In this document: one piece after another, positions 1-64,000 of the stretch | How the letters are laid out: the number at the start of each line of letters is the position of its first letter | How positions within the stretch are numbered: the stretch's first letter is position 1 | From: Lingula anatina | Taxonomy: Eukaryota; Animalia; Brachiopoda | Assembly: GCA_051362555.1 (NCBI GenBank) | Contig: CM120641.1 | Coordinates: 22,320,001-22,384,000, forward strand | Direction: 5' to 3' | DNA: 64,000 nt | Translations under genes and position numbers: made by a program | The notes under the pieces: generated by a model | Database searches by the model: none | The model's input: the letters and a program-made list of their open reading frames with translations, nothing else | What the model was told of the DNA's origin: nothing

Positions 1-3000
1 TCTGCAGTTGATTAACAGATTTTTTCGTGAAGACAGTGCCATATTTTTGTAAATAATTTAATATATTTGTGACTCAATGCGTGTGGTGTATTGGTAGATT
101 TTAGGACCAGGGTCCAAGTACGTGCAGATTGATTTCACACAAAGATTTCGACATGGTCAGGTTTCATCTTTTTATTATTTGCTTTCACTGCATTGTTATT
201 TTTCTGTAGGTAATATGGAAACTTAGTACCGTATGACAACCTTGGCGTTACGTGTTACTTATACGAAAATTATATAGAAGGCATATGTACACAATTATAA
301 TAATTATTTTTCGTTAATGCAGATGGAGCCATTAGTTGGGCAAGCTGTTAAGATATTTCACTCTGTTGTAAGACTGTGCAGATTTGTTATCTTTAGTAAT
401 TGCAGGTGTCTTTAAAGTAATAAACAAAACTTTTCAGGGATTTTCAGAAAAAAATGTTCTAGTACGTGTAAAAAACGCCACCTTAACTTCTATTATTATA
501 TTATGTGTATAAAACAGATTTCAGCTTCGTAATATTGGTTTTCATTTTCGGTTTCACGTGTCGAGTTACACATTCGCTTTACTGTGTGCGGGTTGTGGCG
601 TTGCTCTTTTTTCAAATTTGCACGAATTCTTTATGTAGGCTGAAATGGGGGAAAGCTCAATAAACAGATGTGGTTTAACTGTCGAGTTTCCCGTGTGTTA
701 TACATATATTAAAATGCTCGTTCGGTTATGAAAGATCATGGTTCGATATGGATGCGTTTGTTTATCTAAGCGGAAAATACATATACCGGGTGGTGGCAAT
801 TTATTTTCCATCATTTGCTTTCGAATCAACATGATTATTTATAAATATTAAGTTTGTGTTGAATTCGATGAAAATCTCCTCAATATTAAATTTTACACTG
901 ATAGAATCGATTTTGATTAAATGGGTGGCAACATCTAGTGTTTCTTCTTTCTGATCAATATGATATCGAGATCGTGAGTAAGAGATTATTTGAACATGAC
1001 AAAAAGATCAAAATATCGCTATGTGTTCAGGATATCTAGGAAAAAATGCTTATCCTTTTGTAGTAATGCATGGACATGAATGACCAGAAAAATAGTAAAA
1101 GATAATTTATTAATTATATTTGTTGCATAGAACGGGTAAAGCTACATTCACCTGGCGTGATAAAAGGAAATGCTGATTTTGCACAATGAAGTCTATCCCA
1201 AGGGTTACATGGTTTAGAGTAAAAAATACATTATTCAAAGAGGAAATACTATATAGGAAATAATATATGATACAACCATTACTATTCGCCTTGCCATTAA
1301 ACATCACTCCAGGCGCGAATGGCGTTCAAATCCCTGTTAACATTCAACTGGCTTCTCTGTTCACCAAGATGGAACAATGACTTTATCTTCTTTGGCACAT
1401 ATATGACCTGCTACTATGATAATTGGCAGATAAAAACTTTATGAACTATCTAAAGAAACAGGCACTGCGCTACGTGTTCCTGCATGGTACCCAACGGCTG
1501 ACTTGAACATAGTGCCGGTGGTCATTATTTTTTAATGTTCTGCGACAATATGTTTTGATTCTGGCAAATCTCTAGACGGTATGTACATGAATGATTTATA
1601 CTGCATATAAAAAGATCCACTTGACACTAAACTGGTATTGCTGGGGCTGCTCTGAAAAAAAAAGAAAAAAGGCATATCAAGACGATTACTACATACAATA
1701 TGCCCGTAAAGGCAATTTCTGACATGTGAGTTCTTTCAAAAGAAAACTAAGCAGTAAAAAATCCCAAAATGCTTGTTAAACAAAAAGTAACTGCCAAAAT
1801 AAAAAATGCTTCAAATGGCTGTGAGCCAGGAGATACACCAACTTGATAGAATATGTAGCGCATCTTAAAGGGCGTTACTAGAAGAATTAAGTGGCAGCCA
1901 AGTAAAGCAATTTGGTTGTATTACGTGCTGCAATTGCAACAAAGCAATTAATGGCATGCTTTAAAGATCTAAGGTGAATTTGGAATGGAGTGTAAGATCA
2001 AGCAGTACTAGCGAAAATATGCTTTTTATAAGAAGTATAGTTAACAGATGCACTGCCAACAACATTAATGATCAGTGCGGACCAAAGGTCAATTTATTTC
2101 ATTCATAAAGAAGAACATCAAGTTTGTCAGCCACTCCGTGCCTTGTCACCCAAATAGTGAAAGTCTATAATATAACGTAATTACATACAAAAATAATCGA
2201 AGCAAACTAACACTGAAAATTTGTAATAACATTACACGAACGTGGTGCTAAGGGATTCTGTAGCAAGCCGGCACTGTATCATAAAGCTACAAGCATATGT
2301 GGCAGAGCACACTACACTACCTCTGACCCACATGTGACCAGAAAGAAAGAGGACATTTTTGTTTGACCTTTGGGAAAAAATTACCAGTGCCTGATTTAGG
2401 CAACACGTCATATTTAAATCATTTATGAGTGACCTTTCCATGGTTTTGGCTGCGCAGTAAACCGTAAATTCATCTTTCATTGTATGGCAACAACAAATAA
2501 AATTGGTACAAAGCAATAAAAAATACCCGAAATAGTTTGCGCTGGGACGTTGTGACCTGGCATCTGCCCAAAGCTACAGCAGTACAATATTATTATGTAT
2601 AAAACTGACAATGGATATTTTATACCTTTTGGGACACGTGTTATATTAAAATATACACAGGCGACGGTTCAATACCAAATGTGTCAATATGCAAACATAC
2701 GAATTTGGAAGCGTTGTAATATTCAATATATCTTTAAGAGAGTTCGTCGTAAAAAGTCACAAAGAAAATATCACAATATTACAAAAAATGTGTACTACAA
2801 AAAATTTGTACGAGTATTTAAGTATTACTCTAGGAGGAAATGTCTAAGACCAAATTCTTTCATCCAAAATTAATTTGCCTATTATACGTAAACACCAAAT
2901 AACTAACAACGGTACCCAGCGAATTTGCCCCTATTAACTGAGGCAAATAGGAAGACTAAAAAGTTTCAAAAATAAAATAGGTCTGGTGCAAATGATATAT

Positions 3001-6000
3001 TAAAAATGCTTTACTTTCTGGCACGCATTATAATTTCGTCCCGGCGATGAGGAAACAAAATAAATAAAATACAGCCACAAAATTCGCTTTATTCCACTTT
3101 ATTCTTGTGTAGAACCAAAGTGCACTGACCATTTCCTATGAAATAAATAAATAAATAAATAAATGTATTGTTTCTTTCTATAAATGTTGAAATGTATTAC
3201 GTAGACTTCGGTGCTCAAATCTCGTGAACAAAATTATAGTACTAATAGATTAAAGTAAAATATAATAAAGAGAGAAATTAAATCGTACAGCACTGGACGC
3301 TGAAATGATATTTGAAAAGAAAACACAGTTAACTACTATTCATTGTGTATTCTGCCACATAAACTGGGTCCGGAATTCAATCTAATATACGGGAAGGACA
3401 CAGAGACGCGTAGATCAGCTGGATTTAAAAAGCATCACCCTTATCCTTGCTTTAAAACTGACATATGGAAAAATATTTCTTCATGCCTGGGTATTTGGCA
3501 CTGCCATAAAATTTAGGTCACCTCCTTGTTAAATTTAAGTCTGATTTAACGTTACCTTACATTTAATGTAACGTTTATTAATTGTTGTTCATTGAATCTA
3601 ATTATCTGCTTATCTTAAGCACATTTTTTCTTATTTATTTATTTATTTATTCATTTATTTATTTATTTATAATAATCTACATTTTAACACAAAACATGAG
3701 AAATTTGAAGAGAACAGATGAAAAAGCGAACAGATCAATTAACGAAGTCTGTCTTATTCTATTTCAACGTCAGTGAACGTATGCCAGAGATAAACTTGAT
3801 CGCTCTTCGTAAATATGATATTTATTAATCCAATAACAGCATGGATTCTCTTCCTGTTGGTCTAGCATAAATGCCTTACACTTGCTTGCTATACTCTCTT
3901 ACATTTATTGGGATTGTAAATTACTGTTGTTATATAGTGGATACATTTACCCTTCCTAATAGTATTAGGCATTTTTCATGAAGGGCATCTTTAATTTCCC
4001 CAAAATAATATGTATCGATTAGTGCCATTTGTCTACCTCTCAAAGAAGGAACTGGTCTTGCATCTTAACCGGTTTCAAATAGCCATTTTCTAAACATATT
4101 TATCTTTGTCACGAACTTTTATTGGCGTCCATGGTTAATTCTATGTCAATCTTTGTTTTCATCCCCTTTGTCTTTACTAGCGTAAACGCCAATAGAAACC
4201 CTGCACAGAACATGAAAGATTATTTTCGTACTTAAACAGCCTCACGATCACTGAGCAGTTATTATATCATGAAAACGACAGTGTTGAGGAGTAACCTTAT
4301 TTGACCAGTCATAACAAATCAAATAGCAGAGGCCGAAAATGTTCAACAAAAAGATATAAACTGAATAACATCCATTTTCAAAATTGCGATTTCGTTTCAT
4401 CTTCGGATTCAGCAATTACCTACCATAAATTGCATGTGAAAAAATAAAAAATAAGGGAACCCTCATCAAAATAATCACCAAACCCGTATATGTATATGAC
4501 GAGATGCATAAAGTTTTATAAATTGCCTGGACTTTTAAGAGCAGTACCGACCTGGTGACCTTTGGATGACCTCTGTACACTGTTGGCTGTCCTGCTGCCA
4601 TACATCTGCAAATGAAAAGGTAAAAGGAATTGTGATAAAAAGAGGGATTTTTCTCAATCTTCAGTGTTGGATAAAGACGAGTAACAACACAGTTGGGTGG
4701 CTAGACCCAAGTGCACGTCAAGGTTTTCCGCGCACTGTTTTATTTAAAACTGTTTTGACAAAAAAAGAAGTTCAAATAAATGGATACACAAAAAAGAAAA
4801 AAATAATGACATGATCTAAAAGATGATACATTACTTTGTATTCTTTGTTACGTTCAAACACAAAAATTAATAAATTGTGAGGCAGTCTTTTGTCATGTGC
4901 CATATTTAGTTTTGCATATAACTACAACATTGTGTTGCTTCTGGAAAGTGTAAATTTCGTCCAGACAAAACTCAATACAAAAATGGTAAAAATATCAATG
5001 GCCGAATAAGCGTTTCGTGACCTTTTGGGTGATGGCCTTCTTCAAAACTGTCGTCGACTCTGTCCGAACGAAAAGTAGGATGGGAATGGTGCAAAATCAT
5101 ATGAGCGTCGTAGCATCCAAAGACAAAATTTGTCACACTGATGAACAGCAAAACGCTGAACATATGACTATAACATTTGCTAAATGTATTTATTCTTGGC
5201 CTTTCCGAAGAAGGGCTGAGCTGCATTCATCATCAATAGGTAATTATAAAGATACTGAGTCTATTTCATACAACTTTTCCAGTACCTGATTTTATCTATG
5301 TACTTATTTTAGGTACACCATGCTTCATACTTCCCAAGATATATATCATAGTAAACGCCCTAAACTTTTAGTACGAATTTCTAACAAATAATTCACATAC
5401 CAATTCTTGAAATTACATATATACAATATTTTTAGGGGGAGATAATGTAACCCGGTAATATTTTCTTTAAGTTATACTATTTGAAACACTGTGGTGGCAT
5501 TTGCTTGGACCTAGTCGGAATTATTTGACCCAAGTACTCGCTATAATTTGCATCTTTTAAATTATAGTAACTTAGTATATATCTATCATGTTTGCATATC
5601 AATGTATGAAACGGTATCATTGACGCAAGTCTTTGTATAAGCTTTCTTATTAATTCATTTATTTATTTATTTATTCATTTATTTATTTATTACTATTAAC
5701 ATATTACATAAGAACATTTCGAACATATTGCGTCTCATTTCGAGAAGATCAAGTGGATTCAAAATCCACGACTTGAGATCCAATGATTGGTCTTTTATCC
5801 CGCGCACTCCTTAGTTCAGCTATTCTTAGGCAGTCATATTTCACTACATATAAATAAATCAAAGATACATGTATAACTCTGGCAGAGGTTAGGGCATATA
5901 TTACACAGCAAGAAGAGAGCAAGACCAGTATATCAATGTGCTGAAGACTGGTTAATCAATTACCTTTTGAAACAGATAACAAAAGTCATCATTCCGCTTT

Positions 6001-9000
6001 AGCTTTTCGAGAGCTTTTGTTTTTAATGGACACCTAAAAAGTTTGTTTTTTATTATTAATTTATGAAAATTATATGCCTCAGAAATAACAAGTAGTCAAG
6101 TTAATGAATTTTATTGAATTGAAGTAAATGTACCCATTAGATGCACGTTCCACGGTTTTAGTTTGTGATATTATGTAGGTAGAATACTTCAAGCTGATAC
6201 ATGTGCATACTATGTCAACTTGCCTCCGGAAAAAACCCTTCAATATATAAATATACCCGCCCTGTTGTTGTAGATTCTTTCCGATGAAACTCAAGAAATG
6301 GTCATTCAATAATTCAATGTACTTGTTCCTGGCGTGTACACAATTATTTATTGTGGCTGTCTGATTCAATGACAAACCTCTGATATTAAGATTGATGATA
6401 TCATAAGAATTTCCAGGATGTTACTAAGTGTCAAGATTAATCTATTATTATACATAAGATAACACATTTACCTGGTGATGAGCTTTCTTGGCCAAATCTA
6501 TAAAACATATTTGGCAAAAAACCGAAATGAATGATATCGATAACTTCAAAAACGCATCTCATCAATGAGTTTCTTTAAAGGGATAAACTGTTTTAAAGTC
6601 AATGCCCACTATCTTCTTTTTCATTAGTTTCCATGTCAAAGGGTACAGTTCGTAGCACCCTTTTAATTTATGAGATTACTACGCCTACACCAAAGTCGTA
6701 TTATTTATATGCCAAGGAAATTGGAAGGAACTAAATATAATTCTTTATTTGACCCTAGTCAACGTTTCTTCATTGAACATTTCTGAGTTTGCAACTCGAT
6801 ATAACGTTAACATGCAAGTTATATTGAGGTTTATTGAATACAGTCGGGATATGTAGTATTTTTTTCGCCGCCAAAGTTCATACACTAATCCCAATTGATT
6901 GCTTCACATGACTACTTAATAAGTAAATAAATAAATTAATTTAAATTGAACAAAATTAAAAAAATAATAAGTAAAATTGAGATTAGTACGCTGTCGTTTG
7001 CATTCTGTTGTAGCAATCTAAACTGCAGTCATAATTTTGTTCTTCCAAAGATTTCTATGCTGGCATAAAATAGACTGTAAGCTACCTGAAAAGAAGGAAA
7101 TCTCTTAGATTTTATAAAATTAAGGCAAAAAATTTCTAAGTCCCCGATAATCGATATTACTTAAGAAGTGCTTTGTTGAACCACAGGTCCATATATAGCT
7201 GCATTTCACATAACCCGGCAGAAAGAAGCGATGAATGGACTTTACCGCAATACAATTGGTTTGCAATTGCCTATTGATCTGCTTTCGAGATTGCACGCAG
7301 AGGAGTAAATACCAAATTATTTTAGAAAGAAAATGAGTTGCTTTAAACATGCCCAATACCAAAACAGTTAGTTATACCAAACTCAATACCAAAACGCATA
7401 GTTGTGCCTTTGATATCTCCGGTATTTACCGTCTACAGGCGTATTTCATAGTCACCTCAAGTTCAATATTGTAGTGAATATTAACATTATATTTTAACCT
7501 TCCTCTCTACGAGCCTGCTTATTAAGTTGGCTTATACAGGAATATAGAAATCAAAACATTCGAGTAAAATGAAACAGCATTAAGGAATAATATCGCATTT
7601 CTTTTGATAAAACCATAAAAAATTGAATCTTCATATCAAAGAAAACATAATTCACAATGGGTACCAAGTCCCTTGCAGAAACCATAAACCACCTCAAAAA
7701 ATAAGTTTGGGGGGTTAAAAATTGAAAACTGCCAAGTACTGAAACATCAAGAAACGCTATAAATACTTCATCTAAGCTGTAATAAGCTTTTTTTTTCAAA
7801 AGAGGTGTAAAATAGAAAGAACAAAAGAATGGGAACAAAACATAGAATAAGACCCCATAAGTGGACTATCTTGGGGATATCTAAGGTCATGTTTGTGCAT
7901 TTTTAACCGCAAAACGAAAGAAAAGCGAAGGGACGTCCAGTTAAAGTAACCTAAAGAGTCCTTTGTTCCCCTGCCAGTTCACGTTGCAACCAAGACTCTT
8001 TCTCCAGTATTGAATGTCCATCGTTGTAGCTAGCCGTGCACTGACCCAAGCGGGTTCCGGACACATCACTTCCACTTAGTCTAACTTGAATTGAGGCAGT
8101 TTTCTTAATAGAGGTAACTACGTGCACCATCTAATCGATAGCTACATTGATTGCGGTTCTCGAAGTCAACTAGACACGGACTTCCTTATACGACAAGATT
8201 CATTTTCATGAAATACAGATAACAGCTAGTTGGAATAGTCTTATTTATATTACATTTTATTTGTATTGAATAAAACAACTACATATCAACATTTTACTGT
8301 GTGCCATTTTGCTTTTGCTGTTGCTATTTTCAGGTTGTCCCATTTAAATTCTATCTTAACTCGAAAGACAATTTCTCTGCTTTTGTCAATAAAGAATGAC
8401 AAAATTATAATGATAAAAGTGTCCACGAGTAACTCGTACTGATGTGTACTCATAAATGTCTCTACCATTTTATTGACTTGCACATTGCATGAACAATATT
8501 CATCAGAATGTACAACAAAATCAGTACTTTTTCTGAAATCATCATCACATTTCGTAATTCAGTTCCTACAGATATTTCAAATACAAGATACAAGATATGG
8601 GCCAAACTCAAATAATTTCAGTGTCTTTTCACATTAAATACACAGTCCTTGCCCGAGAGTTTGTTTCAGTAATTAACCTAGTTAAAAACCAATCAGCTCA
8701 GACGCAACCGCTTTGAATGGTGGGCTAGAGAATTCAAGAAATGCCCGATCATTGGCGTTTATTTATACTTATTACTGCAGCTTAACAAGAAAAAAAAAGT
8801 AGTTCTCACATGTGAATCACATCTTAACGTGGATTTTCACAATTCCCACAGTAAACGTTTTTTTCTACTCAATTAGTCTGTGATTGTTTTCGATACTGAC
8901 CGCATAACTTGCATAACATCTGTGTAGGTGTGATGGTACAAGTATCAAAATTATTTCTTTATTGATTCTAGCGTTTTGATGGTCTCTTGATGGAATACAT

Positions 9001-9812
9001 TTTACATGTATATTTTACCTGTACAATTGTACATATGCGTTACTGCTATCCGTTTCTTTTAAATTTTGGAAGATGGCCTGCCTTCCTATAGTGAAGCTGG
9101 GACAGTGGACACACACTCACGCACACACACACACGCACGCACACACACAAATATATGGCCTCCTCTCAATCTCAGATCAGCAAATGATAAAATGTAAACA
9201 AGTTATAGCGTGTTATAATTCAGAATAGCCCTGCTATAATCAAGTTATCTACTGTGTCAGCCAATCAATCATTTAAAGAGACGCCTCGCTATTGCCTTTT
9301 ACCCACACTTATCATTCTGCATCTAAATGTTTCATATTTCGACCTAAACTTACATCTTCTTTTATACACGTGTAGCATCAGGGCACTTATGACGACATGC
9401 ATTCTCCAACAAGGTACGCGGGTACACGTATTTTCATCGTGTAGCCTAATGCATCGTTAACAGGTGCCCCAAATCAATATCCTGGGACAAACGATGTATT
9501 TTTTATCAATTCTAAGTGACTGCAAATGGTTTTTCGTTTTTTTCTCCTATTTTTGAAGCCTTTCACTAACTGACCAAAAGTTATTTCAAACATACAACAA
9601 ATAGGCGGTCGTTTTTAAAAGTCCGAGTCACTAATTTGTCAAAATATTCCCAGTGAAAGATCACACGCGTTATAAAGATTTTTTCTACTTGTGAAAATAA
9701 GGCAAAAGGTCAAATTGTCTTTAAGCCTTAAGTGGTTTTTTTAATCATATAAAAATGCCAATTCTAATTTCATTCTAAAAACATACGAAATATTTGTGCA
9801 TAAATGCATTTC

Positions 9813-9854
<42 letters not shown>
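9813..9854. repeat. (AAT)14 microsatellite
   Basis: Perfect AAT run read directly; explains poly-Ile ORF 9796..10074. Confidence 0.95.
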
Positions 9855-9858
<4 letters not shown>

Positions 9859-12800
9859 TTTATTTTTTGCTTGATTGTTATAAAAAATCTTCGTGAACAA
9901 CTTGCTGTTACAAAGGATCACAAAAATTTTATTAATTCCTCGTTATCAACAAAGCCTCCGTCTTTTATTTACCAGCATCACGTTGGTGAAACAAACTTAT
10001 ACATATCCTTAACTCCCATTCCACATGCTAATGAATTCAAATTTTTCAATGATGCACATTTAAAGACTATTTAGCTTATGCATCATCCTCCCATTTCCCC
10101 TGAGCTACAGCAGCATTGGAATTTGTTCAAGACACATATGAACACTTGTGGGTAACACATTACACCAACTAAATATATTTTGCCATAATATGGCTCAGGA
10201 CATAGACATGGCCCTCTTCTGTCTACACAACCACCTAGAACTTTACCCGGGGTGACCCTTTTGCGGACAAAAGACACCGGTTAGACCACCATTATGATTC
10301 ATTCGCCAAGGTCAAAAGTTCATTTCTTTTTTCTTCTTTTCTTTGGTCACCAGTATAAACTTGACAAACGGTGTACCATATTGTCATATGAATTGAGCAA
10401 AATAAGAATTTAGGAGGGAGTTAAATATTTGTTTGTAAGTGATGGGTATTTTTAGTCCGGACATGCAGCCTAGTTTGTTTATAACATGGCTTTGCGTACA
10501 ATGCCAATATAAAGAAAATATTGTGAATGTCAAAATCTATATACAACCGAAGACTCAGTGCAAAAAGTCAAGAGACGTCTTGAAGAATATTAGAATATTG
10601 TCCATTTTTTATGTTGTGAAATAAATGGAAATGACACACTCGTTTTCTCTTGGTTGTAAAATGACAAATAAATAAAAAAAAAATATATATAAATAACTTT
10701 GTTGGTTTTCGCCCAATAATAAAGTGACACATAGCAGAGAATTTTAAAAAGTGATTTTTGCTTTTCAAGTAAATTTCTTGAAATATTCATTTTTACAGCT
10801 TAAAAGCGCTTTTTGAAATTTAGAAAGCAATTTTGCAATTTTGTTAAAAAACATCAGCGTTACTGTAATTGCAATGTATTTTACTACAATGGTTTGATTT
10901 AAGAGAAAAGTGCATTTTTTATTTAAAAAATTCAGATGTTTCACCAATTTTGAAGGATGACATTTTAAACGTTTAAAGTGAGTCGAAGTTTATTATCTAA
11001 TTCTCCCAATTTCAAACGCTTTTTGCCAAAAATCAAAGATATGAAAAAAAATACAATAATCTATTTTCGTATTTGAAGGCTACTCTCTGCCAAGTAGGCC
11101 TATAGGCAAAAATTTCTCCTTGGACAGTACATAAAAGTGCGAAGAATTAGTGAGTAAAATATGTTCAAATATCTTAGTAAAAAAGAACCTTTTGTGCTCT
11201 TTCTAGGTTTTAAAAGACATATTTGTGTATAGTAGTGGACATTTGCTAAATTGTTAGTAAAACAAATATGCAAACAATCGATAAAATTGTTGGAAAGCAG
11301 CAGATAAAACTAATTTCATTTCAAATGCTATTTACAAATAACAGAATATTCGTACCTAAAAGACTGTTAAACACAAAACACACGTTTTAGCTTGAGGTTT
11401 AAGGTTCAAAAATAACAAAATGACAAAACAAAAATTTCAAAGAAGTCAATAGGCATGAAAGCAACATGTTAAGTATTTAAAAATACATTAAACAAATAAT
11501 TTTGAGCGTATTTTCGACATTTTCCCTTACACACATTTGTGTACTTCATATTTATCAAACAGATTCTCAGATTTATTGTTTAGTTTTCGGTCGAATCCTC
11601 TCTGACTGATATTTTGGTACTTCTTAGAAAACCGCCAAATTTTGACAATATGGGACATAGAAGAACAATCGCAGAACAGTTTTATTTGTCAAAGCTATTA
11701 ACTTGTTCCTTTTAAACATTTATACTCTAAACAAATGCGGGAAATGATAAAAAAATATTCAATAACTGTTTTCAATAACGTTAATCAATATTTTTTAGCT
11801 GTAGGCACAAGAACAAAAAAATGCATTGAGCGCAGATAAACTTATCTATTTATTTATTTGTTATTTAATTAATTTGTTTTTTTTTTGTTTATTTATTTTG
11901 CGTTGATATGAAATGAAAAAAAATATGTGAATGAAAAATAACTTCACATGTAATTAAGAAAGTGTTACTATAGAAAAAATATTTCAGAGAAAAAAAGAAA
12001 GGTACATTTTTGAATGAATTACACGATTCACGCTTTGTCTTATTTTCTCACTCTGTATTTCTTTAATGAGTAATAAAAATTAAAAGAGAGAGAGAGAGAA
12101 AGAAAGTAAAACCAAGACAGCGTTACAGTTAATTTTTTTTTTACAAAAGGAGAATACTGATATTAATCCCATCTAACACAAGTAATATTAAGAACGAGCC
12201 ATACTCTCTTAACAACTACGATATTGTGCTTTATGGAAATGAATAAAAATCACAAAGACACTATCATATTGTGATGATTGCGTTAAGTGTTGAAATAAAA
12301 AAAATACATGTATATGTAGCTGCAAAGTAAAATTCGGAGTGTTGAATGCTTATAATACCAAACAATTTCTCTTCACATTTGAGAGTCAAAATTAAAAAAA
12401 ACAAAAAACAAAAAACAGTTACGCCTATGAAAAATGTAAAAACACGTGAGAGAAATTTGCTTAGGCTAAACAAAACTACCAATCGCTGACGACAACCTAG
12501 GATGGTTTTCATTTGGAAATATTTAGATCGACCATCTGAAATCCGTAGCGGTGAAAGCATTTTTCACACCACCAAACATTCATCCCAAAATGCAACAAAG
12601 TCAAGAATTACCATTCCCTTTGAAAAGCTATGAAAATATTGTTATTGTTTTGAAAATATAACACACGCTGGATAAAGTGGCACTCAGTAACCATTCGAAT
12701 ACATGCACGTCTTCATTATCATGCTAAATAAACACAATTAGTCTGCGCAACATACAGAACACCTACCACAATGGCTATCAGGATGGCTAATATTTACATT

Positions 12801-14228
12801 TGCACTATTTTGCTGAACTATTTGCATATTCATTGGTGTTTTTCTACATTCCCGTCTATCATAAAACGCATTTCTAGCTTAAGAACTTTGTGTGTGATTA
12901 CTTGATCCTTTCTCCAGCAACCAATTCAACAACATTCTTAACAAAAATATGACATCATAGTGTATCAAATTAAAATAAATGACTCCATAGAGCGCTCTGG
13001 AAAGACGTTAGTATACTTGCTGTTTTATATCACTTGTGATAAAAGAATGCCTTATATATGCAATTATTTATGAAGGTCAGTGATCACCTGTACCGACAGT
13101 GTTCAGCTATTAACAACCTATAATATTTCATAAATTATTAACCGCAGCTGTCAGTACCGTCATCTAAAGAAAATAATCATTTGCTTTTTTTATTTAATTG
13201 GCTCGAACGACCACCTGCATTCCCGTTTCGCACCATCAGCGTGGAAATGAACCAATTATTCAACGAGAGGGCATGTGAAAACAAAGTTGAACTAACCCAC
13301 TGTTCAGGGTAAAATAACTAGCTGCTAGTACTAGAAACGGTGCATGCAGTCCTACCTTCAAGTACCACCGAAAACAGACTTTCTCTTCTATCGATATTTA
13401 TATACAGGAAAATAAAAAAAATTCGTTTACAACTAGCTAAGAGTTCACAAAACTTTACCAGGCTCGCGATCTCGGCGGGCGTACCGTGTCACTGATGTTC
13501 CCGCAACCTGGTACTTCCCGTCTGTCTGTCTTCAGGCAGCGGTGATTTTAGGTTCAGAGGGTTTGTGCGAAAGACGTGATATCGAAATGTGTGACTTTAA
13601 CTTAGGCTGATCAACTGATATCCTTGACTAATCAACTAATAAAAGGAGAAAGCGTTTGTTTTGTTCAGAGATACTTAGCTGTTTAAAGCTACCTAGCTAA
13701 AAACCACTTGCTCAAAACCACTCCTCGTTCAATGTCTTCATTCTTCAAGTGCATAGCACTTCAAGTGTCTAGCCGAGTCCAAGCACTTACCTCATTCTCT
13801 CAGAGTAATCCTCCTGGGAAGGAAAGTAATCCAATACGTATTGTTCTGTTGGTTCATTGCCCTGTCCACCCTGTGTGTGTCATGAAAAATGACAGGATGA
13901 TAAATCACCAAGAGGTCAAGAGTCCCGTCACCGCATCGAGCGGAGAGACCTATCTGTTTGTAAAGACCAAGCAAAATGTATTTTTTAACCCCGGTCAATC
14001 TAGACACACTGACCTTTTCATTCTCCAGACTATGACAGGAAGGGGAGATCATAGTATCATTAAAGAAATAAAGAAGAAAAGAAAAGGATAAATGCCCCTA
14101 AAACTGTTTAATTATTATTTTCATTGGTCAATTTAAGTTATCGGTTTGACTTTCTGGGAGTAAGTGCAAAACGTCTAATTACGTTGACCAATATTTTTTA
14201 CAATTAAGATGCTGGTCTCTGGGGGATA

Positions 14229-14236
14229 TGACGTCA
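14229..14236. promoter_or_regulatory. Palindromic CRE (TGACGTCA) in a CpG-richer promoter-like stretch
   Basis: Exact TGACGTCA; nearby CCAAT/ATTGG boxes (~14189, ~14383). Function is inferred only. Confidence 0.3.
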
Positions 14237-15269
14237 CACAAGTGCTTCGACCTGGTTTGCTGCCCTGCGCATGACACCACGTGTTATGTAATGGGTCAGT
14301 TTTGAACACGCGGGGCATCTTACTTTTTTTTAGTCGGAGTACCAGGCTGAACTTTAAAAGCCATGCTTGGCCATAACAACGTATTGGTCGGCGAGCGATC
14401 TACATTTGAATGCAGTTTTGGATATTAATATGAATTTCATCAGTATGAATATGAAGATAGACATTAAAAATTTCATTTTTAAAACACAGCAATTCCTGAT
14501 GAGTTTTAGAAGAATGTAAAAAAACTTACAATTTTAGAATATTCCCGAAGCCTCGGAGCGGGATGATAATACACTGTACATGACAGTCAGGGCCGCCCGC
14601 ATAAAATGGGGGAAAATAGACAATGCGTTTGAATACAGCGATTTGAATCCATGTAAGGTTAAGCTGATACTGAACAATCGTGAAAAACTGTCGATAGGGC
14701 GAACAAAACCAAGGCTTTTTAAACCGTTAGCTACAATATGGCCAAAACGACGGTGAAAGCGACCCTCAATCCCTCTGACAGTAGGCCTACGCAACGCTGC
14801 TCCTAATAGTTCGACCAGTAGGCCTACTCCCAACTTTCAACGTTATATAGCGTATGCACTCAATCTTTGTTTAACTGTAAGCCCTGTCTCATTTAAGCTG
14901 TGCTGCAGCTTAAATACTTTTGAATTATACATTTTAATTCAACAGATATACTTAATTTTACCACTTGTGTGAGCGTGCTCAGGTAACACAGTTTACTCTC
15001 TGGAACAAGCTGTACAAAACTTAAATTTATAGAACAAGAAAAAAAAAGAACATGAGCACTCGACAACAGCATCACACGTATTTTTACGTCTTTGAAAAAC
15101 AAGGCAGCAAAGCTGTCAAATGTACAGACAAAAAGCAGGAAATAACTATGCACAAAATAGGCTACTGTCAATTCTGATGCAAAAGTACATTATGTTAAAC
15201 TGCAAATTCAACATCAAATTTTAATTATGCTCAACAGGTAATACCAATGTAAGTAAAATTTGTAACAAA

Positions 15270-15962
15270 CATAAGGCTTCAGGCCCATGGCATTTCAAGT
15301 TCACACTTTGAAAATGTATAACTTCCAGAAAAAGAAGCCAATTAGACTGCTTTTCCAACTCAGGCTGCATTTTAGTCCTGTATTTCTTTTTTGAACATTT
15401 GGCAATCATCACTAACATGGTTTTCCCATAATGGTCATTATGGCAGCAGCACCCAAAATTGTGTTTTCTTCTATTCTGATGCAATATTACATAATGGTTA
15501 ACAGCATAATGACCATCAATTTTTAATAATAAAATATACGTATCATGGATTTTCAGAAAATGTGACTAGCATGGGTCTTCAAGCCCATGGAACTTCAAAG
15601 TCACACCTTGAAAATGCCAATATGTGAAAAATTAAATTTTCATTAAAAAAAAAAATGTTTAACTAGCAGAAAGAATTACCAAACAGACTGCATTGCCTAC
15701 TGAAGCTGTATTTTAGTCCCATGTTTCTTTCCTGTAAGTTTGAGAACAGTAAGTGACATGATTTTTCTTAAATGGTCATCATGGGAGCAGTGCCCAAAAT
15801 ATTTTTTTCCAAATTTTGATGCAATATTACATAACGTTTAACAGCATAATGACCATCAATTTTTAATAATAAAATATTAGTATTATGGATATTCAGAAAA
15901 TTTGACTAGCAAAGGTCTTCAGGCCCATGGAACTTCAAAGTCACAACTTGAAAATGCCAAAA
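15270..15962. repeat. Internal tandem repeat, ~300-340 bp unit, ~2.2 copies
   Basis: Anchor A(G/A)GCCCATGG recurs at 15281, 15581 and 15921; long shared blocks such as GATGCAATATTACATAA..AACAGCATAATGACCATCAATTTTTAATAATAAAATAT. Confidence 0.85.
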
Positions 15963-16364
15963 TGTAAACAAGACAGCACTATTCTGAAATGGGTTTATTT
16001 CCATTTTTAACACTTTTTTAACATAAAACAAAATTAACAGTTTACTGCCATTTTTATATGATCAACTAAGAAAATTGATGAGATGTGAAAAATATCAATA
16101 GAACAGTGTCAAAAGTCCAATTTCCTCCATTCTGAGTTTCTGAACATAGTGAATGATTGAATCTTACAAACTGCAATGATATGAGTTTATTTCCATTTTT
16201 GAAACTTTATTACACAATACACAATAACAAGTTTACCATCATTTTTACAAAATCAACTAACAATGTTGTAAAGATGCAGGAAATGTCAAACAAACACTTT
16301 TACAAATCTTATTAGTTAAATAATGAGACTGTTAACATGCCTAAGAATTGAATCTGAGGAAATG

Positions 16365-16760
16365 TTTAAAAACAGCATAACTTATAAAATAATGGCCTGA
16401 TTATGCTGATTTTCGAACTTGACCTGCATTTTAGTAAGATTAATTACTCCTGTGAGTTTCATGACAACAGGTCTATCGGTTTTCCTTGAAATGTGTTAAC
16501 AGTGTTGCACATATGCTGAAAAGTGAAAAAAACAGCATAACTACTAAAATAGTGGCCCGATCATGCCGATTTTCGAACTTGATCTGCGTTTTAGAAAGAT
16601 TAATTACTCCTGTGAGTTTCATGACAACAGGCCTATCGGTTTTCCTTGAAATGTGTTAACAGTGTTGCATATATGCTAAAAAGTGAAAACACAGCATAAA
16701 TACTACAATAATTGCCCAAACATGCTGATTTTCGAACTTGACCTGCGTTTTATGAATATT
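16365..16760. repeat. Internal tandem repeat, ~160 bp unit, ~2.4 copies
   Basis: ACAGCATAA anchor at ~16372, 16532 and 16691; GATTTTCGAACTTGA(C/T)CTGC occurs three times. Confidence 0.9.
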
Positions 16761-18996
16761 CATCAGCTCTGTAAATATAAAGCCAAAAAGTAAAACTGTC
16801 TTCCACTTATCGTGTTAACGATGAAAGTGCACGGCGACGGCGACGGCGACGGCGACAGGGACGGCGACGGCGACGACAGACGCAGGTGATGGCAATATGT
16901 ACAGACACATCTGTGTCTGTACATAAAAAGCCGAAGTAAACCATTCCCCCTTTCAATAAAGGTCTTAAACTTAAAATGCCTCCTTTCAGTCGCTCAGTAA
17001 GATATCAATTTTGTAAGGAATCTCGTACAACTATATTTAATTACGTTTAGTCACAAGCGTCAATAAGTTATAACACCGAACAGGAAAATCTTCAGCACCT
17101 ATGAAAGCCAAAACTTTTAATCTTAAAATAAAGGAATACAAACATTTCCAATGTAGTAATTTCTTTTCGGTTAAAACACAGATTGGACCAATCCTGGTTC
17201 AAACCAAGGATAGTCCTGTATGCTGGGTGTGAATACAACCTGGATCCACCCTGCGAACAGGTTTACGAACCGGCTTTAGCCCAAAAACTGCTCTTAGCTC
17301 TTACTAAAATTGTAGTCTACTTTGACCCAATATAAAATCAGTAGTAGCCCAGCTAAACGAAATATTCATGAAAATAGCACCCTTTTTATGACAGGGAAGT
17401 TTATGACTAATGTTTCAGACCGATACTTCATTCAAATGGACTACTATGGAAACATCTTGTACTAGAGTAGACCAAATGATTGATCTAAAAGTCGAGATAA
17501 GAGCCATTTTAGGGCGTTGGCACTTTTGTCAAACTTGCCCCTGGTTCAAACCAAGGATTGCCCAACATTCGACGAATAACACAGACATGTTATTCACTCG
17601 TGTTTATTTCAAAGGACAGAGGTTTACGCTATGACACAGAACTTCAATTAAAAACTGTCACTAATGAATATCATATCAGCACACTAGAGCAATATGTGCG
17701 GTCAGATGCAACAAATCGACCCCTTAAATGAATCAATAATTCAACACACAATTTTTACACGATGCAGCATTATCTTCGTACAAGGCACTCATGTACACTT
17801 CAGCCTTATGTACTTTGTTTTACTGCAAATGGCAAAATTCAATAACAGAAATGCCAAAGTTATTAATTCCAATATTCCTCACTAAATACAAGTCAAATGA
17901 CATCTTTCTGAATAACCGTATTAACCAAAGTACAAGCTGTTGTTATAAGGGTGGAGTTGTTAATGTTTCAAAATTACTGTCTATCGAGGTATATTCACAA
18001 TCCATAAAAATGATATATTAATATATTAATAACCTTAAGGGTACTGGTATTCACTCTTGCTGCCCCTATCAGATGGCCCTAGCCATCCCTTTCTCTTTCT
18101 CTGCTCTGATTAATGTCAAACTACTATTAAAGACAAAGGTGCAATGAAACAGGGAATTAGGTCAGCATAACCCTGCTAAACACATGGTTTCCTTGTGGGC
18201 ATGTCCATATATGTTAAACTTTAATTTTCCAGACTCCAGAACCTGTGAAGGTGACAGCTAAGGTCTGACAGAAAGCTAATCATGTTACAGTACCCTACTG
18301 TTAAAGTATTTCATTTACAAATACAGAATTTCATGAAATCTATGCTAACCAAAGCTGCCTCATAGATTATATTTGGACTTGAATTAGAACAAAGCAAATG
18401 GGTGTCTCAGACAAACTCTTAACTAAAGATGTAACCCGTAATCACTACCTGCTTCACTCCGTGCATACAACAAACTAGAAGTGTTTCCATCGAGGTCAAC
18501 TTACAACAACAACAAAAAAACTTATGCCATCCAAAAAATATTTAACCCAAGTAAATGAAATGAAACAAGTGGCAAAATACTTTAGAAATGGGCCACAACT
18601 CCATTTTTTTTCTGTTAGGGGTGTATGGCAGCAAAAGATTGTTGAATGGTACCGTTCTAGATTCAGTCTCACATAAAAGTATGCTCCACCTGTTACCTCC
18701 AAAATTCACCCCTCCCATTTTCTGTCCATCACTGCCACACCCTTAAATCACCAGCATTCATTATCAATATACTTCATTACTATTTACATATATTATTAAA
18801 ATCTCAAAGTAAAAATATGCTGACAATCTTCTAGTCTACCACTTATTAATGAAGCACCGCGCTGGCAGGATCTCCATATAAAATCCTCAAGGACAATCAG
18901 TGTGAAAATGCCCTGATTTTGGACACTGACCTCAGCGCTAACTGTTCTTTGCAAAGGCAGGTGTAGCTAGGCCACAAAGGATCAGGTCTTCACAAT

Positions 18997-19002
18997 TTTA
19001 TT
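18997..19002 (-). promoter_or_regulatory. Candidate polyadenylation signal (AATAAA) for gene A
   Basis: TTTATT on the + strand ~1.3 kb downstream of the gene A stop; the motif is common in AT-rich DNA. Confidence 0.3.
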
Positions 19003-19704
19003 ATAAAATATGACATATGCACTAAAACAAAATAAATTTAAAGTCATGCACTTCTGATTTCTCCTGACTTCATTAATATAGATACGTTAAATTTACATAA
19101 GTTTCACTTTTTCATTTGATAGAAAAAATCCAATAAAAATTATACAGTTAATTCTAGCAATATAAACATACTGGACTTAAGCGCAGGCATATTAACAGAA
19201 GCTACATTTGTACCACAAAATATAGAGTACACCACTGATAAAACATCTAATTTGACCCCTTTGATAACATCTGATGTAATGTATGGCTATTAGCCAAGGA
19301 ACCTTCACTTCAAGCAAAGTAATTAGTGATGCAAAAATATGCTAAATATACATATGTACAAAATCTACACCAGTTCCAGTAAAAACCCTGTGTCTGAACA
19401 TTCAGTACAAAGTAGAGCAGAGCTCCCAGCCTCTGTGATAGAGAATGCCTGGCTGCACAGCACAGCATGGACGTTTTACATTTTTCTCTGTTTCTGTCTT
19501 TGAAGATAAAACACTCTTTAAAAACATCATGAATCTTGTTGACATATGCAACAATTCAAAATACAAAATCTCATACATCTTCCACTCACTACTGCAGTTC
19601 ATGTGCCCAACACAGCACTCTTTATGAAGTGGTTTCACAAAAAGGCAACCACCTTCATGTATGCAGCCTGTTACTTGCTGCTTTTCTATATCTTCCTTTC
19701 AGTT

Positions 19705-19835
19705 ATAGAGGTCTCTCCCATCAGTGACCGTGGTCTCTACAATCAGTAATAGAGGTCTCTCTAGTCAGTTTAAGTGATTTCTCTAGTCAGTTATCATGGT
19801 TTCTCCAAACAGTGATAGAGGTCTCTCCAGTCAAT
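19705..19835. repeat. Degenerate ~21-22 bp minisatellite (~6 copies) in the putative gene A 3' UTR
   Basis: Recurrent GAGGTCTCTC(C/T)AGTCAGT-like unit. Confidence 0.7.
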
Positions 19836-20297
19836 AAGAAGTATTCCCCATTTTCCACAGTAACTGCTGGAGAGGAACAGCACAGAGCTGGGCAGGCTGC
19901 CTGTTGGGCCAGAATACTGTGCTGATGTTCAATGGCAGGATGATGGCTTCAATCTCGTGTCTAGGTATCCATATCACAATAGCCAGAGTGCCACGTCCAG
20001 ACACCCCTTCAGTCATCTCAAGCCATGAACACAATGATCTGTGGATTTGCAATAAAAAAGTACCACCAGTCTAAAGATGTGGTTCAAAGTAACAATATGT
20101 ACATTTCCCCATGTTGCTATGATTACACAATGTACAATTTCAAACTCTAGATACATGATTTTCCTAAAACCAAGATCCCATTTTTGCAATTTGAAATCTC
20201 CAATCTACAGTGTTAAGATGCCTTCACGAGGGAGGCAGCACATCCAGCTGCTCTCAGAGCCCGGCTACTGTTAGCTGTGCAGAGTGGCACACCAGGA

Positions 20298-20455
20298 CTA
20301 TGTGATGTACATTTCAGCCAGGAGGGCAGGGATAGGGAGATCAGCCATGGTCTTCACCATAGACATGCGTTGTACATGAAGTAATCCTGCCTGGTGGAGG
20401 TCTTGCAGGATCTGGATAATGCTAAAGTAGCGAGGACTGTTTGGTCCATATTTGT
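20298..20455 (-). CDS. Gene A exon 9 (LBD H10-H12, AF-2, stop)
   Basis: ttcag acceptor; (N)KYGPNSPRYFSIIQILQDLHQAGLLHVQRMSMVKTMADLPIPALLAEMYIT*. Confidence 0.9.
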
Positions 20456-22642
20456 CTGAAAACAGAAAAGAATATAAAATAGCACACTTAACCAAGCCTT
20501 ATACTAAGTATCCAATTTTTTTTAAATGACTAAATGGCAAAAAAAAATTAAATAAATAAGTATTAAAAAAAAAAAAAAAACACTGATCTAGGAATCCTAC
20601 CAGCACTCATTGCACAGAATACTTTAGGCATGTATCTCTAGACTGCACCTGACATATAGAATGGGACTGAAATAGCAATTATCCGAGTCAAGCATGCACA
20701 AGCCTGGCATATTGGAACATGGCCCTAATGATTTGCCAGGGGAATTTATAATTCCTCACCTATCTTAGTTTAAAACTGACAAATAAGATTAGATCTAAGT
20801 GCTCAATTCCCCAAACTGGGGGCTCTGTGAGGAATGGGACACCACATAAGTATTACAACGATGTTCAAAATGAAGACATTTATAAAATAACCAAATCATA
20901 TCAAAAGCATTGACTGACCCAGTTAAAAATAAACTGCACCAAATAATCTAGGGTTGACTTACTTGTCATGTATGCCTTGAAGGCATTGCTGACCTTGGCA
21001 GACAACTGATCAATTTTCCCTGGTTCCTTCAGCTCTAGGTCAGCTGCAACAAAAGAATACAATGGGCTACACTAAGCATACAGTCAATCAATCATTAGAT
21101 TACCATACTACATTATATTTGTTTTTTTTTTGGGCATGAGACCTCGAGTTACATTGAGGCAAATGACTACAAAAACACTTATAAAAACAATCATCCTACG
21201 TAGATAAGTATGCAAATATACTTATTGATTAAGAGTGCCACTGTTAAAATCAAAGAGTCTAATTCATTGTCTAAGATAAATGGTGGGGAAAGAGAAAGCA
21301 TAATTACATGTCTGGAGCAGTATAAGTGCACACAGCATCGGGTACTCTATGTCATCCATATCCATGGACTTCAGCCTCTCTCCAAAGCTGACCATGTGTT
21401 CCTGGACGTGAGCAAACGGCTGGGAGAACGCCTCCAAGATGCGCTTCTGCATGGGCACACTCAGGTTGTAGAAGTTGGGGGCTTTGGTCTGAAGGTCAAA
21501 CATCTGTGACATCATGGCCAGGGACATAATGTAGTTAGTGTGACGCACCAAACAAATCTGATCTTCCATAGGAATGGCACGAAAACCTGCAATAAAAGTA
21601 GTCTCATGAGAAATGCTGCAGTAATAACTTGTGAGGCTTTAATGATTTTTCAATCAGCGACAATACTGTGAAGAAAGTCAACATCACACCACTTAAGTGT
21701 ATATACGCATGTGTCAGCTTTTCAATTATTCCATTTCAATTTTGTATTGACCTAACTGGTAAGTGTCTACAACTGCAAATTAAGTACTCTGTGGTAGGCA
21801 TTATGTGGTATACATACAGTCTCCTAAGAAACGGGAAGATAACTTCCAATCCCATTATTACCTGGAATCTTTTTGCCGAACTTAATAAGACAATGGACAT
21901 TCTTGAAGATCTCTGCAGTCGTCAGCTTCCACACCCCCTCTTTGTCTAAGGAATATGGATCCTCTGGTTCCTGGGCATCAGGGGCCTGAAAACAAGGAAT
22001 GAAGACAGATGGAATAAAACCATAATAAGACTATTACATCTAATGATTCTCATGTAACTTGTCACAGATTGGTAAATTTAAGGCAAGGGAAGACTTCCGG
22101 ACTAAACAGCTATACTAAAAAGCAAGAAAGAATCCCAACAGGCTAAATGAATTTTAGCTTCTTGATATCTTACCAAGTCTGTGGTTAACAACACAAAACA
22201 GAAACAGTTCACTTTTAAGACATTTTTTTCTGTACAAACAATAAGTACTGCATTTCCTGACCTCTAGAATATGTTTCAAGTGACAAATGATTTAAACAGC
22301 AACAACAAACATACCTTTTGTTTGATAGGTAATAGATGTTTATAAGCCTCGCAGATGTCAGCAGTAAAGCTGGCCATCTCATCAGTGTAGATGCCATCAT
22401 TTTCATCCTTGGGTGAGAAGCTGGAGGAGTATGCACAAGTATAGAAATCTGGCGGCTCTTGCTTCACTGTAACTTGTGGCGCCATCTGGTTGGCAGTGGG
22501 TGTCATTTGCTTCCCAACAGCTATGGCAGATGATTTACAAGGTACTGCAGAGTCACTGACACTTCTCTTAGTGCCTCCAGCACTAGGCACATATGAGGGA
22601 TAAGGCTGTTTCTGCTGCTGCTGATGTTGCTGATGTTGTTGT

Positions 22643-22674
<32 letters not shown>

Positions 22675-25600
22675 CCTTTGAGGCTGTTGAAGCTGATGCT
22701 GTGGCTGTGGGAGCTGCTGGCGTTCCTGTGACAGATGCTGTTGCTGCTGTGGCATTTGGTTATTGTATTGATAGCTGTTACTGGGCAGCACACCTGACCT
22801 ACGCAGTGGTGCCTCGCTGGCTGACACAGTACGCCTCCCAGTCACTGCTGATGGTGTAGTGGTGTTATAGGTCAGGTCAGAGGGTGTTGAAGTGAATGAC
22901 GAATATGAAGGCAGCTGGGGTGGGAGGGGATAGTCCAGGTAAGGGGGTAGGTCAGGGAAGTCCAGCTCGGACAAGTCAGGCTGTGACACATATTTTGGCT
23001 CCGCTTTAAGGCGCATGATGTCCTGTATGATATTATTGGCTGGCATGGAGGACAGATCTGGGTCAGAGGAGGCAGAAGTGAGGCTGGTGGTGGTGGTCTC
23101 CTCACTGGTCACAGGTTCCTTCTTCACTTTGTCCTGTTCCTGCTGGATCTGAAGGATCTTGTGTTTGATGTAGTTGGGCTGACGGCCAATTCTGCTGCCT
23201 GGAATACAGCAGAATATCAGTTAGACAATAACAAAAGCAATATCGTACAGTGCAGTATTAACTTGAAATGGAAGAAACCTATTAAGTCTAAGACTGCGTG
23301 AGATGCAGCAAAATTGGCAATTCCCATGTCTTACATAAAACACATCACAAGGGGTGGAAAGATTAGTATTAATATGCATTTCCTGTAATATGCCAAGAGT
23401 GCAATAATGAGACGGTTCATATTGCTAGACATTTATATCTTAGATCATACGTCACATAAGAGTGTTGGGGATGGAAAGGTTTTGAAAATACACCAAGGAA
23501 TCTAAAGCTCACTATCACATTTTCCTATCACATTCATTCAACCAGTGCAACTTATCAGCACACAGCTCCACTGACCACAAATGATGCTCTTATATCAAAT
23601 CTGCTTTGATTTTTGTTGTTTTGTCAGTGGGGAATAAAATAAATGTACTAAATGCAGGGCTTCTTTAATATGTATTCTTTAAAACATACTTCATGAATTG
23701 TGGAATAAACTTTTGATATAAAAAGAAATCTACTGTAGCTTGCACTCATGCACAAGTCACAGAAGTTCACAGAATCTAATTCAATATAATTCACAATGTT
23801 CCTGCTGTCGTCCAGTCTTGACCACAGTGGTCCGTTCTGGACAGCCACATGGCTGCAGGGCTGCAAATGTCCCACTAAGCCCTACTCACCCTCCTCTCGT
23901 TTTATCTAAGTCTATACAAACTAATAACTTTAAATATACAAAACACAACGGGTAATGCACTCCACGAGTGTACAAGATGTATAAGAAACAGGGTTTGTAT
24001 TTTTTTCTAGGTTGAATTATCCCAATGTAATTTTACTCTCCATAACTGTATTTCCTCTTTGCCTGCCCAGCCATGCTTTATTTATGGGGCCCTCTATCAA
24101 ATAGGTAACAATACGGCTAAAGGAAAGATGATCACAACACATACAGACAATCAAAGTTTGCCAGTTCATTAGGATCTCATCTATGTTAAAAGCATATAGC
24201 TGTTTCTGGATTAAGCTTGATCACTAAACTTGATCACTAAATACCAATTCTCCATGAGGCGATGACTGTGCTGCAGAGTGCATACCTGGTACACCCCTGA
24301 AAAAAACCCTAGAGACCCCCCCCTTCCCCTTTTACTCCAAATATACCAACCTGCACCAGATTTATTGTACTTTACACCTTGTTAAGTATAGATATTTATC
24401 CTGGTACAATGGCCAGCAAGGAGTATAAAGATCTTATAAATCCATCATTCCATATGGGAATGCACTTTCTCTTTAGGCTGCTTGCTAATATTGATGAGAA
24501 AGTATGCATGAACCTGTGCTGGCATGAGGCCAACATACAGAATTCTACTTAAACTGGCATTTGATTTGATTCAGCACTTCCTGGTGTACTGAGCTAGACT
24601 AAAACCAAGTTAATTTTTCAGCACCAAAATAATTAATAAAAATTGACAAATAAAACCTGAAAATGCGTCATCAAAAACAGTTGCAGAGAGAACACACTTC
24701 CAAATTCTCATCAAGTGAACAAACCCAAATAGCTTTAAGGCACACATTCACCAAAAAAAAAAGAATAAAAATTATCTAGCCCCACTTGCTATAAATCTGC
24801 CTGCTCTGCATAAATGGTATGTACCAAGGCATTTTGTGGTAAATTCTGTATTTTACAGTGAAGAAAATTTTCACTTTTTCCGGTGCATTTGTACATGTTT
24901 GTTCCATTTGTCCAGATAATAGGTTTCACACCTTTAACAAATAATATCCTCTAATCAAATTTCTCAGCAAGCAGCCCAGATCAGCCTCTGGAGGTATTCC
25001 GAGCTGTTTACGTCAAAATATAAAGCTCATAATCTGCATGTTTGTTGCAAAAGAAGTACATAATGATAGAAAAGAGTTCCAAAGCATCACAAAAGTAGTA
25101 GGAGATTTCCTGGCAAAGGCTGGAAATAGGGATTTACAGCCATTTTTAAACACCGATTCTCTGCTGATTTCTGATTAAAACAAGTCAAATATCACTCCTA
25201 CAGGGTGATTAAACCTTCAGGAGTTCACAAGTAGCATAAAACAAACCTTCCATCTCTGTATAAATCAACATTAGAGCAGATTTGGACAATTTGGTTAATC
25301 ATTCTTGGTAAAATATTCTTAACGCCATTAAAAGAAATGGTTCTTTTTTTTTTTTTTTTAACACAGAGAACATGTTAATGGTACCTGTGCCTGAGCTGCT
25401 CGCGTAGCTGGCTTGGACTGTATTAGCCCTGGATTAATCTGTTTTTATTCCTGTGACTATTGTCACCTGTATCATTATTTCCAACAACATACAATTTCTA
25501 TTGTTACAAACCTTCAAGAAAACAGGCTCCACACTGTGCAAAATGCACTGTAAAAATATCATGTGGAGAAACCCATGATATCAAATTTTCTCCATTTATG

Positions 25601-28600
25601 CCAAATCTCAGGAGTGCTTCTAGGAAATGATGATGCAATCTAGTGCCAGCCTGTAACTTCACACTACCTTCAAGCTGTATTTATAGTTATTTATTCATCA
25701 ATAACTCCTTATTATACAACATAGGGGTTCTTTCAAAAGCAGATAATTACACAACAGTAAGTTGTTTGTCTCACATTTCACTTTAACAAAGTTCCACGTA
25801 GTTCTTGCTTCTCAATTTTGCCCTCTCTCTCTCATTTATTAAAAAAAATCCTTATACATTTAGCACTGCAAGGCAAGCAAACAACCAAGAAAAAAAAAGC
25901 TTGAGTACTTATTGACATTACCAGACTGCTAGGCAAAATACAATGACACCATAATTTTAGTCCACAGGTGTCATGGCTTTATAAAGCACTCACCTTCTAA
26001 AGACATGCCAACATCTAGGCATTTCTTATAACGGCAGTAGCGGCATGTGTTCCTAGTAGTTTCAGTGATAGGACAATTGCCACCCTGTTCACAGTAATAA
26101 TCCAATCCATTCTTTTCCTTCACACTGCGGCGGAAAAAGCCCTGCAAATTTCAAACATGTATAATAACTTGTTTATTTTTCCTAAAAACTGCCATAATAG
26201 TCAAATACTTAGTTTATAGATAAGGTGACTGGATTAAGTGCTTTTTTGAAGAAAAAAAATGTGGAGAGAAATCAACATAACATTTATTGATTTCATGTTT
26301 ACTTCTTACAGAAATTCAAAGATCTGCAGACCAAAAAGCATGGAATGGTTCTTAAGAACCCTATTTCCATGACAACCAAGGCAATGTATATCAGTTTATG
26401 TAAGCAAGCTGTTACCTTACAACCCTCACATGTCACTGCACCAAAGTGAAAGCCAGAGGCAGGGGCCTTGCACACTGAACAAGGGAACTTGGAGAAAAGC
26501 TCATGAACAGATGGTGCTTTCTGTTCCTTGGATCCTGAAATGATAAAGTTCAAGAACATGTTCAAGGCATATACACACATAAATGCATTTTTCAAAATCA
26601 ACCGGAAATGCACAAGTCCAAAAAGATGGAAAGGCATATACATGTTATTGTATTATTAATTAAATCTACAAGGAGTATCTTTTTTACAGATCTATATTAT
26701 TTTCAATATCAACTTTGCATTTGTCCATTTGATCATAATAGAAATCTGGTGAACTTATTTTAAGCATATGGTCTGGTGATGTACTGGGTCAGGTCTACAG
26801 AAGACAGTGTAACACAGAGAGTATGAGAGACACCTGGTGATGTACTGGGTCAGGTCTACAGAAGACAGTGTAACACAGAGAGTACGAGAGACACCTGGTG
26901 ATGTACTGGGTCAGGTCTACAGAAGACAGTGTGCCACAGAGAGTATGAGGCACCTGGTGATGTACTGGGTCAGGTCTACAGAAGACAGTGTAACTAACAC
27001 CCCATTTCCATAGATTAGATCGACCTACTTTAGATCGACCTAACTCCCTGGGGGTTCACGCTAAATAGCTATCATCCGGGCGGACACGAAAGTTAATTAC
27101 CCTCTTACAGCTTGTAGTAGGCGGGAGGGACATTTAATCGGATTATCTGGAAGTAATCTAGTGAGACTCCCCGCGGGGATAGATCGATCTAAAATCTATG
27201 GGAATAGAGCCAAAGAGTATGAGAGACACCTGGTGATGTACTGGCTCAGGCCTACAGAAGACGGTGTAACACAGAGAGTATGAGAGGCACCTGGTGATGT
27301 ACTGGGTCAGGTCTACAGAAGACAGTGTAACACAGAGAGTGTGAGAGGCACCTGGTGATGTACTGGGTCAGGTCTACAGAAGACAGTATAATACAGAGAG
27401 TATGAGAGGCACCTGGTGATGTGCTGGGTCGGGTCTTCAGAAGACAGTGTAATACAGAGAGTATGAGAGGCACCTGGTGATGTACTAGGTCAGGTCTACA
27501 GAAGACAGTGTAACACAGAGAGTGTGAGAGACACCTGGTGATGTACTGGGTCAGGTCTACAGAAGACAGTGTAATACAGAGAGTATGAGAGGCACCTGGT
27601 GATGTACTAGGTCGGGTCTTATGAAGACAGTGTAATACAGAGAGTATGAGAGACACCTGGTGATGTGTTGGGTCAGGTCTACAGAAGACAGTGTAATATA
27701 GAGAGTATGAGAGGCACCTGGTGATGAATTGGTTGGGGTCTTCAAAAGACAGTGTTATACAGAGATAGGGAACATGCTGACACATCACTTCTGAATCAGC
27801 AATTCAATGATTCAGGAAGTAATTCATTCACCTCGGCAATGCTCATGCTTCACAGATTTTCTATAGCTAAAATAATTAATTTTGAAAATATAAAAATTTT
27901 GCAAACATTACTTGTAGTTGATGGGGAAAAAAAGAGATGGAAATTCTTAAAATACACTTGTCTCAAATAACGAGTGTGTGCATGTGCCAAACGTGTAATT
28001 ATGTATATCTTACTTCAAAAATTCCCATGTACCTTCTCTTCACTATAAACAGTTTGATCTTAAGAAGTAGGGGAACTCTTACATTACACCTGTTGCACAT
28101 TTATTCAGCCTTTTATTTTCTTATCAAGATTAATTCAAACACACTAGACACCGTATTAGGCAGAAACCATTCTGTGTTATTTAGAAGTTCCATTTTGTTC
28201 CTTTATCATATACATTCAAACAATCTTTTACCCAAAGAAATCATAACAATGTCTGCTTCAAGCGAAACATGCACTGCTGAGTATGCCATAACATGTTAAG
28301 CCAAGCATAGAACTTGAAAAAGAGTCGTTTCAACTTCAGCTGCAGCATGCTAAAATAGATTGTGAAATACATTTCTACCTTATCAAATATTCACAATATC
28401 CATTCTATATGAATCTATTATTACACTGTTCCAACCTAGTCCCTGTGATTGCATAAAGAAATCATAATAGACATATGCTATGCTGAAGGTATGTGTATCA
28501 ATGTGACAGAAGAGTTGTGGAAATAAAAATACTTATATGGGAATACTTATGGAAAGTTATATGCGTAAAAAAAATTAACAATGCTCAGATATAAAGTAGA

Positions 28601-31600
28601 ACTTGTTGAAAAGGAGGGGGGGTGCCTACTCCTATATGTTTTGGAACGTATTCAGAACAGCAGACTACTAGTAACGAATCTGCAGATCTATCAAATATGA
28701 CAACCCACTAAAAAGCTTGTGCTTAATTTCTGACACTGAATAGATTCCCTTTCACAACAAGCATTCAAGTGTGTTGGCCATATCTGATCCGTGGATCTGT
28801 CAGTCTGCTGTTTTGAATGCATTCTTGTACATATCTGGGTTTTCTACATCAGAAATGTACAAGACTAAACAGAGCATTAGGCTACTAGCGCCCCAACAAC
28901 AAAATTTTGTTTTTTCTAAAACCCATACCTTTGACAAGTGTGATTTTCTGATTAAATTGTATTCTCAAGTAAGCCTATATTGTACAGATTATATCATCCC
29001 TACGCCATCCTGGTTGTAATAAAGGTTAACTTCTCTTTATTTTCCCCCCAAGTTGAATGTGATAAACAGATTTCTCAATTAGGAACTAAGGTGAAACCAC
29101 CCCTTCCACCCACATAGATCATAATCAAATCAGAAAGTTGGCAAAATGTGTAGGTGACATTGATCATTATATTAAAATGGATCTCATTAACCTTCTTCAG
29201 AAAACATGTCTTCAAGTTAGACACTGTAGGGGAGACTTGAGATCTATCCCTATTAACTAAAGCTGTCTTCAGTCTGTTTAACTGCAAATGGCTTTGTGTT
29301 ACGTGGGCAGTTTATGGCTAGTGTCTATATTGTCAATATAGCTCTTCTGAAATGAAAGAAACCAAAGAAATGAACACAGTCCTACATTTATCTCTATCAC
29401 TTTCCTTTGAAGCATTGGCTTCTCATTTATAGTTGGCTTCATCTTCCATCAGTCACCAGTGATATCTCTGCCAATCCATACCTCACTACCATTAGTATTG
29501 AACCAGTGCTGTTGTAATACACATTCCCACCGACAGATATGATGTACCTAGCACTATAAAATACTAGCTGTTAGATCCAGGAAAAGACTTTTGTTGACTT
29601 GACCAAAATAGGAAAGGAAAGGGAGTTTTTTTTTCTCCCCCAGAAATGTGGACCTATGTGCCCCTTAGTTGACATAACGCTAGAAAAGGCTTAAAATCGA
29701 CATCAAATTTTGATTCAAAGAAGACAATTTTGGGCCAAAAGATTGGTTCTTTATACCCCCCTTCCTCAAACCCCATCCTAGGTAAAAAATATTCCATTAT
29801 ATATAGAGTTCCTCCCACTGAATCAAAACACAACTCTCCAGTGATAATCATCTGCTCTGGTCCACTGCAATGTTCGAGGAGGACTGACCTATTTCCTTGA
29901 TGCACTTATCTGATTGTGGACTTTTTATATGGTTGTGGAGGATGGGCTATTACCAAAGAAACTTAACTCTCATCATGAACTTCTCAGATGTTTACAATCT
30001 AAAACTATTAGTAAATGCAGTAAGAGTTAAGAATATACATTTAACAGTTACTGGTTACAAACTTATCCTAAAAAAACAACCAGGAATTATGTGAACTTAT
30101 ATTATCAACTATTAATTCAAGTCCAAGGTTGCTGTTTAAACAAATATTATCTTCATTTCAGGTGATAGGTCAGGCAAAAGATGCCCTGTTCCCAAACATA
30201 TCAAGAGAAATTTGTTAGTGTAAACATAGAGTTCTTGTAATAGCAGGAGTTTACATTTCAGAGTTAAATTGTTAGGGTTCAGAGATGCTTATCATATTAA
30301 TTATATAATTTTACATGAAAAACTAAAACAAATCGGGTGCATATATTCTGTTCAACAAGATAAAAATGCAAAGTCATAGTCATTATAACCTCCCAAGATA
30401 AGACCAAGCAGAGGTTTTATTATCACCTCAGTATGATGAACTGGCTACAATTCAGAAGGGACTAACTAACCATTGCTCTCTGATGACTTTGTATGTACTC
30501 CCATAAAAAATATGCAATTGATGAGGCTTAATACATTATTCAACGCGTGATCTTAACTTCTATCTTGAAGGTCAATTCTTTAAACTACATACTGGATTAT
30601 CTGGGTTAATAAGGAGAGCATATCAAAACTTTGGCCAAATACTTAGTTAACAGAACCGTATTCAATCAAATGTATGACCAGGACCAGTGCTCTGTTCAGA
30701 TCAATGGCATGCAAACTGAGCAGTCATTTGAAAAACTAAGTAGGCAGGTACAAGATGGGAAGTACACAGAACACAGCTGGCATCCAGTGCAGCTGATATA
30801 AAATCTGCCTTTCCTTGCAATTGGGGATTCATATCATGATTGTAAGGCTGGGAGTTAGAAAATAAGCCTCAGGACCCATATTATATACACGAACCTCCCT
30901 TAACCTTAACCAAGAAATGATCCAAGTGACCATCAGTTGTAAAATGGACCTAAGGGTTATTAAACACATGAATCACCCCTGACCACCACCAAGCCTGACC
31001 CAACTGGGGAAAGGGGGAAATTATAGCTCACTTCAACCAATGTCCATCACATGAAGTACCAAGAATAAGAGTAACAAAAAAGATTTTGTGTGGGCATCAA
31101 ATACAGTGCTGTAAGAGAGATGGTCAAAGGAATATGTATTGTGCATATCACAATGTAGAGATTGTGTTACTAGATGGTCTTGGGTCATAGCCTTGTAGAA
31201 AAGAGCTATAAAGAAAGACAAAATATATAAAGGAATTTATTTCAACAATTTGGAGTGCTTCTATATTTCTACACCATTTCAAGCCAGACGAGCTCAAAAT
31301 ATCAGTTGCTTATAACTACCAAGTTCATTCAACATATTAGCCAACATCACAGACTATTCTCATTATTTTGGACAATATTATAGACCGTTCTCATTATTTT
31401 GGGAAATAGTTACTATAAACTGTGTTCATTATTTAAGATGATAATACAGACCATTCTCATTATTTTATAATTCACTGAGACTTGAAAACAATACAAGGCT
31501 CAGTGGTCTGTCATCTACAACTTCTTTCTAGTTGTAATACTATTTTGATAAATAGATTCTTAGATAGGAAAGCACATAAACATGCACACGCACAAGTTTA

Positions 31601-34600
31601 GTTCTAATGTGTAACATATATTCATCAACTCTTTGGCCTAAAAACAGTCTACAATTAGAGATTAAGAGAACAATTTAGGGTATGGGAAGTCACAAGTTAC
31701 TTTATTTCCTCACGAGATGGACAGTCAGATAGCCACTTTGATTCCCATTAAGTCATGACACAGCCTTTCATACCTGACACCGCCCACTTCACCATTACTG
31801 TACAAGTAATGCACTGTCCAAACAAGCACGATTGGAACATCTGACCCAAATCATTGATAATTAGGTCAATTTGATTAGAATATTGTATGCATGTGTTTAC
31901 AGTACGACATGTAAAAATCTTGCCTGTGCTCCAGTTATATTGACACTTTGCAAATAATTGTAAAACAGAGCTAAATGTTCTTTTCCTTTCACTTGACCAC
32001 CTTCAGCAAGCTGTACATGACACACAATTCACATGCCACACTGCAAACATTTCTTTTTTTTTTTTTTTCTACAAAAAGAAGCAAAGCAATGACTAGAGGT
32101 CAAAGACAAGAACCAACATTGATAGGAAATGTAGAATGTGCTGACATGGGAGAAAAAAATGTCTCAGAAAACCCTAAGCTGAAGAGTACAAATGAAGCAA
32201 ACATAATGGAAATCTTTTTTTTTCTTTTTACTGTGTAGTAAAATACAGCACTAATGAGACAGAGTACATGTCAACTGGTGATGAGCTTTTCTTTACTTCT
32301 TGTCATGGACAAGATAATGATTTGATTTGGATATGGGTACTTAAAGATCACAATGTGTGAATATTTCTTTATTATTGCAGACTTACCCTTGGGCACCATT
32401 CCGACTGCTAAACATTTCTCATAGCGGCATCTCTGGCACTGGGTGCGAGTTGCTCTCATAATTTCACAGTTGTTATTCTTGGTACAAACATATTTATTAG
32501 ATTCTCCTTGGCAACTCCTGATGAAAAATTTCTAGAAAAAAATAAAAAACAAATGACTTTATTATCAATTTTTTATAATATCTTCACTGAATAATAATAA
32601 AATCAAACAAAACAAATTTTATTGAAGACAAAAATGCTTTTGAAATAACTTTTTAGCAGTAAGTAAACTTTGACAAGTGATTCTAAAATACTGCAAAGTT
32701 GGATTGACCTATGTAGATTGATAGTTTCAATGGGAAAGAGCCCTTCTATGTGATTGTGTGAACAATCTTACATCTTGTTTTAAGCATGTAATTGGAAGAC
32801 AAACAGTTTATTGATCTGATTTAGAATCAAAGGATTATATACCAGGGCTAATACTAAATAGTAAGATGCCCCTTAAAACATTCAATGAATACTTTGTGAC
32901 TGTGATCTACTGAATTGTCTCCATTATACTATGACTGCCTGACTAAAATATCAACTGATATATGTAGGTCAACAAATATAGCTTTTTTTACCTAGCTGCT
33001 GCTGTAATAAACTACTGCAGAAAGGTTGTGCACATGCACAATTGGGGTTACTCTACCATGGGCAATGGCTGCCAATTGAGGAAACCAAATCAATCTGACT
33101 AATAAATTGAACTGAGCCAATTGAATACAATAACATCAGGCACCTGCAGTTGAGAAAAGGAAAGCTAGCTGGGAATAAGTTAGTTAGTTAAGTAAAGTAA
33201 CTGGATAAATAGAGGCAATGATACCTAATCATATGTATAACATGGCAAGAATATCAGATTTACTGCAGTGAATTCCAGTTGGAACTCTTCTCTGTTTCCA
33301 AAAGCAATATGTACACTTTGCACTCCAGTTTTCTCTTTATGTACTTACATTCAAATAGGTAATAACACAATTACTTAGCAAGTGCCCTTCCACTGACAGG
33401 TGTGGGGAAGAACATAAAACCCACTACTTAGGCTAGGACTGGCAACTGGACTATAAGGCAACCTTGCAAGTAAGCCCTCAGTGAACATACAAACCAAGTC
33501 ATGTTATTAAAGATCCAGGTAAAAACCTAGCAAAATTCTAAATTATGGTTTCTGAGTTTACAAAGGATTGTTACTTTATTATCATTTCTGTTCCAGTACA
33601 CCTTGTAACCTGCCTATAAAGAAATTACATGCAGGAACCAACCAACCACCCTCAATAATATGCTTATCATCATAACATATTTATACCATAAATATTATAC
33701 TGGTATTAGAAAATATGCTGGCAGCTAGTCTGTTCAAGGACATGGAGTCTTTTTCATTCCTTTAACTCAGAAATGTTACTGTCTGCTCCTCTGTTGCTTT
33801 TCTCTCTTCTTGTGCCGTGGATGCAAACAAATTGTGGCTCGTCAATAAAAAAGCTAGAGCTAATCATTTTCCTGTTAGTTATTGCCATTGAATATTGGGC
33901 GGCTTAAAATATATTCAGTGAAGTATGTGAAGCATTCACAACACTATAGAAGTAATGCCTGTAATGGAGACTTGCAATCGTGGCCCCTGCTAAGTAAAGC
34001 CTTTGAAGTATAAAAATCAATTTTCATGAGAACTAGGCCACCCAGGGAAGCATAGAGCAATGTACAAATAGCAGAATAACTAGCACATTTTGATTATAGA
34101 TATGGATAAGGCAGCACCAATTCTATATCATCATTTAGCTTATCCCTTAATGCTGTAAATCTTTAAATTATAAGAAACCTGGTGGCTTGTGAAGGTTCCT
34201 GACACTTAGCCATCAGAATTCCATGTGTTGTTTAAATCAAATGAACTGTTGCCATGGGGATGAGGGACAGACAACTTTTTCACCTATAGCCACCATGTAA
34301 GATTAGCTTTGCCAACATGATTCAGAAATATATGAATGTTATCAATCAAGTCCAGGTAATAAATTTAAGAAATAACCTGACTAATTAGCACTAACAGACT
34401 AAATCGCCTTATCATTTTAACAAGATTAACGGAGTATTTACTGTAGCAGTATATCCCTTCATAAGAGACATTTTCTGAAACCCTTCCACACTGCAAAATC
34501 AGTAACATTAGAGTTCTCTCAAGCATGTCATTCAACTGTTCTCTTGGCTATCCACATTGAAGACAACAACAAAAAAAATCCCTTCACAAAAGGCAAAGTT

Positions 34601-35908
34601 CAAACCAAAGTATTTCAACATTAGGCCCTTCATTACTTCTGACAGAGGGGAATTGTTTCCAGTAAATCATTGAAAAGGTCAGAAGTGAGATAGAGGATCA
34701 GAGACATGTGCAGATATGGCACCTAAGCTTTCTTTACGTCAAAAGCCAGCCATTTTGTAGATGCGATGTTATGTAAATCATGTTGTATATGAATGCTAGT
34801 GAGTAATCTAAAGGTCCTTTGGTGCAACTAACCAACTGAAATGAGCGAATTAGAATTTAGAGCACTGTTGACCTATTTATGGAGGTAAACATGTTATCAC
34901 ATTCATCTTATCAGTGCTTTGTAAATCTATATTATGTACAGAATTATTGGCTTACTGTGAAAAAAATTCTTCTATAAACGAAGAAAATAATAAAATAATA
35001 CTAAATAACAAAAAACAGTATCATGTCCTCCATTTTGTAGGTGAAGTAATATGAACCTGTTTTGGTCAATAACAATGTATTCTCATGATTCAAAATCAAC
35101 AAGTCTGTTCTCTGTAGTACCTGAGTGAACTTTCAAACCAGCAGGACTCATGCTGTGCACCCAGCTTGTTGATTAGCTTACATCAATATGCCCAAATAGC
35201 CCAAGAATCATTTTGACTTGGTGTTAATGATAATAATGCTAATCAGAAAGTGAACCAAATCTACATCTGAAGTGCCGTGGGTCAGTCCAGGACTGTGTGG
35301 GTGGCTAGTGAGGAGAACTGTGTTTGGAAGGTCCTCGTGAACCAGGATTTGGACAGGATGTCAGGCTCTCTCAGGAGGAAGTAATACTTTTTGGACAAAT
35401 GTACAGCCTGCTTTAAAATAACTTTTCAGGCCCGTTTCTCTCCCACTCACCGTCTTATGTTTTTGTTTTTTTTAATCTGAAAAGAGATCCTTACAGATAT
35501 GACAGGACAGTTATTATAAGTAAAGGCAAAGGTTAAATGGCGATTCGTGCACTGCTCTATATAATTTCATACTTATCCTTAGACCCTCTCAACCATACAT
35601 GATTTATACAGTGCTGACCTGACTGTATCTATGCACTCCTGACGAGAAGCAAGGTCTTAATTATTAATGTTTTATAACCCATCTATTTCCATATAAATAC
35701 TTCACTGCTTAATCTCATTTATACATATCTAAACACCCTCAAATCCACATATTTACTGTAGTGTAGTATATATGCATGAATTCTACATTGAATGAATAGT
35801 AGAATACATAACATGTAGCATTCAATGACAGTGGAATTATGCAGGCAAGTTTACAAACATAGATAATATGCCTGTTATCTATTTTATGAAACATTTCAGA
35901 AATTAAGA

Positions 35909-35959
<51 letters not shown>

Positions 35960-38870
35960 TTTCACTTTTTTAAAATTGCTTCTTCTGGAATTTTTTTGAT
36001 GAAAGAACAGAAATGCTTTAACTGTGAGGAAATACCACAAAAACATAGCGTAAATAACTGTCACATGAAAACAAAAACAGCACAATCACTTATCAACCAA
36101 ATGTATTTGTGATCTCTTATACAGTCTTGCTGGCAGTTCCAGGATTTTGCCAAGGGGATATCATACCAGAATAAAAATATGTTTAGCAAAGTCAAAGACA
36201 TGAGTTGACAGTTATTTTACCATCATAATATGTAGGGCACAGAGTGGAAAATGTGCTTGGTTGGTCTTTTTTTTTTTTCTCAGAGGGAGTACTTCCTAAC
36301 TAGCTAAGGATGGGACATGCCATTCCCCCATCTGCCACTGACCCTATGTAATACATGAACCACAGGAACTCTTTATTTATGCTACAACTATTGTTTGCAA
36401 TAATCAGGCATTTGGTTTTCTAAAAGCAAAGCATTTACCTAATACATAAAAAACAGGTGATAACTATATAATATGGAAACTGATATCAAATTTCTCAAAT
36501 TAAAGAAACAGATCATATGAAAGAATGACATATTTGATGCACATGATCATATCCAATACTGTATGACGGTGTACCAGTATATACATGCCATAATCTTTAC
36601 CTTTAAAAATAAGATAATGGCATTATGGTCCATTCAGAGAAGTCAAAACAGATGGAATTAGGTCAGGGTCAAATACAGGTACAGAGTCATATTCTAGTAT
36701 GTTGCAAGGCTGAGACTATTTTGGTACATCACTAACATTGGTTATGTCCTTATGCTTAAGTAAACTTAAAGTAATTGGTAGAATCATTCTGCTTTTTGTT
36801 TCTCTCTCGTTCTCTCTAAGGGGGTGAGGGTAAGTTTTCTTTAGCTGGATTGACCAGCAATTATGTTAAGGTTTATCTTGATATGTTCAACTTTTAAAGA
36901 GCATATTTATATAACTACCCTCTGAGATTTCTGAGATTATTTGATACCTTAATTTAAAGAGGGGTAGGGGGAGAGACTTCTGAACTCTGGTCTATCGTGT
37001 ATTTTCTCTTTCCACCCTGTTATGCTGGATACAATGCAGGACTGTCTTCCTTGATGCTGTAGCATTTCATTAGATAGTCCAGAGAGGTGAGTAATATGGT
37101 TTACTAACTATGGACTAAAGTTAACCTAAGGAAGCCTTAATTGTCATCTATTTTATAAAGATCATAGTCACTTTTCCCAGGAGATTTTATGCACAAGTCC
37201 ATATGTCTTATCACAGAGATCACATAGTAAGACAGTACATTAAAAAAAACAAATAAATTTAATAGAGAGATTTCCTTTTTCACATCAGAAAAAAAATACC
37301 TATTTTCAATGATAAATATTGACACAGCCACTAACACCAGAATGTGCAGTTTTACTTTTATTTTATAACCCCTACAGTTTATCTGTACCTCTGCTGACCA
37401 CTTTATATACCAATATTTTAGAAAACTGATAAGAAATATTATATAATAATGCAGACATAATATTAAAGGATCAAAAATTAAATTAGGGCCTAAGGCACTG
37501 CTTGATACTCTATATACATCACTTCAAAAAATCATCCAAGAAATACAAAATGGCAAACAAAAAATAAAGATATGTTAATATACTATAATTAAGATGCTGC
37601 TCATCATCCATGTGAAAACTGAAATTCACACATTGTTACATACATGTGGCCAGATAGAGCTAACCCTTATTGCTTTCAATTGTGAAGGAAGACAATAAAA
37701 TCCAGAGGGTCACAGAAATCCTTTACAGGCCCTTGTTTAACAATACTTATAGCATACATTTGCAATCAAAACCCCTGCTAGGCGGATATTGATATACAAG
37801 AAAGAACATTCCAATAAATAAAGCATAACATAAAGCAAAGCATATAATATTCTGTTTGTCTTCTATTTACTCAAACTGGTAATGTATGATCACATACCAC
37901 TTCAAATTCCTCCAGGTATAAATATGTTTTTCCTTGGTTAATATCATTAGTGCTTCTTCCTCAATAATGAATTTGTAAGGAAGTAATTTATACTTCAGAG
38001 GAAGCCACCTGAGAGTAGCCACTAAGTGACAACATAAACAATATGGATTTGTATGTACAATAGCATTTCAATATAAGCATCTATATCTACATACAGACAT
38101 TTGTAAACCAAAATTAAGCAGTTAAGCTGTTAGCTGACTACTATTACCACCCAGCTGGCACACACCTTACTTAACCCCACTATGTTGCCTTTTCTCAATC
38201 ACAGAAAATGATGAAAACAAGACTAAAAGGACAACAAACCAGTTGCATTATCTGCGTGAAGTTTACATACCTTACACGCTTCACATGTGATTGCTCCACA
38301 GTGGAAGCCAGAGGAGGTTTCCCCACACACACTGCAGGGGAGAAGCTTCAGGCTTTTCAATCCCATGTCTGAGCCATTTCCCAGTGGGGAGCAGATAGGT
38401 GGGGAGGGTTGTGTGGACGTGGTAGATGTTGGGCTCTGTGGTTCCTCTTTTACTAGATACTGAGGTGACACTGTATCTATGAGCCCATTGGAGTTGTGTG
38501 CAAGGGGAGGGGGACGACTGTGGTCGATTGGTTCGACGACTCCTGCATTCTGTCTGTGAGCGACTGGTGGCTGTGGATGAGAGTTGTCCAAGTCGGTCAA
38601 ATCAGTAACAGTAGAAGGCTCCCCTAAGCCATACGACTGAAGGAATCCGTTGTTGCTGTAGAAATCGTCATCAAAAAGTCCATAATCGTCGTAATCTCCG
38701 TAACTGCCTGGAGGGATGTTTGTTCCTCCGGTGAAATTGTTCATGTTTATATCTAGTCCTTGGTTTGGCAATGTGGCAGAAGAAGTGTTACTTGTTTGGT
38801 AACTCTGACTGTGACTCTGGGGCTGTGGACGCCATGTTGTTGTTAGTTTGTTTTCTTCATAGTGCAACAT
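20298..38870 (-). CDS. Gene A: nuclear receptor with two DNA-binding domains (2DBD-NR), 9 coding exons, 845 aa
   Basis: Exons 38271-38870, 32387-32531, 26416-26534, 25994-26141, 22315-23198, 21862-21985, 21308-21586, 20963-21043 and 20298-20455 total 2538 nt; all GT-AG and phase-consistent. DBD1 P-box CEACKK, DBD2 P-box CEGCKG, T-box-like [12 protein letters not shown] signature FGKKIPGF..EDQI.L, AF-2 LLAEMY. Confidence 0.95.
20963..21043 (-). CDS. Gene A exon 8 (LBD H9), 81 nt
   Basis: tgcag acceptor, gtaagt donor; (S)DLELKEPGKIDQLSAKVSNAFKAYMT; same length as the equivalent gene B exon. Confidence 0.9.
21308..21586 (-). CDS. Gene A exon 7 (LBD H4-H8)
   Basis: (G)FRAIPMEDQICLVRH...IEYPMLCALILLQT; AG acceptor, gtaatt donor. 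Confidence 0.92.
21862..21985 (-). CDS. Gene A exon 6 (LBD H3)
   Basis: APDAQEPEDPYSLDKEGVWKLTTAEIFKNVHCLIKFGKKIP(G); ttttcag acceptor, gtaat donor. Confidence 0.9.
22315..23198 (-). CDS. Gene A exon 5 (CTE/T-box, long Ser/Pro/Gln-rich hinge, LBD H1)
   Basis: (G)[16 protein letters not shown]... continues into ORF 22276..23127; gtatgt donor after LPIKQK. Confidence 0.92.
22610..22752 (-). repeat. Coding CAG/CAA repeat (poly-Gln tract) in the gene A hinge
   Basis: QQQQHLSQERQQLPQPQHQLQQPQRQQQQQQQQQQQQQHQQHQQQQKQ. Confidence 0.9.
25994..26141 (-). CDS. Gene A exon 4 (DBD2 second zinc finger)
   Basis: [49 protein letters not shown](G); tgcag acceptor, gtgagt donor. Confidence 0.97.
26416..26534 (-). 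CDS. Gene A exon 3 (inter-DBD linker and DBD2 first zinc finger)
   Basis: (G)[39 protein letters not shown]; tttcag acceptor, gtaac donor. Confidence 0.97.
26772..27770. repeat. 61-bp minisatellite, ~13 units, interrupted by a MITE (gene A intron 2)
   Basis: Unit CACCTGGTGATGTACTGGGTCAGGTCTACAGAAGACAGTGTAACACAGAGAGTATGAGAG(A/G); CACCTG anchors at 26831, 26892, 26951, 27227, 27288, 27349 ... 27715. Confidence 0.97.
26998..27211. mobile_element. PIF/Harbinger (Tourist)-like MITE, 214 bp, inserted in the minisatellite
   Basis: Imperfect TIRs CACCCCATTTCCATAGATT / AATCTATGGGAATAGAGCC; near-identical copy at 39885..40099; flanks TAA/AAA. Confidence 0.88.
31350..31468. repeat. Degenerate ~31-35 bp tandem repeat (~4 copies)
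   Basis: Recurrent AGAC(T/C)(A/G)TTCTCATTATTTT motif. Confidence 0.7.
32387..32531 (-). CDS. Gene A exon 2 (DBD1 second zinc finger)
   Basis: KFFIRSCQGESNKYVCTKNNNCEIMRATRTQCQRCRYEKCLAVGMVPK(G); T-rich ctag acceptor, gtaagt donor. Confidence 0.97.
35911..35958. repeat. (TTA)16 microsatellite
   Basis: Perfect run; explains poly-Ile ORF 35903..36085. Confidence 0.95.
38271..38870 (-). CDS. Gene A first coding exon (A/B domain and DBD1 first zinc finger)
   Basis: MLHYEENK...LLPCSVCGETSSGFHCGAITCEACK then gtatgt donor; 600 nt. The start ATG is the first in the ORF; not experimentally verified. Confidence 0.92.
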
Positions 38871-39280
38871 TACACGCAGTAAGCCGCTTTTGGCGTTCTA
38901 AATAAATCTACAAACCGTTTTGCTATTGAAAATATCAACATACAGTCAATTTCTTCAGTGCAATACCTTTGCGAATACCTCGATCCCTGGAGCTTGTTGA
39001 GAGAGTCCGAAATTCTTCTGCGCTGCGCTCTGACCCAGAAAACACACAGGATCAACGAGTACCTAGCAATACTGGCTTTGGAGATATCCGGAATCAATAT
39101 ATATTATTGATACCTACTTCACATCAAATAACCCTTCATACAATGCTCTTAGGCAACTTAGGGTATGAAGAAATGAGAGAATATCTCACAACTCTTCTTT
39201 CCACGTTCCTAAAATCGGGTGACAGGAAAATGAAAAGTTTTTAGGTTTCCGTAACAATCTTTATTTTACCATTGCCCTGT

Positions 39281-39460
39281 CACGTGAGCACTACAGTTGT
39301 GGACGTGAATCGTCCTTGGCCTTTGAAACACGAATGAGGTAGAAGCTGTATATACTTCCGAGACCACGACGGTGAAACTCCAGCGCTATATATAACGTGC
39401 GCTTTGTTGACACTTTCAAATGTTCGACGTTTTGTACTGTATACCCCATAATTGACGTAA
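39281..39460 (-). promoter_or_regulatory. Putative gene A core promoter: TATA-like box, bZIP site, E-box
   Basis: TATATATAA at 39387..39395, TTGACGTAA at 39452..39460, CACGTG at 39281..39286, in a CpG-richer patch ~0.5 kb upstream of the ATG. Confidence 0.4.
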
Positions 39461-39884
39461 TTCATTGTCTTTGAAGGGGGGGGGGGATAAATTCAGGGTA
39501 ACAAAAACAAGATTTTTTTATACCCGTATATTTTTATGTAATTGTGTTATTATTATTTATTAAATATAGTAAGATGTAAATTCCGTGACCCGATGATTGT
39601 ACCTCAGGTGTGAAAGTGTGTTATCAATAAAAATTCATTCATATGGTGAAAAGCAGTGAGGGAAAACTGCCCTCCACGATCTTCCATCAAGGAGTTCCAG
39701 TTAAAACTTGTTTCTATGAATGATTTACTGTAGATACCACCCAAACATATCTGGCTAATTAAATTTTTTTTAAAAGTTGTGGATTAATTTTTCAGACGAG
39801 GCATTTTTTCTCTAAACATTGCCATGGTCATGGCTGAACACACAGTACATGAATACGAATTACATGAAAAGACCAAAAGTACTA

Positions 39885-40099
39885 CACCCCATTTCCATAG
39901 ATTAGATCGACCTACTTTAGATCGACCTAACTCCCTGGGGGTTCACGCTAAATAGCTGTCAGCCGGGTGGACACGAAAGTTAATTACCCCCTTACAGCTT
40001 GTAGTAGGCGGGACGGACATTTAAGTCGGATTATCTGAAAGTAATCTAGTGAGACTACCCGCGGGGATTGATCGATCTAAAATCTATGGGAATAGAGCC
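39885..40099. mobile_element. PIF/Harbinger-like MITE, 215 bp, with 3-bp TSD CTA
   Basis: Copy of 26998..27211; CTA at both 39882..39884 and 40100..40102. Confidence 0.9.
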
Positions 40100-40101
40100 C
40101 T

Positions 40102-40353
40102 AGTTACAACACGAGTCATCCACTGCATGTGACATACAATAGTGAAATTATATCGAGGTGCAGCCGAGATACAATTTGCTTTTGTATGTCACATACAGTG
40201 GACGAAATATTAAATAGTTGCAACTGACTTATGCCATGGCTGGCGCTTCAAACAATAGGATAAATGCACCGAAGCATATGAAAATACAGACAAGCCTGCA
40301 TGTGAAATACAAGCACAATTATCCTATTGTTAGAAGTGCCATGGTATAAGTTA
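40102..40353. mobile_element. Two adjacent short foldback (MITE-like) elements
   Basis: 40102..40225: TCCACTGCATGTGACATACAA / TTGTATGTCACATACAGTGGA with AGTTACAAC / GTTGCAACT ends. 40225..40353: ACTTATGCCATGGC..AACAATAGGATAA / TTATCCTATTGTT..GCCATGGTATAAGT. Confidence 0.65.
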
Positions 40354-40796
40354 CTCTTATTTTGTGCAAATGAATGGCAAGGAAAACTTGGCCTACCAGT
40401 ACTGTAGTTTCGTTAATGATTGAAAACCCCTAATTTTTTACGCAAATTAATAATGTACTTGGATGTCTCTTCACACAAACACACTATGTGTGTGTGTATA
40501 TATGTGTGTGTATATATATATATATATATGTCTGGGATACTGGGTAACAGTTGAAAGTCTGTCAATATATTCCCATGGGTTGGATTACAATGGGGGTGCT
40601 TTTATGTGATAGGGGGTGTATTTGTCTTATTATACCACAAATTTTTGTTTCCAAACATTGCTGTGTATTTTAAACCTTTTTAATTCTTAGCCAAAAATTA
40701 CACTTAAACAACACTTTAATCTGGGGCACAGATATACCAGCCTGTTTTGCAGCTGTATATTATGGAAAAGATAGTATTGTCATATATGTATATATG

Positions 40797-40801
<5 letters not shown>

Positions 40802-40853
<52 letters not shown>

Positions 40854-40859
40854 TTTTTT
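40802..40859. repeat. (TA)n followed by poly-T
   Basis: Read directly. Confidence 0.95.
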
Positions 40860-41462
40860 GTCATATCGGGGATCATTCACGGCACACACACTAGAGAAAA
40901 ACAAAAATTGCTCTTTGTTGCAAATTTTGATGGGTGTTGAAAATGGATTGTTGTGTGTTACTATCACGTCGGTTTTCAACTTCAGTACAAAGTATTGTCC
41001 CCCATGTACATGAACTATACATATCGTTCAATTTTGGAATTTTAAATATCTGAAGTACACTCTGCTTTTCTTAAAACAACAATGTATTATGACCCAGTTG
41101 TGTTTAGTGTCCTCCATTCAATTGTTTGTGGCGTAAAGAGTGGAGATTTCCACTGATAACATAATGAGCTGGTCACGTGAATATAAAATGAGACCAATTA
41201 GCTATATCCAGTCCCCACATTTTGGCATGTAACTCATGAAAAACTACTTAATGTCATCGCTGTTTAACTGCGGATTCAGGATGGCAGGGAGCTTTCCCAA
41301 ATCTGCTAAGTGAAGTGCACTCTTTCCTGATAATCCTTTTTATGTGGTTAATGTTACATTTTCCAAAATGTATGAATACGAAGCAAAAAACAACGCATAT
41401 TCTAAGTGGAAAGCATGCTCATAAGAGGGGCCACGCATATATATATATATATATTCAATTTT

Positions 41463-41855
41463 TGGTCCCCTCTTGGAATTTGACTAGCTGAATCATAGTT
41501 TTAAACCATTCCAAATGGCACCGGTTGCCGTCTTACGTACCAAATTTTTTCGGGGCCCGAACCCCACGCCAAGTGGGGGGAGGGGGGTCGACTTCCCATC
41601 TGGGGACCCCCCCCTTCAAATAATCCTGGATCGGCCCCTCAAGACTGTTAGGAATTGTTCCTTGTAACTTTCCTTTAAGATGCAAGAAAATAGAATAATA
41701 CGTAGTATCAATAAAGGAATACATATACAGGGGCGGATCGAGAATTATTTGAAGGGGGGGACTGCTGATGCAAAGCCGGCCCTCCCCCCCCCCCCCCCCC
41801 AACAGTGTAGAACTATGATTTAACTAGTCAAAATTCTAATTTCAGGAGGGGACCA
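41463..41855. mobile_element. Two inverted copies of an AGGGGCGGATCC-terminated MITE-like family (41463..41639 and 41729..41855)
   Basis: CCCCCCCTTCAAATAATCCTGGATCGGCCCCT is the near reverse complement of AGGGGCGGATCGAGAATTATTTGAAGGGGGGG; TTTGACTAGCTGAATCATAGTT pairs with AACTATGATTTAACTAGTCAAA. Related fragments at ~50676 and ~55751..55797. Confidence 0.7.
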
Positions 41856-41909
41856 TTGGTGTGATTTTTTTTTTTTTTTTTTTGGAAAGCGAAGGGGGTG
41901 TCAGGGTCC

Positions 41910-42150
41910 CCCTGCGTCTGTCATCCCGACGTCGTTGCTATCGTCATCACCATGTACTTTAACCAATAATGTGATAATTAGTGGAAAACCATTTTATCTT
42001 TTGGCTTGAAACTTACAGAACTGATAAATATTCGTAATATGCAGGTCAAGTTAAAAAAATCAGCATGATGGGGCCATTTTCTTAAAAGTTATGCTGTTTT
42101 TTTTTTCATTTTTTTTTCAGTATACATGCAACACCGATAACACTATAAAT
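41910..42150 (+). mobile_element. Degenerate fragment of the HINE family at 15095..16929, opposite orientation
   Basis: CCTGCGTCTGTC...GCAGGTCAAGTT..AAAATCAGCATG..TTATGCTGTTT matches the reverse complement of ~16690..16887. Confidence 0.75.
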
Positions 42151-42556
42151 GGAAAAATATTTTACATTGAACTCTCATGGTCCCGAAACTAAATTCTTAT
42201 TGTCCATGTTACCTGTTGTTCATGATTAAAATTTTGTGTTGATTGACTGTGCTATTATAAGCATTATTTATTATTACATCAAAATTGACAAAATGACATT
42301 TTCTGCATCTTTATTTTCTGCTTTTTGTCGTGTACTTTTGACAACTTTGCTGGCTTGTTTTCAAACATACCGTTTTTTTTTTTTAATGTGTTTTTTCCTG
42401 CACATTTAGGCATGACCCATTTAAAATATCATGGTAAATACACTTGCTGAAAGTGAAAATAGAAGCTAGATGATAGTTCTCTGAAGTAGATACAGAAAAT
42501 TGGTTGGTGGTGTTACAGCAACAAACTGTTTATCCCAAATTCGGTTCATCTTCCTA

Positions 42557-42785
42557 GGCCCCATTCCCATAGACACCATCGGTCCAGACTGATCCAACTA
42601 TCCAGGGACTCACACTGAGTGCAATAAACTGAAATGAATGACATGCTCCCTCCTTGCATTAAGTAGAATACAGAAAAAGTAGTGATTATAAGAGTATGTC
42701 ATTCAGTTAAGCTAATTGCATTCAGCAAGTCTCTGCATAGTTGGATTGATCTATGTAGACCGCTGGTGTTTATGGGAATGGGGTC
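42557..42785. mobile_element. PIF/Harbinger-like MITE (229 bp, long foldback), same terminal family
   Basis: TIRs GGCCCCATTCCCATAGACACC / GGTGTTTATGGGAATGGGGTC; flanks CTA/TTA; extensive internal inverted symmetry. Confidence 0.85.
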
Positions 42786-43478
42786 TTAGACTACATTTTC
42801 TCAAGAAAAGAAGGTGGTCTGAGAAAAGAATGACTCCATTACGTAAATTGCAATTTTTTTTTTTTAATTTTAATTAGCATTGACCACTTACAAAATGAAA
42901 ATATTTATCTGTGCAATACAGATAGCAGAGTTTTACAAGTGTAACATATTAAACAGATTGTCCACCTAGGTTTGAAGAAAGGTAACTCAGTTATGACATG
43001 ACATGAACCTTCCTGACTCCATTTCAAAACATGATATCTACCTTTCACGTCCGTACCCCATTGTTAAGTCACAACCAGCTGTGCACATGTGACGACTTAA
43101 CATCAATGCAAAATCCCAAAACACAGGCCATCGACGCATATTTGACAACAGTAATCGGCCAATCAGAGGCCTAGAATTCTACAAAAGTAATAATAAAATT
43201 GAGATTCATCTGAAGAGCTCATTTATGACAATTGATGCAATTGCATTGACTGAGACAATAACATTCCAAATATTGGATGGAATATGACTGTTTTATAATA
43301 AAAACAAAGGATGTAGATTGTCCCTGGCTGTTAAATCATAGCCTAAATTCTGTTATGCCATGCATTAAAAAAGAAGTCCGTCTGCCAGGGGTTTGTGAAC
43401 ATAACTGATAAACCATACTCTTGTTTCTTTCCTCAAATAGTGTTAATAAGGCATCAATAATAATATTATACAATATAC

Positions 43479-43540
43479 AATAGCATATTGTATAATATTA
43501 TTATACAATATTGTATAATAATATTATACAATATGCTATT
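43479..43540. repeat. Perfect 62-bp AT-rich palindrome
   Basis: AATAGCATATTGTATAATATTATTATACAAT followed immediately by its exact reverse complement. Confidence 0.95.
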
Positions 43541-43786
43541 TCACAGTGTAGTTGAATATAAATTAACTTTCATTTCCTCATTAAATAATCTTTTGAAGAA
43601 AAGCTTCTTGCTCAGATAGGAATTTAAAAATTAGATGTCCTTCTTTTGCGAACCAATACCAGACACAATGAAGCTTTTGATGTAAAAGAACAACTATGAT
43701 TACCTTTATATTTTCCCCTCTAAGAAAACAAGGCAGTTTTAATTGCCCCACCTGATAAAAATATAAGCAAATATCTTTCAAATCTA

Positions 43787-43962
43787 TTATCCATTTTCTA
43801 TAAACATCTCTTCATACAAAGGAGATGGGTGGAATTCAATATCTTCTCTCTTTTTATGCATGTCTTTTATAATCTGCTGATGTTGTATACTGATCAATCG
43901 CAGGACTGGAAGCTGCAGAAGAATGAGTCCATACCGCTGTAGACTGTTCTCTGGAGACATCT
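43787..43962 (-). CDS. Gene B last exon (H10-H12, AF-2, stop)
   Basis: Pyrimidine-rich tttag acceptor; (K)[57 protein letters not shown]. Confidence 0.88.
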
Positions 43963-46900
43963 CTAAACAGAGGAAGGAAAGGGTTATTGCACCAGGAATA
44001 AGCTAAGTGATCTAACAATGTAAAGGTCACCTGAATATATTCTATAAATGAAAACACAGTTACTGCAACTGAAAACAGCATGGGTAAAATGACAAACCAT
44101 TTCCTTTGCTAGAAAAATATCATAATGAAAATTTTGTTAATTCCCGTAGTAATCATAAGTCCCCAGAAAGTGGTGTTCTCCTTTAACAGCAATGCTCTCC
44201 ATCAACATATCTCCCCAGCAGTTTTAGAGTTTCATAATATAGTACTGGTACTTACTGAACAAATACTCATAAAGTCCTGCTGAAATCTTTTCTTGTATAT
44301 CATTTATCTTTTTCTCATTTTCATACTCTCCTTCATCTACAATATTAAAGGAAAGGGCGCCATGAGAACAAAGAAATCACTAAAAAAGTATTTTTATCAA
44401 AATGGCCATACATATAAAATGAAGACAATAAACACCATTTCAACAGCAACAAGCTTAAGGCCCTAACAGCAGTATTATATAAATGCTCAGAAGCACAGAC
44501 ATGCTTTGTATAATCTTAATTTTGCATTTGATGCATGTATTGTTAAAATATATATTCTTTAAAACATCAAAGCTAAATAGCTAGCTACCTGAAGAAAATA
44601 ACTGCAGTGCAGTGAAGAACCCCATCTCCTCATTATTCAAATTAAGCAGCTGAATTGCACTCCCTGCAGCATGAAAGTGGTCAACTATGGGTTGGAACTG
44701 AGGGAACAACATCAGGATTTTTTGTTCAATGCGCTTTGGAAAATGAAAGTAACAGTATTCCTTGCTGACGCTATCATATAAAGTTCCAAGTAATGTATGT
44801 ACCAGCTGGTAAATAGAGTTTTGGACCAGACAAATTTGATCCTCAATCGACAGTTCCTTGAAGTCTGAAACAAACAAATAAATATATAAATAAGAGATAT
44901 ATAAAATGGAGAATTGACAATAAATATTTCAAAAAATATACCTGGAAATGAAGAACATACGCTTACTGCTAGGATTTGGAAATGAAGCAGCTGTATTGGA
45001 TATAAAGATCTAAGGAAGTTCTAACAATGTTCTTAAGCAGATTTAGGTCCTGGGCCTGCATAGCCCAATTGCTTGTTTTATTGAAATGAAGACAAGCACA
45101 AAGGTGTGTCATATTTGAGAAGCAAAAACTTTGAGTAAAAAAGTTAATTGAAGTTTAAGCTAAATGTTATTTATGTGTTTGGAACCAAGAAACAAAACAC
45201 ATCAGATGCAGCATTTTCACACATGACAGATTGATCTAAAAATTACACAAAATTCATTTAATTTGCCATTCATTAAATTCAGCAGAGGAAATGAAAAGTG
45301 AGTGGATGTTTCTTGGATACTGCATGTGGTATCATCTTACATGGCAGCTTCTTTGCAAAGGATAGGACACATTTTGCACATTTTTCAAAATTTTCCATCA
45401 TCAGCTGCCATAATTCATCAATTCCCATGTCAGGCAGGTCCACTGGCTGAAAAAAAATTAGCTTTAAGTCGTGTGATTTCACAGTGAGTAACCATTCATT
45501 TGGTGTCAAACATTTAACTAATCATAGTAAGAGATCAATGGTAAGATACAGTAGAGGAATAAGGGGCATAACCACCTTGTGGATATGAATCTAGAGCTGA
45601 GCAGGCACGTCATTAGGTCTCTAGTGACTATGAATAGCAATAATAACTTAAATAGGATTTCTACATTAAACTTCACAACAAATGCTTAATAATTGCACAC
45701 TAGATTTACCCCTCAGCTATAAATCATAGAAAGCCTTAGAATTAAATTAACATTTGTCAACTTAATTTAATGTTTTCGGTAATCCAGGAAGGGAAGCTAT
45801 TTCTTGTAATTACAACAGCAGCCTCAACAGGAGCAGACATAAGGAAGGCATTGAGTATCTACGGTTGGAAATTATGTTTACAATAAGTAAAACTATCATA
45901 GTTTACAGAAATACACCTTAAGAAGCTCTAGATCTGTACAATGCAACAATAAACACAACTGAGAAACTCACTAATTCATTTCTTTGCAACCTCTTCAGTT
46001 CTTCAAAAGCCTCACTCAAAACTTGAACCAATTCCTCTAAGGCAGAATCTTCAATCACAACTGGTTCCTCTTCATCTTCCTGGGGTTCCTTGATTAGCAA
46101 AGATGCTAGATCTTCCTTCGGTGCCACTGGTTCTACATCACCTTCCTTAGGTTCCTTGTCTAGAACAGCTGTTGTAGCAGATGATGTAGATGGCGCCAGT
46201 GACACAGATGTAGTTTGCTCCAGTGATGTTGTGCTGACAGGCACTGGGGACGGATGCGAGGGTGGTTTCAGACTCTGGTGGTCTACTGCATGATGCATCT
46301 GCTTCAGTTCTAACATTGCTGCATGCTTAAATGCATTTGGTTGACGACCAATTCTACTACCTGGAACATGCAGGAAGACCTCGTCTTCAGTCTGTATTAT
46401 AGTCATCTTTTTTTTTCCACTTGAGTATAGATTAACCTGGTAACTACAACAGGCACATTATTACTTTAACTGGTAATTATACTGCCCAGATGGCTCTACT
46501 AGAAGAGTGCTTGTCCCCAGTGCACCATCTCATTGGTTTGTTTCCGATGGACGGCTGATCTCAAAGACCACCATAAAAATTATACCTGCTATCGCCACAC
46601 ATACAGTCTCTTTATATGATAAAATGGAAAAATATCATCTTTTTGAAAACTTACCATCAACTTTCATGCCAACACTAAGACACTTTTTATAACGACAGTA
46701 TTTGCAGATGTTTCTTGTTGTTTCTGTGATGGAACACTGCTGACGTTTGCTACAAGAGTAGTAGTTGTCTCTCTCACGTACTGTTCGCCTAAAAAAGCCC
46801 TGAAAGAAGAAAGAATCTACAAATGTATTCTATATACGGGAATTCCTTCTATGAAGTGCTGAAAGCAAATTCCTGGCACTTCAATTTCACTTATGAGTGA

Positions 46901-49900
46901 TGTTTGGATTTCCAGTAAAATAAAGAACAACTTTCTCCAACAGCAGTCTTACTTAAGAATTACTTTGCAATACAGATGACTCGATGTTAAAGGCCCTCTC
47001 CATGAATTTATCTGCCAAAATAAATTTATGTCAAGAAAAGGGCAATTATTTCCTGCTCAGAAATCATTACTCAACCCCTTCCCCCTACAAGCTTCACTTA
47101 AAAAGAGTTTATGTCCCTTCTTTACACACACCCATATCATGCATAATTTGAAGGCAAAGTTCAGGATCTCTTTGTCATATTAGCCCCAAGTAGCAAGTAG
47201 TAATAAACCCATGAAAACTGACAAAATCCGCAAAGGCCATCTGGAATTTTGTATAAAGATTGTATAAAAATGTTCCATTTCCATATCAAAGTTAACTAAA
47301 TTGGGGAGAAAGAGCTTTGGAATGATATGCTTTGGGTCTTTCTATAAAGCGGACACTTAATCTGCCAAGTTGGCCTCTTACTGCTCAAATTTGACTGTTT
47401 TTACATCCTTGAAAGAAGAAAGTAGATGGGGCTATCAGCAAAGACTTGGACAGATTCAGGCAATAGCTATATCATTGATGTATAACTTTCTCCCAAATAA
47501 ATTAAGTATTTTTTACAATACTCACTTTACATCCTTCACAGGTGACAGCTCCAAAGTGAAATCCTGATGAAGGTGCCCCACACACACGGCACGGAATATT
47601 GGATATGTCTGCTTCATTTCCTGAGGAGGAGCCTAGGAAAACCATTCAGGTTTATGTTAGATGTGTGTGTGCATGCGTGGATGTGTCCAATACTTTTACT
47701 TTAGTAGTGTGGGGCAAGTAACCATACTTTTTCTAAAACTTATCATAAGCAAAGAGCATTATATAAAATCATATAACACCTAATAAGAGAAAATTTCAAA
47801 ATATAACAAATTAAAAGTTTTTACCATGTTTAGTCATGCCTATTGCAATGCACTTCCTGAAACGACAGTATTGGCAAACTGTCCTCGTTTCTTTGGAAAC
47901 CTGGCACTGGCCTTTCTTTAGACAAGAATATTTCTTGGAATTCTGTTTAAGACTACGCAAATAGAACTTCTGAAATAGTGAAAAAAAAATCCAAACATCA
48001 CTACCATTACTACCTCTTTTTATGAATGTTGATGACATGTACAATATCCTTCAGTACACCTTGAATACAAAATTGGCTATGGAAACACACATATAACACT
48101 GTACTTTGTATGTGAAAAAAATCTCACCTTGCATGCTTCACAAACAAAAGCTCCACAATAGAATCCAGATGACAGGTCCCCGCAGACTTGGCAATGCTTT
48201 CTTTCCCTGCCCTGCTCTGCCTTGGCATTTTCTGTATTGCAACTTACAACCCTATATGGGTCCAAAGACAACCTCTCCCTTGATGAGGAAGAGAACTTCT
48301 GGAGACAAGATGAATTGCAACTGTCCATTTTACTATCATCTTCACTGCAAGTGAAACTTGAGCTATCACTAAGTTCATAAGCTCCACTTAATAGCTTTTT
48401 TGAGTCTTCCCGTTTAGAAATTCTTGTATTAGTTTCTTGATATATTAGTTCATTTGACCTTGTATTTTGTCTTGAGAAAATCTCATGTTGTGAGGTGGAT
48501 CTTGGAAAAAGAGATTTTTGGTTATCATAAAAGCCACTGCTAACCATGGGGACCCTGTCAGTGTTTAGAGGTGAGTACTGCAAGAACTGGAATGATGAAT
48601 CATCAGAAGCAAGATGGCTTCCGATTGGTATACAAGAAGTTTCCTCAGAGTTCAAAGTTCGATCTTTATGCCAGGTCAAAAGATTTGTATTTGTATCTTC
48701 AAAAGAGACAGCACTATAAATTCCAGCATTGTCAACAAAATGATGTGAGTCTGAATAATAGTGCCCTGAAGACGGGGCATAAGATGCTTCTGTGCTTGGA
48801 AAAACTGCATGCTGTTGAGAACGCGAGCGGACATGATCTGAACTATCTGTGCTAATACGAACATCTTTATTGCTGTCTACTGGTAAGGTCTTGCTCAAAT
48901 TTTGGTTGCATTGATGCTTCACATTTGGGTGATTATGCATTTTTGTCTTTACATCTTCTGATTTTCTTTTGTTGAGACTTGCCAACCTTGGAGAATGAGT
49001 AGATACAGTGTTTTGGTTGCTTAACTTGTCATCTGTAAAATAGAATTACAGTACTCTTGTATCCAACCTTTAAAGATTCAAAATTTTATAATTTCAAATT
49101 AAAACAACCTTCCCTCTTTGCTCCTTTTTTCATTAAACATTGAAGCTAATCATAAGAGCAATATGAACAGAAAGGCACAAAGGACTTTTCAGTCCTTTAA
49201 ACTATATTTAGGAATAGAAATTAAATCACATACTGGACACTCATGTACAGATGGATGAGCTCCTATATTTTTCCACATCCCAGTGACTTCCTCAGAGAAC
49301 CTAGCTAATGCATTGTCATTGATGTCAACTGACAAATGGAAAGGCCACCAGGACTCATAGCATCTGCATGTTTGTGTCCAGTACAGGACTTAAGTCAGGC
49401 CCGTAGCCAGGAGGGGTTCAGGGGGTTCGAAAGAACCACCCTTTTTGCTAGGAAAAGGTCCACTCTGGGTAAAATTTGATCTAGGTACATGGAGTTTTTA
49501 TGGAAAAGGTCCACTTTTTCAGAAAAAGAACCCCCCTTTTGAAATTGCTGGCTACGGGCCTGTAAGTGCCATTATTTAATCATTTCAAACTTCAAATGGA
49601 TGAATCAAAACTTTGATAATTTACTTATTGTTAATCTATATACCTCTAATTTTAGAATTTTCATGTACTACCTGTAGTTAAACTGTCATTTTCACGTGCA
49701 CTATGATGGTCAGCTGGAGGTATTTCTTTCTCAGGTCTTCTTTTCCTCAGGTCTGCAGTTTTCAATTGGACTCTTTCAGTTTTCTTTGACATAGTCTGTA
49801 TCTGTTTCCAACACTCATTATTTCCATTGTTTAGAATTGGCTTGTTAGAGAAACCTTCGATAAGATTTTGCCGGCCATTCTTTTGCTTGCTATATCCTGG

Positions 49901-50146
49901 TACTCCATCTTTGCATGATGCCTTCACATAGCCACATAAAGGACACTCTCCAGTTACTGGCCTCAGCTCCAATATATTGGATGTCTTTAACAAGTAAATC
50001 AGTTCTAAAAGATCTAGGTCCCGTGTATGCAAAGACAAATCTGTTTGAACCCATGTCTCTTGCAGACCATACTTTGAGGAAAATCCAGCTGTCACACTGG
50101 CATCCACAGACTGCTGAATACTGGTGGAGTTCATCCTAGCAGACAT
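43787..50146 (-). CDS. Gene B: second 2DBD nuclear receptor, 10 coding exons, 934 aa
   Basis: Exons 49672-50146, 48128-49032, 47825-47969, 47526-47632, 46655-46799, 45972-46360, 45341-45446, 44589-44864, 44256-44336 and 43787-43962 total 2805 nt, in frame. P-boxes CEACKK and [31 protein letters not shown]-2 LYEEMF. The first exon is the least certain. Confidence 0.93.
44256..44336 (-). CDS. Gene B 81-nt LBD H9 exon
   Basis: (D)[26 protein letters not shown]; gtag acceptor, gtaagt donor. Confidence 0.88.
44589..44864 (-). CDS. Gene B LBD H4-H8 exon
   Basis: (Y)[16 protein letters not shown]...[16 protein letters not shown]. Confidence 0.92.
45341..45446 (-). CDS. Gene B LBD H3 exon
   Basis: [35 protein letters not shown]; tttcag acceptor, gtaag donor. 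Confidence 0.92.
45972..46360 (-). CDS. Gene B CTE/hinge/H1 exon
   Basis: (G)[20 protein letters not shown]...[14 protein letters not shown]; gtgagt donor. Confidence 0.92.
46655..46799 (-). CDS. Gene B DBD2 second zinc finger exon
   Basis: [48 protein letters not shown](G). Confidence 0.97.
47526..47632 (-). CDS. Gene B linker and DBD2 first zinc finger exon
   Basis: (G)[35 protein letters not shown]; gtgagt donor; a second in-frame acceptor would start the exon at 47620. Confidence 0.95.
47825..47969 (-). CDS. Gene B DBD1 second zinc finger exon
   Basis: [48 protein letters not shown](G). Confidence 0.97.
48128..49032 (-). CDS. Gene B A/B domain and DBD1 first zinc finger exon
   Basis: ttttacag acceptor, open frame through ...[23 protein letters not shown], gtgaga donor. 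Confidence 0.92.
49396..49562. mobile_element. 167-bp MITE with perfect 15-bp TIRs and TAAGT flanking duplication (gene B intron)
   Basis: CAGGCCCGTAGCCAG ... CTGGCTACGGGCCTG; TAAGT at 49391..49395 and 49563..49567. Confidence 0.9.
49672..50146 (-). CDS. Gene B probable first coding exon (N-terminal A/B region)
   Basis: ORF 49661..50146 has an in-frame TGA just before the ATG; a phase-1 donor (gtagta) matches the phase of the next exon. No homology support. Confidence 0.65.
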
Positions 50147-50354
50147 GCCTCAATGGTACATCTCTTTCTTTGAGCCCACGGAGAACAGCCACTTGTCTAT
50201 ATGCAGCTTTTCTACCAAGCAGGGCAAACATGGTATCAGTTAGCACATTACTCTAGTTGAGGATAAATGTAAATGATGCAACTCTGATAATAATGATAAA
50301 TAAAAAATAATTTAATGAAAAACTATTACATACTATTTCAATATTGTACAAACG

Positions 50355-50520
50355 AGGGGTTTAGCCAGATTTAAAAATAAGGGAGTCCAAAAATTATTTT
50401 CTTTCTGAGAGAGGACATCTAGGCTATACATGTATCTGCTAATAATTATAAAAAAAGGCTGTTCAAAACAAAATTAGGGAGTCCAAAAGACAATTGGACT
50501 GTTGCCTGGCTAATGCCTTG
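50355..50520. mobile_element. Degenerate MITE-like element
   Basis: GAGGGGTTTAGCCAG ... CTGGCTAATGCCTTG ends; internal AGGGAGTCCAAAA occurs twice. Confidence 0.5.
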
Positions 50521-51669
50521 ACACAAACTTATCTCACACCCGTTTTCTATAGATCTTTCTTTATTTGACGACACAACAGCCAGTGTGTGGGACCATACAG
50601 AACGAGTTAGGTCACAAAAGCAACTGTGCTCTTACAACTCAGGGACTCATGCTGAATGCTATCATATAAACCTAAGGGGCGGATCCAGAGATATTTTCTG
50701 GCAGTCTTCCAAATTATCTTTGTTGAACCATCCTCAATTTTTCACTGTCTTCTCACAGAAAAAATTCCATGCCCATCAATGTAAACTTCTGACCGTTTTC
50801 CAGAAGACTCAGAAGACAGCTTCTGTCCAACCCTGAACATGCCATGAGAAAAGTAGCAAAATCATACACTGAAACCCCAAATGAATCACTTTTATATAAA
50901 GTGCTAATTGTAAATCTTTGCAAGACACAGGTATTGATACATACAAGTACTTAAATACTGCAATAAAGATGTAAAACACATGGCTGATCCTGGGAATAAA
51001 TACATTCAATTGTGTAACTTTTCACATTTTGGCGTCTAATAAAACAATATGTTTGAAAACAATACATTTTAGATAAAACCTTAAATCTATTGCCTTACTG
51101 CCAATACCTGAATGTAGGATTTACCAGCTGGAAGCACAACTAGGATATATCACCCACAATCTACAGAACTGCAACAAAATCTCACTGGTTCATATGCTCA
51201 ATGAAATATATTTTGATCAGTAAGTTCACACTTTTTTTTATTCTGTTAATTATACGGACAATCGGATTACAAATGGATAAAAATCTATGTATTGCTAGCT
51301 GTACATAACTGCGGAATCCGTGTTAATGAAGAGCAACACTAATCCTCAATACAGCTAACTGTCAATATCAGTTCTGTAATACCTACAGTGGTTGCATGTT
51401 CATTAATTCTATATTTAGTCAACAGCGTGTGATTTGTCATAAAAGGCATTATTAATTTGGTCAGGATGGAGACACCAGAAAGTATACTTTACATGTAAAA
51501 TGGTGGAATAGGATTCCATTCTTCTGAGTGAGAAACAACTCAGACCAATTTTATGGCTGTTTCTGTACCATGCAAATAACAAATCTTACCCATTCTCTGT
51601 GGTTAACAAGGTGGCAAACATCTCAAATATACAGAAAAAATAATGATGACAGTGCACTTAATAGGATTT

Positions 51670-51840
51670 TTGTGAATTCTGATGCAATATAACATAACAT
51701 ATTTCAGCAGAATCACCACCAATTTTCAATTGTTTTGCTATTTATGTGAACATACAGAAAATGTAAGTAGCATAGGGTTCAGGCCCATGGGAGATTTAAG
51801 CCACACTTAGAAATTGCCTGTGAGTGAAAAATGAAAATTG
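51670..51840. mobile_element. Fragment of the internal repeat of the HINE family
   Basis: ATTCTGATGCAATAT.ACATAA...CAGAAAATGT...TTCAGGCCCATGG...CACACTT.GAAA.TGCC matches ~15470..15630. Confidence 0.7.
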
Positions 51841-54351
51841 ACCAACTTCAAGAAAAAGAGTTCAACCAGGCTGGTTTTCTGCATTTGCTATCCTGCTTTC
51901 AAAAATTCCAAATGAATTAGAAATCTCTCACATCTCTTGCTATAATACTCATAGTCACATCACTGATGTAAATGCCTTTTAGAAATATATGTCACCTACA
52001 TCAAAGGTGATAAGTTTCATTGTTTTGTCAAGTTGATTCTTTGAAAGAAAAAGGAAATCATTTATACTGCAGAAATATAGATATAACCCATAGCCAAAGG
52101 TGCCTGGACATATAACTGCCTCTTTTTTTATGTCATTTTCCCCTTGTCTCTGAATCTTTCATAATACAGATTTTTTTTCTCTGAAAAGATACCCCAAAGG
52201 GATAAATACACATAAAACACTGTCAAAATATGACTTAAATGCTCTAAAAAAGAGGAAGAAATTCAAATGATGTACAATTTATTAGGCATGGAAGTAAGTC
52301 ACACTGGTTGACCTTTCCTTACAATCCAATTTTTTTTTGCAGGTTTTCTCAACTAACAGGATACTTTTTCAATCAGTGATTATGACCTTTAATAAGTTTC
52401 AGTCTTTTACTAGATGTGAAAATGGTTAAAAAAAAAGTATTTATGTATGAGAAATTTGCTAAAAATATAAGGGAACAGTTAAAGCACAGAAGACCCAAAG
52501 GTTATGACCATCACCAGGTCTATATGGTAGCTTCAAATAGTATTATTTCTATGCAATTATTGAAAGAGAAAAAAAAATTCAACATCATGCCTGATTTGTA
52601 AGACCCACAAAATGTAACACCCTTTTTTTTCTTTTTTTTTTTTTTTTGTAAAATCAACACATATTTCACTGAATCAAAAGTTATATTTTACCCAAAATGG
52701 TTTGCAGAATATCATCAAAGCATGGTGCACACTAGAAGAAAAGGTGAGCACTTCCAAAATGTATGTCCACAAAATTGTATCTGTAACACCATGAAGTTTT
52801 GTTATTCTCAGGAGCCATTTAGGCATCTATTAGAGATTTTAACACCGATTAGAACATATTTTAATTATTTAAAAATGTTTACAGCAAATTTTGTTTGTGC
52901 CAACTTGGTGTTTGACTTTTTGGTTCCAAAAATTTTATCAATTTTATTTTCCAAGCTTCCAAGTAAATGCTGAATGGTTGTAGTTTGTGTCGATGAAACA
53001 ACCGTTTTTGAAGTCCACAGGCACTAAGCACACATGCCTGACAATAAAATATGAAGTTTTTTTTTAAGTATGAGAAACACTAGTTAACAATTTTTCTCAC
53101 ATCCTTGACGTAGATTATATTTTATTGTATTAGTGTATTTTCTGTGAAATATGGTACCTCTGGTCAGCATACCCCCATCGTTTCCTGTTCCTATTAAGAA
53201 GAGTACTAGTACTCTTGTACAATTTTTTCCTCACACTGGGCTTTGTTTCTTGGATTTTGCTTTTATATACATGTATGACACTGCATATTCTCAGGAAAAG
53301 TCAACCATTAGCTATTGGGGGTGGGTCATCTATTTTTGCTCTTGCAAATAGGTTGGGTTATGGATTAAGGTGGCAAATAAGTAAGTGTGAGCAACATAGA
53401 AAGTAACTAGCAGTTATATGACCCCCCTCCCCCTTGTACTATATTAGCAGTCCCAAAGACAGAAAATGTGACACAAAAACCAAGAAATCTACAAGTAAAT
53501 CAATTTTTTTTAAATTACCTGTGTCTGCATAACAAAAAACTCAAATCAGAAATGTCACCTTCCTGTAATATGGATAAAATTGTGCAATGATTTAATTTCC
53601 AGCTCTCCTTAAAGGAAACGAAATAAACACTCTTTGCAGGCAATTTTATTTCACTTCTATATGGAAACTTTCTATATGGGATTTTGGGAAGGTCATAACA
53701 GATTTAAGGATATTTAAATATAATAAATCTGACTGATCTAGATGACATTTCTTAAAGGTATCCCTCCTGTGTTTGAAAATGTCCAAGTCGTATTTTGATC
53801 CCATAAAGCTTCTTGTCCTTGCTAAATTCAGAACTAAAAAATTGATAAAACTCTCAATTAAACATTTATACGAAATATAATATGTTGGTACCTTGCAAAT
53901 CCAAACCATGACATCTTGTGACTTGGCACTAGAAACAAAATAGTCTATTTTATACATGATATAAAACAACCAGTTAGGCTGTTGTGAAATTTAACATTAA
54001 AACAACCACAAAAGAAAACCAATAACGAACTTCTGATTGTGAGAGGTAGGTAGGTCAAATAATGCCACACATTTTTTGTCTCCAAGAAGTAGCCTTCTGC
54101 ATAGCAAGGTGTACAAATGAAGTTGCATGGCCAACGTCACTATTCCAGAGTTTGTTTCCAGGTGGTAAACTGAGGTATTTCTCACATTTAGAAGTATGTT
54201 TGTTGTTGTCATTATCCCTCAAAAGTATGTGTTCAATTTCACAGCAGCCTAACTGGTAGACAAGCAGATGGACCTTACCTTACTCATGGCTCTGTCGAAA
54301 GGAAAACCGGTTGACTTAAGAGAGTGAGTTGAGGAGATGAGAGGTAAGAAA

Positions 54352-54576
54352 GGCCCCCATTCCCATAGTCACGGAATTCCGGAATTATAAGCTACCCGGA
54401 AACACTGGTCGTATTCAAAACAAAGTGAAAGGGCTCCCAGGAGCTGAGCACACACGAAAATTAACTACATCTTAGCTGCTCAAGTAGGCATCATACCATT
54501 TAGCTGACTGCACAGTGAGAGTCCCAGGTTTTGTCAATCATGTATAAACCAATATGGTGTCTATGGGAATAGGGTC
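54352..54576. mobile_element. PIF/Harbinger-like MITE (~225 bp), same terminal family
   Basis: GGCCCCCATTCCCATAGTCAC ... GTGTCTATGGGAATAGGGTC termini. Confidence 0.75.
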
Positions 54577-57400
54577 AGCAAGATTTGAGAGCTCCCCCGT
54601 GGTGGATACGCAAGCTGGTCATAATTTTACACTTTTGGGGCTGCTTGCTTCCATGCCTGACCACAGAAAGTACATATCAGAAACTAAAATTGGAGACCCA
54701 ATGTATGAATTTTGTGCTACAATATATATATGTCTCCACCCCTCCCCACCCCCACCCCCCAAATTTAATACAAGTTTGTCTTGGATTTAAGATGTTTTCC
54801 CCTTAAATTCTGTTATCATGTGGTGACATTTATCACATAACTGAGTTTTAGCAAAACAATCAATACCTAAGACTTGTTATTTTGGGCGACAAACTGCATT
54901 TATGTACAAATAGCTGCCACCATTACTGTATGTTGGCAGTCACGTTAATATTATTATGCAACGGTGCCAGCACATACTCAACATTAGGCCTACCGCAAAA
55001 AAACTTTTACAAAAACCATCTATGCTCATATCTATAAACAACAACAACATACACTGTATGTATTACCTACTTTTCCATGCGTCGTAAAAACAAGGTATTA
55101 ATATCAGCACCGTGTACTGACATGTCAAGCGATTTACTTGTGTTGTCTTCTTATTCAGTTCAAAGGAAGTAAAGTATATAGCCTCTCACCTCAATAACAT
55201 TCCTAAAATGAAGCGTGTGGTAAGTTTTCCCTAGAGTATTAGAGATTTATGTCTTTCCTTTGTGTTTTCTAAAGTTCTCTATATTTATCCATTGCGTTCT
55301 GATATCCAAATTAATATACTATTGGGTTTCGAGGCTAAATAGGTCAAGGACGTTTCTGCACCGCAACGCTGCTCACTCATTCTTGAAAACAATCATACAG
55401 GCATGTAATTTGAAGAAAACAGGAAACTGGAAAATGAGGATTAAGATATATTTGCGAATTCTCCTTTTTATAAATCTCGGGTAACAGAAAGTGATAAATG
55501 TAGGCTAGCTTTCTTGTTTAAATCATACAGCACTTGTTGTTTTACTTGTAGTCACGGAAGTTTTAATTTACAACCCTTTTTATATTTGCACGTTATTAAT
55601 ACTCGGTACTAACAAAATGAGACTGCTAATATAAAAGGGTATAACGAGCTGAACGTTTATTTTACTGAGAAGTTTTGTCCTCAACCTCAACTAAATATTT
55701 TTCAAAATGCGTGTAAAATATTTAACTTTGCATTTTATAGGGCGAATGTACGGTGCCATTTGGTAGGCCTACGGTTTAGAACTATGATTCAGCTAGTAAA
55801 AAAAATAATAATAATAAGTTCGAGAGTGGACAATTGCTATGTTTTTTTTTTCAGAAATTGCCACTGATTAAAGACTGTATTAATGGTTAAAATGTTGCAA
55901 AAAAGTATTTTAAAAAATTAACAAATAAAATAAAACAGCAAACAACTAAAAATGATGACCTGCATCAAAAGACGTAACGAATGTTTTGTTTTTTGTTCTT
56001 TTTCATATTTTTAAAAACCTGGGGACAACGCGAAAGTAGACGCAAGCTATTTATTGAATAATTTAAAATAAACATTTTAGACTTTTCCTGAGCCGTAAGG
56101 CACTATATACTCGCTTTCTGAGAAGTTGCAGATTTTACAACTCGAAATAAACTAGAACGATTGGAGAATGTGAGATGGTGCTGCAAGTGACAAGTTGTCT
56201 AAATTGTGTCTTCAAATGAGCTGTCAAATATGGCTACTACTAAATGATGGGAATTTTATAATTATAACTGATAATTGATATTATTTAGTTATACTTTACT
56301 GATATAATATATTCTAACCTATACAAAACATCTAGCATAGCATTAATATTTCTTTCTGTATTTTTCATTTCTGTACTCAAAAAAATTGACTTCATTATGA
56401 AAAATAATAATTAATACATTCCACTTCATTGCGAGCATCTTGCACGCTCCTTAACCAGCAACAGGACGCTACAATCGCAATCTCACCTGACACATTAAAC
56501 ACTGCAGAGCTCATCGAGGGGGGGGGGAGAGAGAGACTGTTGTCAATCATTTACCCAGGACAGAGAAGCTTCTTAATTACTACCTTCGCTCTACGCCTAT
56601 AATAATCTGACCTACATGTCAATTATAGGAATAAGAAACTTAAGATTTTTTTTTAGATGTTGGATTTATCCGCCAATCTATTTTAATGTTAACCTCAAAT
56701 CTGTTGTCTTTATCTAATGGCTAGGCCTACAATCCGAGCACAAAACACAAGCTTTACTGTCGATGTCAATTTTGAATTTCTAATGCATAAATCAAACTGA
56801 GCACACGTCGGTTCAAATTAAGTTTAAGCACTGCGTTTAAAAATAGTACATCAATTTAGAAATATAAAAAATCTGGTAAATTTATTAGGAATCAAATCAG
56901 TGGAACAAAAAGAGCATTGGCATTTGGATCAGATTCAAGAAATTACTTTTTGTTTCATCTGACAGTCAAGCTTTTTAAAACCGGCTCAACTTTTCCAACT
57001 AAACAGGTATGTCTTTTTATGTGGGTCAGAATTTGAATCCCCGGACCAAAAAACCAGCGCGGACCGCATCACAACAACATAACGCACACCGACTGAAGTG
57101 TGGTTAGCTCATAAAGACGGGCAGGGCCAAAATATATGAAGCTCTCGCATGCTGAACTCTGATCCGCGGATCGGTTTACATCCTTGCTCCCAAGCAGCCG
57201 TCCAATTTTAGCACGGAATCTAAGAAAATGTCTTTTCCAAGGTGTTGAGCGGGTCGAACTGGGGTGCTGCTGCCGGGTCGTCTGTACAGTGACGCTTTCA
57301 AGGACATCGGGACGTGCAAATAGTTGGGGATTGGGACCTTCAGTCGATACACGTTAAAGTAAAGCTGCAAACCACGTAATATTGAATACCTGATTGAACG

Positions 57401-57584
57401 ATGGGGAATTTAAAAAGCAAACATACTCGTTACGAGGTATCGACTCCGCCGAAGAGTGAGCTAGAGCGGCGGGGACGAGGGGAGGGCGTGAACCGGTCTC
57501 GTAGGGATGATTTCTACGCACGTAGGTCCGGCCTGAAACCCCACCCTGAGAGTGCAGTGTCTCCTGAAGACAGAAACTTACAAG
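57401..57584 (+). CDS. Transglutaminase probable first coding exon (N-myristoylation signal)
   Basis: MGNLKSK... then a phase-1 donor CAAG|gtaggg that joins in frame to the 63408 exon (..RNLQ-V-PPKGKR..); CpG-rich setting. Confidence 0.65.
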
Positions 57585-59239
57585 GTAGGGACAGTACGCT
57601 AAATGATATGTTTTGCGCTCTTGTGAATTTCGTTGCAAAAGATCTGTCCTACCAAATATATATAAATCTTTTTTTAACTTATATCTTACACCATATTGGT
57701 AATGATGTATCCAAATCCCTATTACTGCATTAAATAATTGTTTGAGAGGAAATCAGAACTTTTGTGAAAACTGGTGTCAGATGTCTCTATTTTAAACAAA
57801 CAAGTCATATTGTTTTGAATTATTTTCTTCTACTTTAATGTCAGCGGAAAACACATTGGTTAATAACAACTACCCATTACAGATAATAAGAAAGTGTTTA
57901 GTTACCTTTCCCACATAAATTTTAATAGGATGACTCAGAGAAGTAATTTGATAATGTAATGATGCCACATTTAACCCTCATCGGAATAATGTGTCCCCTA
58001 TCTCACTTTAAGTGCGCTCGACGGAGGACACATATTTAACCTTTAACAAATAAAAGAGAAAATGAAGTTAATTGAAAAGAAACAGAATGACCTTTCTGTT
58101 AGAGTCTGGATTAAGCTATTAAAAAAAACATCACAGATGTGAGTCGTTTAAGGACAAAATGGGAACATCTATCATAGGCCTGGCAGGAGCTCGCCAAGAA
58201 TTAACTTTTAAGGATTCCCTCCCCAAAAATAATCGTGACGACTGTAGCCTTGGCTACAGACATAAACAACTGGAAAGTTTGAACTTATGGAATGAAAGAG
58301 GCAGCAATCCACGTGACTAGGAATCGGACACGATGGAAAGTTCCAGCAAGGCCTTCAATTGTTGATAACAATTTGACTTCATTTTGTCCTTGAATAAGTT
58401 ATTCTGTTTATAGTGATATAACGAGTCACATGAGAACCCCACAGTCAAAACATGTGACAATTAAAGTTGTCACATGAAGAACCTTGAAGCTACTGTAGGC
58501 TGTGCAATTACTCAAATGCATTTAAATTCTATAATTATGTCAGTTGCATAAAAATCAGGCTAGTATGGCCACATTAAAGCCATTAAAAATCTGGCATAAA
58601 ATTTCAGCAGTGATACGTGTGTGTACTTAGTTTCTTTTCTATGTGCTATGATAAAAATAACATAACGTGGGATATAGACCAAATTTATTATAGGGCGAGC
58701 TATTGTCTTTATCGTCAAGGATTCAACCGGTCTCCTTCTTTTACCGGGTAAAGAATGATAAAACATAATATTCATTATCAATACGAGTATATTTCACCAT
58801 TCCTAAGGCCACATCTTCACTACAAATGCTTCTGTTTATTTTGACGGCGAATAATGATAATAGGCTTTAGCTAATTTTTCATTAGCATCCTCGCCAGGGC
58901 TACAGAGAGGTTTTTTAACACTAAATGTTCACATCTATTTCTCCGGCTAATTATGAGCAAATTTCTCTACTATCCAGCAAGGACCTTTGCACGAATAAAA
59001 TAAATAAATAAATGAATAAATAAATAAATGATGTCTAACCAAGCTACGCATTTCTGTACTATCCAGCGAGAATTTTTGTTCAAAATTTCAAAAATGACGT
59101 CATAACCGAGTTGGCCTCTCCTTGGGAGTATTTCATTGGCGGCCTTGAACCGGGTCCTGTCACAGGGTATCTTCATATTTTAAAACAAACTCGCTGCAAG
59201 CTAAATCTTTATTTTTTTATTTTTTTTATTATTATTATT

Positions 59240-59278
<39 letters not shown>

Positions 59279-62200
59279 TTTTTTGACAAAACGGGTATAT
59301 CATAGTCGGTAAAATTTGTAAGGCTAGGGTTGTTCGTTGCACGGTGCTAATAGGTCATAAAGCATTTATTCATATAACATATAAAACTACTTCCAGAGTT
59401 CAGAAGACTCTTTGAAGAATATCCTCTCAAACTGGACGTTCTCCAACTCCAAGCGAACTCTGCTAATGAGAGCGAACTTTGCACAAATACAGCGTGAACT
59501 TTTTCTTCTTTTCTTTTTCATGCGCCCGCCCGCTAAGCGTGAAACACTGCTTATGTAGCTATGGCAGTGATATATATGCGGGCTGGGGTAAGATTATCCG
59601 CTATATTTGAAGGGTCTGTGACTTGCTGCGTCTGCCTGTGATCTTTTTGAGAAATTGTTTGTTTATTTATAATTATTCAGTTTTCGTGAGCAGTAATAGT
59701 GTGAGCTTATCTGGTTAAAAAAAGTCAAGCTGTTTTCTTATACTGTTTTCCTATTACCCGACCCAGACGTACAAAAATAAATAAATAGATGAATAAAAAC
59801 ATGAGTAGACGTGATATACATCAGATACGATTGTCTGGAAAAACAAGGTTCAATGTATTTCTTAGAAATTATAATCCAATATTCTGGTGTGATTTCTTGA
59901 TACTGAAGAAAGTTAACGTTAAATGATTAAAATGAAGAGTCTAACGTCAGAGAAACTGGCTAAAATATACACACTCTCATAAAGATGTAGATGGGTAACA
60001 TATGAAGTCAAATCACATGGTAAATAACATATTGACTTAATACATCTCCTGGTTAAATCATCAGAATACAATACTCAATGTCACAGTGTACCTGGTCACC
60101 CCCCAGATCAAAGATCTGGGAGAAAGGTGGAGGAAGACGTGTTTGACAGCAAATATTGCCACTCGGTCAAAATGCAGACAGCAAACATAAACATGATAAA
60201 TAGGGGTACTTTTGTATGTAGAGTTTTTTCCCAAAAAATTATAGCTTTAAGTAAATGTCATTCCCTAGGTCGTAAAGCTATGGAAATTGTATTTGAAAAA
60301 GAGTTCTTTGGTGCAGTTAAAAATACCTTCAGTGTATCAGGTTGAAATTAATCATGTCAACCAAAAGAAGCGCAGCCCACCTTGTGTGATCACCAGGTGT
60401 GAAAACGAACAAGAAAGTCGCGGACACAACATTTTAAACACGCACTTTCAAAGTTTAATATATTGTTTCTTTAAACGCCTGCGTCCCCCACACATACCCT
60501 ACTGATGAATCACAAACCAGTTTGTATCGCTAGGAGCAAAGTTTCTTTATAATCCAATGTTTTGTGAACTTGAAACCGAGTTCCTGTTTTAAGTTTGACT
60601 TTTGAATAATAATGCAATTCGAAGTGAATATATTATGTCAGAAGGAAAAAGTAATCTTTACAGTGTTTCATGCCTTTAATGTATTTCATTTCAAGACTGG
60701 CGACTCTGCTCATAAAGACCTGTTCTACGTACATGCTAGGACATACGAAACGGTTTCGTGCGTCCTAGATACATGTTTGGCGATATCTCTTTCGGTTAAC
60801 AGGTGCCATCCTGACATATAAGTGATAAACATCAGATCCATGCACAATGAGAATTATAATGTTTATGATATTCGTGGTTCTTGTATGATGAATCAGGATT
60901 AAAACCCCAACGATTAAAAGACATAAGCTGCCGGTAAAAGTCAGGATTCTTGTACGGGATAAGGGCACTCTTTTGGGTTTTTTTCTTTTGTCGACGAGCA
61001 CATGCGACATCTGTCCGGTCACTATCAGAATCCCACAGCTGTTTGACAGCACGACAAATGATACTATCTAGGTATGCGGTCGATAAAAGTTCTTTGTTTA
61101 GTCATTGGGCTTGACTGTTACATATTGTGCTATAAATATATTTAATGTATATAAGTGTTTCTGCAGAGACGAGTTAAGCAAGAATTTTAATGTTCTTTAC
61201 CGCCTCCGCATACGCTGACCTTCGCGGCTTTAGATGATAGGATTTAGCTTTCATTTACATTTATAAAAAGAATGATGAAAGTATAAGAAAGTCCTTTGTT
61301 TAAGACTGAAATGCACCCTGTTTCAGATCTTTGTTTAAGATATCACCCTACACCTGTTTCTTGGACTGATTCTGTAACAAAGAATGAGTGGAACGAACTT
61401 CAGGAATACAGTCGAGATGCTCTCTGCGGCCCCTAACATGAACTTGACTTAATGTGTGGTCATACTATGTGGAAAACACAAGCAGGCAGCCACCGTTACT
61501 CTATAAATTGTATAGCAGAATGTTCCACGTGCCAGGCAAACAACATTATGGAGAATTAATTACAACACACAAGGTCCATTACTAGAAAATAATGTCCAAG
61601 GATGTTTAGTGCCCTTCCAAAACAGCACATGCCACAGAAAATTGGATAATTTGGCTTTTTTTTTTTTTTTTTTTTTTTTTTTTGCAATTTTCAACGAATT
61701 GTGTATTCATAGGGCCGTGGGTTTACTTTCACATTGTCTGAAGAGATTTTGAGTAAAGGCAAAAAGAGTCTATTACAATTTCAAATAACAATAATTATAA
61801 GGATACATTTATTAGATATAGTTTAATCCAAAAAAAAAAAAAAAAAAAAAAAAAAAAGAAAAAAAAGAAAAAAAAAAAGTCAACCAAGACAAAAAAGACA
61901 AAAATATCTCTGCCATAGCCAGTCGTAATCCAGCATTATAAAACACCGGCCCCGATTTAACGTCTGTGGTTCCGAGTCTGGCTCAGTCTTGCTCTGCTTT
62001 TTATCCTGGCCTACCTGTGTTTTTATCTCTAAGTATCAGTTTTGCAGTACCTGTTTTGGTGTAGTTGTGCGGTAAAGATAGTCTTTTCCACTAAACTTAT
62101 GTTTTGTTCGTAGTTCATTACACCTAAATACCATCAGTGAGGCCAGAATAGGGGGCTCTTTCTTTACACACGGATATATCTTCACACTGAAAAGGCAACT

Positions 62201-63407
62201 TTTCATATACTGCAATCAAATCCCCAAAATGACAGATAAAAGTAATTCCTTGCGTGTTTTATTATTCTCGAGCATGACTTGAAATCTAATCACGTAAGCT
62301 GCAAAGACATATAATTACAGTATGGATATGACACCTCTTACAGAAGTTCACTTCTCTCGCTCACCCGCTTTTGCTCACGAACACCCATAGCCCTGCGTTA
62401 TCTTGAAGTTTTATAGATACTATTTGTTAAGGCTAAGGTAACAATTACCGAAGCCAAGTAGTTCGTAGATGAACTATTCTTATTAAAGGAGTGAGCAAGT
62501 TGCACCAGCTTCAGAAATTGGGCCTTGGATAGAGGGGCTGCATTAAATCCAGGTAATAAGCAAGATACCTGCGGCAGCCACTTCAATGTGACAACAAGAA
62601 CATTTATGATGAAAGATATGTCTGTTCTGAGAACTCTTCATTCACCACAAGTACAATACTGGGAAAGAAAAAGTATCTCAACCAGCTGGTATAAGGTGTA
62701 TGTAAATGTATAAAACGGTACAACCTTCAACGAGCCTCGCATAGTGAAGCTCAGGCGTGGTGCTTGTCTTTCTTAATTGCTCCACCTCGTCTAATGTCCT
62801 GCTGTATGTAGACACCAGAACGTGATGGCATGAAGTAACAAGTACCAGCAACTTAGCATTCACTCAGCTTTGGTATCTGACTCTAGTGCTCTTACCTCTA
62901 AATTACATATATCTTTCATCATTACTATGAGTTGGCCATAATTACACACGCGCCGCCTTTAGACGTACCTGTATGCCTGGCTGGGTGTTTAATATGATTT
63001 GCCCCCACGTGGACAAAGTCTGAAGCCCGGGATATTCAAAGAGGGCTACAAAATTCCGCCCTCATCAGAATGAATACTCCCAGAATACCAGAGAATGGAA
63101 AAGTAGAATGACAACAGGATTCAGTGGAATCGGCCTAAATGCATCCAAAAGTATATTAGTAGCTCGCTAGCCAATGCTTTTGTCTTTCTTATTCATATTC
63201 GTACATATTGCCACCGACCAATTACGATTAACAAACACACCTGAATGATTTTCCAGTATTTAGAGACACGACTTTTCACCCTCTAATGAAGCAACAGAAA
63301 CTGCTGCACATCTCAATATAAGCAGGGTGACTACTTTTTTCCAAATCAAACTCATTCTGTACATTTTATATGTAATGATTCAGAACCAATTATACACTCT
63401 ATTCCAG

Positions 63408-63641
63408 TTCCACCAAAGGGAAAGCGTATTCTTCATGTAAAAGATGTGGATTTGTGCATCAAGCAGAACACCTACGACCATATCACGGACAAGTACGAGC
63501 TGACAGAGGAGCGGGAAGAGGATGGGAAGAAGATCAAGCCAAATCTAGTCATCCGACGTGGAAAGCCTTTCGACATCGTGGTTAAATTTGATCGAGCTTT
63601 CGAAAAAGAAAAAGATGACTTGAAAATTATACTTGAAGTGG
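63408..63641 (+). CDS. Transglutaminase (protein-glutamine gamma-glutamyltransferase) N-terminal beta-sandwich exon
   Basis: ttccag acceptor, gtgagt donor; LHVKDVDLCIKQNTYDHITDKYE...NLVIRRGKPFDIVVKFDRAF..DDLKIILEVG matches the Transglut_N motifs N..HHT..Y and LVVRRGQ.F. Confidence 0.92.
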
Positions 63642-63934
63642 GTGAGTACTAAGAACGCAATCGATGGACATGCATTCATTTAAAATGCAATTGCATTATT
63701 TGAAAAAGACAAAACGACAGCTTTACATTTATCAAAATATAAGAGCTAAGACATTACACGCGTTCATGTTTACATAACTTGTGCTAATTTGAAGAATAGT
63801 TTCCAGTGATTGATAACATGCTCCATTTTTACTCTAAAGATATTTCAGATGTCACAATCTACAATTTTAAAATAGGAAAATATAACAAATACTTTCTTAT
63901 TATGTCAAGTGCACCATCTCTCTCCGCTTATCAG

Positions 63935-64000
63935 GTCCCAGACCGCTTCCAAGCCGAGGGACATCAGTGGTGATCGTCCTTTCTGACGAGGACAAGCCGA
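63935..64000 (+). CDS. Transglutaminase next exon (truncated by window end)
   Basis: tcag acceptor; (G)PRPLPSRGTSVVIVLSDEDKP matches the TGase G..P....GT motif. Confidence 0.88.

What the first reader, a model, noticed from the sequence alone, without database searches (positions are those of the whole stretch)
20298..50146. Tandem cluster of two complete, divergent 2DBD nuclear receptors
Seen: two head-to-tail genes ~4.9 kb apart (gene B stop 43787, gene A ATG 38870), each A/B-DBD-DBD-hinge-LBD, with eight shared intron positions and phases and identical 145-nt and 81-nt exons, yet no evident similarity in their N-termini or hinges beyond the CTE. Established: 2DBD-NRs with a CEACKK first P-box were described from Schistosoma mansoni and other mainly spiralian animals; they are orphans with unknown response elements. 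Inference: an old tandem duplication kept in linkage, possibly co-regulated or heterodimerising with four DBDs. I cannot confirm that this linkage is unreported.
Basis: partly seen in the sequence, partly recalled or inferred. Interest (0 to 1): 0.85.

Follow-up and report, generated by a model that had tools for sequence, protein, structure and literature searches.

The report
Ancient tandem pair of double-DBD receptors

Summary
[quoted passage not shown] RNA reads join all 8 introns of gene A, including DBD1 to DBD2. Gene B is transcribed, but its joints were not displayed. Both are known: their DBDs match Lingula anatina La2DBD-NRA2 (A) and La2DBD-NRA1 (B) of Wu & LoVerde 2023, whose accessions are two apart. 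I found no paper on their linkage or age. The copies are 60% identical in the DBDs and 25% in the LBD. Trees place A with rotifer and acanthocephalan receptors (93/98) and B with nemertean, annelid, mollusc and flatworm ones (95/99). An A+B clade is rejected on the full data (AU 0.0002-0.03) but not in 4 of 7 subsets. So the duplication is likely old, perhaps basal spiralian. Each gene has its own transcript and likely works as a homodimer; heterodimer and co-regulation are untested. No listed contig bridges the repeat-rich spacer. The scan noted a 2DBD receptor before on other DNA (sea urchin).

The parts
38271..38870 (-). Gene A (La2DBD-NRA2) coding exon 1: A/B region and first finger of DBD1 (P-box EACKK, split by intron); transcript 5' end near 39057
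   Evidence: read ends at 39057 in X15 and X13
32387..32531 (-). Gene A exon 2 (145 nt): second half of DBD1
   Evidence: joint to exon 1 in 3 of 3 RNA runs
26416..26534 (-). Gene A exon 3: inter-DBD linker with rotifer-type motif, first finger of DBD2 (P-box EGCKG)
   Evidence: joint from exon 2 in 2 of 3 RNA runs
25994..26141 (-). Gene A exon 4 (148 nt): second half of DBD2
22315..23198 (-). Gene A exon 5: G-box RIGRQP, long hinge with poly-Q, LBD helix 1
21862..21985 (-). Gene A exon 6: LBD helix 3
21308..21586 (-). Gene A exon 7: LBD Ti signature to helix 8
20963..21043 (-). Gene A exon 8 (81 nt): LBD helix 9
20298..20455 (-). Gene A last coding exon: helices 10-12, AF-2 core, stop; 3' UTR runs past 19500
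39058..42500 (.). Spacer between B's 3' UTR and A's start site, largely high-copy repeats with short inverted arms
   Evidence: depth spikes in DNA runs; inverted repeats
43787..43962 (-). Gene B (La2DBD-NRA1) last coding exon: helices 10-12, AF-2 core, stop; 3' UTR to about 42500-43000
44256..44336 (-). Gene B 81-nt exon: LBD helix 9
   Evidence: predicted splice sites
44589..44864 (-). Gene B main LBD exon
45341..45446 (-). Gene B 106-nt exon: LBD helix 3
   Evidence: predicted splice sites
45972..46360 (-). Gene B exon: G-box RIGRQP, short hinge, LBD helix 1
46655..46799 (-). Gene B exon: second half of DBD2
47526..47632 (-). Gene B exon: linker (nemertean/flatworm-type motif) and first finger of DBD2; an in-frame alternative acceptor lies 12 nt inside
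47825..47969 (-). Gene B 145-nt exon: second half of DBD1
48128..49032 (-). Gene B exon 2: A/B region and first finger of DBD1
49672..50146 (-). Gene B predicted first coding exon (158 codons, no family match); RNA reaches about 50600

Best explanation
These are two separately transcribed Lingula 2DBD-NRA nuclear receptor genes, likely born by a tandem duplication before brachiopods split from nemerteans, molluscs and annelids, and each likely works as its own homodimeric transcription factor. Shown: gene structures; splicing of A; separate 5' end of A; identity with La2DBD-NRA2 and NRA1; same P-box pair (EACKK, EGCKG) and G-box in both; linkers of 21 vs 17 aa; LBDs 25% identical; Ti, E50, R93-type and AF-2 residues in both. 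Inferred from trees: A is the orthologue of rotifer/acanthocephalan receptors (about 0.55) and B of the nemertean, annelid, mollusc and flatworm ones; A and B are not sisters (about 0.8). Inferred from known receptor chemistry, untested here: DBD2 with its G-box anchors on an AGGTCA-like half-site with a 5' extension, and DBD1 reads a second, variant half-site. LBD homodimerisation, shown for the flatworm relatives, brings four DBDs together. The two paralogues would read similar half-sites at different spacings and respond to different ligands or cofactors.
For: DBD rows of La2DBD-NRA1/2 match B/A by eye, and the A LBD row matches across exon joints. A vs B identity is 60% (DBD) and 25% (LBD), against B vs Lineus 63/41 and A vs Lineus 57/30. 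The 7 best DBD hits of A are rotifer or rotifer-like; those of B are led by two nemerteans and an annelid-type row. LG+F+G4 tree, 42 rows x 398 columns: A+syndermatans 92.7/98, B group 95.4/99. C20-PMSF quick tree: 96 and 88. AU for A+B: 0.0076, 0.0295, 0.0002 and 0.003 under full C20 on fixed topologies. The forced A+B stem has length about 0. In 24 simulations with A and B as sisters, A+rotifers appeared 1 time and the B group without A 4 times, never above 85 aLRT. A linker motif occurs in 30 of 150 NRA proteins: gene A, 26 named syndermatans and 3 unnamed rows. Homodimer, not RXR heterodimer, for Sm2DBDalpha (PMC1810520 section 8).
Against: A+B is not rejected with LBD only (0.19), without rotifers (0.057), DBD1 only (0.076) or DBD2 only (0.21). 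LBD alone does not join A to rotifers. A as sister to all non-rotifer spiralian rows gives AU 0.084 and 0.049. In DBD2, A's closest row is B (70%), and 4 DBD columns are nearly private to A+B. The linker motif was written after seeing the alignment. Reciprocal loss needs several losses. No other brachiopod or phoronid NRA was sampled. EMSAs with AGGTCA repeats were reported negative for the schistosome DBDs. Gene B joints were not displayed.
Confidence: 0.7

Rival explanations
1. The duplication happened within the brachiopod lineage, and gene A then evolved fast and is pulled towards rotifers by long-branch attraction. It would still be old (LBD 25% identical) but lineage-specific, as Wu & LoVerde propose for most of the family.
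For: A+B not rejected in 4 of 7 subsets. A's DBD2 is nearest to B; a few residues are nearly private to the pair. Tandem position is typical of lineage duplicates; the Ptychodera pair P0024/P0154 (86% DBD identity) is one. No A-type gene turned up in sampled nemerteans, annelids or molluscs.
Against: Full-data AU 0.0002-0.03; zero-length stem; end branches of A and B are similar and not flagged as long; simulation gives A+rotifers in 1 of 24; linker motif shared with syndermatans only.
Confidence: 0.17
2. The pair is kept together because it is a functional unit: shared enhancers drive both, and A and B form a heterodimer with four DBDs.
For: Head-to-tail linkage within 5 kb despite deep divergence; both transcripts occur in the same bulk RNA runs X13 and X16; both keep class I dimer residues. 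Accession order suggests a 2DBD cluster in Ptychodera too.
Against: A has its own start site; A is about 8-16 times deeper than B; the spacer is mostly high-copy repeats; helix 10 of B has the common LLLxLPxLR-like form and that of A has drifted; schistosome paralogues lie on different chromosomes (PMC1810520 passages).
Confidence: 0.2
3. The adjacency is an assembly join across repeats, or a late chance juxtaposition.
For: No listed contig from X3 or X5 bridges 39681-42681.
Against: No N in the window; RefSeq accessions XP_013400322 and XP_013400324 are two apart (I did not determine whether that annotation rests on the same assembly); two paralogues meeting head-to-tail by chance is unlikely.
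Confidence: 0.04

Closest known systems
La2DBD-NRA2 (XP_013400322) and La2DBD-NRA1 (XP_013400324), Lingula anatina; Wu & LoVerde 2023, PMC10497141 (text parts 1-5 of 7, S2 part 1 of 3, supplement search hits; figures not seen)
   Same: The same genes. The A rows match letter for letter by eye; the B rows match except one Lys in a stretch the authors trim in other rows too.
   Different: The text has 0 hits for synteny, chromosome or intron and does not discuss the pair's linkage or age. An LBD row for NRA1 (gene B) did not turn up in S3 or S5. Their Fig. 2 tree, which I could not see, may already place NRA2 near rotifers.
Syndermatan 2DBD-NRA (Brachionus, Adineta, Rotaria, Pomphorhynchus)
   Same: P-box pair; linker motif shared with gene A; sister to gene A in both models.
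   Different: Much shorter proteins, G-box ends in S rather than P, LBD about 15% identical to A.
Nemertean 2DBD-NRA (Lineus P0022, Tubulanus P0178), mollusc NRA, flatworm Sm2DBD-gamma group
   Same: Group with gene B; B-type linker motif in nemerteans and flatworms; Lineus LBD 41% identical to B.
   Different: No A-type partner found among the sampled proteins. Schistosome paralogues are unlinked.
Single-DBD NR1-type receptors (ROR, Rev-erb, RAR) bound to direct repeats or extended half-sites
   Same: Each DBD folds like these (model of rotifer P0010: Foldseek hits to RAR, TR4 and ROR DBDs at E 1.4e-8 to 5.6e-8); DBD2 P-box and G-box are alike.
   Different: Two DBDs in one chain and an EACKK P-box. 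None of the 49 listed PDB matches covers both DBDs (TM by query about 0.4).

Membership tests
2DBD-NR (Wu & LoVerde) | [quoted passage not shown] | tested here: met
   for A all joints seen in RNA; for B predicted plus exon-wise RNA depth
2DBD-NR | Four C4 fingers, C-X2-C-X13-C-X2-C and C-X5-C-X9-C-X2-C | tested here: met
2DBD-NRA | P-P module EACKK-EGCKG | tested here: met
   both genes; definition
2DBD-NRA | 17-22 residues between the DBDs | tested here: met
   21 (A) and 17 (B)
2DBD-NRA | G-box RxGRQ(P/S) with His at the fifth position after it | tested here: met
   definition
2DBD-NRA | Ti signature, AF-2 core, class I residues E50 and KR93 | tested here: met
   read from alignments (E50/R93 placed by eye against the RXR row of S5)
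2DBD-NRA | Falls in the NRA clade, apart from NRB | tested here: met
   100/100
2DBD-NRA | Homodimer through the LBD, no RXR heterodimer | not testable with these tools
   the spliced LBDs could not be given to the complex tool as a reference; known only for flatworm relatives
2DBD-NRB | LPCKS-EGCKK or EACKS-EGCKG module, KxGR(P/H) G-box | tested here: not met
   Lingula's NRB is a different protein, P0113
Conserved (microsyntenic) gene cluster | Orthologues of both genes adjacent in other species | not testable with these tools
   no animal genomes searchable; the only hint is accession order in Ptychodera, whose NRA copies are not A/B orthologues

The most novel reading that the evidence does not exclude
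Lingula still carries, side by side, both products of a duplication at the base of Spiralia. Rotifers and acanthocephalans kept the A copy, while flatworms, molluscs, annelids and nemerteans kept the B copy, so 'the' spiralian 2DBD-NRA hides two paralogues. With the apparent NRA-NRB-NRA run in Ptychodera, local clustering may be the ancestral state of the whole two-DBD family.
Probability: 0.4. Interest if true: 0.5.

Novelty: already known. Interest (0 to 1): 0.33.

Why it matters
The genes and their architecture are catalogued, so this is no new kind of protein. If the deep age holds, it corrects orthology in an orphan receptor family that includes flatworm reproduction regulators and parasite drug-target candidates. 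It would add a case of reciprocal paralogue loss between gnathiferans and other spiralians. It also gives a natural pair with identical P-boxes but different linkers and LBDs, well suited to the open question of how two DBDs in one chain read DNA.

Tried and rejected
No whole genome was held, so no genome-wide background or search for further copies. No RNA holder was listed by the index; raw-read runs of the same species label were laid instead. A homologue search with the two LBD exons found 0 of 264 candidates. One with the DBD1 exons found 3 of 11, including an unnamed 151-aa protein 88% identical to A exon 2. The Lingula NRA proteins themselves appeared in no search. Metagenome scans: none of 178 stretches; 1 of 80 loci was a 2DBD-NRA fragment. 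Pfam on 147 flanking ORFs of 55 aa or more gave only a transglutaminase exon, so no third receptor is visible in the window. Atlas search of B's first exon: no usable hit. AlphaFold2 of a rotifer tandem-DBD fragment gave pLDDT 88.9 but pTM 0.59, so no support for a fixed DBD-DBD arrangement without DNA. Recent duplication or gene conversion: only one 71-nt coding stretch aligns at DNA level, 77%, and the DBD2 tree does not join A and B. AGGTCA excess (56 vs 28.8 expected) is only rank 48 of 4096 hexamers under an order-3 model; not used. The careful C20 tree did not finish. No complex prediction was run. Literature searches with no paper on linkage or age in their listings.

Full report
Observation. 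A six-frame scan finds four nuclear-receptor DBDs on the minus strand, each split over two exons. From the sequence I built two models with GT-AG introns and no internal stops. Gene A has 9 exons, 38870-20298, 845 aa; gene B has 10 exons, 50146-43787, 934 aa. Phases agree at all eight shared introns; seven positions are exact and the fifth is approximate. BLAST aligns the DBD block (51% over 220 aa including its tail) and the LBD (E 4e-23), and nothing in the N-termini. Pfam supports the domains exon by exon. Among 147 flanking ORFs only a transglutaminase exon matched.

Expression and linkage. Raw RNA reads span 8 of 8 introns of gene A in X12 and X15 and 7 of 8 in X18; the DBD1-DBD2 joint has 37, 29 and 0 reads. 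Read ends at 39057 mark A's own 5' end in X15 and X13. Gene B has stranded depth on its exons: 31 and 4.7 in a fully exonic bin, against 242 and 78 for A exon 1 in the same two runs. Depth in the repeat-free part of the spacer is near zero, so the genes are separate transcripts. B's joints were not among the 15 shown of 137. DNA contigs of X5 tile gene B and A exon 1, but none listed bridges the repeat-rich 39681-42681. The linkage rests on this window and on accessions two apart.

Identity. Both proteins have the EACKK-EGCKG module, 17-22-residue linkers, the RIGRQP G-box with its downstream His, and Ti and AF-2 motifs that define 2DBD-NRA in Wu & LoVerde 2023 (PMC10497141; text parts 1-5 of 7 read). 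Its S2 rows La2DBD-NRA2 and La2DBD-NRA1 match genes A and B, and the S3 and S5 rows match A's LBD (compared by eye). The window is therefore Lingula anatina DNA and the genes are XP_013400322 and XP_013400324. The paper says only that both fall in group A and has no hit for synteny, chromosome or intron. I could not see its tree figure, and read S1 and S3-S5 only as search hits. Nine library searches listed no paper on linkage or age (listings only for papers other than the two read).

Age. I collected relatives and named 30 of them by look-up. A and B are 60% identical in the DBD block and 25% in the LBD; B is closer to the nemertean Lineus (63/41) than to A. For the main tree I chose 42 rows to span phyla, out of about 150 NRA proteins plus NRB outgroups. 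I left out near-duplicates, fragments and rows lacking two DBDs or an LBD; three unnamed rows were labelled by resemblance. LG+F+G4 gives A+rotifers/acanthocephalans 92.7/98, B+nemerteans+annelids+molluscs+flatworms 95.4/99, and all spiralian NRA 97.2/98. A first 46-row quick tree and the C20-PMSF quick tree agree. A+B monophyly is rejected at AU 0.0076, 0.0295 and 0.0002-0.003 (topologies fixed). It is also rejected in 3 subsets (both DBDs 0.018; no NRB 0.001; no rotifers, NRB or flatworms 0.021). It is not rejected in 4 (LBD 0.19; no rotifers 0.057; DBD1 0.076; DBD2 0.21). The forced A+B stem has zero length. A as sister to all non-rotifer spiralian rows stays borderline (0.084; 0.049). In 24 simulations with A and B as sisters, A joined rotifers once and the B group excluded A four times, never above 85 aLRT. 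A post hoc linker motif is in 30 of 150 NRA proteins (A, 26 named syndermatans, 3 unnamed). A second motif is in 32 (B, two nemerteans, two molluscs, 27 flatworm-type rows); 88 have neither. The A-rotifer signal comes from the DBDs, not the LBD.

Introns do not date the pair. An unrelated 2DBD-NRA fragment, L001, has the same intron after DBD1, in the DBD2 P-box and after DBD2, and lacks the one in the DBD1 P-box. The two DBD2 exons form a module flanked by phase-1 introns in both genes. This fits an origin of the second DBD by exon duplication (inference; the wording was prompted by note e1-7392220).

Mechanism. Shown: two separate transcripts, the same recognition boxes, different linkers, hinges and A/B regions, and LBDs as far apart as between phyla. 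Both LBDs keep AF-2 and class I dimer residues; helix 10 is conventional in B and drifted in A. From papers: Sm2DBDalpha homodimerises through its LBD and does not bind RXR, and EMSAs on AGGTCA repeats were negative (PMC1810520, passages and section 8). Unsaturated fatty acids were proposed in silico as ligands of an Echinococcus member, and planarian nhr-1 acts in reproductive maturation (both as cited). A model of a rotifer tandem-DBD fragment folds each DBD well but gives pTM 0.59. Inferred from recalled receptor-DNA structures: DBD2 plus G-box anchors on an extended half-site, DBD1 adds a second variant half-site, and the linker sets the spacing. Homodimers of each paralogue are the most likely working form; an A-B heterodimer is possible and untested (about 0.2).

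Verdict. The finding is real and correctly described, but both genes are named members of a known family. The unreported parts are the linkage and the likely basal-spiralian age with reciprocal loss. These are of moderate specialist interest and need wider taxon sampling. Interest 0.33.

Noticed in passing
P0024, P0071, P0154/P0018/P0155, P0156/P0047 (Ptychodera flava): Accessions run XP_070577168 (NRA)...170 (NRB)...173-175 (NRA), with another NRA-type at ...101-102, all with a longest contig of 41,862,543 bases: likely an NRA-NRB-NRA cluster (accession order only). Hemichordates get 0 hits in the 2023 paper's text; Saccoglossus and Glandiceps also have 2DBD-type receptors.
   Followed up: partly
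PMC10497141 Table 6: NRA and NRB accessions are close in Pecten (84 apart), Gigantopelta (110) and Bulinus (91), hinting that the two groups share a linkage group in molluscs.
   Followed up: no
P0002: Unnamed 151-aa Logan protein, 88% identical to gene A exon 2 and reading on into apparent intron: an A-type gene in a related animal.
   Followed up: partly
window 63290-63649 (+): Exon of a transglutaminase (Transglut_N, E 3e-14), the only other Pfam match among the flanking ORFs scanned.
   Followed up: no
window 26773-27765: 61-bp tandem arrays (3.7 and 9 copies) in gene A intron 2, interrupted at about 27000-27200 by a very high-copy short element that also appears near 39900-40100.
   Followed up: no
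window 16368-16752: 160-bp tandem repeat, 2.4 copies.
   Followed up: no
window 22612-22686 (-): Poly-Q tract (CAG/CAA) in the hinge of gene A, absent from gene B.
   Followed up: no
whole window: AGGTCA occurs 56 times against 28.8 expected from dinucleotide shuffles; rank 48 of 4096 under an order-3 model; no genome background available.
   Followed up: partly
P0039 (Argonauta hians): Two-DBD receptor whose first P-box is unusual (RSCRA), a possibly divergent cephalopod 2DBD receptor.
   Followed up: no
L001:232-909: Genomic fragment of a 2DBD-NRA gene in a metagenome contig, with EACKK-EACKG boxes and three introns shared with both Lingula genes.
   Followed up: yes
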